Assembly: GCA_964609335.1 (NCBI GenBank) | Contig: CAZSRQ010000013.1 | Coordinates: 1-29,439 of the forward strand | DNA from: an uncultured Pseudomonadota bacterium | GTDB taxonomy: Bacteria; UBA10199; JADFYH01 | Direction of reading: 5' to 3' | Length of the DNA stretch: 29,439 nucleotides | In this document: piece after piece, positions 1-29,439 of the stretch | How the letters are laid out: every line of letters starts with the position of its first letter | How positions within the stretch are numbered: the stretch's first letter is position 1 | Program-made: the position numbers and the translations under genes | Notes under the pieces: generated by a model | Database searches by the model: none | Seen by the model: only the letters and a program-made list of their open reading frames with translations | What the model was told of the DNA's origin: nothing

Positions 1-256
1 CGACAAACGGACTAAAAATTATTTTTTTTGAGGAATTATTTTCGGCAACCGTTGAAGAAGAGCTGCTACATCGCACCAACAAAAACAGGATGCTTAAAAA
101 AACCAAACCACGAAAAGTTTTTGGAATTTTCATGATCCCCCCTCTGATTTTTTGCCTAGTCTCCACACTCAAGATAAAGCGGAGAATAAGATTTTAAGAT
201 GATGGCGTCCGTGATTGTAAAAGGGGGGATTTTGAGAAGTCAAGGAGCAAGTCGTT

Positions 257-1192
257 TTAATCTTTAAGAATTTCAAATTCGTTTGAGGTGATCGAGTCGG
301 GCATTTTGGTCGGTTCTTTTTTGCAGAAAGAAATCTGCAGACGATATTTTCCCGGTGGTAATTTCTCTTTTGGAGTTAGCTTAAGATCTTTTGTTTTTTT
401 TCTTTCAGATAAACTTTCACAATCTCCAAAACTTTTTGCCTGAAATGAATCGATGGTTGCGGAGGTTGTTTTTTTCCATTCCGATCCATTCTGTTTTTCC
501 AGAATCACTTCTCCGGCAGTGTTGATCGGATAATCGGAGATTCTTACGAAATTAAAACGAATTTTATCTCCTCCGGGGATGACATTTTTCGAAGAGTAAA
601 TATCCTTATCTGTTAACGCGATAATTTTTTCATTTTCTTGGGGTTCTTTTTTCTCGGTTCCGCTGGTTTTCTCATCCCAAAACCTTTTTGGACCGGTATC
701 TAAATGAACATGACGGCCATGATAATAGCCGACGCCGCAACAATTCAGATTCATCAAAAAATCCCGAACTTCAGTAATTTCGATTCCTTCCAAAAAAATA
801 TCAGCCGCGGCGGATTCAATGTGCATACTCGAAATAGCGGCGAGCTTCCCTTGATTGCGTAATCCTTGATTCAGCGTTGGACTTCGATATCCCGAAAGAA
901 TGTGAATAGTAGCTCCATTGAAATGTTTTTGCAGATAAGAGAGCAGTTCGAGAAAACGGAGCGACATTCTCTCAGTCGAAATTTCATAGGGGGATCCATA
1001 CACCTGATTGATTTTTTTCAGGGCAGCTTCGTTGTATTGGTTTTCTCCCTCGCGGTAACGGATTTTCACTGAACTGTTTTTTTTGTCATTTTTGAGGGAA
1101 ATTTCTCCGGAACCTGAAATGAAATAATCGGAATGTGCGAATATATTTTGATTAGAAAAAGTAAAAATTAAAAAGAAGAATATTTTTTTCAT
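257..1192 (-). CDS. Secreted DUF882/YcbK-like peptidase M15A family protein
   Basis: N-terminal signal-peptide-like MKKIFFFLIFTFSNQNIFA. Core SGYRSP..N....N......SSMH.ESAAAD and H.HLD motifs are typical of the YcbK/DUF882 zinc peptidase fold. Confidence 0.7.
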   Translation of the reverse strand: MKKIFFFLIFTFSNQNIFAHSDYFISGSGEISLKNDKKNSSVKIRYREGENQYNEAALKKINQVYGSPYEISTERMSLRFLELLSYLQKHFNGATIHILSGYRSPTLNQGLRNQGKLAAISSMHIESAAADIFLEGIEITEVRDFLMNLNCCGVGYYHGRHVHLDTGPKRFWDEKTSGTEKKEPQENEKIIALTDKDIYSSKNVIPGGDKIRFNFVRISDYPINTAGEVILEKQNGSEWKKTTSATIDSFQAKSFGDCESLSERKKTKDLKLTPKEKLPPGKYRLQISFCKKEPTKMPDSITSNEFEILKD

Positions 1193-1207
1193 AGTTCAAT
1201 AGAAATT

Positions 1208-1320
1208 TTCCCCCTTTGAAAAAGGGGGATTAAGGGGGATTTAGTGCTAGGAGTGGAAACAAGTAAAGCTTGTACTCTTTGCAATAAATCCCTCCCAACC
1301 TCCCTTTTTCAAAGGGAGGA
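1208..1320. repeat. Family-A palindromic element (diverged full-length copy)
   Basis: CCCCCTTTGAAAAAGGGGG-ATTAAGGGGGATTTAGTGCTAGG ... GCAATAAATCCCTCCCAACC-TCCCTTTTTCAAAGGGAGG. The right half carries substitutions relative to the left. Between the DUF882 gene and hisH. Confidence 0.75.
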
Positions 1321-1336
1321 ATAGATCAGTAAGAAT

Positions 1337-1945
1337 TTATTTCCACTTTCCAAACGCTTCCAAAATTTTTAACCCAACTGTTTGACTTTTCTCCGGATGA
1401 AACTGTGTGGCGAAAATATTGTCTTTGTAAATGCTCGAGGTAAATTCGATTCCATAATCGGTGGTGGTTGCTGTCACCGATGAATCCTCAGGAATCACAT
1501 AATACGAATGAACAAAATAAACATAACTTTCATCCGGAATTTCTTTCAAAAACGGAATCTCTTTTTTCTTGCGGATCTGATTCCAGCCGATTTGTGGGAT
1601 TTTTAGATCTTTTTTTTCAGGGAATCGAACTACTTTTCCTGGAATAATATTAAGTCCTTGATGATTTCCAAACTCTTCGCTTTCGGTGAAAAGGAGTTGC
1701 ATTCCGAGACAGATTCCCAAAAAAGGTTTTCCAGATTTGATCGATTGAATGATCGGTTCGACCAAACCAAAACGGTTGAGATTTTCCATGCAATCTTTGA
1801 ATGCGCCAACGCCCGGAAGAACAATCTTGTCAGCTTCTAGAATTTTTTTGGGATCGCGGGAAATCGAAGCTTCAAATCCGAGATGCTCAAAAGCTTTTTC
1901 AACACTTCGGAGATTTCCCATTTCGTAATCGATGAGGGTAATCAT
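1337..1945 (-). CDS. hisH: Imidazole glycerol phosphate synthase glutamine amidotransferase subunit HisH
   Basis: MITLIDYEMGNLRSVEKAFEHLGF N-terminus. GICLGMQ nucleophile-elbow Cys. Class I GATase His/Glu near the C-terminus. Adjacent to hisB. Confidence 0.9.
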   Translation of the reverse strand: MITLIDYEMGNLRSVEKAFEHLGFEASISRDPKKILEADKIVLPGVGAFKDCMENLNRFGLVEPIIQSIKSGKPFLGICLGMQLLFTESEEFGNHQGLNIIPGKVVRFPEKKDLKIPQIGWNQIRKKKEIPFLKEIPDESYVYFVHSYYVIPEDSSVTATTTDYGIEFTSSIYKDNIFATQFHPEKSQTVGLKILEAFGKWK

Positions 1946-1949
1946 AGTT

Positions 1950-2027
1950 GGTTAGGGGTCGGGGGTTAGGGGTTGGGAGTTGGAAAATTTTTTATCTGAC
2001 TCCTAACTCCCGACCCCTAACTCCAAA
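1950..2027. repeat. Long imperfect G/C-rich hairpin in the hisB-hisH intergenic spacer
   Basis: GGTTAGGGGTCGGGGGTTAGGGGTTGGGAGTTGG ...17 nt... TCCTAACTCCCGACCCCTAACTCCAAAC. The 13-bp core GTTAGGGGTCGGG pairs exactly and the flanks pair with wobbles. The right arm ends at the hisB stop. The left arm begins 5 nt from the hisH start. Confidence 0.7.
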
Positions 2028-2618
2028 CTAAAGTATTCCTTTTGTCGACGGAATTCCTTTCATTCTCGGATCAATCTGCGTTGCCATATCGCACGCTTTT
2101 GCAAATGCCTTAAAAATCGATTCGACGATATGATGACGATTTTTTCCGTACCAGACATTGATATGCAGATTGACCTGTGCAGCGTTGGTGAATCCTTGAA
2201 AAAATTCAGGAACCATTTCGACATCGAAAGTTCCAATTCTTCCGGGGCGGAGCGGTTTGACGTGATAGATCATGCAAGGTCTTCCTGAAAAATCGAGAGC
2301 CACCGTGGTTAAAACTTCATCCATCGGAAGAGTACAAGAACCATAACGACGAATCCCTTTTTTCTCCCCGAGTGCTTTTTTGAAGGCGTTTCCTAAAGTG
2401 ATCCCCACATCTTCCACGGTATGATGCAGATCAATATGAATATCCCCTTTCCCTTTGAGAGTCAGATCGAATAATCCATGTTTGGTGAACAGTTCCAACA
2501 TATGATTGAGAAAAGGAATTTCGGTATCAATCTTGTATTTACCGCTCCCATCGAGCTTAAAATCGATCTGGATCTGGGTCTCAGTAGTATTTCTGGCTAA
2601 TTTTGCTTTACGTTTCAT
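2028..2618 (-). CDS. hisB: Imidazoleglycerol-phosphate dehydratase HisB
   Basis: ARNTTETQIQI..LDGSG..IDTEIPFLNHML..F.KHG.FDL...KGD.HID.HHTVEDVGI.LG is the canonical IGPD signature. About 196 aa. Confidence 0.9.
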   Translation of the reverse strand: MKRKAKLARNTTETQIQIDFKLDGSGKYKIDTEIPFLNHMLELFTKHGLFDLTLKGKGDIHIDLHHTVEDVGITLGNAFKKALGEKKGIRRYGSCTLPMDEVLTTVALDFSGRPCMIYHVKPLRPGRIGTFDVEMVPEFFQGFTNAAQVNLHINVWYGKNRHHIVESIFKAFAKACDMATQIDPRMKGIPSTKGIL

Positions 2619-2685
2619 AGGGCTTAGGATTAAGAGATTTATTTGAGAAAGTCAAAAATGAATTGAAAAAAGGGGGATTTTTACC

Positions 2686-3708
2686 ATGTTTCCAGAGATC
2701 AAACCTGAAGAAATTTTTCCTCAAGGGGCTTCTGAATCGGTGGTTCGATCGGTGATTTACGCCTCAGAAAAAGAGTTTTTTGAAACTATTTTGCCTCTCA
2801 CCAATCGGCTCCGAGAGATGGCATTTGGAAATGAGGTCAGCTTCTGTTCCATCGTCAATGCGAAAAGCGGCGCCTGTGTTGAAACCTGTAATTTTTGTTC
2901 CCAATCAGCCTCCTTCAAAGGGGCCCAAGCTCCGCTCTATCCACTCATGAAAGCCGATCAAATTTTAGAAAAAGCCAAAGAGGCTGAAAAAATGGGGGGG
3001 ACTGAATTTTCAATTGTGACGAGCGGTCGTGGCATGACCAAACAAAAAGAGCTTGAGACGATGGTCGATGCGATCACGAAAATTCGCCAAGAAACAGAGT
3101 TAGAAACCTGCGCATCGCTGGGTCTTATGTCGCGCGAAGACCTTCTCCGTTTAAAAGAGGCAGGAATGCGTCATTATCATCATAATATCGAAACCGCGAA
3201 ATCATACTTTCCAAACGTCGTTCAAAGTCACAGCTGGGAAGAAGAAGTCCAAACGATAAAGCTCGCCAAAGAGCTAGGGTTCGAAACCTGCTGTGGTGGC
3301 ATCCTGGGAATGGGAGAAAATCTCGATCAACGAATCGAGTTTGTGATGCAGTTGAAAGAGATCGATCCACATTCGATTCCGATCAATTTTTTAAATCCAC
3401 GTCCCGGAACTCCGTTCGGTGAAAAAAATGAACTGACTCCGCTCGACTGTCTGAAAATCATTGCTGCACTCCGTTTGGCGATGCCGACGAAAGATCTGTT
3501 TGTCTGCGGTGGAAGAGAAGTGAACCTCAAAGAATATCAAGATCTGATGTTTCAGGCGGGTGCTTCCGGAACGATGCTCGGCAATTATCTCACGACTAAA
3601 GGAAGAAGTTCGGAGCAAGATGTCGAGATGATTGAGCGGCTCGGGTTTAAAGTGGTTCAGCCGCATCGAAGAGCGAAGAAAGTTTTAGAAAATTTGACCG
3701 GTAATTAA
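2686..3708 (+). CDS. bioB: Biotin synthase (radical SAM)
   Basis: CVETCNFCSQS radical-SAM CxxxCxxC motif. YHHNIETA, CCGGILGMGE and PINFLNPRPGTP match the BioB motifs YNHNLDTS, CSGGIVGLGE and PINMLVKVKGTP. SD AGGGGG lies 9 nt upstream of the ATG. Confidence 0.85.
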   Translation: MFPEIKPEEIFPQGASESVVRSVIYASEKEFFETILPLTNRLREMAFGNEVSFCSIVNAKSGACVETCNFCSQSASFKGAQAPLYPLMKADQILEKAKEAEKMGGTEFSIVTSGRGMTKQKELETMVDAITKIRQETELETCASLGLMSREDLLRLKEAGMRHYHHNIETAKSYFPNVVQSHSWEEEVQTIKLAKELGFETCCGGILGMGENLDQRIEFVMQLKEIDPHSIPINFLNPRPGTPFGEKNELTPLDCLKIIAALRLAMPTKDLFVCGGREVNLKEYQDLMFQAGASGTMLGNYLTTKGRSSEQDVEMIERLGFKVVQPHRRAKKVLENLTGN

Positions 3709-3714
3709 GCAGGG

Positions 3715-3736
3715 AGCGGACGGCTGTCCGTCCGTA
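3715..3736. terminator. Short GC hairpin between convergent bioB and the NHL-protein gene (candidate bidirectional terminator)
   Basis: GCGGACGG-CTGT-CCGTCCGT forms a 7-8 bp stem with a 4-nt loop, 8 nt after the bioB stop. The flanking T/A runs are weak. Confidence 0.4.
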
Positions 3737-3751
3737 TGAAAATGTTTTCCT

Positions 3752-4888
3752 TTATCTCTTCCCAATATTCTCATTCGCCGGAACCGGTTCGACCAGCGCT
3801 GGGCAGACATTCAATGTCGAAACCCGATAGGTTTTTTTGTTGGTAGTCGGATTTGTACTCCCCTCGATCATCCGAATACTTTTGTTTTGAAAATCGGTCA
3901 GATAAATTTTATCGGCACTTTCAACAAAAATTCCGAGAGGTTGATTGAATTTGGCAGTCGTTGCATCTCCGTCTGTATTCCCGGCCACCTTGGAGGTTCC
4001 TGCAATGGTGTTGACTGCTCCAGCTCTCGTGACCGTTCCGAGGGTGTTTGAAAGAGAATCGGTAAAATAAACCAGTCCGGTATTGTCGACTGCCACTCCG
4101 TGGGGAATTCCGAAAACCGTGGCAAGGGTGGAGACTGATCCGACCCCATTTTTAAAAGTGATCGCACGAATCGTCTGATTCTTGTTCTCGGTGACATACA
4201 ACGTTCCATTGTTTTCATCGATCGCAACATCCTCCGGAAAAGCAAAGCTGGCCTGATTCGCTGCCCCATCTTTCCAGTCGCGAGCTCCATTACCGGCAAT
4301 GGGGCTGACTTCATAGTTTGGAGTAGTGGTAATTTTTCGAATGACCGAGTTTGTGCTGTCGGCGATATAGAGATTGTTGTTTTTATCCATTCCAATTCCA
4401 GAAGGATTGTAAAATTGCGTGACCGTATTGTTTCCACCCGCTCCATTGATCAATCCCGGTTTTCCAGGGATTCCTGCAATCGTTGTAGTTTCGCCGTCAG
4501 CTGTTCGCACTCGCCGGATGAGATGATTATAATAATCGGTCACATAAAGATATTCTCCGTTTGAATCGATGACAAGATCGGAGGGACCGTTAAATCTTGC
4601 GTTCACTCCGATATCATCCTTGAACCCTGCTTCATTGGGAGAACCGGCGAGAATGGAATATCTTCCAGACGGATCTATTTTTCCGATGGTGTTGTAAACA
4701 AGTCCTCGAGCAAGGTAGATATTTCCCGACTTGTCTTTGGTCATTCCGACCGGCCATTCGAGTGCCATTTTTTCGGTACAGGGAAAAGATCTGCTCGCCG
4801 ACTTTGCCTCATGAATTTTGGGGATATTGAAAAAGAGTAGCAAGGGCAGAAAACTGAAACCGATCATCGTTTTTTTGATAAAACCCAT
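3752..4888 (-). CDS. Secreted NHL-repeat beta-propeller protein
   Basis: N-terminal signal peptide (GFSFLPLLLFFNIP). At least five NHL-type repeats: LYVTDYYNHLIRRV, LYIADSTNSVIRKI, LYVTENKNQTIRAI, VYFTDSLSNTLGTV, IYLTDFQNKSIRMI. Confidence 0.75.
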   Translation of the reverse strand: MGFIKKTMIGFSFLPLLLFFNIPKIHEAKSASRSFPCTEKMALEWPVGMTKDKSGNIYLARGLVYNTIGKIDPSGRYSILAGSPNEAGFKDDIGVNARFNGPSDLVIDSNGEYLYVTDYYNHLIRRVRTADGETTTIAGIPGKPGLINGAGGNNTVTQFYNPSGIGMDKNNNLYIADSTNSVIRKITTTPNYEVSPIAGNGARDWKDGAANQASFAFPEDVAIDENNGTLYVTENKNQTIRAITFKNGVGSVSTLATVFGIPHGVAVDNTGLVYFTDSLSNTLGTVTRAGAVNTIAGTSKVAGNTDGDATTAKFNQPLGIFVESADKIYLTDFQNKSIRMIEGSTNPTTNKKTYRVSTLNVCPALVEPVPANENIGKR

Positions 4889-5113
4889 AAATTTTTATCT
4901 CCCCTGATCACGGTTGTTCATCGATTCTCTTTTCTTGATTATAAAAGAAAAAAGAAAAAAATCTCAAAGGGAAATAATCAAATTTATTAATTGTTACAAA
5001 TAGTTATGTAATAATTGTCCGAAGGAGTTAAGCGTTGATAAAAGATGGTAAAGTGGGATTTCCAAAAGAGAGTTTTGATAAAATTCTTTTCCTTTTCACC
5101 CATGTAAAACAGA

Positions 5114-5968
5114 TCAAGCCTGTGAATGATTTTTTATCTTTGACCAGGCACTCACTGCCTCCATCAATTCGACAGGAACTGCCAACACGACTGTGTTTGA
5201 CGCGGTGGGTCCCAATCCATCAATCGTCTGAAGGGTTCGAAGTTGCATCGCCCCAGGGCTCGTTGCCATGGTCGTTGCAGCGGCAGCGAGATTGATCGCT
5301 GCCTCTTTGTCTCCCTCGGCTTTGGTGATGGTTGCCCGCTTTTCCCGTTCTGCCGAGGCTTGGCGGCTCATCATTTTTTTGAGTTCTTCGGGCATGTCGA
5401 TATCCTGCATTTTGATTGTGCTCACTTCGAGCCCCCAATTCGCACTCTCTTTTTCGACCGCTTTTTCAATTTCTGTCGCAATCTGTTCTCTCTCCGCCAA
5501 AAGCTGGTCGAGTGTCATTTTCCCAATGACATCCCTCAAAGTCGATTGAGCATATTGGCTCATCGCAAAAACATAATTTTGAACTTTGATGATGGCATCA
5601 TCCACCTTCACTACCCGGAAATAGACCACTCCGTTGATCGAGACCGGAACGTTGTCTTTGGTGATCACCTGCTGTTTAGGGATATCGAGCGTTAAAATCC
5701 GGGTATCGACGAAAATAGCGCGATCGATCACCGGAATGACGAGACAGATTCCAGGTCCTTTAATCGATGAAAATTTTCCGAGTCTTAAAATAATAATTTT
5801 TTCCCACTGATCGGCAATTTTGATGGCGATTGAGACGAACATGGCAAAGAAAAACGCACCGAAGATGGCAAGTCCACCCAAAACCGGATTGATCAGGTAA
5901 ATAAAACCGGCTACCACCTCACCGATGACTAATAGAATGAGAAAGAAAAGAAAATTGACCGCTTTCAT
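5114..5968 (-). CDS. SPFH/band-7 (stomatin/prohibitin-like) membrane protein
   Basis: N-terminal transmembrane segment, then an SPFH core (ILRLGKF....GPG..LVIPVIDR...VDTR..TLDIPKQQVITKDNV). C-terminal coiled-coil EELKKMMSRQASAEREKRA. No NfeD partner gene is adjacent. Confidence 0.85.
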   Translation of the reverse strand: MKAVNFLFFLILLVIGEVVAGFIYLINPVLGGLAIFGAFFFAMFVSIAIKIADQWEKIIILRLGKFSSIKGPGICLVIPVIDRAIFVDTRILTLDIPKQQVITKDNVPVSINGVVYFRVVKVDDAIIKVQNYVFAMSQYAQSTLRDVIGKMTLDQLLAEREQIATEIEKAVEKESANWGLEVSTIKMQDIDMPEELKKMMSRQASAEREKRATITKAEGDKEAAINLAAAATTMATSPGAMQLRTLQTIDGLGPTASNTVVLAVPVELMEAVSAWSKIKNHSQA

Positions 5969-6032
5969 ATTGAATCCCTTTCTTAAATGTGGACAAAGCG
6001 CAGCCTGTCCAGCCTACATTTTGTATAAAGAA

Positions 6033-6839
6033 TTACAAACTAATCGAAGTGACCCCATCCAACGAATGATTTAAAAAAATTTTTCCAACCTCTTTGAATC
6101 TTTGAGGTGAATCGGTCACGAAAAAAGTGATCGAACGATCAGCGGGATCGGTTCTTTCCATTTTTTTATCTTTCAATAACCTTTTTACCGCTTGGGCAGT
6201 TTCAGCAGCACTGTCGACCAGCTTCACTTTTTCACCGATGATTTTTGAGATGACTTTTTTTAAAAGGGGATAATGGGTACATCCCAAAATCAGGGAATCG
6301 ATCGGGGTTTTGAAAAATGGGGAAAGATATTTTTGAACCACCAGCTCCGTCACTTCATTTTCAATCCATCCCTCTTCTACTAACGGGACGAAAAGTGGAC
6401 AGGCAACTCCCCAAGTTCGAATATCAGGATTAATCTTTTGGATCGCCTTGGTATACGCAGCGCTGGAGATGGTTGATTCAGTTCCGACAATTCCGACTTC
6501 TCCCGATTGAGTCGCGGCGAGAGCCGCTTTTACTCCAGGTTCTATCACTCCAATCATTGGGATGGAAAATTTTTTCTGCAACTCATCGAGAGCAAGAGCG
6601 GAAGCGGTATTGCAGGCAACCACAATCGCTTTGACCCCGGTTTGAACCAAGAAATGACTGTTTTCAATCGAATATTTGGTGATCGTTTCACGACTTTTAT
6701 TTCCGTAGGGAACTCGGGCAGTATCTCCCAGATAAACCAGATGTTCATCAGGCAATGCTTCTTCGAGCGCTTTAAAAACGGTAAGTCCGCCGATGCCGGA
6801 GTCAAAAATTCCAATTGCTTTATTTGAATCAGAGGTCAT
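6033..6839 (-). CDS. murI: Glutamate racemase MurI
   Basis: IGIFDSGIGGLTV, VYLGDTARVPYG, ACNTAS and GCTHYP motifs include both catalytic Cys residues. Confidence 0.9.
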   Translation of the reverse strand: MTSDSNKAIGIFDSGIGGLTVFKALEEALPDEHLVYLGDTARVPYGNKSRETITKYSIENSHFLVQTGVKAIVVACNTASALALDELQKKFSIPMIGVIEPGVKAALAATQSGEVGIVGTESTISSAAYTKAIQKINPDIRTWGVACPLFVPLVEEGWIENEVTELVVQKYLSPFFKTPIDSLILGCTHYPLLKKVISKIIGEKVKLVDSAAETAQAVKRLLKDKKMERTDPADRSITFFVTDSPQRFKEVGKIFLNHSLDGVTSISL

Positions 6840-6874
6840 GCGGGAGTAGTGTAGAGGCGCACGGCCAAGCGACT

Positions 6875-7237
6875 CTATCTTTTGGCTTTTTTTGCCGGTT
6901 TACGAGTTTTAGAAGGAGATTTTTTTCTGAGGCTTTTGGTGACCCGTTTTCGGTTGAGCGTTTCAATTTCATTTTCAAGTCGGTGAATTTTTCTTTCCAT
7001 TCCCGATAAAGTATCGCTGGTCGGGATTTCGAGCATTTTCAGGATGAGATTCAGATTGTGATGCAGACTTTTCTCAACCCCTGATTTGGCATTGAGAATA
7101 CTAACGATTCCTTCGACGAACATTTTATTTTTTAGGAGTTGGTTGATAAATCTTGATTGGAGCAGCTCATCGATGAATCGCGCCTTAATTTTTTCGCCCC
7201 GTTCTGCAGCATCTTTTAAGAAATCTTGAAACGTCAT
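6875..7237 (-). CDS. Phasin-like (PHA granule-associated) small coiled-coil protein with a lysine-rich tail
   Basis: A 120-aa helical protein. The MTFQDFLKDAAERGEK... N-terminus and the RKIHRLENEIETLNRK C-terminal heptad resemble the phasin family. KK/KR-rich C-terminus. Assignment is tentative. Confidence 0.45.
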   Translation of the reverse strand: MTFQDFLKDAAERGEKIKARFIDELLQSRFINQLLKNKMFVEGIVSILNAKSGVEKSLHHNLNLILKMLEIPTSDTLSGMERKIHRLENEIETLNRKRVTKSLRKKSPSKTRKPAKKAKR

Positions 7238-7358
7238 GATTTAGGCTCCTTTTACCTGTTTGGGGGAAATCTGAAATAGATTAAGATATTAAAAATTTGT
7301 AACGAAAATAAGAGGCTCTGTCAATCAATCAGTTCACGCATCCATTCATTGACGCTCA

Positions 7359-7388
7359 TTGACTTTTGTTTTTCTTTTGGGAAATAAT
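7359..7388 (+). promoter_or_regulatory. Candidate sigma70-type promoter for tolQ (TTGACT-N18-AATAAT)
   Basis: TTGACT at 7359-7364 and AATAAT at 7383-7388, about 95 nt upstream of the tolQ ATG. Lies in a divergent AT-rich intergenic region. The preceding CATTGAC is duplicated. Confidence 0.3.
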
Positions 7389-7480
7389 AAAAACTTATCC
7401 TTTATTAAAATCGTTAAAGTTTGTAAAATGCTGTAAAAGTTTGATAAAGATTCTCTTTCAAGAAAGGAGTTTTCACTTCC

Positions 7481-8194
7481 ATGTCTCTTCTAACCATTTT
7501 GCTTCAGATGCAGGTCCCCGATATGAAAGATCAGAGTGTTCTTCATCTGATGTTCTCGAGTGATCCCATCGTTAAAGTCACCTTACTCATTCTCATTTTT
7601 TTCTCCATTATGACTTGGGCGATTATTTTCTATAAGTATCGCCAAGTAAAAAAGGCAAAATCGACCTCTTCAAAATTTATCCAGCTTTTTGAAAGTACCG
7701 ATTCCATCGATGAAGTGTTAACGCATGCCCAATCGAGAGAAGGACCGCTTTACGGAATTTTTTCATCCGGTATTTCCGATATTATAAAAAGTCGAAAAAT
7801 TCGGAGCAAAGATCCTTCGGCTCCCATCAAATTAAATCTGGAACATATTCGTAAAAATATTCTTCGGGCAACCAGTGATGAGATCGCGAAATTGGAACAG
7901 ATGACTCCGTTTCTTGCGACGACCGCTTCTGCCTCTCCATTTATCGGTCTTTTTGGAACCGTTTGGGGGATTTTGACCGCCTTCTGGGCGATTGGTCGGG
8001 CAGGCTCCACCTCACTGGGAACTGTAGGGCCATTCATCGCGGAAGCGTTGATTGCAACGGCAGTCGGGCTTGCAGCAGCTATTCCAGCGGTTATTGCGTA
8101 CAACTATTTCGTGAGCAAAACCAAAAATCTCACCAAAATCTTGGATGATTTTTCCATTGATTTGGTTCACCGAATTGAAAGAGAGTATTTCTAG
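7481..8194 (+). CDS. tolQ: Tol-Pal system protein TolQ (MotA/TolQ/ExbB proton channel)
   Basis: Three predicted TM helices and a conserved C-terminal region (GLFGTVWGIL.AF..IG). Followed by tolR, tolA and tolB. Confidence 0.85.
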   Translation: MSLLTILLQMQVPDMKDQSVLHLMFSSDPIVKVTLLILIFFSIMTWAIIFYKYRQVKKAKSTSSKFIQLFESTDSIDEVLTHAQSREGPLYGIFSSGISDIIKSRKIRSKDPSAPIKLNLEHIRKNILRATSDEIAKLEQMTPFLATTASASPFIGLFGTVWGILTAFWAIGRAGSTSLGTVGPFIAEALIATAVGLAAAIPAVIAYNYFVSKTKNLTKILDDFSIDLVHRIEREYF

Positions 8195-8283
8195 TGCTTG
8201 TTCCATCTAACTTTCCCCCTCTCGATGTAAAAATATGAAATGGATGACAAGCCGTGGTGTCGTGACCTTAATATCAAAATAAA

Positions 8284-8742
8284 ATGGAAAGGGTGTTAAT
8301 GGCTTTTTCAAACTCTCAAGATCGTCGTAGCTATTCAACCTTGGCAGAAATCAATATTACTCCGCTGGTTGACGTCATGCTGGTTCTGCTGATTATTTTC
8401 ATGATTACTGCTCCTTTGATGATGGAGGGGGTGAAAGTCGATCTCCCTTCCGCGACAACCCAGGCGATGAAAAATGACAAAGAAGATGTCGTGTTAACTG
8501 TCACAAAAAGTGGAGATCTTTTTCTTCAGGGAGATAAAAGCACCTACAATCTTTCCAATCTCACCGAAAAACTGGTAGCGGTGTATCAAAACAAATCCAA
8601 AAAGGATATTTTCCTTCGGGCAGACAAAACAGTCCCCTATGGTATTGTGGTCCAAGTGATGGCAACGTGTAAAAATGCTGGCATTGAGCGAATCGGCATG
8701 ATTACTGAAACCGATGCCCAACCGAAAGATTCTCCCCTCTAA
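8284..8742 (+). CDS. tolR: Tol-Pal system protein TolR (ExbD/TolR family)
   Basis: LAEINITPLVDVMLVLLIIFMITAP TM helix with the conserved Asp. An alternative ATG at 8299 (MAFSN) has a better SD (AGGGTG) and may be the true start. Confidence 0.85.
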   Translation: MERVLMAFSNSQDRRSYSTLAEINITPLVDVMLVLLIIFMITAPLMMEGVKVDLPSATTQAMKNDKEDVVLTVTKSGDLFLQGDKSTYNLSNLTEKLVAVYQNKSKKDIFLRADKTVPYGIVVQVMATCKNAGIERIGMITETDAQPKDSPL

Positions 8743-9586
8743 GAAACAAGATCTGTTGACAATGGAAAAACAATTTCTTTCAGAAAAGAAGATTTATACC
8801 CGCTTTATTGGCTATTCATTTGCGTTGCATCTGTTTCTTTTTTTGTTTTTTTTGATTGTTTCGGTTTTCCAACAAAAAGTGATTTCTCCTGAAAAGGAGA
8901 TTATGTGGGTTCAGTTGGGATCTTCTGGTACTCAAGAAGGTTTACCGATCAAAGAGTCAAAAACTCTTCCGAAAACCACAATTGAAGAGCAGAAAAAAGC
9001 AAAAGAAGAACAACCGCCTCCAAAACAGGTCAAAAAAGAGGAATCGAAAGTGAATAAAGAGGTAAAGCAGAATGTAAAAGAGAAGGTGGCGATTCAAGAT
9101 AAAAACAAAAAACCTAAAAAAGAAGAAAAGAATGAGATGAAAAAGGAGGAGGTAAAACCCTCCAAGGAAGATTCAAAAATCAAAGAGGCACTGAAAAAAA
9201 TCAATGAAGATCTGAAAGAAAAATCGGTTCCTCCTGAAGCTGCCCAGGCAAAGCAGGGTGGATCTGGGGATCCGGCCGGTAATCCGGAAAAAGGGGGAAG
9301 TAATTCCGAATGTGGAAGATATTCTGCCCGAGTAAGACAGAGAATTGTGAGCAACTGGATTCGGTTGATCGGGTCGAATCGACCTCCACGTTCTCCAAAA
9401 ATTTCGGTGATGATCAACGCGAATGGGGAAATTATTTCAACTCCGCAATGGATTCAAAAGTCGGGAGATTATTCTTTGGATGCATCGACCTTACGAGCGG
9501 TGCAAACTTCTTCTCCCTTTCCGCCTCCTCCAGTCGATTGCCAGGAAGCGGTGAAAGAAGGATTTGTGGTGGTTTTTGGAAAATAA
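8714..9586 (+). CDS. tolA: TolA-like protein: N-terminal TM anchor, K/E-rich linker, TonB-C-type C-terminal domain
   Basis: TM helix (FALHLFLFLFFLIVSVF), then a long KEE/KK low-complexity linker. C-terminal domain RYSARVRQRI..NW..........I.V.I..NGEI has a TonB_C-like fold. Its position between tolR and tolB favours TolA over TonB. Alternative start at 8762 (MEKQF). Overlaps the tolR end by 29 nt if started at 8714. Confidence 0.7.
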   Translation: MPNRKILPSKKQDLLTMEKQFLSEKKIYTRFIGYSFALHLFLFLFFLIVSVFQQKVISPEKEIMWVQLGSSGTQEGLPIKESKTLPKTTIEEQKKAKEEQPPPKQVKKEESKVNKEVKQNVKEKVAIQDKNKKPKKEEKNEMKKEEVKPSKEDSKIKEALKKINEDLKEKSVPPEAAQAKQGGSGDPAGNPEKGGSNSECGRYSARVRQRIVSNWIRLIGSNRPPRSPKISVMINANGEIISTPQWIQKSGDYSLDASTLRAVQTSSPFPPPPVDCQEAVKEGFVVVFGK

Positions 9587-9595
9587 TCGGAAGAA

Positions 9596-9680
9596 GAATT
9601 CAGGAGACAGAAATCAGAAGATAGAATAAAAAAATTTTATTCTTCATTCTTCTGACTCCTGATTTCTGTCTCCTGAATTC
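9596..9680. repeat. Long hairpin between tolA and tolB: 22-bp perfect stem, about 41-nt AT-rich loop
   Basis: GAATTCAGGAGACAGAAATCAG (9596-9617) is the exact reverse complement of CTGATTTCTGTCTCCTGAATTC (9659-9680). The left arm extends to 9620 and the right arm carries a 7-nt CTCCTGA insertion. Confidence 0.8.
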
Positions 9681-9708
9681 TGTATTATAAAGTCATGAAA
9701 GGTCACTT

Positions 9709-11010
9709 ATGAAAAAACATCTTATCCTCTTTTTTATTCTCAATCTTTTTTTGATTTCCGCTGCCCAAGCGAAAATTTATATTTATGTTGATCAGCCAAG
9801 TCCCGAAAGAAAATTTCCGATTGCGGTTCCTGATTTGGTGAATCTAAAAGGAGGAGAGAAAGATGATTTGCTCACAAAAATTCCCGATGTTTTAAGAAAC
9901 GATCTAAAGCTCGCCGGATATTTTCAGGTTCTAAACAAATCGACCTATCTTGAAAATCCAGGGCCGGGGCTCATCTCCCAAGAGATTGATTTCAAAAAAT
10001 GGACGGCGATTGAAGCGAATGCGTTGGTCAAGGGAGGGATTGCAGTCGATGGCAAAAACATCACGCTTCAATTCAGGCTTTTTGATCCGTACACCGGAGA
10101 AATGCTTGTCGGTAAAGAATATAAGGTCGACAGAAACAATTACCGTGCAGCCGTTCATCGCTTTATGGATGAAGTGATGCTTGCTCTCACCGGAGAAAAA
10201 GGGGTTTTCTCGACGAGAATTACCGCCGCTTGCGGAAAAATCGGAAAACGCGAAATTTTTGTGATGGATGTCGATGGTGGAAATATGTCAGCCATTACGA
10301 ATAATCAGTCGATTAACGTTTCCCCTTCGTGGTCTCCCGATAATTCACAAATCGCTTTTACTTCTTATTCAAAATATTTTCCTGAAATTTTTACGATTCC
10401 TTCGAGTGGAAAGGGAAAACCGAAACGGATCACTTTTAACAATTCAATGAATATCACGCCCGCTTGGGCTCCTGATGGAAGCGCGATTGCCATTTCGAGC
10501 AGCATGTCGGGTGATCCGGAGCTTTATCTGATTGATGCACAGGGAAATAAACTGGCGCAACTAACCCGGAGTTTTGGAATTGATCTGAATCCAACCTGGT
10601 CTCCCGATTCGCAGCATCTCATTTTTGCCTCTGAACGGGCCGGGAATTTGCATCTATTTTCCATGGATCGGAAGGGTGGAAACACAAAAAGACTTACTTT
10701 TGTCGGCTATCAAAATGATCAACCCGACTGGTCTCCCAAGGGAGACAAAGTTGCTTTCAGTAGTCGTGACAGCGGAAATTTTGATATTTTTACCATGAAT
10801 GCCGATGGATCGATGATTCAACGTTTGACCAGTGGATCAGGCAACAATGAATCCCCCAGCTTTTCCCCGGATGGACGATATATTGTTTATACCAGCACAC
10901 GCGGTTATCGAAGCGATGTCTTTATCATGCTTTGGGATGGATCGAATCAAACCCGAATTACTCAAACCGGTGATTGTGTCAATCCAGATTGGTCGAATTG
11001 GATGAATTAA
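9709..11010 (+). CDS. tolB: Tol-Pal system beta-propeller protein TolB
   Basis: Signal peptide, N-terminal TolB domain, then repeated [PS][ST]WSPDG.x.[IV][AV][FY]-type blades: SWSPDNSQIAF, PAWAPDGSAIA, PTWSPDSQHLIF, PDWSPKGDKVAF, PSFSPDGRYIVY. Confidence 0.9.
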   Translation: MKKHLILFFILNLFLISAAQAKIYIYVDQPSPERKFPIAVPDLVNLKGGEKDDLLTKIPDVLRNDLKLAGYFQVLNKSTYLENPGPGLISQEIDFKKWTAIEANALVKGGIAVDGKNITLQFRLFDPYTGEMLVGKEYKVDRNNYRAAVHRFMDEVMLALTGEKGVFSTRITAACGKIGKREIFVMDVDGGNMSAITNNQSINVSPSWSPDNSQIAFTSYSKYFPEIFTIPSSGKGKPKRITFNNSMNITPAWAPDGSAIAISSSMSGDPELYLIDAQGNKLAQLTRSFGIDLNPTWSPDSQHLIFASERAGNLHLFSMDRKGGNTKRLTFVGYQNDQPDWSPKGDKVAFSSRDSGNFDIFTMNADGSMIQRLTSGSGNNESPSFSPDGRYIVYTSTRGYRSDVFIMLWDGSNQTRITQTGDCVNPDWSNWMN

Positions 11011-11014
11011 AAAT

Positions 11015-11977
11015 ATGAATTACGCCACGATCGACATAGGGAGTAATACCGTCCTGCTTCTGATCGCCTCGATCGGAAAAGAAGGGGAGATTATTCCTCT
11101 GCTTGAAAAAGCGGAAATTACCCGTTTGGGTCAGTCGCAAAGTCAAAGCCCTGCCGACGCTTCTTTCCGTGCGTTACATCCTGAAGCGATGGAGAGAACT
11201 CTCAAGGTTTTACGTCAGTATACCGATTTATGTCATCGAAATCAGGTCGAAGGAATTGCCTGTATCGGAACCGAAGCACTTCGCCGAGCCTACAACTCCA
11301 ATACTCTGGTTCGTCAAATCGAGGATAGCTGTGGTTTTAAGGTCGAGATTATCCCCGGAAAAAAAGAGGCGGAGCTTGCTTATTTGTCAGCGATGCTTGA
11401 TTTCAGGGAAGTTTATCCAAATCTGGTGGTTGTAGATATTGGAGGTGGATCGACTGAGTTGATTTGGGAAACCGAAACCACCGAAAGTCGCGCGAAGCTT
11501 CAGATGATTTCGATGAAAATGGGATCGGTTCGACTGACCGAGCGATTTATCAAGAGTGATCCGATCAGTTCTGAAGAATTTGATTATCTTTCTGATTTGA
11601 TTGAGACGAAATTGAATGAGGATCTGGCAATTTTGCCACTTCCAAAACATCCGCTCACCCTGATTGGACTGGCAGGAACGGTGACCACCTTGTCTTCGAT
11701 GGCTCAAAAGTTGAAAACCTATGATTCAAAAAAAGTTCAAGGTTCTACTTTGACCCTTTCTCAATTAGAAAAAACGATTGAAGGGTTGAAAAAGAAAAAC
11801 CTCGAAGAAAAAAAACAGATCGTTGGCATTGAACCGAAACGAGCCGATGTGCTGCTTGCGGGAGCGATGATTCTCGAGGCGGTGATGAAAAAATTCAAGG
11901 CGAAGCAGGTAGTGGTGAGCGATCACGGAATTCGCTACGGGCTTTTTTACCAGCGGTTTATGACTCGTCCTCGTTAA
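11015..11977 (+). CDS. ppx: Ppx/GppA family exopolyphosphatase / guanosine pentaphosphate phosphohydrolase
   Basis: N-terminal ATIDIGSNTVLLLIA and VVDIGGGSTEL phosphate-binding motifs of the ASKHA Ppx/GppA fold. Has only the two N-terminal domains (320 aa). Confidence 0.85.
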   Translation: MNYATIDIGSNTVLLLIASIGKEGEIIPLLEKAEITRLGQSQSQSPADASFRALHPEAMERTLKVLRQYTDLCHRNQVEGIACIGTEALRRAYNSNTLVRQIEDSCGFKVEIIPGKKEAELAYLSAMLDFREVYPNLVVVDIGGGSTELIWETETTESRAKLQMISMKMGSVRLTERFIKSDPISSEEFDYLSDLIETKLNEDLAILPLPKHPLTLIGLAGTVTTLSSMAQKLKTYDSKKVQGSTLTLSQLEKTIEGLKKKNLEEKKQIVGIEPKRADVLLAGAMILEAVMKKFKAKQVVVSDHGIRYGLFYQRFMTRPR

Positions 11978-12146
11978 CCGGATTTGTCTCCGAATTCCTG
12001 TTTTCTTTATCCGGAATTGCATACTCTTCGGAGGCCCATTTTCCCAAATCAATCAAACGACATCGTTCGCTACAAAATGGCTTGTGAGGATTGTTTTCCC
12101 AGGTAGTTTCTTTTTTACAATAAGGGCATTTGATTTGTTTTGGCAT
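11958..12146 (-). CDS. yacG: DNA gyrase inhibitor YacG (zinc-finger)
   Basis: CPYC....W.NNP..PFCSERCRLIDLGKWASEEY is the YacG zinc-ribbon signature. 62 aa. Its 3' end overlaps the ppx stop by 20 nt; the two genes are convergent. Confidence 0.85.
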   Translation of the reverse strand: MPKQIKCPYCKKETTWENNPHKPFCSERCRLIDLGKWASEEYAIPDKENRNSETNPVNEDES

Positions 12147-12178
12147 AAAAAAGTAATGGATGCGACCGTGTGGCCAAT

Positions 12179-14143
12179 TTATTCGCTTCTCGGTCGATCA
12201 ACCGAAAGATAAGTATATCCTCTTAAATTTTCTTCATAGAGATCAATCAGATTGACCCCTTCTTTTGGCTTGATGAGTCCATCGCGAACCTGTTGATCGA
12301 GGGCGGTCTTGATTTTTCTGGCCAGATCAGTCGGGGCATATTGAAGTCGGGAAAGTACCTGTTCTACGGTATCTCCCGGAATTATCTCTTCGAGATAAAA
12401 ATCTTCGGGATCTTCATCATCGCAAAAAACATGCACTTCATTCACGCGGCCAAAGAGATTATGCATATCTCCCATGATATCCTGGTAAGCGCCGAGGAGG
12501 AACATGCCAATAAAATAAGGTTCTCCCGGTTTTAGCGTATGCAGGCTTAAGGTATTTTTCACATCGATTAAATCGATAAAACGGTCGATTTTTCCATCAC
12601 TATCGCAGGTAATATCGACAATCGTCGACTCCCGGGATGGAGCTTCATCGAGCCGATGAACCGGAACGATCGGAAAAAGCTGGTCAAACGCCCAATGATC
12701 GGGGGCAGTTTGAAAGAGACTAAAATTTACGAGATCTTGATCGGCCATTAAATCAGGGAGATTTCCGATATCTTCGGGGACATGTTTGAGGTTTTGCGTC
12801 AGTTTGATAATCGCCCGACAGATCTGCCAGAAAAGACTTTCAACTTTGGCGCGATCTTCCAGTTCCAAAATTCCGAGCTTGAACATCGAAAGAGCTTCCT
12901 CTTTTTTGGCGACGGCGTGGTGAAAAGATTCTAAAACATTTTTGCTGTTCAGATTATTGACCAGTTTTCTCGTTTTTTTGACAATATCTGCTTCCTTGAT
13001 TTTTTCAGGTTTTTCATTGCTGCTGGTGCCATTCGAGCCGATTTCAATATTTCCGAAGACCGGCATGATAATACAGGAGTGATGCGCGGTAATGGCACGG
13101 CCGGATTCGCTGACAATACAAGGTTCAGAGACCGATTCGTCCTGGCAGATCTGTTGAATGTTATAAACGACGTCGCTGGTGTATTCATCCAAAGTATAAT
13201 TCATGGATGAGGTGCCGGTCGTTCGCGACCCATCGTAATCTACTCCAAGCCCGCCACCGATATCAAAATAGTCGATTTCAAATCCCATCTTTTTCAGTTT
13301 TGCGTAGATGCGGGTTCCTTCGCGAATCGCATCTTTCAAGGTTCCGATGTCAGTGATCTGGCTTCCGACATGAAAATGAAAAAGTTTCAAACAAGATTCT
13401 TGATTGCTTTCCTTTAACATCTGAACCGCGCGGATCAGTTCTGGCGTGGTTAAGCCAAATTTGGCGAAATCCCCGCCGCTGCTTTCCCACTTGCCGGTTC
13501 CTTTGGTAGTTAGCTTTGCTCTTAGCCCGATCAGCGGTTCGACCTGCATCTCTTTGGCAATTTCTAAAAGATGGGGAAGTTCGGAAAGTTTTTCGATGAC
13601 GACAATAATTTTTCTACCAAGTTTGCGACCGAGCATCGCCAGTCGCATATAATTTTCATCTTTATAACCATTGCAAATGGTGAGTGCTTCGGGATCGTTG
13701 TTCAATGCCAGCACCGGCATTAATTCCCCTTTGCTTCCCGCCTCCAAGCCAAAGTGATAGGGGGCACCAGCATCCAGAATTTCTTCCACCACTTCTCGCA
13801 TCTGATTGACCTTGATCGGGTAAACGCCGAGATATTTGTTTTGGTAGCTATGATCTAGAATTGATTTTTTAAAAGATTCGTTGAGAGCGATGACGCGAGA
13901 ACGAAGAATATCTTGAAAACGAATGACGCAGGGAAATCCGATTTTTTTTTCCTGGATATCGTCAACGACATCCATAATATCGATCGATGGGCCCTCTCGA
14001 CCATACGGCTGAACGCAGAGATGACCGCGGTCGTTGACAAAAAAATAGCCTGATCCCCAATTTTCAATATTATAATGCTGAATTGCCTTGGCGACTGACC
14101 AATCGGGATCGACATCTGGTTTTAGATTATGTAAGGTGACCAT
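12179..14143 (-). CDS. speA: Biosynthetic arginine decarboxylase SpeA
   Basis: 654 aa. N-terminal YNIENWGSGYFFVNDRGHLCVQP. PLP-fold-III motifs: GVYPIKVNQ (Lys) and GGGLGVDY. Length and architecture are typical of SpeA. Confidence 0.9.
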   Translation of the reverse strand: MVTLHNLKPDVDPDWSVAKAIQHYNIENWGSGYFFVNDRGHLCVQPYGREGPSIDIMDVVDDIQEKKIGFPCVIRFQDILRSRVIALNESFKKSILDHSYQNKYLGVYPIKVNQMREVVEEILDAGAPYHFGLEAGSKGELMPVLALNNDPEALTICNGYKDENYMRLAMLGRKLGRKIIVVIEKLSELPHLLEIAKEMQVEPLIGLRAKLTTKGTGKWESSGGDFAKFGLTTPELIRAVQMLKESNQESCLKLFHFHVGSQITDIGTLKDAIREGTRIYAKLKKMGFEIDYFDIGGGLGVDYDGSRTTGTSSMNYTLDEYTSDVVYNIQQICQDESVSEPCIVSESGRAITAHHSCIIMPVFGNIEIGSNGTSSNEKPEKIKEADIVKKTRKLVNNLNSKNVLESFHHAVAKKEEALSMFKLGILELEDRAKVESLFWQICRAIIKLTQNLKHVPEDIGNLPDLMADQDLVNFSLFQTAPDHWAFDQLFPIVPVHRLDEAPSRESTIVDITCDSDGKIDRFIDLIDVKNTLSLHTLKPGEPYFIGMFLLGAYQDIMGDMHNLFGRVNEVHVFCDDEDPEDFYLEEIIPGDTVEQVLSRLQYAPTDLARKIKTALDQQVRDGLIKPKEGVNLIDLYEENLRGYTYLSVDRPRSE

Positions 14144-14207
14144 CTGAAATTTAATTGAATCATTCAGGCGAGATTGTCAACAGAACAGTATCGTTTTCAG
14201 GGGAAAA

Positions 14208-14474
14208 ATGGGCTCTCAAAATACCCTCCATAAAATAGAAGAAGTTTTGCGTGAAAAATTGCAACCGGTTTCGCTGCAAATCAAGGATGATAGCGCCAAA
14301 CATGCGGGGCATGTCGGGGCAAGATCTGGAAAAGGGCATTTTCAGGTTGAAATTGCTTCCCCTCTTTTCGAAGGGAAAAGTTTGATTGAACAGCATCGAA
14401 TGGTGAATGAAGCTTTAAGAGAGTTGTTAGAAACGGAGATTCATGCGTTGCAGTTGAAAACGAGTATTGGGTAA
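14208..14474 (+). CDS. bolA: BolA/IbaG family protein
   Basis: 88 aa. HAGH.......GHFQVEI.S..F.GKS...QHRMVN..L......IHAL.L.T is the BolA signature. Confidence 0.8.
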   Translation: MGSQNTLHKIEEVLREKLQPVSLQIKDDSAKHAGHVGARSGKGHFQVEIASPLFEGKSLIEQHRMVNEALRELLETEIHALQLKTSIG

Positions 14475-14489
14475 AATCCAAAATTAATT

Positions 14490-14546
14490 CAGGGGGATTC
14501 CTGTTCGCCTGCTGCGAAGCACGGCGTTTGCAGGAATGACAATACT
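14490..14546. repeat. Isolated internal module of the family-B repeat (CAGGGGGATTCCTG...GCAGGAATGACAATAC)
   Basis: Matches the internal segment CAGGGGGATTC(T)CCTGCCTGCC..GGCACGGCG..GGAATGACAGTA of the elements at 21547-21715 and 24943-25104. It lacks their terminal inverted repeats. Confidence 0.5.
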
Positions 14547-14549
14547 CTT

Positions 14550-15569
14550 ATGCGTCCAAGAATTGTTTCGTTAATTGCGAGTAGTACTGAAATTGTCTGT
14601 GCGCTTGGTTTCTATGGTCATCTGGTTGGCAGATCCCACGAATGTGATTTTCCACTTTCAGTCAAAAGTCTTCCGGTTTGTACCGAACCAAAATTCAACA
14701 TCGATGGAAATAGTTATGAAATTGATCAGCGAGTGAAAGCAATCCTCCAAGAAGGGCTTTCTGTTTACCGCGTTCATGCCGATCAGCTTAAAAAATTAAA
14801 ACCCGATCTGATTGTGACCCAGGTTCAATGTGAGGTTTGCGCGGTGAGTGAGAAGGATGTCGAAGAAGCGGTTTGTCAGCTGGTCGACTCCAAGCCGAAA
14901 ATTGTTTCCTTGAATCCGAATTCATTGAAAGATCTTTGGGAGGATATCCGAAAAGTGGCAACAGCGCTGAATGTGATTCCTAAAGGGGAAGAGGTGATTG
15001 CGGATTTGAAAGCGAGGATGAGTATAATTTCTCAGAAGATACAAGAAAATTTTTCTAAAGGTGTTTCATTAGATAAATCCCCCCAGCCCCCTTTGCTAAA
15101 GGGGGAGACAGCAATACCCCCCTTTGAAAAAGGGGGGCTGGGGGGGATTTCTTCCACTCGTCCCACGGTTGCCTGCATTGAATGGATCAATCCGCTGATG
15201 TCGTGTGGAAACTGGCTTCCAGAGCTGGTTGAAATGGCGGGTGGAATCAATCTTTTTGGCGAGGCAGGAAAACATTCTCCCTGGATGACGTTTGAAGATC
15301 TGCTCCAAAAAAATCCCGATATCCTGATTGTTTTGCCCTGTGGATTTGATATTCCGAAAACGAGAGAAGAGATGCATTGGCTGACCGACAATCCCAACTG
15401 GAAAAAACTGAAAGCGGTTCAAAACAAAAAAGTTTTTTTGGCGGATGGAAATCAGTATTTCAATCGCCCGGGTCCGCGAGTTGTCGAATCGTTGGAGATC
15501 TTGGCAGAAATTTTTTATCCGACTCTTTTTAATTTCGGACATCACAAGAAAGCATGGGAAGAATGCTAG
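14550..15569 (+). CDS. Cobalamin/Fe-siderophore-type ABC substrate-binding protein (BtuF/class III SBP-like) with an in-frame repeat-derived insertion
   Basis: N-lobe motifs (RIVSLIASSTEIVCALG, KPDLIV). The inter-lobe motif RPTVACIEWINPLMSCGNWLPELVEMAGG is typical of the BtuF family. No signal peptide is evident. Codons 176-201 (KSPQPPLLKGETAIPPFEKGGLGGIS) are encoded by a palindromic repeat. Confidence 0.7.
   Translation: MRPRIVSLIASSTEIVCALGFYGHLVGRSHECDFPLSVKSLPVCTEPKFNIDGNSYEIDQRVKAILQEGLSVYRVHADQLKKLKPDLIVTQVQCEVCAVSEKDVEEAVCQLVDSKPKIVSLNPNSLKDLWEDIRKVATALNVIPKGEEVIADLKARMSIISQKIQENFSKGVSLDKSPQPPLLKGETAIPPFEKGGLGGISSTRPTVACIEWINPLMSCGNWLPELVEMAGGINLFGEAGKHSPWMTFEDLLQKNPDILIVLPCGFDIPKTREEMHWLTDNPNWKKLKAVQNKKVFLADGNQYFNRPGPRVVESLEILAEIFYPTLFNFGHHKKAWEEC
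15075..15150. repeat. Family-A palindromic element (compact 76-bp variant) inside the SBP coding sequence
   Basis: AAATCCCCCCAGCC [CCCCTTTGCTAAAGGGGG] AGACAGCAATA [CCCCCCTTTGAAAAAGGGGGG] CTGGGGGGGATTT. Two internal hairpins are enclosed by an outer inverted repeat. The CCCCCTTTGAAAAAGGGGG hairpin also occurs in the copies at 1208, 20815 and 26625. Confidence 0.75.
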
Positions 15570-16732
15570 CGACTCTCTCCTCCAATGGTCATGCCGATAT
15601 TCTTTTCACCCTTTTCATTATTTTTGCCTCCGCAAAAATACTGGCCGAAATTTTCGAGCGATTGAAACAGCCTGCAGTGGTAGGTGAAATCCTCGCTGGC
15701 GTTCTCATCGGTCCGAGTGTTTTGGCACTGGTAAAACCTTCTGAAATTACCTCCGCCCTTGCTGAAATTGGGGTTATTTTGCTCCTTTTCACGGTGGGGT
15801 TAGAGGTTCATCCCGGCTCTCTTTTGAAAGTCGGCAAACGGGCGATATTTGTCGCCTTGGCAGGGGTGATTCTTCCTTTTTTTGCCGGATGGGGATTTCT
15901 GACTCTTTGGGGAGAGCCGACGATTGAAGCGGTTTTTCTCGGAGCGGCTCTCGTTGCGACCAGTGTCGGGATTACCGCGCGGGTTCTTGCTTCGATGAAT
16001 CAGTTGAGTGCTGAGGCGAGCCAGATCATTATGGCAGCCGCGGTGATCGATGATATTTTGGGGCTTCTGGTTTTAAGTGGGGTGAGTAGTTTTGCAAAAG
16101 GAAATGTGAATTTTACCGAGTTGATAACCACCGCTTTGCTTTCGATCGGCTTTGTCATTTTCATGGTTTTTGTCGGGGCGCGGGTGATGAAAAAATCCCG
16201 TCCTCATTTTGAAAAACTTCGGATGAATCATTCTTTTTTTATCGTCGGAATGTTGCTCTGTTTCGGTCTTTCGTGGCTGGCCAATATCGTCGGAGTTGCC
16301 GCGATTATCGGTGCATTTCTTGCGGGAATGGCTTTATCCGAGGCGAGCGAAGAGGGGTCTCTTCGAACCCAAGCCGATTCGGTGATGGAATTGATGGTTC
16401 CGTTTTTTCTTGCAGGGATCGGTTTGCAGCTTAATCTTTCGGTTTTTGGAAATGGCTCTGTTCTTCTGCTTTCTTGTCTGGTGACCGTGATTGCCATCGC
16501 GACAAAACTGATTGGATGTGGATTAGCTGCCTGGCCACTTGGAAAAGCAAATGCTCTCCGAATCGGAATAGGAATGGTTCCGCGGGGAGAGGTCGGAATC
16601 ATTGCGGCACAAATTGGGCTGACGCTTGGAGTTCTTGATTCCACTCTTTATGGGGTGATTGTGTTTATGGCGGTGGCAACGACTTTGGTGACTCCGCCAT
16701 TTTTAAAAATATTATTCAGGAAAAAATCTTAG
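15554..16732 (+). CDS. Monovalent cation:proton antiporter (CPA2/Kef-type transmembrane domain, no KTN/TrkA domain)
   Basis: About 11 TM helices. N-terminal ADILFTLFIIFASAKILAEIFERLKQPAVVGEILAGVLIGPS matches the CPA2 signature. Overlaps the upstream SBP gene by 16 nt. Confidence 0.8.
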   Translation: MGRMLATLSSNGHADILFTLFIIFASAKILAEIFERLKQPAVVGEILAGVLIGPSVLALVKPSEITSALAEIGVILLLFTVGLEVHPGSLLKVGKRAIFVALAGVILPFFAGWGFLTLWGEPTIEAVFLGAALVATSVGITARVLASMNQLSAEASQIIMAAAVIDDILGLLVLSGVSSFAKGNVNFTELITTALLSIGFVIFMVFVGARVMKKSRPHFEKLRMNHSFFIVGMLLCFGLSWLANIVGVAAIIGAFLAGMALSEASEEGSLRTQADSVMELMVPFFLAGIGLQLNLSVFGNGSVLLLSCLVTVIAIATKLIGCGLAAWPLGKANALRIGIGMVPRGEVGIIAAQIGLTLGVLDSTLYGVIVFMAVATTLVTPPFLKILFRKKS

Positions 16733-16756
16733 CGGTTTAAAATCTTGAATCGCTAA

Positions 16757-16913
16757 ATTAATCGTAACTACTCAGGTTCCTCAATAAATTTTATACAAAT
16801 GGGACATGGTGAGCTTGTCGAACCATCACTCCAGTGCACTCAATTGATGGTTCGACTCCGTTGCACTACGCTCACCATGTCCCTATTGGATGCCTGAACA
16901 GTTACAATTAATC
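16757..16913. repeat. Family-B-related palindromic element (TIR AATTAATCGTAACTACTCAGG / CCTGAACAGTTACAATTAATC) with nested internal palindromes
   Basis: The left terminus GTAACTACTCAGG is identical to the termini of the elements at 21547 and 24943. The interior GGGACATGGTGAGC...GTCGAACCATCA...TGATGGTTCGAC...GCTCACCATGTCCC forms nested inverted repeats. Lies between the convergent antiporter and NUDIX genes. Confidence 0.7.
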
Positions 16914-16924
16914 AATTAAAACTA

Positions 16925-17434
16925 TTATTTCTTCATTAAAAAATAAAGTCCCGCATAAGTTTTCGGATCAACCAGCTTTCCCTCTTTTTCTTTTTCCTTC
17001 AGCCAATTGTCGATTTTATTTAAATCGACTTCATGAACGGTGATCTTTTCATTTTCACTTCCTCCGCCGGCAGAAACTTTCTTCAGTTGAGTCGCCTTAA
17101 AAAAAGTGGCTATTTCTGCACTCAATCCTGACGAGGGGGGGCCGCTGGCAAGCGGTTCCATTTTTCCTGCTTTGAAGCCGGTCTCTTCCAGCAGTTCCCG
17201 CCCTGCTCCCTCTTCGAGTGTCTCTTTCGAGAACTCCTCGCTATCGCCGATCAATCCTGCCGGAAATTCAATGACATTTTTTTTCACCGGGATTCGGTAC
17301 TGTTCCACCAAAATCACTTTTTGATCGTCCGTGAGTGGAACTATCACCGCCACTCCGCTGCAGTTCTCTCTTTTGGCGTATTCCCAATGTCCTTCCTTGA
17401 CTAACGTGAGATATTTCCCTTTATAAATTTCCAT
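16925..17434 (-). CDS. NUDIX hydrolase (ADP-ribose pyrophosphatase-like)
   Basis: Nudix box GLIGDSEEFSKETLEEGAGRELLEETGF (G-x5-E-x7-REUxEExGU). Confidence 0.85.
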   Translation of the reverse strand: MEIYKGKYLTLVKEGHWEYAKRENCSGVAVIVPLTDDQKVILVEQYRIPVKKNVIEFPAGLIGDSEEFSKETLEEGAGRELLEETGFKAGKMEPLASGPPSSGLSAEIATFFKATQLKKVSAGGGSENEKITVHEVDLNKIDNWLKEKEKEGKLVDPKTYAGLYFLMKK

Positions 17435-17526
17435 AGAAATTGAACTTAGCAGAATTCACTTGAATGCAAAAATGATTTGATCAAAGGTAGGAGCCACTTC
17501 AGCATTCATTATCCAAGGAGAATTTC

Positions 17527-17937
17527 ATGGTTGAAATCGATTTGGTTTATCAAGGGGATTTGCGAGTCGAAGCGGTTCATCATCCTTCCAAAACAAAACT
17601 GATCACCGATGCGCCGGTGGACAATCATGGAAAAGGGGAGAGTTTTTCTCCCACCGATCTTGTTGCAACGGCGTTGGGGAGTTGCATGATGACAATTATG
17701 GCAATCGTCGCCGAACGGCATAAAATTGACCTTAAAGGAACCACAATTGTTGTCCGAAAACATATGATCAACGAACCGGTTCGTCGGATTGGTAAAATTG
17801 AAGTTGATTTTAAAGTTCCAAAAAAAATCAGCGAAAAAGATCAAAAGGTTTTAATGAATGCGGCAAAAACCTGTCCTGTTTATCAATCGCTCCATCCGGA
17901 GATTGAAAAAGAGGTTCAGTTTGAATGGGAAGGATAA
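17527..17937 (+). CDS. OsmC/Ohr family peroxiredoxin-like protein
   Basis: 136 aa. SFSPTDLVATALGSCMM and CPVYQSL carry the two conserved Cys of the OsmC fold. SD AAGGAG upstream. Confidence 0.85.
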   Translation: MVEIDLVYQGDLRVEAVHHPSKTKLITDAPVDNHGKGESFSPTDLVATALGSCMMTIMAIVAERHKIDLKGTTIVVRKHMINEPVRRIGKIEVDFKVPKKISEKDQKVLMNAAKTCPVYQSLHPEIEKEVQFEWEG

Positions 17938-17944
17938 AAATAAT

Positions 17945-18355
17945 ATGGATCAAGTGACTCTCGAACAGATCAACGGTGCCCGTAAAAATACGATCGCGGA
18001 GGTGTTGGGGATTGAGTTCACCCAATTCTCCAAAGAGAAAGTGGTGGCGACGATGCCGGTTGATCATCGTACGCATCAGCCGATTGGGCTTTTGCACGGT
18101 GGTGCTTCCCTCGTTTTGGCAGAAACGCTTGCGAGCATGGGGGGATGGCTCTGGGTTGCTGAAGAAGGGAAAAATGTGGTTGGGCAAGAGATCAATGCGA
18201 ATCATCTCCGTTCTGTCCGTTCGGGGATTGTGACGGGAGTCGGAGAGCCAATCCACATTGGAAGAAATTCTCAGGTTTGGGAAGTTAAGATTTATGATGA
18301 GGCGCAAAAGTTGATTTGCATTTCCCGCTGTACGTTGGCGGTATTGAAGATGTAG
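17945..18355 (+). CDS. PaaI/YbdB-type hotdog-fold acyl-CoA thioesterase
   Basis: Start chosen at ATG 17945 (MDQVTLEQIN), 8 nt after the OsmC stop. The upstream part of the tracked ORF overlaps OsmC. The HGGASLVLAETLASMGG motif is characteristic of PaaI/MenI-type thioesterases. Confidence 0.8.
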   Translation: MDQVTLEQINGARKNTIAEVLGIEFTQFSKEKVVATMPVDHRTHQPIGLLHGGASLVLAETLASMGGWLWVAEEGKNVVGQEINANHLRSVRSGIVTGVGEPIHIGRNSQVWEVKIYDEAQKLICISRCTLAVLKM

Positions 18356-18540
18356 TCGATCATCTCCTTTCCCATCGCTTTACCGGTAGAAAAACAGCCT
18401 CTTGCATCTTTCGTCCGCTTTACATTAGGGTGAAAAAACTGCAAATCCGATGATCGGTTGATAAAGAGGTTGTCATCCCGACCTGCGGTGAGATAGAAGA
18501 ATCATCCGAAAAAATCCATTTATCTGATGAAGAGGAATCT

Positions 18541-20799
18541 ATGAAATCTGAATCCTGGAAAGAAAAATTGTCGAATGAAATTTCCCCTGATTGGGCTGAA
18601 GAAATCAACGCGTTTGAATCCGAGATTGAACTCAAAAAACAGGGGAAGATTGAAGATCGTGTGTTTGCCGAAACAAGGCTTCGTCGCGGTGCGTATGGTC
18701 AACGTTATGATAATGGTCAGCGTCACGATGGAACAAAAACTCAAACTCTCAAATTCCGGGAAGAAGAGATTTATAAAGGTCCGCATACCTTGTGGGATGC
18801 CCCAGGAATGGAGCGAATCAAAATTCCTTTTGGAGGGATGACCGCCCAGCAGTGCGAAGTGATGGCGGAGCTTGCCGAAGAGTATTCCGACGGGATTGCC
18901 CATGTGACAACTCGCCAAGATTTTCAACTTCATTTTATTCATATCGAAGATACTCCTGATTTGATGCGGAGGCTTGCAGCAGTCGGGATCACTACCCGAG
19001 AAGCTTGTGGGAATTCTATCCGCAATATCACTGGCTGTCCTTACGCTGGTGTTTGCTCTGATGAGGCGTTTGATACCAGCCCCTATGCCAAAGCGGCGAC
19101 TTTCTTTTTGCTCGGTCATCCCGATTGCCAAGAGTTCGGTCGAAAATTCAAAATTGCTTTTTCAGGATGCGGAAAAAATGCCTGCGCGCTGGTCAATATT
19201 CACGACATGGGATTTGTCGCGGTCACCCGAATGGAAAATGGCGTTGAAAAGCGCGGTTTTCAAACGTTTGTTGGCGGTGGTCTCGGCTCAGTTCCACAAA
19301 ATGCAAAAGTTCTCGAAGAGTTTTTACCCGAAGAAGAGCTGTTACCGATGACCCAAGCGGTCGCGCGGGTTTATGCGAAATATGGAGAGAAAAAAGATCG
19401 AGGGCGAGCACGAATCAAATTTCTCATCAAAGATTGGGGAATTGATAAATTTAAAGAAGAAGTTGTGAAAGAGAGAAAAATTTTAAAAGAAGATTCTCGC
19501 TGGACTGATTATCTCCAAGAAACCCGAAAAGAGTTTGAATCTCCACTCAAAAAGTCAGAACCGTTAAAAACTCATCCAATCTCCGAAGAATTGAATCGAT
19601 GGATGAAAACCAATCTTCGCAAACAGAAGCAGGAAGGGTATGTCGTGGTGACGGTAAAACTTCCTTTGGGGGATATCACTGCCGATCAGCTTCGCGCGTT
19701 GGCCGATATTTCCAGAAAATTTGTGAAAGATACCATCCGCACCACCGTCGAGCAGAATATGGTTCTCCGTTGGGTCAGCGAGTCCGATCTCCCGGCACTT
19801 TATGAAGCATTGAAAAAAGCGGAGCTTGCCGATTCAGGCGCCGGAACGATTCTCGATGTGGTCGCTTGCCCCGGAACTGATACCTGTAAACTGGGAATTT
19901 CCTCTTCCCGCGGTCTCGCCGGAGAGCTTCGGGAGCGACTTGCCGAACAGGCGCATCTGATGGATGAGGCGGTTCAAAGTCTGCATGTGAAGGTGAGCGG
20001 CTGTTTCAATTCTTGTGGACAACATCATATCTCCGATCTCGGATTCTACGGAGTCAGCCGAAAAATCGCGGGATATATGGTTCCACATTTTCAAGTCGTT
20101 TTGGGCGGACAGTGGGAAAACAACGGTGGATCCTACGGATTACCGATGGGACCGATCCCCTCCAAGCGAATCCCAGAGGTCGTTACCCGTTTAACCGGTC
20201 GATATTTATCCGATCGGCAAAAACAGGAAAATTTCAAGGATTTTGTCCAGCGGGTCGGAAAAGTTGAAATCAAAAGTCTGTTGCAAGATCTGACTCAGGT
20301 TCCTTCGCATGACCAGGATCCCTCCTTTTACAGTGATTGGGGAAATCCGCGCGAATACACGACTGGCGATATCGGAATTGGCGAATGCGCAGGAGAAGTG
20401 GTTTCGATGACCGAGTTTGATTTGACCTCCGCCGAAAGAGAAGTTTTCGAAGCGCAGGTTTTACTCGATAAAAAAGAGGATCAGAAAGCGGGAGAACGGG
20501 CTTATCAGGCGATGCTCATCGCGGCGAAAGGATTGATTCGGACTGAACTTCGGGATGTTCCCACCGATCCGAATCAGATTATGAATGAATTTAAAACCCG
20601 ATTTTATGAGACGCAGGTTTTTTTCGATCCGTTTGCCGGTGGAAAATTTGCGCAATATTTTTTCATTGCGCATAAAAAGGCAGGTTCTACCTATACAGCG
20701 GAATCGGCTCATCAGCTAATTGAAGAGGCGAGTCTGTTTGTGGAGGCGGCTTATAGTTGTTATCACCGGTTGGGAGAGAAGAAAGTTTCTCTTTCTTAA
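18541..20799 (+). CDS. Ferredoxin-dependent sulfite/nitrite reductase (siroheme, NirA/Sir family) with a ~170-aa C-terminal extension
   Basis: Two nitrite/sulfite-reductase half-domains. The siroheme-[4Fe-4S] Cys cluster is ACPGTDTC (C-x5-C) plus SGCFNSCGQHH (C-x3-C). A degenerate first-repeat motif is TGCPYAGVC. The N-terminus resembles SirA/NirA. Residues ~580-752 have no recognisable family. Confidence 0.85.
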   Translation: MKSESWKEKLSNEISPDWAEEINAFESEIELKKQGKIEDRVFAETRLRRGAYGQRYDNGQRHDGTKTQTLKFREEEIYKGPHTLWDAPGMERIKIPFGGMTAQQCEVMAELAEEYSDGIAHVTTRQDFQLHFIHIEDTPDLMRRLAAVGITTREACGNSIRNITGCPYAGVCSDEAFDTSPYAKAATFFLLGHPDCQEFGRKFKIAFSGCGKNACALVNIHDMGFVAVTRMENGVEKRGFQTFVGGGLGSVPQNAKVLEEFLPEEELLPMTQAVARVYAKYGEKKDRGRARIKFLIKDWGIDKFKEEVVKERKILKEDSRWTDYLQETRKEFESPLKKSEPLKTHPISEELNRWMKTNLRKQKQEGYVVVTVKLPLGDITADQLRALADISRKFVKDTIRTTVEQNMVLRWVSESDLPALYEALKKAELADSGAGTILDVVACPGTDTCKLGISSSRGLAGELRERLAEQAHLMDEAVQSLHVKVSGCFNSCGQHHISDLGFYGVSRKIAGYMVPHFQVVLGGQWENNGGSYGLPMGPIPSKRIPEVVTRLTGRYLSDRQKQENFKDFVQRVGKVEIKSLLQDLTQVPSHDQDPSFYSDWGNPREYTTGDIGIGECAGEVVSMTEFDLTSAEREVFEAQVLLDKKEDQKAGERAYQAMLIAAKGLIRTELRDVPTDPNQIMNEFKTRFYETQVFFDPFAGGKFAQYFFIAHKKAGSTYTAESAHQLIEEASLFVEAAYSCYHRLGEKKVSLS

Positions 20800-20814
20800 A
20801 ATTCCAAGGATGTT

Positions 20815-20925
20815 TCCTCCCTTTGGAAAAGGGAGGTTAGGAGGGATTTAGTGCAACCAAACCTTAAGAAGTGCTCAACTCCTAGCACTAAATCCCCCTT
20901 AATCCCCCTTTTCCAAAGGGGGAGA
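20815..20925. repeat. Family-A palindromic element (full-length, ~110 bp)
   Basis: CCTCCCTTTGGAAAAGGGAGG-TTAGGAGGGATTTAGTGCAACC ... CCTAGCACTAAATCCCCCTTAAT-CCCCCTTTTCCAAAGGGGG. Terminal hairpins plus GGATTTAGTGC / GCACTAAATCC internal inverted repeats. Confidence 0.8.
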
Positions 20926-20978
20926 CCGGCAAGAGAGAAGAGAATAAAAGTGGTTTAAAGAAAAGGAAATAAATCTAC

Positions 20979-21572
20979 ATGAATCTTCAAAAATTAAATC
21001 TCAAAATTTTTATCGCAAATCCTGAAACGGTTCAGTTTGAAACTTTCATCCCGATTTTTCATCGCTGGATTCAGGAACAGAATATGAGTGATCTGTTGCT
21101 CGATGTGGCAGATTATCAACATGTGCCTTCCGGCCCAGGGATTATGCTGATCGCCCAGAATGCGAACTACAGTATTGATAATGCGCAGAACCGGTTGGGA
21201 TTTCTCTATAATCAAAAAACAGTTCTTGAAGGAAATAATCCCGATAAACTGAAAAAACTTTTTCAAACGACTTTGTTGACTTGTCAAAAGCTTGAACAAG
21301 AGGAAACTTTGAAAGGAAAGTTGAAATTTTTAACCAATGAGATGCAGTTCATTCTCAACGATCGTTTAAATGCTCCGAATACCGAAGAGACTTTTCAGAA
21401 AGTAAAAGGGGAAATTTCTTCTTTCTTGAATTCTTTTTTTGGTGAGAACAATTATTCACTTCATCGTCATTCCGACCCGCGCGAGAGATTTACGCTGGAG
21501 ATTAAAACTTCCGCCTCTTTTTCTTTGGATGAGCTCTTAAAAAAAAGTAATTACTCAGGTTATTCCAGATGA
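20979..21572 (+). CDS. Hypothetical protein (197 aa, no recognisable domain)
   Basis: Good SD (AAGGAAA) 8 nt upstream of the ATG. Coding-like composition. The last 8 codons (SNYSGYSR) and the stop codon lie inside the left terminus of the family-B repeat. Confidence 0.5.
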   Translation: MNLQKLNLKIFIANPETVQFETFIPIFHRWIQEQNMSDLLLDVADYQHVPSGPGIMLIAQNANYSIDNAQNRLGFLYNQKTVLEGNNPDKLKKLFQTTLLTCQKLEQEETLKGKLKFLTNEMQFILNDRLNAPNTEETFQKVKGEISSFLNSFFGENNYSLHRHSDPRERFTLEIKTSASFSLDELLKKSNYSGYSR

Positions 21573-21715
21573 TTGTCATCCCCGAGTGTTTTTATCGGGG
21601 ATCCCCCTACTCAAATATTGGATCAGGGGGATTCTCCTGCCTGCCTGCCGGCAAGGCACGGCGCCCAAAAGCCTACGGGAATGACAGTACTATTTTGGAT
21701 CAGCTGAGTAGTTAC
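21547..21715. repeat. Family-B palindromic element, copy 1 (~169 bp; TIR GTAATTACTCAGG / CAGCTGAGTAGTTAC)
   Basis: About 85-90% identical to 24943-25104 and in the same orientation. Internal hairpins: CCCCGAGTGTTTTTATCGGGG, ATCCCCCT...AGGGGGAT, TGTCAT...ATGACA. Confidence 0.8.
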
Positions 21716-21920
21716 AAAAAATAAATAAAATTTTTTTTATCGAGTAGAGCTGTAGTGTCCCCTCATCCCTCTTCTACCGAACGAAGAGCGTTCTTGAGTT
21801 AATTTTAAATTTTCCATCAATCAAAAGACAAATTTTGGTTGGATAAAATAAAAAGTTCTATATACTCCCATTCCATTCGAGGATTTCTAACCCAATCATT
21901 TTAACTAAAACCAAAGAAGT

Positions 21921-23369
21921 TTGTTGAAAGCAAAAAGCGGTGCTCGCACTATGGGATCTCTCCCGCCAGTTCATGCGTTGCTTCACTCTGCCGTCCAAGC
22001 GACCTCTCCGGTCGAACGTTTGTCTGATCTGGCTGGAAAGCCGATCGCCTGGGGCTGGCCCGCTTCTGTCTCTGCCAATTCTCTGGGGAGTATCGAAAAA
22101 GTGGGGATGGCCCAAGTGATAAAACCTTCTTCCAATCGGGCACTCGCAACCATTTTTTCCCGAGAGACCGGAAAGGGGATTTTTTTTTCAGGCAGAGTCA
22201 ATCTTCCGATTTCTCCGTTGGTCATTGGAGCAGTTGTTTGTGGAGTTGCCTTGCTGATTGCGTACGAGGTTTTCAATGAAAAATATCGGTCGCACATTTA
22301 TGAAGATCCGATTCACTCTTCGCAAACATTCATTCGAGATCCGGCAGAGGGTTCAGTCTTTTCGTTTATTTTTCCAGCTTTTGAAATCGCCTCGTTTCTG
22401 AGTCCCGATCCTGAATCGGATTCTTCCGATGATTTGAATGGCGAGAGATATATTTTTCCAACAGAATCTTCGAAAGTTGATCCGGTGAATGAAATCGGGT
22501 TTGATTCATCCCAGAAAATTTATTTGACGAGTGGAATGGTGCAGATACCACTCGAAGAGCAGGATACCGCCCCGATCAGGATTATCAAAGATGAGGCAAC
22601 AGGAGTCGAAATCAGGATTATGCGGGAACATGGAAAGGAAATTGTGGTGATCCAGGGAGGAATTCTTTTGGCCGATGTCCTGAAAAAATATCTTTCCGAG
22701 TTGATCATTCCCAATCATGCAGCCGGTCTCATCGAGAGAGCGAAAGTTGAAGCGGAACAGCAAAGGGTTTCCCATCTCTTCTCTCCATCCGAGGAGCAGA
22801 TTCCTGATATTGCCGCACACCATTTCCATCCCTTGACGGCGCAGGGAAATATTGCCCATTTTCATATTCCCGGAAATGTCGATCCGTGCGAAATGAGATA
22901 CGGGATTTTTTATCCGACAAAAAACTCTTTGGGAGATGCCTCATACCACCTTTATATTCCTCTCTTTCAACCAGAGATCGATCGCGATCTGTTTCAACTG
23001 TTTATAAGAATTGTCGGTCTTGTTTTCATGGAAGAATCGGTGAAAGCCGGTGTTTTTTCTTCCACACAACCGCGAAACCGGTTCGTGCAAAAAAGTGCAA
23101 CCGAATTTGAATGGATGGATCTGATTTTCGGACAAATTCTTTCTTCCGATAAAATCCTGCCGACGATCGACCGTTCGATCCGGGATATCCAGTCGCAAGA
23201 GACGTCAAAAACAGATGCCAAAAAAGTCGGTTTTGACAAGGTGTTGAAGATTTCTTTTTTATGGCATCTTCATGAAAAGGCAGAGGAGGAAAGATTTGCC
23301 GCACTGGCATTGCTCAGGGGATTGATCGCCAGAGGGAGATTGATGATTGTAAAGCCGATTCGGCAATGA
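21921..23369 (+). CDS. Hypothetical membrane-anchored protein (482 aa; one TM helix then a ~360-aa domain of unknown function)
   Basis: The tracked ORF begins at a TTG. Candidate ATG starts are 21951 and 22107. One hydrophobic helix (LVIGAVVCGVALLIAY). The first ~200 nt are markedly more GC-rich than the surroundings. Histidine-rich patch HHFHPLTAQGNIAHFHIPG. No known family recognised. Confidence 0.5.
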   Translation: MLKAKSGARTMGSLPPVHALLHSAVQATSPVERLSDLAGKPIAWGWPASVSANSLGSIEKVGMAQVIKPSSNRALATIFSRETGKGIFFSGRVNLPISPLVIGAVVCGVALLIAYEVFNEKYRSHIYEDPIHSSQTFIRDPAEGSVFSFIFPAFEIASFLSPDPESDSSDDLNGERYIFPTESSKVDPVNEIGFDSSQKIYLTSGMVQIPLEEQDTAPIRIIKDEATGVEIRIMREHGKEIVVIQGGILLADVLKKYLSELIIPNHAAGLIERAKVEAEQQRVSHLFSPSEEQIPDIAAHHFHPLTAQGNIAHFHIPGNVDPCEMRYGIFYPTKNSLGDASYHLYIPLFQPEIDRDLFQLFIRIVGLVFMEESVKAGVFSSTQPRNRFVQKSATEFEWMDLIFGQILSSDKILPTIDRSIRDIQSQETSKTDAKKVGFDKVLKISFLWHLHEKAEEERFAALALLRGLIARGRLMIVKPIRQ

Positions 23370-23400
23370 AGATCATTCAACGATTCATCTTTTGGTGAGC

Positions 23401-23823
23401 TCAGGACTGAATATACCGTTTAAGCTGGATATTCTCATCCTCGATTTCTTCAACGATCCACTCCAGGATATTTCTCATCGTGACCACTCCAACCACTTTT
23501 GTTCCATCGACAATCGGAATATGCCGACATCGGGTCTCTTCCATTTTTTTGAAACAGTTTTGGGTCGTTTCATCGATCGGCACGGTTGTAATATTTTTCG
23601 ACATCACTTCCGAGAGGGCTGTTTTTTCCGGGTCAAGATTTTTGGCGACGACCCGATTGAGAAGATCCCGCTCGGTAAAGATGCCTGTGAGCTGATCGTT
23701 ATCCATCACGAGAATGCTTCCGATCGAGCGGGAAACCATCGTTTTTACCGCTTCCAAAACCGTCGATTTTGAGGGAAGAGTCACGATTTTTTGGGATTTG
23801 ACCAAAGTTTGTAAAAGACTCAT
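23401..23823 (-). CDS. CBS-pair domain protein
   Basis: Two CBS motifs (ILVMDNDQLTGIFTERDLL and HIPIVDGTKVVGVVTMRNIL). 140 aa. Confidence 0.8.
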   Translation of the reverse strand: MSLLQTLVKSQKIVTLPSKSTVLEAVKTMVSRSIGSILVMDNDQLTGIFTERDLLNRVVAKNLDPEKTALSEVMSKNITTVPIDETTQNCFKKMEETRCRHIPIVDGTKVVGVVTMRNILEWIVEEIEDENIQLKRYIQS

Positions 23824-23917
23824 AAAAAAGTCCTTGTCTTTAAAGGGTTAAAATTTGCATAAACAACCGTCATCCATAGTCTAACAAAATCGGAATCAAA
23901 AAGTAAGGATCAGAGTT

Positions 23918-24919
23918 ATGCTGGAAAATTATTATTACTGGATCGGAATGGGAGTGGTCGGGGTTTTGATTGTCATGGTTCTTTTCCTGATTTTCAAAAA
24001 AAGCAGGAAAAAAACGGAGGATGCGCCGCTCACGGCCGGACTCAAAAAAACCCATGCAAATTTTTCCGCCAAAATTGATGAAATGCTTGGTCGACGTTCC
24101 AAGATCGATGGAGAGATTTTTTCCAGGCTCGAAGAAATTTTGCTGGAGGCAGATGTCGGGGTAAAAACAACGCAAAAGCTTCTTCAATCGATTACACAAG
24201 ATATTACGAAATCGGGAAAACAGGATATCCGGATGCTGAAAGGTTTTCTCAAACAAGAGTTGCTGAAGTTGTTGACGGAAGATCCCCCGACAAAAAATTG
24301 TCCGGAAATTCCCAAAGTCATTTTGGTGGTCGGGATTAACGGGGTTGGCAAAACCACCACCATCGGAAAACTGGCAAAAAGATTCCGTTCGAAAGGGGAT
24401 AAAGTTTTACTCGCTGGCGCAGACACTTTCCGGGCTGGGGCAGTCAGCCAGTTGAAAGTCTGGGCGGAGAGAGTCGGGGCTCAAACGCTTTCCCAAAATG
24501 ATGGAGCCGATCCCGCTGCGGTCTCCTACGATGCGGTCAAGGCGGCGACTGCCCGTGGCATGGAGGTGGTGGTGATTGATACTGCCGGAAGATTGCATAC
24601 CAAAATCAATCTGATGGAAGAGATGAAAAAAATAAAACGGGTGATCGGCAAGGCGAAAGAAAATGCCCCGCATGAAATTTATCTGGTGGTGGATGCAACC
24701 ACCGGTCAGAACGCCCTGATGCAGGCGCGAGAATTCAATGAGGCGCTCGGATTAACCGGCATCATCCTCACCAAGCTCGATGGAACTGCCAAGGGGGGAA
24801 TTGTCGTTGCCATCCATGATGAGTTGAAGGTTCCAATCCGTTATATTGGCGTGGGAGAAAGAATTGATGATCTGAAAGAGTTCAATGCAAAAGAGTTTGT
24901 CGATGCCTTGTTGAATTAA
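23918..24919 (+). CDS. ftsY: Signal recognition particle receptor FtsY
   Basis: N-terminal TM anchor. NG domain with [15 protein letters not shown] (G1), DTAGR (G3), TKLDG (G4). Confidence 0.9.
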
Positions 24920-24924
24920 AAACG

Positions 24925-25132
24925 CACGTTACGCGATTTTTTGTAACTACTCAGGTCATTCCCAATGATTGTCATCCCCGAAGGTTTTTTCGGGGATCCC
25001 CCTACTCAACAATTGAATGAGGGGGATTCCCCTGCCTGCCGGCAAGGCACGGTGCCCAAAAGCCTGCAGGAATGACAGTAATTTTGGACGAGCTGAGTAG
25101 TTACAAAAAAATTACAAAAAATCGCGTAACGT
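24925..25132. repeat. Family-B palindromic element, copy 2, nested inside an additional outer inverted repeat
   Basis: Core 24943-25104 (GTAACTACTCAGG...GAGCTGAGTAGTTAC). It is enclosed by CACGTTACGCGATTTTTT (24925-24942) and its reverse complement AAAAAATCGCGTAACGTG (25115-25132). Starts 6 nt after the ftsY stop. Confidence 0.8.
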
Positions 25133-25243
25133 GACTTAAAAATAAAACTTTGATTCTTAAAAAAAAATTATGCTACCATCCCTCCACACATAAAAAATCC
25201 GGCGTTTTTGGTGAATCTTCACATTTTCCTTGGAGGGGGGATT

Positions 25244-26047
25244 ATGGCAACGATTACTAACTCAACGGCGATACAAACATTGTCACTGTTGAGATCGAGT
25301 GGCATTCTTGGATTTGAAAAACTCCCATTGTCATCACCATCCTCTCTTGAAATTGAAAAAGATAAAGCGAACTACTATCTGTTTCGTCTCAGTTTACTCG
25401 GCGCCAATCAGACTCGTGGAATCATAGACTCGCAAGATTTGCAGGCGGTGAATACCGCTTTGCAAGAAAAAGGAAAAAAACCGTTATCTGAAAGACAAAT
25501 CCTCAATCTGGCGGGGGAGTTTCAAAGAAAATTTGGTGTTTCATTTCCGATGCAACTTTCAAATGGAAGACTCTGGGATCCTGCCAAAATCAAAGATCCA
25601 TCCCAGCAAGAAATCCAGAATTTAGCCCAAGCGTTGCAGGGCAACTCTATTGGTCCCGAAAGGCAAGTCATTACAATTCATAAAACCCCTGATCATGAAC
25701 GCGATACTACCGTTCTTCGCAAAACCGATATTCTTCTCACCTTTCTTCAAAATTCAGGGCTCGCCCAAAAAGATGGAGAGATGATCGCTTGGATAAAACC
25801 GGAGGAGGTAATTTCGATTCAGGCCGATTTTCATCATCATTCCAGCTTAAGGCAAGGGTTTGAGGTAGATGGAAAAACGGTTGTTTATCGAATTGTCTAT
25901 GAGGAAAAAGGTTCAAAAGAGAGTAAGTGGTTGGAGGTTGAGGTAAAATCTTTCGCTGAATATCAACGCGATCCAAATGCCAATGGTTATCTGAAAATAC
26001 TCGCGAAAAAAACCGAAGAGTTGATAAAACCGAAATTGAAGCTTTGA
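25244..26047 (+). CDS. Hypothetical protein (267 aa, soluble, no recognisable domain)
   Basis: Start placed at ATG 25244 (MATITNS), with strong SD GGAGGGG 5 nt upstream. The tracked ORF starts at an upstream TTG (25208). No TM or signal peptide. Confidence 0.5.
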   Translation: MATITNSTAIQTLSLLRSSGILGFEKLPLSSPSSLEIEKDKANYYLFRLSLLGANQTRGIIDSQDLQAVNTALQEKGKKPLSERQILNLAGEFQRKFGVSFPMQLSNGRLWDPAKIKDPSQQEIQNLAQALQGNSIGPERQVITIHKTPDHERDTTVLRKTDILLTFLQNSGLAQKDGEMIAWIKPEEVISIQADFHHHSSLRQGFEVDGKTVVYRIVYEEKGSKESKWLEVEVKSFAEYQRDPNANGYLKILAKKTEELIKPKLKL

Positions 26048-26053
26048 GAGATT

Positions 26054-26203
26054 AGATCTCTTGCGTAAATCCAAATGGATGGTTCGACTACGCTCACCAT
26101 GTCCCGCTTTTACCCAATTGGGACACCCTGAGCTTGCTCGCCTTGCTGAAGCTTCCGCGAAGCGGGTCGAAGGGTCATTTTGGATGATTTACGCAAGAGA
26201 TCT
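26054..26203. repeat. Palindromic element C (TIR AGATCTCTTGCGTAAATC / GATTTACGCAAGAGATCT), shares an internal module with the 16757 element
   Basis: 18-bp perfect terminal inverted repeats. The internal GATGGTTCGACTACGCTCACCATGTCCC matches 16850-16885. Fills the gap between convergent hyp279 and arsC. Its right arm overlaps the arsC stop codon. Confidence 0.75.
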
Positions 26204-26600
26204 ATTGTCTAAGACGTTCCAATAATTCACCTACTTTGAGTTGAATCTGGTCACGCACTTTTCTGAACTCATCCAACGTCATATTTTTCGGATCAGGAAT
26301 TTTCCAATCTTCCCTCAATTTTCCCTGAACATACGGACATTCATCTCCACATCCCATCGTCATCACCGCGTCATATTGAGTGGCCGGAATATCCGAGAGC
26401 GATTTTGAATCATGGCTGGATAGATCATATCCGATCTCTTTCATCGATTCGATTGCCTTCGGATTTATTTTCCCGGACGGTTTTGAGCCGGCGCTGTAGA
26501 CTTCGATATCCTCGCGATTGGAGAGATGGACAAACGCTTCTGCCATCTGGCTTCGGCAGGAATTTTCAATGCAGACAAAAAGGATTTTTTTCTTGTTCAT
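26202..26600 (-). CDS. arsC: Arsenate reductase, thioredoxin-coupled LMW-PTP family
   Basis: ILFVCIENSCRSQMAE P-loop (CX5R) plus downstream GCGDEC cysteines, as in B. subtilis/S. aureus-type ArsC. 132 aa. Confidence 0.85.
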   Translation of the reverse strand: MNKKKILFVCIENSCRSQMAEAFVHLSNREDIEVYSAGSKPSGKINPKAIESMKEIGYDLSSHDSKSLSDIPATQYDAVMTMGCGDECPYVQGKLREDWKIPDPKNMTLDEFRKVRDQIQLKVGELLERLRQ

Positions 26601-26624
26601 AAAGTTTCATTTCCTCAGGGCAGA

Positions 26625-26750
26625 ACCCCCCTTTGAAAAAGGGGGGCAGGGGGGATTTAGTGCAACTTGTGGTAGAGAAAGATCAATTTTTCAAAACTGC
26701 AAACTCTATCTAATAAATCCCCCTAATCCCCCTTTTTCAAAGGGGGAGAA
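26625..26750. repeat. Family-A palindromic element (full-length, ~125 bp)
   Basis: CCCCCCTTTGAAAAAGGGGGG-CAGGGGGGATTTAGTGCAAC ... TAATAAATCCCCCTAATCCCCCTTTTTCAAAGGGGGAG. Its right end encodes the last 8 codons and the stop of the aquaporin gene. Confidence 0.8.
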
Positions 26751-27415
26751 GGAGAAAAAAAATATCCACAACAATCTTTTTCATGAGTTGCGCGACAAAA
26801 CTGAACGGCGACGAAAGATCCGATCAAAGGGGCGGTCAAATAAATCCACCAATATTCCAAATGTCCCGAAACAATCGCCGGGGCGAGAGAACGGGCCGGA
26901 TTCATCGAAGCACCCGAGATCGGGCCGCCGATTAAGGCGGCCAGGGCAACGGTTCCGCCGATTGCCAATCCTGCCGGGATTCCTTTTTCTTTTGCACCGG
27001 TGGAAACCGATAAAATCACCAACATCAAAACAGCAGTCATTAAAATTTCCAGAAGGAACGAGGAAAAAACTCCCTTCGACGGAAATGTTCCACCGAGATC
27101 TGCTGAGCCAGGAAAGATTAAATGAAGAAGAAAACTGGCGAGAAGAGCTGCAGAACATTGGCTGAACAGATAAGGAAAAATTTGTCGAAAAGAAAAACGT
27201 CGGGCAAAATAAAAACCGATCGTGACCGCCGGATTAAAATGGGCCCCAGAAATCGGTCCGAGGGAATAAACCAGTAAAGCAATCACCGATCCAAAAACAA
27301 GCGAAACCCCCAAATGAGTCACTTTTCCCTGACCGATTTCATTGATTATAATTGCGCCAGTTCCGGAAAATACGAGCCAGAAAGTTCCAAAAAATTCTGC
27401 AAACAATTTTTTCAT
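26723..27415 (-). CDS. MIP-family channel (aquaporin/aquaglyceroporin), possibly an AqpS-like arsenite channel
   Basis: Two NPA boxes (HFNPAVT, SMNPARS). Six TM helices. 230 aa. Directly upstream of arsC on the same strand. The C-terminal PSPPLKKGD* is encoded within repeat 26625-26750. Confidence 0.85.
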   Translation of the reverse strand: MKKLFAEFFGTFWLVFSGTGAIIINEIGQGKVTHLGVSLVFGSVIALLVYSLGPISGAHFNPAVTIGFYFARRFSFRQIFPYLFSQCSAALLASFLLHLIFPGSADLGGTFPSKGVFSSFLLEILMTAVLMLVILSVSTGAKEKGIPAGLAIGGTVALAALIGGPISGASMNPARSLAPAIVSGHLEYWWIYLTAPLIGSFVAVQFCRATHEKDCCGYFFSPSPPLKKGD

Positions 27416-27465
27416 AAGATACTTTCCCTCTTTGGGGCATTCGTATCCATAGATCTTTGATGATT

Positions 27466-27488
27466 CCCCTCTTCATCTTAAGAGGGGG
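27466..27488. repeat. Small hairpin CCCCTCTT-CATCTT-AAGAGGGG downstream of phoU
   Basis: 8-bp stem. Shares the core TCTTAAGAGGGGGA with the hairpin at 28969-28988. Confidence 0.5.
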
Positions 27489-27504
27489 AGAGGAAGAACA
27501 TAAC

Positions 27505-28179
27505 CTACAAAGAAAAATGCTTATGCCTCACATCCTCCCCTCGAAGCATAAAAAGAACCATTTCCGCCACATTGGTTGCATGGTCTCCCAATCTCTCCAG
27601 ATATTTTGCAACATAACTTAATCGGACGGCGCGAGAAACATTTTGGGGATCCTGCTTCATCAAATCGAGCAGTTCGTCGAAAATCTTTTTTGTCAGGTCA
27701 TCGACCGGATCATCAAGTGTTAAAACACTTTGCGCCAACGCGGCATCACGGGTCACAAAGGCATCGAGTGCTTCTTTCATCATTTTTTGCGCCATTTGGG
27801 CGAGCATCGGTAGATGAATGTAAGGTTTCAATGGCGGTTCTTTGATCAACTCCAAGGCACGTTCCGCAATATTGACCCCCAGATCCCCCATTCGTTCGAG
27901 ATCGATGATGATTTTCAAACTGGTGATGATAAATCTCAAATCGGAGGCGGTCGGTTGCCGGAGCGCCAAAATATTGAAGCAGAGTTCATCGATATCCTTT
28001 TCAAGCTGGTTGATCTCCTTATCCGACTGGATCAGTTTATGGGCTAGATCTGCATCGGCCCCAATCAGCGCCTTCATCGCATGATCGACCATCTCCTCGA
28101 CTCGGCTACCGGCGAGAAGAAGTTTCTCTCGCAGTTCTCTTAGATCATGCTCATAACTTCTGGATGTATGTTCAGTCAT
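27505..28179 (-). CDS. phoU: Phosphate signalling complex protein PhoU
   Basis: Two PhoU repeats with D..E.MG.L and E.LGD-type motifs. 224 aa. Immediately downstream of pstB. Confidence 0.9.
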   Translation of the reverse strand: MTEHTSRSYEHDLRELREKLLLAGSRVEEMVDHAMKALIGADADLAHKLIQSDKEINQLEKDIDELCFNILALRQPTASDLRFIITSLKIIIDLERMGDLGVNIAERALELIKEPPLKPYIHLPMLAQMAQKMMKEALDAFVTRDAALAQSVLTLDDPVDDLTKKIFDELLDLMKQDPQNVSRAVRLSYVAKYLERLGDHATNVAEMVLFMLRGEDVRHKHFSL

Positions 28180-28182
28180 AAA

Positions 28183-28956
28183 TTATCCAAACCTCCCTGT
28201 GATGTAGTCTTCGGTGAGTGAAGACTTGGGACTTCTAAAAATTTTCTTGGTATCATCGAACTCAATCAGATCGCCATTCAGAAGAAAAGCGGTTTTGTCG
28301 GAGACGCGCGCCGCCTGTTGCATATTGTGGGTAACGATGACGATGGTGTAATCTTTTTTCAGGTTTTCGAGCAGTTGTTCAATTCTTGCGGTCGAGATCG
28401 GATCGAGGGCTGAGCAAGGTTCATCCATCAACAGGATTTCAGGATTCACCGCCAAGGCACGCGCAATGCAGAGCCGCTGTTGTTGACCTCCCGAAATCGA
28501 GATTCCCGCATTGTGAAGAGAATCTTTTACTTCGTCCCAAAGTGCCGCCATTTTTAAACAGCGTTCGACCACCTCTTCGGATTCTTTTTTCTTGAGTCCA
28601 CCCCCGAGTTTCAAGCCGGCGATGACATTGTCAAAAATTGAGAGGGTTGGAAAAGGGTTCGGCTTTTGAAACACCATTCCGATTCTTCTTCGGACAAGAA
28701 CCGGATCGACTTCGGCCTCATAAATATTTTCACCATCGAGCAGAATTTCTCCGGTGATTCGGGCGCCGATCGTCACTTCGTGCATCCGGTTCAGGCAACG
28801 GACAAACGTTGATTTTCCACAACCGGAGGGACCGATGATTGCGGTCACTTCGTTTTTTTTGATTTCCAGATTCAAATTTTTCAAAACCTGCTTTTTTGAA
28901 AACCAGGCGTTGAGATCTTTGACGGATAGTCCTTGAGTGGTCATAAAAATGGTCAT
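28183..28956 (-). CDS. pstB: Phosphate ABC transporter ATP-binding protein PstB
   Basis: Walker [10 protein letters not shown], signature LSGGQQQRL, Walker B LLMDEP. SD AGGAG 8 nt upstream. Confidence 0.9.
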
Positions 28957-28968
28957 CCATAAACTCCT

Positions 28969-28988
28969 CCCCTTATCTTAAGAGGGGG
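28969..28988. repeat. Small hairpin CCCCTTATCTTAAGAGGGGG between pstA and pstB
   Basis: 5-6 bp stem around a palindromic CTTAAG. Lies immediately upstream of the pstB SD. Confidence 0.5.
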
Positions 28989-28996
28989 AAATATTT

Positions 28997-29439
28997 TTAT
29001 CTGATTTTCTTAAACTTGCTCCTCGTATAATACCGCGCAGTCACATTAATAATAAAACTGATCGTCACCAAAACCAGTGCAGCTCCCCACGCTTTCGCCT
29101 GCCAATCTTCATAAGGGCTAATCGCGTAGGTAAAAATCTGCAAAGTCAACGCGGCCATCGGTTGCAAAATATTCGTTTGCCAAAACTGGTTTCCAAAGGC
29201 GGTGAACAGGAGAGGGGCAGTTTCACCAATAATGCGGGCAAGTGCCAGAACAATCGCTGTCACAATCCCCCCTTTTGCGGTTTTGACGACGACGTATAGA
29301 ATCACTTTCCATTCGGGAGCCCCCAACGCCAAAGCTGCTTCACGCAACGTATGTGGAACCAGCTTCACCACCTCTTCAGTCGTTCGAACGATCACCGGAA
29401 TCATCAGCAGGCTTAAAGCAACCCCGCCGGATAGTCCTG
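28997..29439 (-). CDS. pstA: Phosphate ABC transporter permease PstA (C-terminal part; the gene continues beyond the window end)
   Basis: C-terminal PstA region with the EAA-like motif REAALALGAPEWKV and TM helices. The reading frame is open to position 29439. Confidence 0.85.
   Translation of the reverse strand, partial: GLSGGVALSLLMIPVIVRTTEEVVKLVPHTLREAALALGAPEWKVILYVVVKTAKGGIVTAIVLALARIIGETAPLLFTAFGNQFWQTNILQPMAALTLQIFTYAISPYEDWQAKAWGAALVLVTISFIINVTARYYTRSKFKKIR

Follow-up and report, generated by a model that had tools for sequence, protein, structure and literature searches.

The four palindromic repeats in a 29,439-nucleotide stretch of DNA from an uncultured Pseudomonadota bacterium (GCA_964609335.1 CAZSRQ010000013.1:1-29439, hereafter the window) belong to a dispersed DNA repeat with a very wide distribution and carry no gene. 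The 33-nt modules of this repeat have the design of an intrastrand triplex, and pairs of them enclose a lone gene for a DUF559 nuclease in other genomes. With a probability that we put at roughly two in three, these observations belong together, so that the DUF559 units of a widespread triplex-motif repeat would be autonomous and the long forms in the window their derivatives.

All four copies described in the initial annotation were present, with refined limits of 1209-1319 (copy 1), 15076-15149 (copy 2), 20816-20923 (copy 3), and 26626-26747 (copy 4), and they resolve into eight 33-nt modules where the chance expectation is none. The pattern CCCTTTGRAAAAGGGN{9,12}GGGATTT matched the window five times and had no match in any of 100 dinucleotide-preserving shuffles; the arms of copy 4 escaped this pattern solely because its gap range was too narrow. 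All eight modules have 9-nt segments, a first loop of 3 nt, and a second loop of 1-3 nt, with eight or nine of nine possible Watson-Crick pairs and eight or nine of nine triads. The copies, and the gene that hosts copy 2, are composed as follows:

1209-1241, plus strand: copy 1, left module, TCCCCCTTT-GAA-AAAGGGGGA-TTA-AGGGGGATT, 9/9 Watson-Crick pairs, 9/9 triads
1242-1286, no strand: copy 1, spacer between the two inward-facing modules, starting with TAGTGCTAGGAGTGGA and ending with TTGCAATA
1287-1319, minus strand: copy 1, right module of the variant type, CCTCCCTTT-GAA-AAAGGGAGG-TTG-GGAGGGATT, 9/9 pairs, 9/9 triads
14550-15569, plus strand: host gene of copy 2, encoding a Peripla_BP_2 (cobalamin/iron-complex binding) protein, with Pfam PF01497 in two stretches
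15076-15106, minus strand: copy 2 (compact, tail-to-tail), first module, TCCCCCTTT-AGC-AAAGGGGGC-T-GGGGGGATT, 8/9 pairs, 8/9 triads
15117-15149, plus strand: copy 2, second module, CCCCCCTTT-GAA-AAAGGGGGG-CTG-GGGGGGATT, 9/9 pairs, 9/9 triads
20816-20848, plus strand: copy 3, left module of the variant type, CCTCCCTTT-GGA-AAAGGGAGG-TTA-GGAGGGATT, 9/9 pairs, 9/9 triads
20891-20923, minus strand: copy 3, right module, TCCCCCTTT-GGA-AAAGGGGGA-TTA-AGGGGGATT, 9/9 pairs, 9/9 triads
26626-26657, plus strand: copy 4, left module, CCCCCCTTT-GAA-AAAGGGGGG-CA-GGGGGGATT, 9/9 pairs, 9/9 triads
26716-26747, minus strand: copy 4, right module, TCCCCCTTT-GAA-AAAGGGGGA-TT-AGGGGGATT

The terminal hairpins and the inner GGATTTAGTGC / GCACTAAATCC inverted repeats of the initial annotation were both recovered, copy 3 having a perfect version of the latter and copies 1 and 4 degenerate ones. 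Copies 1 and 3 represent one element in opposite orientations, with arms that are 96% and 93% complementary, and the first part of the copy 1 spacer recurs in copy 3 in reverse complement. The modular build that had been proposed is also real, but the 'compact form' of 76 nt is no truncated version of the long one. In the long form (copies 1, 3, and 4), two inverted modules point their third strands at each other, whereas the compact form (copy 2) consists of two tail-to-tail modules, an inverted pair with the third strands facing outward and about 10 nt between them.

On one strand, the module consensus reads [T/C]C5T3 – GAA/GGA – A3G5[A/G] – N3 – [A/G]G5ATT. It is composed of a pyrimidine run, a GNA triloop, the purine complement of the pyrimidine run (A3G5[A/G]), another loop of ~3 nt, and a second purine run, [A/G]G5ATT, which follows the 9-bp hairpin as the mirror image of the first purine run. 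This is the design of class II intrastrand triplex motifs, in which a pyrimidine run, a complementary purine run, and a second purine-rich run follow each other on one strand with loops of 1-6 nt and stems of at least 6 nt. A single-stranded module would fold twice on itself to give a purine-motif triplex of nine triads (G.G:C, A.A:T, and T.A:T), and the ATT after the second G run would be conserved because, in this model, it lies over the stem's three A:T pairs.

The family, which is a real dispersed repeat as had been claimed, turned out to be neither lineage-specific nor of an undescribed kind. With a 22-position pattern, the module turned up in 120 or more genome stretches, spread over more than 15 phyla and one archaeal MAG, where our own estimate of the chance expectation, assuming uniform base composition, is about one match. 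In kind, it matches the BoxC/PIT/TM_ECO elements, a class II intrastrand triplex motif known since the 1990s (PMC4666352, with the earlier work of Bachellier and that of Hoyne and Maher cited there). TM_ECO follows a Y-R-RH scheme in which the stems are 9 nt and the second loop 3 nt long; it is found both alone and in 'palindromic' inverted pairs, and its oligonucleotides form a triplex in CD and NMR experiments (PMC4666352). Like the window modules, BoxC (identical to PIT, for potential intrastrand triplex, and to TM_ECO) consists of a pyrimidine run, a loop, a purine run, a 3-nt loop, and a mirror purine run. Both have 9-nt stems with third-strand T or A over A:T pairs, both occur singly or as inverted pairs that are mostly intergenic and have no reported transposase, and both are linked to DUF559, E. 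coli ycjD being adjacent to a TM_ECO. The sequences differ, however, with C5T3/A3G5/G5ATT in the window against CCCTCNCCC/GGGNGAGGG/GGGNGAGGG in TM_ECO. In addition, the window modules have three A/T-based triads among nine and a GNA triloop as first loop, the family occurs in many phyla as opposed to Proteobacteria only for TM_ECO, and one window copy lies in frame in a gene. Membership in the TM_ECO/BoxC sequence family itself was rejected, as the window reads [T/C]C5T3-GNA-A3G5[A/G]-N1-3-[A/G]G5ATT and not the consensus CCCTCNCCC-N3-6-GGGNGAGGG-N3-GGGNGAGGG. Triplex formation is an experimental result for TM_ECO only, the window modules being known from sequence, and the window repeats are best regarded as a sister sequence family to BoxC/PIT/TM_ECO that shares its design.

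Selection on secondary structure had been suggested from compensated substitutions, and this part of the suggestion stands. The change of CCCCC/GGGGG to CCTCCC/GGGAGG is real and reaches the third segment as well (GGAGGG), and the right module of copy 1 carries T, A, and A changes at matching positions across its three segments. Among 120 distinct hairpins, 100 cells were changed on both sides compared to 26.7 in shuffles (a value reached by 0/500 shuffles), although such covariation counts are not phylogenetically independent, since a horizontally transferred variant is counted in several loci. Slid-register controls were much lower. Furthermore, where the purine run has an A, the mirrored base of the third run tends to be A or T, with Fisher p = 4e-8, 1e-5, 1e-13, and 2e-31 at four positions, in a test where the register was chosen by leave-one-out and each locus was counted once. 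The third segment is antiparallel to the purine segment and keeps this relation under stem variation, at the four positions and in at least five separate variant types, all of which are mirror-symmetric and none of which is a direct repeat. An RNA fold, the other structure that had been considered, does not account for the mirror third segment. Purine-motif triplexes do not form in RNA (PMC4666352), and together with the mirror symmetry this favours a DNA triplex over an RNA fold. The data thereby argue for a DNA triplex as the putative structure under selection, and the covariation across all three segments would constitute rare natural evidence for such selection. Double-stranded DNA and the high K+ of the cytoplasm may each allow the triplex to form only rarely.

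Copies 1, 3, and 4 are located directly 3' of genes, 0-16 nt past the stop codon. The right module of copy 1 lies ~16 nt past the stop codon of a GATase gene (ORF 1337-1945, minus strand) and the left module of copy 3 ~16 nt past that of a NIR_SIR gene (ORF 18541-20799). The left module of copy 4 is found 25 nt upstream of the start of an LMWPc gene (ORF 26202-26600, minus strand), while its right module provides the final codons, stop included, of a MIP (aquaporin-like) gene (ORF 26723-27415, minus strand), the protein of which ends in ...SPSPPLKKGD* as compared to ...GYVLK* or ...GYI* in relatives. Such positions, the strong fold-back energies, and the presence of other hairpins at these positions in relatives would also be expected of locally evolved regulatory hairpins (terminators or mRNA-stabilising stem-loops) or of a structured RNA in place of a mobile DNA repeat, an explanation that is extremely improbable since local evolution cannot have produced one 33-nt sequence in over 15 phyla. 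The copies are found in both orientations relative to the neighbouring genes and one lies within a coding sequence, and an RNA helix would leave the mirror covariation unexplained. Intrinsic (Rho-independent) terminators were rejected, as the terminator scan flagged no element and a T tract follows none of them. An Rfam search, one of the checks proposed with the initial annotation, gave no match in the window at the gathering threshold and, below it, only generic long-hairpin (miRNA precursor) matches. The elements may have a secondary role as mRNA 3' hairpins.

Copy 2 lies in frame within ORF 14550-15569 and encodes an extra segment of ~30 aa in the Peripla_BP_2 protein, the second module being translated as ...IPPFEKGGLGGI.... 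The closest homologue of this protein, P0002 (91% identity in the alignment, 309 vs 339 aa), lacks the repeat-encoded segment at the same loop and is 30 residues shorter. Rickettsia palindromic elements (RPEs) also are palindromic repeats that lie in frame in protein genes and add a peptide to a surface loop. Copy 2 resembles them in adding a peptide segment in a loop; however, it is unrelated to them in sequence and host lineage, and only one of the four window copies is intragenic. To our knowledge, RPEs are not known as triplex motifs. Peptide segments added by the repeats to predicted proteins include PPFEKGG, KSP..PLFQRG, and SPSP..GEG. In close relatives, the window copies are absent or other small palindromes are found at the same sites, which may be signs of turnover in the lineage of the window. 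Relatives without an element differ across the whole spacer, and a clean empty site was not found among them.

Among 242 modules, we observed 56 (+,-) pairs, 41 (-,+) pairs, and six same-orientation neighbours. The gap lengths of the (+,-) pairs cluster mostly in two ranges, 2-63 nt for 44 of the 56 and 359-421 nt for six, and in Methylococcaceae the short-form spacer has a match in the subterminal part of the long form. In other genomes, inward-facing pairs enclose a lone gene for a DUF559 protein (YcjD/Vsr-fold nuclease) of 100–120 aa, in units of 409–472 bp. Five loci in five distant taxa have the common layout module(+) - ORF - module(-), and their ORFs were assigned to PF04480 with E = 1e-31 to 1e-33. 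Of 80 metagenomic DUF559 loci, chosen by peptide pattern alone, a module was identified upstream in 39 of 72 evaluable loci, downstream in 46 of 71, and on both sides in 30 of 63. Module ends are thus found at 54–65% of the loci, ~50 times the background of 0.098 per kb, and shuffled DUF559 flanks contained none. By visual inspection, the ends of most loci without a module match follow this design too, except that their second loop contains a nested hairpin. Many distant DUF559 homologues in viral contigs are without strict triplex ends. Neither the window nor the fragments from relatives contain a DUF559 gene, and our literature search found no paper describing a link between these repeats and DUF559. 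DUF559 genes are 14-fold enriched among predicted invertible segments (PMC9881135), which fits a position between inverted repeats.

The association is physical, which does not imply catalysis and is also compatible with DUF559 as a passenger. Host processes such as replication slippage, template switching, or recombination at non-B DNA could have been sufficient to spread the repeats, the DUF559 gene being a passenger or a selfish gene that landed between the repeats or was captured by them. In agreement with this, TM_ECO has been tied to local genomic instability with no transposase nearby (Holder et al. 2015, PMC4666352), and target-site duplications were seen at none of the four window copies or of 28 full-length units. 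The different small palindromes at orthologous sites in relatives also look as if these spots were unstable or permissive. Host processes do not, however, readily account for the fixed geometry of the 409-472 bp units, in which one module lies 60-135 nt upstream and the other 0-60 nt downstream of the gene, always inverted, in unrelated flanks and distant phyla. The end type follows the DUF559 protein clade, with a mean identity of 0.57 and 0.52 within types and 0.48 between them. The ORFs are intact (76 of 80 matches contain no internal stop) and the nuclease residues D34, Q25, F35, D60, R63, and R76 are 90-100% conserved. Copies 1 and 3, moreover, are near-identical whole pairs at unlinked sites in the window, which indicates that the pair was copied as a unit. 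Spread by host processes alone appears unlikely. In E. coli, 4461 of 5426 genomes contain BoxC against 3378 of 5426 with ycjD, as host processes would allow, and the repeats evidently persist without the gene. E. coli K-12 has 23 TM_ECO copies and a single ycjD, which ends within a partial TM; after it come a duplicated piece of its 3' end and then, ~170 nt away, TM_ECO #9.

Many gene-less copies per repeat-flanked protein gene are also a feature of REPINs and their REP-associated tyrosine transposase (RAYT) (Bertels and Rainey 2011, PMC3116915), and it might be this enzyme that moves the window elements. The architecture agrees, with two inverted short palindromic units and a short spacer giving a long hairpin. 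Folded as single-stranded DNA by software that covers only the hairpin and the long fold-back, the elements gave -28 to -36 kcal/mol (z = -5 to -8.3), as expected of a REPIN-like long hairpin. The copies are likewise mostly extragenic, directly 3' of genes, persist there, and have no target duplication, and GTAG-tagged hairpins occur at the same sites in relatives. In contrast, the GTAG or CGTC tag is absent from the eight window modules and from the 175 matches listed from other genomes, the module sequence is common across phyla, and a model of hairpins alone has no need of the mirror-symmetric third segment. The gene between the modules, furthermore, encodes a Vsr-fold DUF559 nuclease and not a Y1 (HUH) transposase, and a tblastn search of ~1.1 Mb of module-bearing loci with E. 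coli RayT gave no match at E <= 1, a weak result from a single query. We regard movement by RAYT as very improbable.

The module-flanked DUF559 units would instead be the autonomous partners, with the nuclease recognising or nicking the folded ends. DUF559 matches PDB 3HRL ('Endonuclease-Like Protein') with E = 4e-19 and belongs to the same PD-(D/E)xK/Vsr-like fold group as its structural relatives, Vsr endonuclease and the EDxHD homing endonuclease I-Bth0305I, the latter a proven mobility (homing) nuclease (PMC3424549, PMC3239194). Unlike I-Bth0305I, DUF559/YcjD is a putative nuclease by fold, is not intron- or intein-encoded, and has its gene flanked by triplex-motif inverted repeats. The long forms in the window would be internal-deletion derivatives, related to the DUF559 units as MITEs are to insertion sequences. 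As in MITEs, terminal inverted repeats are present and short gene-less forms exist beside longer forms with the same ends that carry a gene, here the DUF559 ORF. Unlike MITEs, they have no target-site duplication, so that inverted ends combined with a duplication are not seen, and the candidate parent is only ~0.45 kb and encodes no known transposase family.

For BoxC/PIT, triplexes are known in vitro, yet the origin, function, and means of spread have not been found, and DUF559 (YcjD) is a widespread nuclease-fold family without a known role. The sister family in the window makes the triplex design visible by three-way covariation, and its relatives lead to the pairing with DUF559. Tentatively, and as a possibility that we would not yet bet on, inverted pairs of triplex motifs in this family and in BoxC/PIT/TM_ECO may be the ends of unrecognised mobile elements of ~0.41-0.47 kb with DUF559/YcjD as the sole gene, its product recognising or nicking the three-stranded ends, and gene-less pairs and solo modules would then be non-autonomous. 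If true, DUF559 would gain a function, the origin of BoxC-type repeats would be explained, and this would be the first mobile element with ends defined by a DNA triplex. A functional pairing would represent a new, extremely compact type of mobile element and give intrastrand triplex DNA a biological use, and the two questions, about BoxC/PIT and about the role of DUF559, could then be tested directly in E. coli by means of ycjD and BoxC. Metagenome assemblies were found to be broken by these repeats, with one contig break located exactly at a repeat.

All four copies of the nested palindromic repeat reported in the initial annotation were recovered on reading the window (1209-1319, 15076-15149, 20816-20923 and 26626-26747, referred to as copies 1-4), and mechanical repeat finding across the window placed them in one family. 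Copy 3 repeats the element of copy 1 in the opposite orientation (arms 96% and 93% complementary); a whole pair has been duplicated within the window. A pattern derived from the arms matched five times in the window and not once in 100 shuffles. The repeating unit is a module of 33 nt, not the 110-nt element. It consists of a pyrimidine run, [T/C]CCCCCTTT, a triloop of GAA or GGA, a complementary purine run, AAAGGGGG[A/G], a second loop of ~3 nt, and a third run, [A/G]GGGGGATT; one example of the complete module is TCCCCCTTTGAAAAAGGGGGATTAAGGGGGATT. The modular assembly suspected earlier was thereby confirmed, as eight such modules make up the four elements.

Modules of the four repeat copies in the window (8-9/9 Watson-Crick pairs, range over all eight)
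1209-1241, + strand, module of copy 1
1287-1319, - strand, module of copy 1
15076-15106, - strand, module of copy 2
15117-15149, + strand, module of copy 2
20816-20848, + strand, module of copy 3
20891-20923, - strand, module of copy 3
26626-26657, + strand, module of copy 4
26716-26747, - strand, module of copy 4

In the long form (copies 1, 3 and 4), a module(+) is followed after 42-58 nt by a module(-), so that their ATT ends point towards each other; in the compact form (copy 2), a module(-) is followed after 10 nt by a module(+), and the ATT ends point away from each other. In single-stranded DNA folding, complete elements gave long fold-backs with energies between -28 and -36 kcal/mol and z-scores between -5 and -8.3, and a single module gave a 9-bp hairpin with a triloop. 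The window contains no tRNA genes, and a search of it against Rfam gave no matches at the gathering threshold; matches to eukaryotic miRNA precursors at a permissive E-value were generic, an artefact of any long hairpin.

The compensated change between CCCCC/GGGGG and CCTCCC/GGGAGG is real, and it reaches the third run too, which then reads GGAGGG. In modules from other genomes, counting i bases on from the first loop and i bases back from the 3' end of the third run leads to the same base, so the two purine runs are mirror images and not direct repeats. Variants seen at multiple loci are GGGAGG/GGAGGG, GAGGGG/GGGGAG, GGAGGG/GGGAGG, GGGAGA/AGAGGG, and GGGGAG/GAGGGG, and in some variants the third-run base that overlies an A:T pair is a T. 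With the register chosen without the tested position and each locus counted once, an A in the purine run predicted A or T at the mirror position at four positions (Fisher p = 4e-8, 1e-5, 1e-13, and 2e-31), although these values overstate independence, since a variant spread between genomes is counted several times and the loci are not phylogenetically independent. More robust than the p-values is the existence of at least five variant types that all obey the mirror rule. Covariation was also found in the hairpin, where 100 cells were changed on both sides; the shuffled figure was 26.7, and none of 500 shuffles reached 100. Of the proposed selection on RNA or DNA secondary structure, selection on structure thus stands, through hairpin and mirror covariation, and an RNA fold is not supported; RNA does not form purine-motif triplexes (PMC4666352).

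A purine run mirrored in the purine run that follows it points to a purine-motif intramolecular triplex built of G.G:C, A.A:T, and T.A:T triads. The conservation of ATT after the second G run is explained in the same way, as these three bases would overlie the three A:T pairs beside the triloop. Where the DNA is single-stranded or strained, each end of a pair may fold as a triplex, the two on opposite strands. An alternative hairpin between the third run and the C run was rejected, as it leaves the changed base unpaired in GAGGGG/GGGGAG and GGGAGA/AGAGGG and the mirror relation is always kept; a G-quadruplex was ruled out by the presence of only three G runs per strand of a pair. That the elements serve as terminators or structured RNAs is the least probable of the alternatives considered, given that no T tract follows the elements, that one copy lies inside coding sequence and that mirror covariation does not fit; none of the four elements resembles an intrinsic terminator.

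The design is that of a class II intrastrand triplex motif, and the repeat is therefore not of an undescribed kind, as had been thought probable. BoxC of E. coli was rediscovered as PIT elements and later as TM_ECO, with the consensus CCCTCNCCC-N3-6-GGGNGAGGG-N3-GGGNGAGGG (PMC4666352); in CD and NMR experiments it adopts a stable triplex (Holder et al. 2015, PMC4666352). TM_ECO occurs 23 times in K-12, as single motifs or inverted pairs, is intergenic and linked to local genome variability, and has neither a function nor a mobilising activity that is known; many bacteria contain G/C-rich class II motifs in abundance (PMC4666352). The window family is like TM_ECO in design but differs in sequence. 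No paper describing that sequence, including the literal CCCTTTGAAAAAGGG, was found in a literature search with incomplete access, and a catalogue paper on GTAG/CGTC REP sequences contains no G5 or C5 repeat and does not mention triplexes. The window repeat is thus a new sequence within a known kind.

When a 22-position pattern was scanned over one genome per species (185,579 species), at least 120 stretches matched, where chance would give ~1 match by our estimate, which assumes uniform base composition. Hosts among the matches listed include Desulfobacterota, Ignavibacteria, Kapaibacterium, Omnitrophota, Nitrospirota, Gamma-, Beta-, and Alphaproteobacteria, Myxococcota, Dehalococcoidia, Parcubacteria, Methylomirabilota, Acidobacteriota, Trueperaceae, Binatia, Schekmanbacteria, Bdellovibrionales, Bacillota, and Brocadiia, as well as one Methanobacteriota MAG among the archaea. 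Both the long and the compact arrangements recur in other phyla, as does the pairing of a CCCCC-type with a CCTCCC-type module, and the family is therefore not lineage-specific. Among 242 modules, 62 were solo, and we counted 56 (+,-) pairs, 41 (-,+) pairs and only six same-orientation neighbours. The gap in (+,-) pairs was 2-63 nt in 44 of the 56 and 359-421 nt in six, the latter corresponding approximately to the span of five ORF-holding units described below. A REPIN/RAYT system is a quite improbable explanation of such repeats: the modules lack a GTAG tag, their sequence is common to many phyla, and no RayT-like match was found in ~1.1 Mb, which, with a single query, is a weak negative.

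A first screen for ORFs with modules on both sides, in loci selected by DNA motif, gave six candidates, four of which encode the same small protein. This protein belongs to Pfam DUF559 (E = 1e-31 to 1e-33), in the YcjD-like branch with a Vsr / PD-(D/E)xK fold, and matches PDB 3HRL (E = 4e-19). The arrangement module(+) – ORF – module(-) was present in five loci, from Sulfuricella, an Omnitrophota MAG, a Bdellovibrionales MAG, Thalassocella, and a Nitrospirota MAG. As a motif-independent sample, 80 metagenomic loci were fetched by the peptide pattern V[IV]E[LV]DG[DSG][QSV]H alone, and their ends were scored with a strict general triplex finder.

Triplex modules around DUF559 genes in the peptide-picked metagenomic loci
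module(+) upstream of DUF559, 39/72 evaluable loci
module(-) downstream of DUF559, 46/71 evaluable loci
modules on both sides of DUF559, 30/63 evaluable loci
background, >450 nt away, 0.098 modules per kb
shuffled flanks, 0 modules

By visual inspection, most loci missed by the strict finder had this same end design, except that the second loop encloses a small hairpin; some viral contigs are among them. The 28 full units measured 409-472 bp, with unrelated outer flanks and no evident target duplication. Ends of the C5T3 type occur with the closest DUF559 homologues, and BoxC-type ends, in the same geometry, with more distant ones; mean protein identity was 0.57 and 0.52 within end types compared with 0.48 between them. 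The ORF was free of internal stops in 76 of 80 DUF559 matches, and E5, W9, Q25, D34, F35, D60, R63, and R76, all outside the search pattern, were 90-100% conserved. The size of the 28 units, the match between end type and protein clade, the intact ORFs and the conserved residues all fit a discrete unit. DUF559 genes are 14-fold enriched among predicted invertible segments (PMC9881135), which fits genes lying between inverted repeats. Nothing in the accessible text of the literature mentioning DUF559 ties it to repeats, triplexes or mobility, and the link with triplex-motif repeats, BoxC included, has apparently gone unreported until now; it is testable. With PADLOC, the only similarity was weak and at the domain level, to nuclease domains of restriction enzymes, and no known defence system was recognised.

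The variant end has the form Y - loop - R - [hairpin] - RH, the second loop being a G+C-rich hairpin of 12-20 nt, and flanks DUF559 at eight comparison loci (L165, L188, L194, L203, L214, L218, L219, and L226). A tandem array of ~275-nt units, each a module(+), a 46-codon DUF559 gene fragment and a module(-), lies on a Nitrospirales chromosome (OY820905.2; L041 5211-6280), 2.5 kb from a full flanked DUF559 copy. At L148 (1256-1943), four modules precede a DUF559 gene and three follow it, of the same type, head-to-tail and with 38-nt spacing, so that one end has in effect been amplified locally.

The 3' end of ycjD, the DUF559 gene of E. coli K-12, lies within a partial TM that overlaps the stop codon, and the protein ends ...RSPSP*. 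On the 3' side of this partial TM are a duplicated ~30-nt segment of the ycjD 3' end and then, ~170 nt away, TM_ECO #9 (these downstream repeats occupy L130 1701-1925 = E. coli K-12 1351200-1351424). The locus in E. coli S88 holds a different island and was uninformative as an empty ycjD site. Spread of the repeats by host processes, with DUF559 as a passenger, would fit the instability reported for TM_ECO, and also the finding of a BoxC pair in more complete E. coli genomes than ycjD (4461/5426 and 3378/5426), but it leaves both the fixed geometry and the match of end type to protein clade unexplained, and we consider it less likely. We favor a process in which the DUF559 nuclease would recognise or nick the folded ends and so drive copying; a route through a single strand or templated by repair would agree with the lack of target duplication. 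Internal deletion would then give rise to the gene-less pairs, on which the protein would act in trans, and tail-to-tail compact pairs may represent right-end/left-end junctions. The two ends are unlike in many pairs, all four window pairs included, so that the fold-back holds G.T mismatches, the type of substrate of the related enzyme Vsr (PMC3424549). By analogy, and speculatively, the mismatched fold-back could be a Vsr-type substrate for DUF559.

No DUF559 gene or remnant was found in the window, its spacers or the relatives' fragments; tblastn matched there only through one query's tail, which the repeat encodes. The stop codon of a GATase gene is ~16 nt from copy 1, and that of a nitrite/sulfite reductase gene ~16 nt from copy 3, both copies being on the 3' side of the gene. 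A MIP-family gene (ORF 26723-27415, minus strand) ends within copy 4, which provides its last codons and stop codon (26716-26750). The MIP protein ends ...SPSPPLKKGD*; of four close relatives in the same 90% cluster, one has the same tail and three have short native ends (...GYVLK*, ...GFILK* or ...GYI*), and the tail is thus polymorphic. Copy 2 (a C5T3 triplex pair within 15040-15160) is in frame in a Peripla_BP_2 binding-protein gene and lengthens the loop that joins the two lobes by ~30 residues. The protein has 339 aa compared with 304-312 aa typical of the family, and its closest homologue (P0002) aligns at 91% identity and has 30 residues fewer; the homologues with the most informative names come from Acidobacteriota/Blastocatellia and KSB1 MAGs.

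In close relatives, the same surface loop carries different small palindromic inserts. P0002 strains have an in-frame GTAG-tagged hairpin, GTAGGGGCGC...GCGCCCCTAC (L121 ~730-790), and SRR21359781 has a BoxC-like module at which the assembly breaks exactly (L126:1-60 with L125:1-60), its second loop being itself a hairpin, as in the variant DUF559 ends. More distant homologues (P0005-P0008 and P0016) hold other inserts in this loop. The site downstream of the reductase gene holds a different triplex pair in a close relative, and in a more distant syntenic genome there is zero intergenic space at this point. A GTAG-type hairpin occupies the MIP site in relatives (L128 ~4110-4170). The REP-like hairpins that stand in relatives where the window has triplex pairs (L128 and L121) are G+C-rich and GTAG...CTAC-tagged, which suggests shared landing or permissive sites, or the replacement of one family by another. 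Clean empty sites and target duplications were not found in the close relatives, whose spacers were replaced and not simply filled.

The window also contains a second, unrelated repeat family that looks like a classical MITE, with two copies of ~160-170 nt that are ~86% identical (21556-21715 and 24943-25100), terminal inverted repeats GTAAyTACTCAG...CTGAGTAGTTAC and internal hairpins. In addition, an 87-nt near-perfect palindrome with 35-nt arms that are 89% complementary is located at 9595-9681, between the ORFs 8714-9586 and 9709-11010.

Follow-up and report, generated by a model that had tools for sequence, protein, structure and literature searches.

The window, that is, the whole 29,439-nt stretch of DNA that was analyzed, carries a palindromic element inside an intact gene for a binding protein, with a lineage-specific stretch directly beside it. 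The features of this locus are:

14550 to 15569, plus strand: gene for a 339-aa binding protein of BtuF/ShuT fold (class III), with a reading frame that stays intact across the element
15022 to 15074, plus strand: lineage-specific stretch beside the element, encoding SIISQKIQENFSKGVSLD
15075 to 15150, no strand: 76-bp element in which two H hairpin modules are arranged divergently ('inside-out'), H'-11 nt-H
15075 to 15105, minus strand: left module H' (reverse complement of the H unit), AAATCCCCCC-AG-CCCCCTTTGCTAAAGGGGG
15106 to 15116, no strand: inter-hairpin spacer AGACAGCAATA, 11 nt
15117 to 15150, plus strand: right module H, CCCCCCTTTGAAAAAGGGGGG-CT-GGGGGGGATTT

The element has the layout AAAT C6 AG [C5 TTTGCTAAA G5] AGACAGCAATA [C6 TTTGAAAAA G6] CT G7 ATTT, and both of its hairpins are perfect. 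Letters and coordinates are exactly those of the original prediction, and its in-frame translation was also correct, with codon 176 beginning at position 15075 and residues 176-201 encoded as KSPQPPLLKGETAIPPFEKGGLGGIS. The hairpin core occurs eight times in the window against 0.00 expected occurrences, and no match was found in any of 100 shuffles. Folding of the 86 nt around the element yielded -28 kcal/mol as DNA (z -5.0 versus shuffles) and -53.4 kcal/mol as RNA (z -5.4). Rfam, scanned in E-value mode over the whole window, returned nothing but meaningless sub-threshold miRNA-hairpin matches, a Pfam scan assigned the element-encoded peptides to no family, and a scan around the element revealed no promoter or terminator on the sense strand. 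A full-text literature search with the core sequence strings produced primer coincidences alone. At positions 15022 to 15074 the window is unlike the related contigs L002 and L214, to which the gene is elsewhere ~90% identical. Since the last ~30 nt of this stretch resemble, in an alignment, the internal spacer preceding H' in an intergenic copy of the family (copy 4 below), the stretch probably came with the element or is the footprint of earlier events.

Three further copies of the family are located between genes of the window, the last of them overlapping an annotated reading frame:

1210 to 1318, no strand: copy 1, intergenic convergent doublet (H, 43-nt spacer, H')
20816 to 20922, no strand: copy 3, intergenic convergent doublet
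26626 to 26746, no strand: copy 4, intergenic convergent doublet
26723 to 27415, minus strand: MIP (aquaporin-type) gene (Pfam PF00230, E 4e-50, residues 2-203 of 230)

The four copies had been proposed to form one family, which holds for the shared hairpin modules; the three intergenic copies are, however, 107-121 bp long, and their modules are arranged the other way round, hairpin-GGGGGATTTAGTGC ... GCACTAAATCCCCC-hairpin, relative to which the intragenic copy is 'inside-out'. Copy 1 has a peptidase_M15-like gene and a GATase gene as neighbors, and its two arm subtypes recur in reversed order in copy 3. The latter separates a NIR_SIR gene from the next gene, a pair that in the relatives L004 and L005 overlaps or lies 10 nt apart (0-10 nt gap); copy 3 was inserted into this gap, a sign of mobility. 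The right arm of copy 4 provides the MIP gene with its last ~13 codons and stop, so that the C-terminal tail ...SPFEKGGLGGFIR is encoded by the repeat. No target-site duplication was evident at the window copies.

The H unit comprises ~33 nt, C5-6TTTGNNAAAG5-6-N2-5-G5-6ATTT, with a C5-6TTT/AAAG5-6 stem, a GNN triloop, a 2-5 nt linker and a G-arm repeat ending in ATTT, and the right module at 15117 to 15150 matches this pattern exactly. No fewer than 120 genome loci have exact matches, distributed over Desulfobacterota, Nitrospirota, Omnitrophota, Gamma- and Betaproteobacteria, Chloroflexota, Parcubacteria, Ignavibacteria, Melainabacteria and other groups. H is present in cultured hosts such as Iodobacter arcticus (CCUG 62945), Chromatium okenii (LaCa) and Lysobacter sp. 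Root916 and, among further complete or nearly complete genomes, in Nitrospirales OY820905.2 and Pseudoxanthomonas sp. z9. Conservation across these loci is confined to the ~33 nt. Among the 190 H units in 120 loci are 29 convergent doublets, 13 divergent doublets and 9 compact symmetric pairs; the divergent order of the intragenic copy is thus the minority form, and its spacer AGACAGCAATA is not conserved among the other divergent doublets. Doublets without a gene, with spacers of 10-64 nt, are common.

H is free of stop codons in five of six frames and encodes a Pro/Gly-rich peptide. At least seven copies, including that of the window and the following six, lie in frame in genes whose Pfam support falls on both sides of the copy or spans it:

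L011: ABC-F ATPase
L035: RecJ DHH domain
L039: RlpA-SPOR
L040: TIR/TPR protein
L082: multihaem cytochrome
L004: orthologue of the window host gene

Further intragenic copies, for which a search had been suggested, thus exist both in a related genome, at the orthologue, and in genes of other phyla that are unrelated to the host gene. An exhaustive representative search for in-frame copies with short peptides gave nine matches, mostly spurious ORFs across repeat or CRISPR arrays, and one further short-peptide search gave none.

In three loci from three phyla (L033, L051, L055), H and H' directly flank an ORF matching PF04480 (DUF559; E 1e-32 to 1e-36), the sole ORF of the element, which encodes a Vsr-like PD-(D/E)xK protein of ~120 aa. 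We then considered 80 metagenome loci picked by DUF559 protein similarity alone, blind to the DNA, of which 76 could be judged, their flanks being 60 nt or longer to either side. H was present beside the DUF559 ORF in 71 of these 76 loci, with both flanks occupied in 37 and a single flank in 34, with median H-to-ORF gaps of 15 and 10 nt and a median element length of 444 bp; the background rate was 9 regex matches per 126 kb. The ORF is intact in 79 of the 80 loci and the D...ExDGxxH motif is kept in 77. The gene always occupies the central spacer of a convergent doublet, whereas the window's intragenic copy is divergent. In L033, gene-less doublets near the gene-bearing copy have subterminal sequence in common with it. 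The H family is therefore not local to the window genome but is a cross-phylum module tied to DUF559 nuclease genes, although tblastn found no DUF559 gene in either the window (29 kb) or the L004 piece (21 kb). Across the 120 H loci no other gene recurred near H, including Y1 transposases. More distant DUF559 genes have other hairpins built on the same plan (L068, Pseudanabaena, Deinococcus proteolyticus, Azospirillum lipoferum, PCC 7002), while two of the six distant genes examined, those of Synechocystis B12 and N. gonorrhoeae, have no flanking hairpins. In a scan of viral contigs, H was present in 109 stretches with DUF559 nearby in one, which does not support phage carriage of the complete element as the main route. 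An independent study reports an excess of DUF559 genes among those with inverted repeats on both sides (odds ratio 14; PMC9881135), and our search of the open-access literature found no description of hairpin-flanked DUF559 elements, an absence that is provisional.

Since H flanks the DUF559 ORF in so large a share of the blindly picked loci, the window copy is most readily explained as a derivative of a DUF559 hairpin element that lacks the gene, with behavior like that of the Rickettsia palindromic elements (RPEs). Whether the nuclease itself mobilizes H is a question on which we see the chances as about even; a PD-(D/E)xK nuclease acting alone is, to our knowledge, not a known transposase. 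In an alternative scenario, DUF559 is a free-standing homing endonuclease that has specialized on H..H' palindromes already present, whose centers it uses as safe sites for insertion, and H itself was spread by some transposase, by template switching at hairpins or by gene conversion. The DUF559/Vsr clade does include a group I intron homing endonuclease (PMC3424549), and the invariably central position of the gene, the abundance of gene-less doublets and the absence of a target-site duplication in the flanks of 37 complete elements, where only a T...A extending the palindrome was seen, are all consistent with such a history. Like the Vsr-like homing endonuclease genes (I-Bth0305I, PDB 3r3p; PMC3424549), the DUF559 element is a small selfish gene encoding a nuclease only, and as judged from the sequence its PD-(D/E)xK fold retains the catalytic residues. 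However, known genes of this kind reside in phage introns or inteins or beside their target gene, whereas DUF559 elements are bracketed by conserved hairpin inverted repeats that also multiply without the gene. Moreover, H is almost base-for-base conserved across phyla alongside DUF559 proteins that are 55-99% identical, the more distant genes have different hairpins, and the H loci offer no other candidate mobilizer. The simplest account of this pattern is that hairpin and gene travel and co-evolve as a unit, and we consider the homing scenario unlikely, though it deserves to be taken seriously.

The ORF at 14550 to 15569 matches PF01497 (Peripla_BP_2; E 8e-17). Its AlphaFold model (pLDDT 87, pTM 0.85) has two lobes with one long helix, residues 143-169, between them, and Foldseek matched it to ShuT, PhuT and BtuF with target-normalized TM scores of about 0.8, so that domain and fold both place the protein in class III (BtuF/FhuD-type). 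Since the first β-strand begins at residue 4, in the host protein as in its homologues, there is no signal peptide; adjacent ABC permease or ATPase genes are also absent, the neighbors being BolA, SpeA and a Na+/H+ exchanger. The predicted BtuF-type binding protein is thus right as to the fold, but it is not a classical periplasmic one.

Homologue alignment placed an extra loop exactly where it had been claimed, in the inter-lobe linker before a conserved motif: it follows the inter-lobe helix and precedes the (R/K)PxVAC/FIEW strand. The anchor-to-anchor segment measures 46 aa in 72 of the 84 measured homologues versus 80 aa in the window protein, and the extra length is therefore 34 aa instead of the ~25 aa first proposed; immediately upstream, ENFSKGVSLD is lineage-specific too, as is SIISQKIQ, where the end of the helix has diverged. 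AlphaFold confidence is low solely at residues 174-198, after the long helix and before strand 206-212, and is high everywhere else, in line with the suggestion that the fold may tolerate the insert. All family-invariant residues are kept in a full-length, in-frame ORF. Comparison with the L002 orthologue (Ks 0.34) gave a Ka/Ks of 0.16 overall and 0.06 for the downstream lobe, averages over the whole divergence in which a very recent inactivating effect would not show. These ratios show the host gene to be under purifying selection and not decaying, and the data together support an in-frame insertion at 15075 to 15150 into a tolerated surface loop. The original prediction had left room for a frameshifted or recently disrupted gene. 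In that case, tolerance of the insertion would reflect no more than a gene that was already dispensable or a young pseudogene. A strong RNA hairpin within the ORF (-53 kcal/mol) could indeed impede translation, and the region beside the insert has diverged abnormally fast. Given the intact frame and invariant residues, the low Ka/Ks, the confidently predicted fold and the intact orthologues with comparable insertions in five other contigs, we regard recent disruption as very unlikely.

The same codon position is occupied by hairpin repeats in six related contigs, that is, in at least seven contigs with the window. L004 carries family A in the order H-10 nt-H', L005 and L207 a CCCTCTCCC-type family, L206 family C and L002 a GTAG-type REP-like palindrome, while L214, from a strain whose SpeA is 98% identical to that of the window, carries yet another hairpin, inside which its contig ends. 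The presence of different hairpin repeats at one codon position marks this loop as an insertion hot spot with turnover. Repeated occupation, together with the two perfect hairpins of the window copy, could also mean that the extra loop or its RNA or DNA hairpin has been recruited, for instance as a flexible tether, a partner-binding loop or a signal for mRNA processing or attenuation. But the occupants belong to unrelated repeat families and encode unrelated peptides of varied lengths, many close homologues have none, the loop is predicted to be disordered and the terminator and promoter scan of the sense strand was blank, all of which makes recruitment very unlikely.

In being dispersed palindromic repeats that lie in frame in unrelated genes, H modules resemble the RPEs (Ogata et al., 2000, 2002, as described in PMC10969869), and in both cases the extra peptide occupies permissive surface positions and host genes stay functional, as seen here in the window gene and in the genes for RecJ, ABC-F, RlpA, the cytochrome and the TIR protein. 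RPEs measure about 100-150 bp, occur in Rickettsia only and are not known to be associated with any enzyme, whereas H is a 33-nt module (a 76-bp doublet here) found in many phyla and at the ends of a DUF559 element. The host lineage is not Rickettsia, its SpeA relatives being MAGs labelled Deltaproteobacteria or Myxococcota, and taxon and description thus set H apart from the RPEs, to which a relationship in sequence is not expected. The likeness to RPEs that had been noted is borne out, but the statement that such insertions are otherwise rare was too strong, since in-frame insertions have been reported for ERIC, BOX, QMITE1 and Anabaena MITEs (PMC10969869). With ERIC, BOX, Coxiella QMITE1 and Anabaena MITEb/e, H has in common that it is non-autonomous and bounded by terminal inverted repeats, and that its copies lie mostly between genes but are occasionally fused in frame to a host ORF (PMC10969869, PMC5896051). 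Like a MITE, it has its terminal inverted repeats in common with a longer, gene-bearing element (H-DUF559-H', ~444 bp). Typical MITEs, however, derive from DDE insertion sequences and have target-site duplications, which were not seen for H, and the only ORF of the longer element is DUF559/Vsr-like and not a recognized transposase.

Like REP/REPIN-RAYT systems, H consists of short GC-rich hairpins present as single units and inverted doublets in many copies per genome, and a small associated nuclease gene is flanked by inverted repeats (PMC3116915, PMC3337134, PMC3733652). Inverted doublets occur in the genome sample and, as three convergent doublets, in the window. It could accordingly be argued that H is an ordinary REP/REPIN mobilized by a RAYT (a Y1 HUH transposase) and only incidentally associated with DUF559, the more so as most copies are intergenic and a GTAG-type REP-like palindrome occupies the host-loop site in L002. 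Yet none of the 183 H instances listed has at one palindrome end the GTAG or CGTC tag by which the two superfamilies of REPs, imperfect palindromes of 20-40 nt, are defined (PMC3733652); they start with (T)C5-6TTTG and finish with G5-6ATTT. The repeat-flanked gene is PF04480 DUF559, a PD-(D/E)xK nuclease, and not a RAYT, and no Y1 transposase recurs. In addition, H is near-identical across phyla, whereas REPs are lineage-specific and mostly inherited vertically (PMC3116915, PMC3337134, PMC3733652), and H copies are not strictly extragenic. Together with the presence of H at 71 of 76 DUF559 loci picked blind to the DNA, this leaves RAYT-driven spread highly improbable.

An assembly artefact, in which the repeat was mis-threaded into the gene during metagenome assembly, might be suspected of a MAG contig, particularly as the assembly of the close strain L214 breaks at the same spot; both gene halves are orthologous and in frame, and independent assemblies from other samples or sources (L004, L005, L206, L207) have insertions at the identical codon position, so that this explanation is extremely improbable. 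That the 25-26 residues are a native conserved linker of the family, for which the in-frame position alone would speak, is refuted by the alignment, since the segment is absent from the closest orthologue P0002 (91% identity over aligned positions) and from 114 of the 120 best homologues, and its DNA belongs to a dispersed repeat family.

We therefore consider it likely that 15075 to 15150 is a mobile hairpin module of the DUF559-associated family residing in a tolerated loop. According to this model, H serves as terminal inverted repeat in a widespread selfish element, ~0.44 kb long, with the DUF559 endonuclease as its sole gene, and gene-less doublets and single units are dispersed over the genomes of many phyla in the fashion of MITEs or REPINs. 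One doublet, with ~30-50 bp of adjoining sequence, would have landed in the gene of a cytoplasmic BtuF-fold protein, in DNA encoding the surface loop that leads from the inter-lobe helix to the first strand of the C-lobe. As H is nearly free of stop codons and rich in Pro and Gly codons, it would be read through as a disordered loop of ~26 residues, with purifying selection on the protein persisting. Only insertions at permissive spots would survive, and the loop could in this way have become a hot spot for several repeat families in related strains. The inside-out H'-H order possibly represents the junction between tandem units. Beyond this locus, we tentatively propose, with somewhat less than even confidence, that hairpin-DUF559-hairpin elements form a previously unrecognized, phylum-spanning class of minimal selfish elements whose nuclease mobilizes both itself and the gene-less doublets.

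The locus provides a palindromic repeat outside Rickettsia within a working gene, in a permissive loop that has been mapped and was hit repeatedly, and can help to explain how proteins acquire loops from selfish DNA. For annotation, it implies that Pro/Gly-rich 'PPFxKGGxGG' stretches and many spurious ORFs stem from a repeat. The link of a near-invariant 33-nt cross-phylum hairpin to DUF559, a large nuclease family of 'unknown function', suggests that tiny elements, mobile or homing and ending in hairpins, have many of the DUF559 genes at their core. Should this be borne out, it would add a new nuclease class to the few enzymes known to drive repeat proliferation in bacteria and offer a testable model, as hosts carrying H are in culture. 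If the broader proposal is true, it would describe a counterpart of REPIN-RAYT that relies on another nuclease fold, RPE-like in-frame loops would arise from its derivatives in proteins throughout Bacteria, and the very large DUF559 family would gain a biological role.

The 76-bp element at window positions 15075-15150 reads AAAT-C6-AG-[C5 TTTGCTAAA G5]-AGACAGCAATA-[C6 TTTGAAAAA G6]-CT-G7-ATTT. It is contained in ORF 14550-15569, where codon 176 starts at 15075, and is translated as KSPQPPLLKGETAIPPFEKGGLGGI(S). Its position, its two hairpins within an outer inverted repeat and its in-frame translation, as described in the original prediction, were all reproduced from the sequence. The hairpin core occurs 8 times in the window, whereas none was expected (100 shuffles), and the 86 nt around the element are predicted to fold much more stably than shuffled sequence, at -28 kcal/mol as DNA (z -5.0) and at -53.4 kcal/mol as RNA (z -5.4). 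Three intergenic copies of the family (family A, built from a hairpin unit H and its reverse complement H') share the order hairpin-linker-GGGGGATTTAGTGC ... GCACTAAATCCCCC-linker-hairpin:

1210-1318, intergenic copy 1
20816-20922, intergenic copy 3
26626-26746, intergenic copy 4

These copies are longer (107-121 bp) and their module order is opposite, so that the intragenic copy is 'inside-out' (H'-11 nt-H). The two genes flanking copy 3 overlap or stand 10 nt apart in the comparison loci L004 and L005, and this comparison indicates that copy 3 is a visible insertion event. The last ~13 codons (residues SPFEKGGLGGFIR) and the stop codon of the MIP gene (26723-27415, minus strand) come from the H' arm of copy 4; the end of this MIP/aquaporin gene is a second coding use of family A within the window.

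Other repeats were also present. A second, unrelated palindromic family of ~175-210 bp (21547-21722 and 24937-25148; 80-91% identity, TIR TTTTTTGTAACTACTCAGG...) has a partial copy at 14477-14549 that immediately abuts the start codon (ATG) of the binding-protein gene. Two strong inverted repeats between genes, at 9595-9681 (35-nt arms, 89%, AGAATTCAGGAGACAGAAATCAG...) and 1951-2021 (a GTTAGGGGTCGGGGGTTAGGGGT palindrome), do not belong to family A.

The host ORF encodes a Peripla_BP_2 protein (PF01497, E 8e-17), and most of its 120 best homologues are 304-312 aa long. Between two conserved anchors, 72 of the 84 measurable homologues have 46 aa, compared with 80 aa in the window, and the closest orthologue (P0002, syntenic, 91% identical over aligned positions) lacks the element. 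The alignment thus confirmed the extra loop proposed at the inter-lobe junction, and a native conserved linker is unsupported. An AlphaFold model run on the alignment (pLDDT 87.1, pTM 0.85) has a pLDDT below 50 only at residues 174-198, a coil that follows the inter-lobe helix (143-169) and precedes the first C-lobe strand (206-212), and Foldseek matched it to ShuT, PhuT and BtuF (target-normalised TM ~0.8). Compared with the orthologue in L002, Ka/Ks is 0.16 overall and 0.06 in the lobe downstream of the insert (Ks 0.34). Homologue alignment, predicted fold and Ka/Ks together indicate that the gene is intact and constrained. The suggestion that the fold may tolerate the insert agrees with the confinement of low pLDDT to the loop and with the low downstream Ka/Ks; its alternatives, a recently disrupted gene or a pseudogene, receive no support from the Ka/Ks values or from the confident model outside the loop.

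Since the first strand begins at residue 4, the protein has no signal peptide, and its gene neighbours encode BolA, SpeA and a Na+/H+ exchanger rather than ABC transporter components. The same holds for the large 'cobalamin-binding protein' family to which it belongs (P0002-P0120), which lacks signal peptides and ABC partner genes and has the invariant Cys/His motifs RSHECDFP, QCEVCAVS and PCGFD. This family looks like a cytoplasmic BtuF-fold protein syntenic with BolA and SpeA, possibly binding a metal or cofactor. Labelled relatives of the window SpeA are Deltaproteobacteria or Myxococcota, at no more than 75% identity.

At exactly the position of the element, 6 of the 16 closest homologues carry 19-34 additional residues, and the palindromic repeats found there in the DNA differ between relatives:

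L004 (syntenic relative), family A in another order (H-10 nt-H')
L005 and L207, CCCTCTCCC...GGGAGAGGG family
L206, CCCCTCCTTACAAAGGAGGGG family
L002 1002-1029 (host-gene orthologue), GTAGGGGCGCACGGGCGCGCGCCCCTAC, a GTAG-tagged REP-like palindrome translated in frame as VGAHGRAPLQ
L214 (strain with a 98% identical SpeA), yet another hairpin, inside which the contig ends

The L002 palindrome shows that this gene can harbour a classical REP type as well. Directly upstream of the element, the helix end in the window differs abruptly from L002 and L214, and ~30 nt of this stretch are similar to the internal spacer in copy 4. We read the loop as a site of repeated insertion and imprecise loss, where the fold would tolerate the extra peptide.

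The H family is not confined to this genome. An exact-pattern scan of species-representative genomes gave at least 120 H loci; those listed include Desulfobacterota, Nitrospirota, Omnitrophota, Gamma- and Betaproteobacteria (among them the cultured Iodobacter arcticus, Chromatium okenii, Lysobacter and Pseudoxanthomonas), Chloroflexota, Parcubacteria, Ignavibacteria, Myxococcota, Methylomirabilota, Melainabacteria and others. Across them only ~33 nt are conserved and the flanks are unrelated. The stem, C5-6TTT/AAAG5-6, encloses a GNN triloop, and its sequence co-varies with that of the G-run behind the linker (GGGGG...GGGGG versus GGGAGG...GGAGGG). Among the matches listed, 190 H units comprised 29 convergent doublets, 13 divergent (window-like) doublets, 9 compact symmetric hairpins and 88 apparent singletons, the regular expressions under-counting degenerate units. 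In IMG/VR, H is present in 109 stretches, with DUF559 nearby in only one.

Five of the six reading frames of consensus H are free of stop codons. Further intragenic copies, for which the original prediction had proposed a search, came from the same scan; several lie in frame in genes whose Pfam matches cover both flanks or span the insert:

ABC-F ATPase
RecJ, inside the DHH domain
RlpA-SPOR
TIR/TPR protein
multihaem cytochrome

Additional copies lie close to the ends of genes for CcmI, a DNA methylase and a hybrid kinase. In L004 (2237-2329), a double hairpin outside family A (CCCCCTCTTCAGATGAAGAGGGGG-GTA-GGGGGCGTTTGA and its inverse) lies in frame in a class I/II aminotransferase gene, whose Pfam match spans the insert. 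At the C-terminus of the 242-aa protein P0242, the H-encoded peptide (VPPFAKGGLGGISSNPQQ) is repeated five times in tandem and in frame, an indication that repetitive protein tails can arise from H arrays.

ORFs from the H loci were clustered to look for shared neighbour genes. Among the loci listed, one small protein adjoins H in different phyla, and it belongs to DUF559 (PF04480, E 1e-32 to 1e-36). Its ORF is directly bracketed by H and an inverted copy in L033 (Thalassocella), L051 (Omnitrophota) and L055 (Nitrospirota); in L033, two gene-less doublets lie beside the gene-bearing copy and share its subterminal sequence. On the complete Nitrospirales chromosome L068, truncated DUF559 remnants adjoin H copies; the flanks of an intact DUF559 carry a similarly built hairpin distinct from H. 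A tandem array there (5214-6281, period 274-275 nt) repeats an H module with a truncated DUF559 remnant.

For a test blind to the DNA, we chose 80 metagenome loci solely by the similarity of their DUF559 proteins. Of the 76 loci with enough flank, 37 had a match to a strict H expression on each side, 34 had one on a single side and 5 had none, many one-sided loci being visibly degenerate copies; the background rate was 9 matches per 126 kb. Median H-to-ORF gaps were 15 and 10 nt, and the elements had a median length of 444 bp. No stop codon interrupts 79 of the 80 ORFs, and the D...ExDGxxH motif is retained in 77. Inverted GC hairpin modules of different sequence likewise enclose distant DUF559 genes (35-43% identity) on replicons of Pseudanabaena, Deinococcus proteolyticus, Azospirillum lipoferum and Picosynechococcus PCC 7002; such modules were not found at two other distant genes examined. 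The modules in D. proteolyticus pDEIPR03 (L210 192-664) and A. lipoferum 4B (L211 119-655) have opposite polarity, with the hairpin adjoining the gene and the G-run extension pointing outward; either module order can therefore bracket a DUF559 gene. In an independent published survey, DUF559 is one of the gene families with the strongest enrichment for flanking inverted repeats (PMC9881135).

Both the H-DUF559-H' arrangement and the gene-less forms derived from it are directly visible at these loci, and we infer that DUF559 moves H elements. No target-site duplication was found at the DUF559 elements, which makes classical DDE-type transposition unlikely; nicking at the hairpin followed by copy-in by repair, or homing into empty doublets, would be candidate mechanisms. 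H'-spacer-H junctions in the tandem arrays of L033, L068 and L127 offer a possible origin for the inside-out order in the window. The main rival to movement by DUF559 is that the nuclease merely homes into H palindromes, which spread by another route. That H is a REP driven by a RAYT is unlikely: it carries neither a GTAG nor a CGTC tag, and the loci listed show no Y1 transposase near it.

In-frame palindromic insertions are classic for Rickettsia RPEs, as the original prediction had stated. Its addition that they are otherwise rare goes too far, since they have been reported for ERIC, BOX, QMITE1 and Anabaena MITEs (PMC10969869). Given these precedents, the window case alone is another member of a known phenomenon. 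In the open-access literature searched, neither hairpin-bounded DUF559 elements nor the 33-nt unit H were found to be described. We rate the whole system as REPIN/RAYT-like or MITE-like, but, unlike either, with elements that carry a PD-(D/E)xK nuclease (DUF559).

Follow-up and report, generated by a model that had tools for sequence, protein, structure and literature searches.

The two similar repeats that bracket the ftsY gene block in the window (the whole 29,439-nucleotide stretch of DNA analysed here) are very probably MITEs with a 13-14-nt TIR of the ISBst12 group (IS66 family), each inserted independently beside a block that was already resident, such that the bracketing is coincidental and the arrangement is not a composite transposon. 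The features concerned are the following:

about 14477-14550, + strand: hairpin module in the DNA between BolA and PBP, similar to the 3' part of the interior in copies A and B
16764-16905, + strand: third MITE (element C), 142 bp, of a different subfamily; GTAACTACTCAGG ... CCTGAACAGTTAC
20979-21572, + strand: upstream ORF, 197 aa, without a Pfam match
21539-21546, unstranded: left target-site duplication of copy A, AAAAAAAA, matching 21716-21723 at 7/8 positions
21547-21715, + strand: MITE copy A, 169 bp, with termini GTAATTACTCAGG and GCTGAGTAGTTAC
21716-21723, unstranded: right target-site duplication of copy A, AAAAAATA
21951-23369, + strand: hypothetical protein, 472 aa (482 aa from an upstream TTG), without a Pfam match
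23401-23823, - strand: CBS-domain protein, 140 aa, the second bracketed gene
23918-24919, + strand: ftsY, the signal-recognition-particle receptor GTPase, with SRP54_N plus SRP54 domains
24925-24946, unstranded: left arm of the outer palindrome, CACGTTACGCGATTTTTTGTAA, its last 4 nt being the first 4 of copy B
24943-25104, + strand: MITE copy B, 162 bp, sharing the subfamily and orientation of copy A
25112-25133, unstranded: right arm of the outer palindrome, TTACAAAAAATCGCGTAACGTG, 7 nt (AAAAAAA) past the end of copy B

An earlier note on this DNA had described copies A and B as lying in the same orientation and being about 85-90% identical, and this proved correct. Both are on the + strand, and a global alignment gave 147 identities in 169 columns (87%, or 90.7% without gaps), the longest perfect match being 22 nt; the two copies are members of one subfamily. 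The shared termini and internal hairpins that the note had reported were likewise recovered by terminus scanning and folding. The termini common to both copies are GTAAYTACTCAGG and GCTGAGTAGTTAC, and the 13-nt terminus GTAAYTACTCAGG, allowing at most two mismatches, matched the window seven times against 0.41 expected, a count reached in 0/100 shuffles. Six of the seven matches are the ends of copies A and B and of the third element, and all six termini lie within two mismatches of GTAACTACTCAGG. The interior of copy A consists of GC-rich hairpins. As single-stranded DNA, copy A folds at -31.1 kcal/mol (z = -4.2) and copy B together with the outer palindrome at -59.4 kcal/mol (z = -11.3), both copies taking the shape of long imperfect hairpins.

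The third element exists as the note had said, but its limits are 16764-16905, the span previously given (16757-16913) roughly covering both of its duplications. On either side of it stands AATTAATC, a perfect duplication of 8 bp (16756-16763 and 16906-16913), and the interior of the element differs from that of copies A and B. Its termini had been called identical to theirs; they are similar, but the right one, CCTGAACAGTTAC, carries two mismatches. The isolated internal module is also present, spanning about 14477-14550 rather than 14490-14546. It has no termini, and a shorter form of it occupies the matching BolA-PBP intergenic place in a related contig (L202). The three elements (169, 162 and 142 bp) have no transposase coding capacity, and the only long ORF reaching into any of them is that of the upstream gene, whose 3' end lies in copy A. 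We found no ORF for a DDE_Tnp_IS66 transposase in or near them, from which it follows that they are not autonomous IS66-family insertion sequences, and no transposase on the 29-kb contig.

Evidence that these elements inserted into pre-existing sites comes from five related contigs (L117, L118, L119, L201 and L202) that align to the window at 82-91% nucleotide identity and keep the gene order NIR_SIR-hyp191-hyp472-CBS-ftsY; a search of all five for the MITE termini found none. At the three insertion sites no element was present in L117, L118, L119 or L201: (i) copy A is missing from the homologous site in all four, and homology with L117 picks up again 3' of the right duplication of copy A, at TAAAATTTTTTTT; (ii) L118 has 9 nt in place of window positions 24923-25131, the site of copy B; and (iii) L201 is without the third element and has an RDD-family gene at its site. 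Because the relatives keep the gene order with the sites unoccupied and no termini, we regard the copies as independent insertions and not as a composite transposon. Copies A and B entered two separate intergenic sites flanking a resident, syntenic housekeeping block (hyp472, CBS and ftsY), and did so after the split from relatives at 82-91% DNA identity. Copy B begins 23 nt 3' of the ftsY stop codon. The last 8 codons and the stop codon (21570-21572) of the upstream ORF fall within copy A, and its product, which in relatives is 191 aa long and ends ...LLKRVE, ends ...LLKKSNYSGYSR in the window, showing that copy A rewrote the last codons of this gene. For the 472-aa hypothetical protein only four homologues were found.

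Taken together, the elements are short and noncoding, have TIRs, are flanked by an 8-bp duplication (copy B excepted) and are present or absent at orthologous sites, as MITEs are. The third element has a duplication matching at 8/8 positions and copy A one at 7/8; comparison of the flanks of copy B (GATTTTTT versus AAAAAAAT) revealed none. These empty sites and duplications bear out the proposal that the repeats are small, TIR-bounded, non-coding mobile elements. They also support the movement that had been suggested, although not that it is active, given the 13% divergence between the copies and a contig that encodes no transposase.

The same termini occur far beyond this genome. A survey of genome contigs for GTAAYTACTCAGG-N115-145-CTGARYAGTTAC, that is, for both termini 115-145 nt apart, returned more than 116 elements against a calculated chance expectation of about 0.3, distributed over MAGs from many phyla of Bacteria and one ANME-1 archaeon. 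According to record titles, the hosts are Nitrospirota, Chloroflexota, Cyanobacteriota, Bacteroidota, Desulfobacterota, Gamma- and Zetaproteobacteria, Verrucomicrobiota, Elusimicrobiota, Acidobacteriota, Methylomirabilota, Nitrospinota and ANME-1 archaea. Target-site duplications were sought at 114 testable elements: 64 have a perfect one of 8 bp, and the count rises to 78 of 114 when one mismatch is allowed, as against none in a shifted control. The duplication is exactly 8 bp long (flank lengths of 5-7 or 9-11 nt gave almost no matches) and the target sites are 70% A+T versus 51% A+T (49% G+C) for the loci overall. Only the terminal 13-14 bases are conserved family-wide and the interiors are unrelated; BLAST of the window MITEs against all other loci detected no similarity beyond the 17-18 terminal bases. 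Within single other MAGs, copies are 83-100% identical, the pattern to be expected of lineage-specific bursts. The proteins of the window gave only distant tblastn matches at the taxon-labelled loci, and exact look-ups for its FtsY and for the protein P0001 matched no contig. No transposase was found near the MITEs at 116 loci when orphan termini, TIR pairs more than 250 bp apart and ORFs of more than 100 aa were considered, and the flanks of these loci gave no match to the IS66-type motif CWAH.RR. A literature search for the exact terminus found no mention. We would propose, tentatively and with rather more doubt than conviction, that GTAACTACTCAGG-bounded MITEs form an uncatalogued superfamily spanning phyla and both prokaryotic domains, in which unrelated hairpins repeatedly gained the 13-nt ISBst12 end and were amplified.

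The parent family was reached by way of the literature and the Geobacillus plasmid pHTA426, not from MITE flanks. The TIRs of ISDge4, a published member of the ISBst12 group (IS66 family), read GTGACTACTCAGCA and GTAACTGCTCAGCA, and its direct repeat of 8 bp is CCTCGATG (PMC12898284). The plasmid pHTA426 carries a gene annotated as 'IS66-like element ISGka4 family transposase' between GTATCTATTCAGCCC and GTAACTATTCAGCCC, with GACGAGTT on each outer side, an 8-bp duplication. A pair of TIRs spaced 1.5-2.1 kb apart was present at 61 of 80 metagenomic loci that encode relatives of the pHTA426 transposase; both ends match with at most one mismatch in 29 of these, the exact MITE terminus is present at both ends in 5/61, and many copies match at 12-13 of 13 bases. 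One locus (L127) reads CAATATTC, GTAACTACTCAGGC...GCCTGAGTAGTTAC, CAATATTC, and the ORF inside it has PF03050, PF13005 and PF20042. The duplication was seen in only 8 of 17 testable full-length metagenomic insertion sequences, a low count to which chimeric assembly at repeats probably contributes. In both their ends, which match those of DDE_Tnp_IS66-encoding elements, and their 8-bp duplication, the window elements resemble this parent. The likeness of the MITEs to full-length insertion sequences stops after 13-14 nt, which means that the interior did not arise from the parent by internal deletion; on sequence grounds the interiors resemble unrelated hairpins that gained insertion-sequence ends.

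A plausible scenario is that a single-ORF transposase (DUF6444 plus zf-IS66 plus DDE_Tnp_IS66, about 490 aa) recognises GTAACTACTCAGG at both element ends. Such a trans-acting partner would be encoded, or would formerly have been encoded, elsewhere in the genome of this organism. Staggered cuts 8 bp apart in AT-rich DNA would then allow the element to insert and leave the 8-bp duplication behind.

The 18-bp palindrome that the earlier note had placed around copy B is present, with arms at 24925-24942 and 25116-25133, and reaches 22 nt once the first bases of copy B, GTAA, are counted. Its arm sequence has no second occurrence in the window and none in all 202 loci, and on the strength of this uniqueness we rejected the idea of a second, nested repeat family. 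A chromosomal inversion behind the mismatched flanks of copy B was likewise rejected, the downstream flank being collinear with ftsY in L118. This flank-copying palindrome might be the trace of a fold-back or template-switch step tied to such elements.

Could the two direct MITEs and the 3.2-kb block instead move as a unit via their outermost termini? The block does lie between a left terminus at 21547 and a right terminus at 25104, and the outer flanks AAAAAAAA (21539-21546) and AAAAAAAT (25105-25112) agree at 7/8 positions, an agreement that carries little information as both are poly-A. We consider such a composite transposon extremely improbable: copy A has a 7/8 duplication of its own, the cargo is core housekeeping (ftsY), and the block has the same neighbours (NIR_SIR-hyp191 upstream and the same sequence downstream) in MITE-free relatives, synteny in L117, L118 and L201 already contradicting the idea. 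With the block keeping its place and order in repeat-free relatives, the bracketing has no demonstrable significance; we put it down to chance, MITEs having inserted densely between genes. The mobilisation reading fared unevenly, in that relatives do show the same gene order with no repeats but further copies do exist elsewhere. It is also very unlikely that the copies act as a recombination substrate and create structural variation by deleting, duplicating or inverting the block. Two direct copies, 87% identical and 3.2 kb apart, could in principle recombine as homologous repeats, but the inversion that had been envisaged is impossible with direct repeats, and the deletion envisaged alongside it would remove ftsY, which is essential in the bacteria studied. 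The longest identical run is, moreover, only 22 nt, at or below the minimum for efficient RecA-dependent exchange in E. coli. No deletion or duplication of the block was found in the relatives compared, and where these differ from one another (a 790-aa HTH gene in L118 and L119) the repeats are not involved.

An equally improbable reading is that these are structured regulatory RNA or DNA elements (terminators, attenuators or REP-like protein-binding hairpins) duplicated for function and not transposed. Their strong predicted folding would fit, as would their suggestive places, one just past the ftsY stop codon and the other across the stop codon of the upstream ORF, and the interior-like module kept in the BolA-PBP spacer of a relative. 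Such a role sits poorly with the target-site duplications, with the elements being missing in relatives and with family-wide conservation of the 13-14 terminal bases only. Nor was there an Rfam match: none was obtained in the window at gathering thresholds, and at E <= 1 the region 21400-25300 gave only a chance-level SNORD48 match inside ftsY (E = 0.41). A promoter or terminator role was rejected after a consensus scan of the region stayed at shuffle level and turned up no persuasive site in either element. The scan picked out no terminator-like site at copy A; its single one at copy B, at the left palindrome arm, is on the minus strand, with none on the strand of the genes. The interiors of the MITEs are family-specific hairpin filler, not conserved functional RNA, and secondary exaptation of the elements is possible.

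The window elements are, then, ordinary MITEs and not a device for moving or rearranging the ftsY block; they imply no new mechanism and no rearrangement system. As MITEs they explain three lineage-specific insertions on the contig, one of which gives a conserved hypothetical protein a new C-terminus, and they should be masked or annotated as such. For the little-studied ISBst12 group they are a natural collection of mini-substrates, characterised by an end of 13-14 nt, and could be of use in working out what a single-ORF IS66-type transposase needs for recognition; they also show that ISBst12-group ends are conserved across very distant hosts.

With regard to known systems, Correia elements (CREE/NEMIS) of Neisseria are similar in size (about 100-160 bp), in having TIRs and a mosaic interior and in lying in intergenic DNA near genes. 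Correia elements duplicate TA, have 26-nt TIRs and are restricted to one genus, and to our knowledge no transposase has been identified for them. The window elements, in contrast, have an 8-bp duplication, unrelated 13-14-nt TIRs and an assignable transposase family, such that the Correia-like organisation previously suggested is an analogy only, the ends here being those of the ISBst12 group of IS66. REP/BIME elements, which RAYT (IS200/IS605-like) transposases mobilise, are also GC-rich extragenic palindromes in a lower-GC genome, but we know of no REPs with the TIR-plus-duplication architecture of the window elements. Closer parallels are other bacterial MITEs (for example the IS630-related RUP, or the IS982-related Cardinium MITE, PMC9769881), which are likewise short, non-coding, TIR-bounded, multi-copy and lineage-specific, carry the target duplication of the parent family, are found within intergenic DNA or at its margins and form strong hairpins. 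They differ in having another parent family, and here a single 13-nt terminus is shared, across many phyla, by elements with unrelated interiors; the literature searched yielded no description of MITEs with IS66 or ISBst12 ends. With the ISBst12 group itself (ISBst12, ISGka4-like and ISDge4) the window elements share a TIR with GTAA at its start and a common core, GTAACTACTCAG(G/C), as well as the 8-bp target-site duplication, but they are 142-169 bp long without an ORF, whereas members of the group are about 1.5-1.6 kb long and encode a DDE_Tnp_IS66 transposase of ~490 aa. The window elements are derivatives or end-mimics of the ISBst12 group, not insertion sequences.

[quoted passage not shown]

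21547-21715, MITE copy A, 169 bp, in direct orientation with copy B
24943-25104, MITE copy B, 162 bp, in direct orientation with copy A
16764-16905, element C, a third element, its interior unrelated to copies A and B

A global alignment of copies A and B is identical at 147 of its 169 columns (87%, or 90.7% if gaps are left out). The two copies share the left end GTAAYTACTCAGG and the right end GCTGAGTAGTTAC, and both are predicted to fold into long imperfect hairpins. Element C has the same left end and the right end CCTGAACAGTTAC, with two mismatches. At two mismatches or fewer, the terminus has 7 occurrences in the window, where 0.41 would be expected, and no shuffle gave as many.

One genome per species was scanned for GTAAYTACTCAGG followed after 115-145 nt by CTGARYAGTTAC; at least 116 stretches matched, where chance would give about 0.3 by our own arithmetic (3.7e13 positions, strands and gap lengths x 7e-15). 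The 8 nt on either side were compared for 114 elements among the matches listed; these flanks were identical in 64 and differed by at most one base in 78, flanks of 5-7 or 9-11 nt almost never matched, and a shifted control for the 8-nt flanks gave 0 with one mismatch or fewer. The targets of these listed elements are AT-rich (70% A+T, roughly VWWWWWWB). Among the matches listed, interiors are unrelated between genomes past the 13-14 terminal bases and 83-100% identical within one genome. An 8-bp duplication, unrelated interiors between genomes and near-identical copies within a genome together make up the signature of a MITE, and the window elements are ordinary MITEs. Element C has a perfect duplication, AATTAATC, copy A is flanked by AAAAAAAA and AAAAAATA (7/8 match), and copy B has no 8-bp duplication at its two flanks.

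Precedent for these ends comes from the ISBst12 group of the IS66 family. ISDge4, a member of this group that transposes actively in Deinococcus geothermalis, has the terminal inverted repeats (TIRs) GTGACTACTCAGCA / GTAACTGCTCAGCA and a direct repeat of 8 bp (PMC12898284). Plasmid pHTA426 of Geobacillus kaustophilus also carries an ISBst12-group element (PMC8024623); in the plasmid record, GTATCTATTCAGCCC and GTAACTATTCAGCCC enclose a gene annotated as 'IS66-like element ISGka4 family transposase', with GACGAGTT on both flanks. Metagenome homologues of the pHTA426 transposase are abundant (6173 at E <= 0.001 among 8000 candidates scored); 16 of the homologues were aligned, and scanning with this alignment yielded 80 metagenomic loci. 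In 61 of these 80 transposase loci, a pair of termini differs from the MITE terminus by at most 3 mismatches, with a median spacing of 1568 bp, and 29 of the 80 had at most one mismatch at both ends. A clean example is the metagenomic locus L127, whose ends and flanks read CAATATTC|GTAACTACTCAGGC...GCCTGAGTAGTTAC|CAATATTC and whose termini enclose a 486-aa ORF with DUF6444, zf-IS66 and DDE_Tnp_IS66 domains. Given the ends and 8-bp duplication of ISDge4, the pHTA426 element and the metagenomic ISs, the window elements carry the ends and the target duplication of the ISBst12 group but no transposase. Similarity of the window elements to the full-length ISs ends after the TIR, and their interiors do not look like obvious deletion derivatives of a parent IS. 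A single-ORF DDE_Tnp_IS66 transposase with ends GTAACTACTCAGG would be the putative partner in trans. No published description of MITEs of the ISBst12 group or IS66 family was found in the literature searched.

Copies A and B bracket a block consisting of hyp472, a CBS gene and ftsY. Apart from the 472-aa hypothetical protein itself, the protein collection contains just three homologues, two of which share 80% identity with it. These homologues led to the relatives' contigs L117, L118 and L119, and near-identical neighbours led to L201 and L202; the five show 82-91% nucleotide identity when aligned with the window. No MITE terminus was found in any of the five, and the gene order is the same in relatives and window: NIR_SIR, hyp191, hyp472, CBS (minus strand), ftsY. 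The same order without termini indicates a resident block, around which the MITEs inserted independently. The synteny of the block in relatives that lack the MITEs excludes a composite transposon. A 790-aa HTH (Xre-type) gene lies between hyp471 and the CBS gene in L118 (1846-4218) and L119 (2196-4568) and is absent from the window (23389-23396) and from L117.

The site of copy A measures 73 nt in L118 and L119 versus about 260 in the window, and L117 has another insert there, about 200 nt long and with the hairpin TCATTCTGAGCGGAGCGAAGAATC...GATCCTTCACTTCGTTCAGGATGA, while the L201 insert is of the same length. The spot thus occurs in three states and looks like a hot spot for insertion:

window 21544-21801, with copy A
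L117 4291-4493, with the different insert, and L201 7071-7272, with an insert of equal length
L118 175-247, the short form

The ORF upstream of copy A now stops within the MITE (...LLKKSNYSGYSR, then stop), and its L117 counterpart ends ...LLKRVE. At the site of copy B, window 24923-25131 is replaced by 9 nt in L118. At the site of element C (window 16733-16924), L201 has an RDD-family gene (1616-2320) between Na+/H+ exchanger and NUDIX genes, a position at which the window has only element C.

The earlier note had also proposed that the repeats could delete or invert the block. Direct repeats delete or duplicate the DNA between them and cannot invert it, so inversion falls away. Deletion lacks support as well: copies A and B have at most 22 consecutive identical bases in common (the longest perfect run in their global alignment), and the event would take out ftsY, which is essential in bacteria studied. 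No deletion, duplication or inversion of the block was seen in any of the relatives' contigs compared, and the idea that the pair serves to rearrange the ftsY block is not supported.

Copy B lies within a further palindrome:

24925-24942 / 25116-25133, perfect outer arms enclosing copy B
24925-24946 / 25112-25133, perfect 22-nt palindrome that includes the first four MITE bases

The left junction of copy B, CACGTTACGCGATTTTTTGTAA, has its exact reverse complement 7 nt past the right end of the MITE, and TTACAAAAAA is present twice at the palindrome. The presence of MITE bases in the palindrome makes an origin after the insertion of copy B probable. The palindrome is absent from L118, the only relative covering the 3' end of ftsY, and neither the rest of the window nor the 202 loci contain it. 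We conjecture, with one relative covering the site, that it stems from fold-back or template-switch copying over the MITE hairpin.

According to record titles, hosts among the matches listed include MAGs of Nitrospirota, Chloroflexota, Cyanobacteriota, Bacteroidota (Saprospiraceae), Desulfobacterota, Gamma-, Beta- and Zetaproteobacteria, Verrucomicrobiota, Elusimicrobiota, Acidobacteriota, Methylomirabilis and Nitrospinota. Also among them are two contigs binned as an ANME-1 archaeon (Methanophagales MAG) with MITE termini:

L049 7351-7516, with the perfect duplication CTATATAA
L108 1827-1978

If the ANME-1 binning is right, the family has crossed the domain boundary; an identical 13-nt end across such broad hosts is of modest interest.

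As to the interiors, an Rfam search gave no match for the elements. A consensus terminator scan found nothing at copy A. At copy B the gene strand has no site, and one terminator-like match falls on the minus strand at the left palindrome arm, with the regional count at shuffle level. The 3' interior module of copies A and B resembles a hairpin without termini in the BolA-PBP spacer (about 14477-14550), of which L202 has a shorter form at the same position, pointing to an older resident hairpin type in the lineage. The A/B subfamily may have been built from the resident module, in which case the spacer would not be the remnant of a MITE.

Other repeats are also present. The spacer 9588-9708, which separates ORF 8714-9586 from ORF 9709-11010, holds a 35-nt inverted repeat (89% complementary, 9595-9681) and is the sole stretch of 6006-15021 without alignment to L202. 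A second, unrelated palindromic family of about 115 bp has arms like TCCCCCTTTGAAAAAGGGGGATTAAGGGGGATTTAGTGC:

1203-1321, 20810-20925 and 26620-26750, copies of about 115 bp
15073-15161, shorter form

The copy at 20810-20925 is missing from L117 and L201, and L023 (a Nitrospirota MAG) has 37 nt at 92-94% in common with the family. The GC-rich repeat at 15073-15161 is in frame within a Peripla_BP_2-type gene (ORF 14550-15569) and encodes ...KSPQPPLLKGETAIPPFEKGGLGGISS...; in a relative, the two contigs L202 and L201 break exactly at this site, with a different GC-rich repeat there. By analogy, this in-frame repeat may be likened to the in-frame palindromic elements of Rickettsia.
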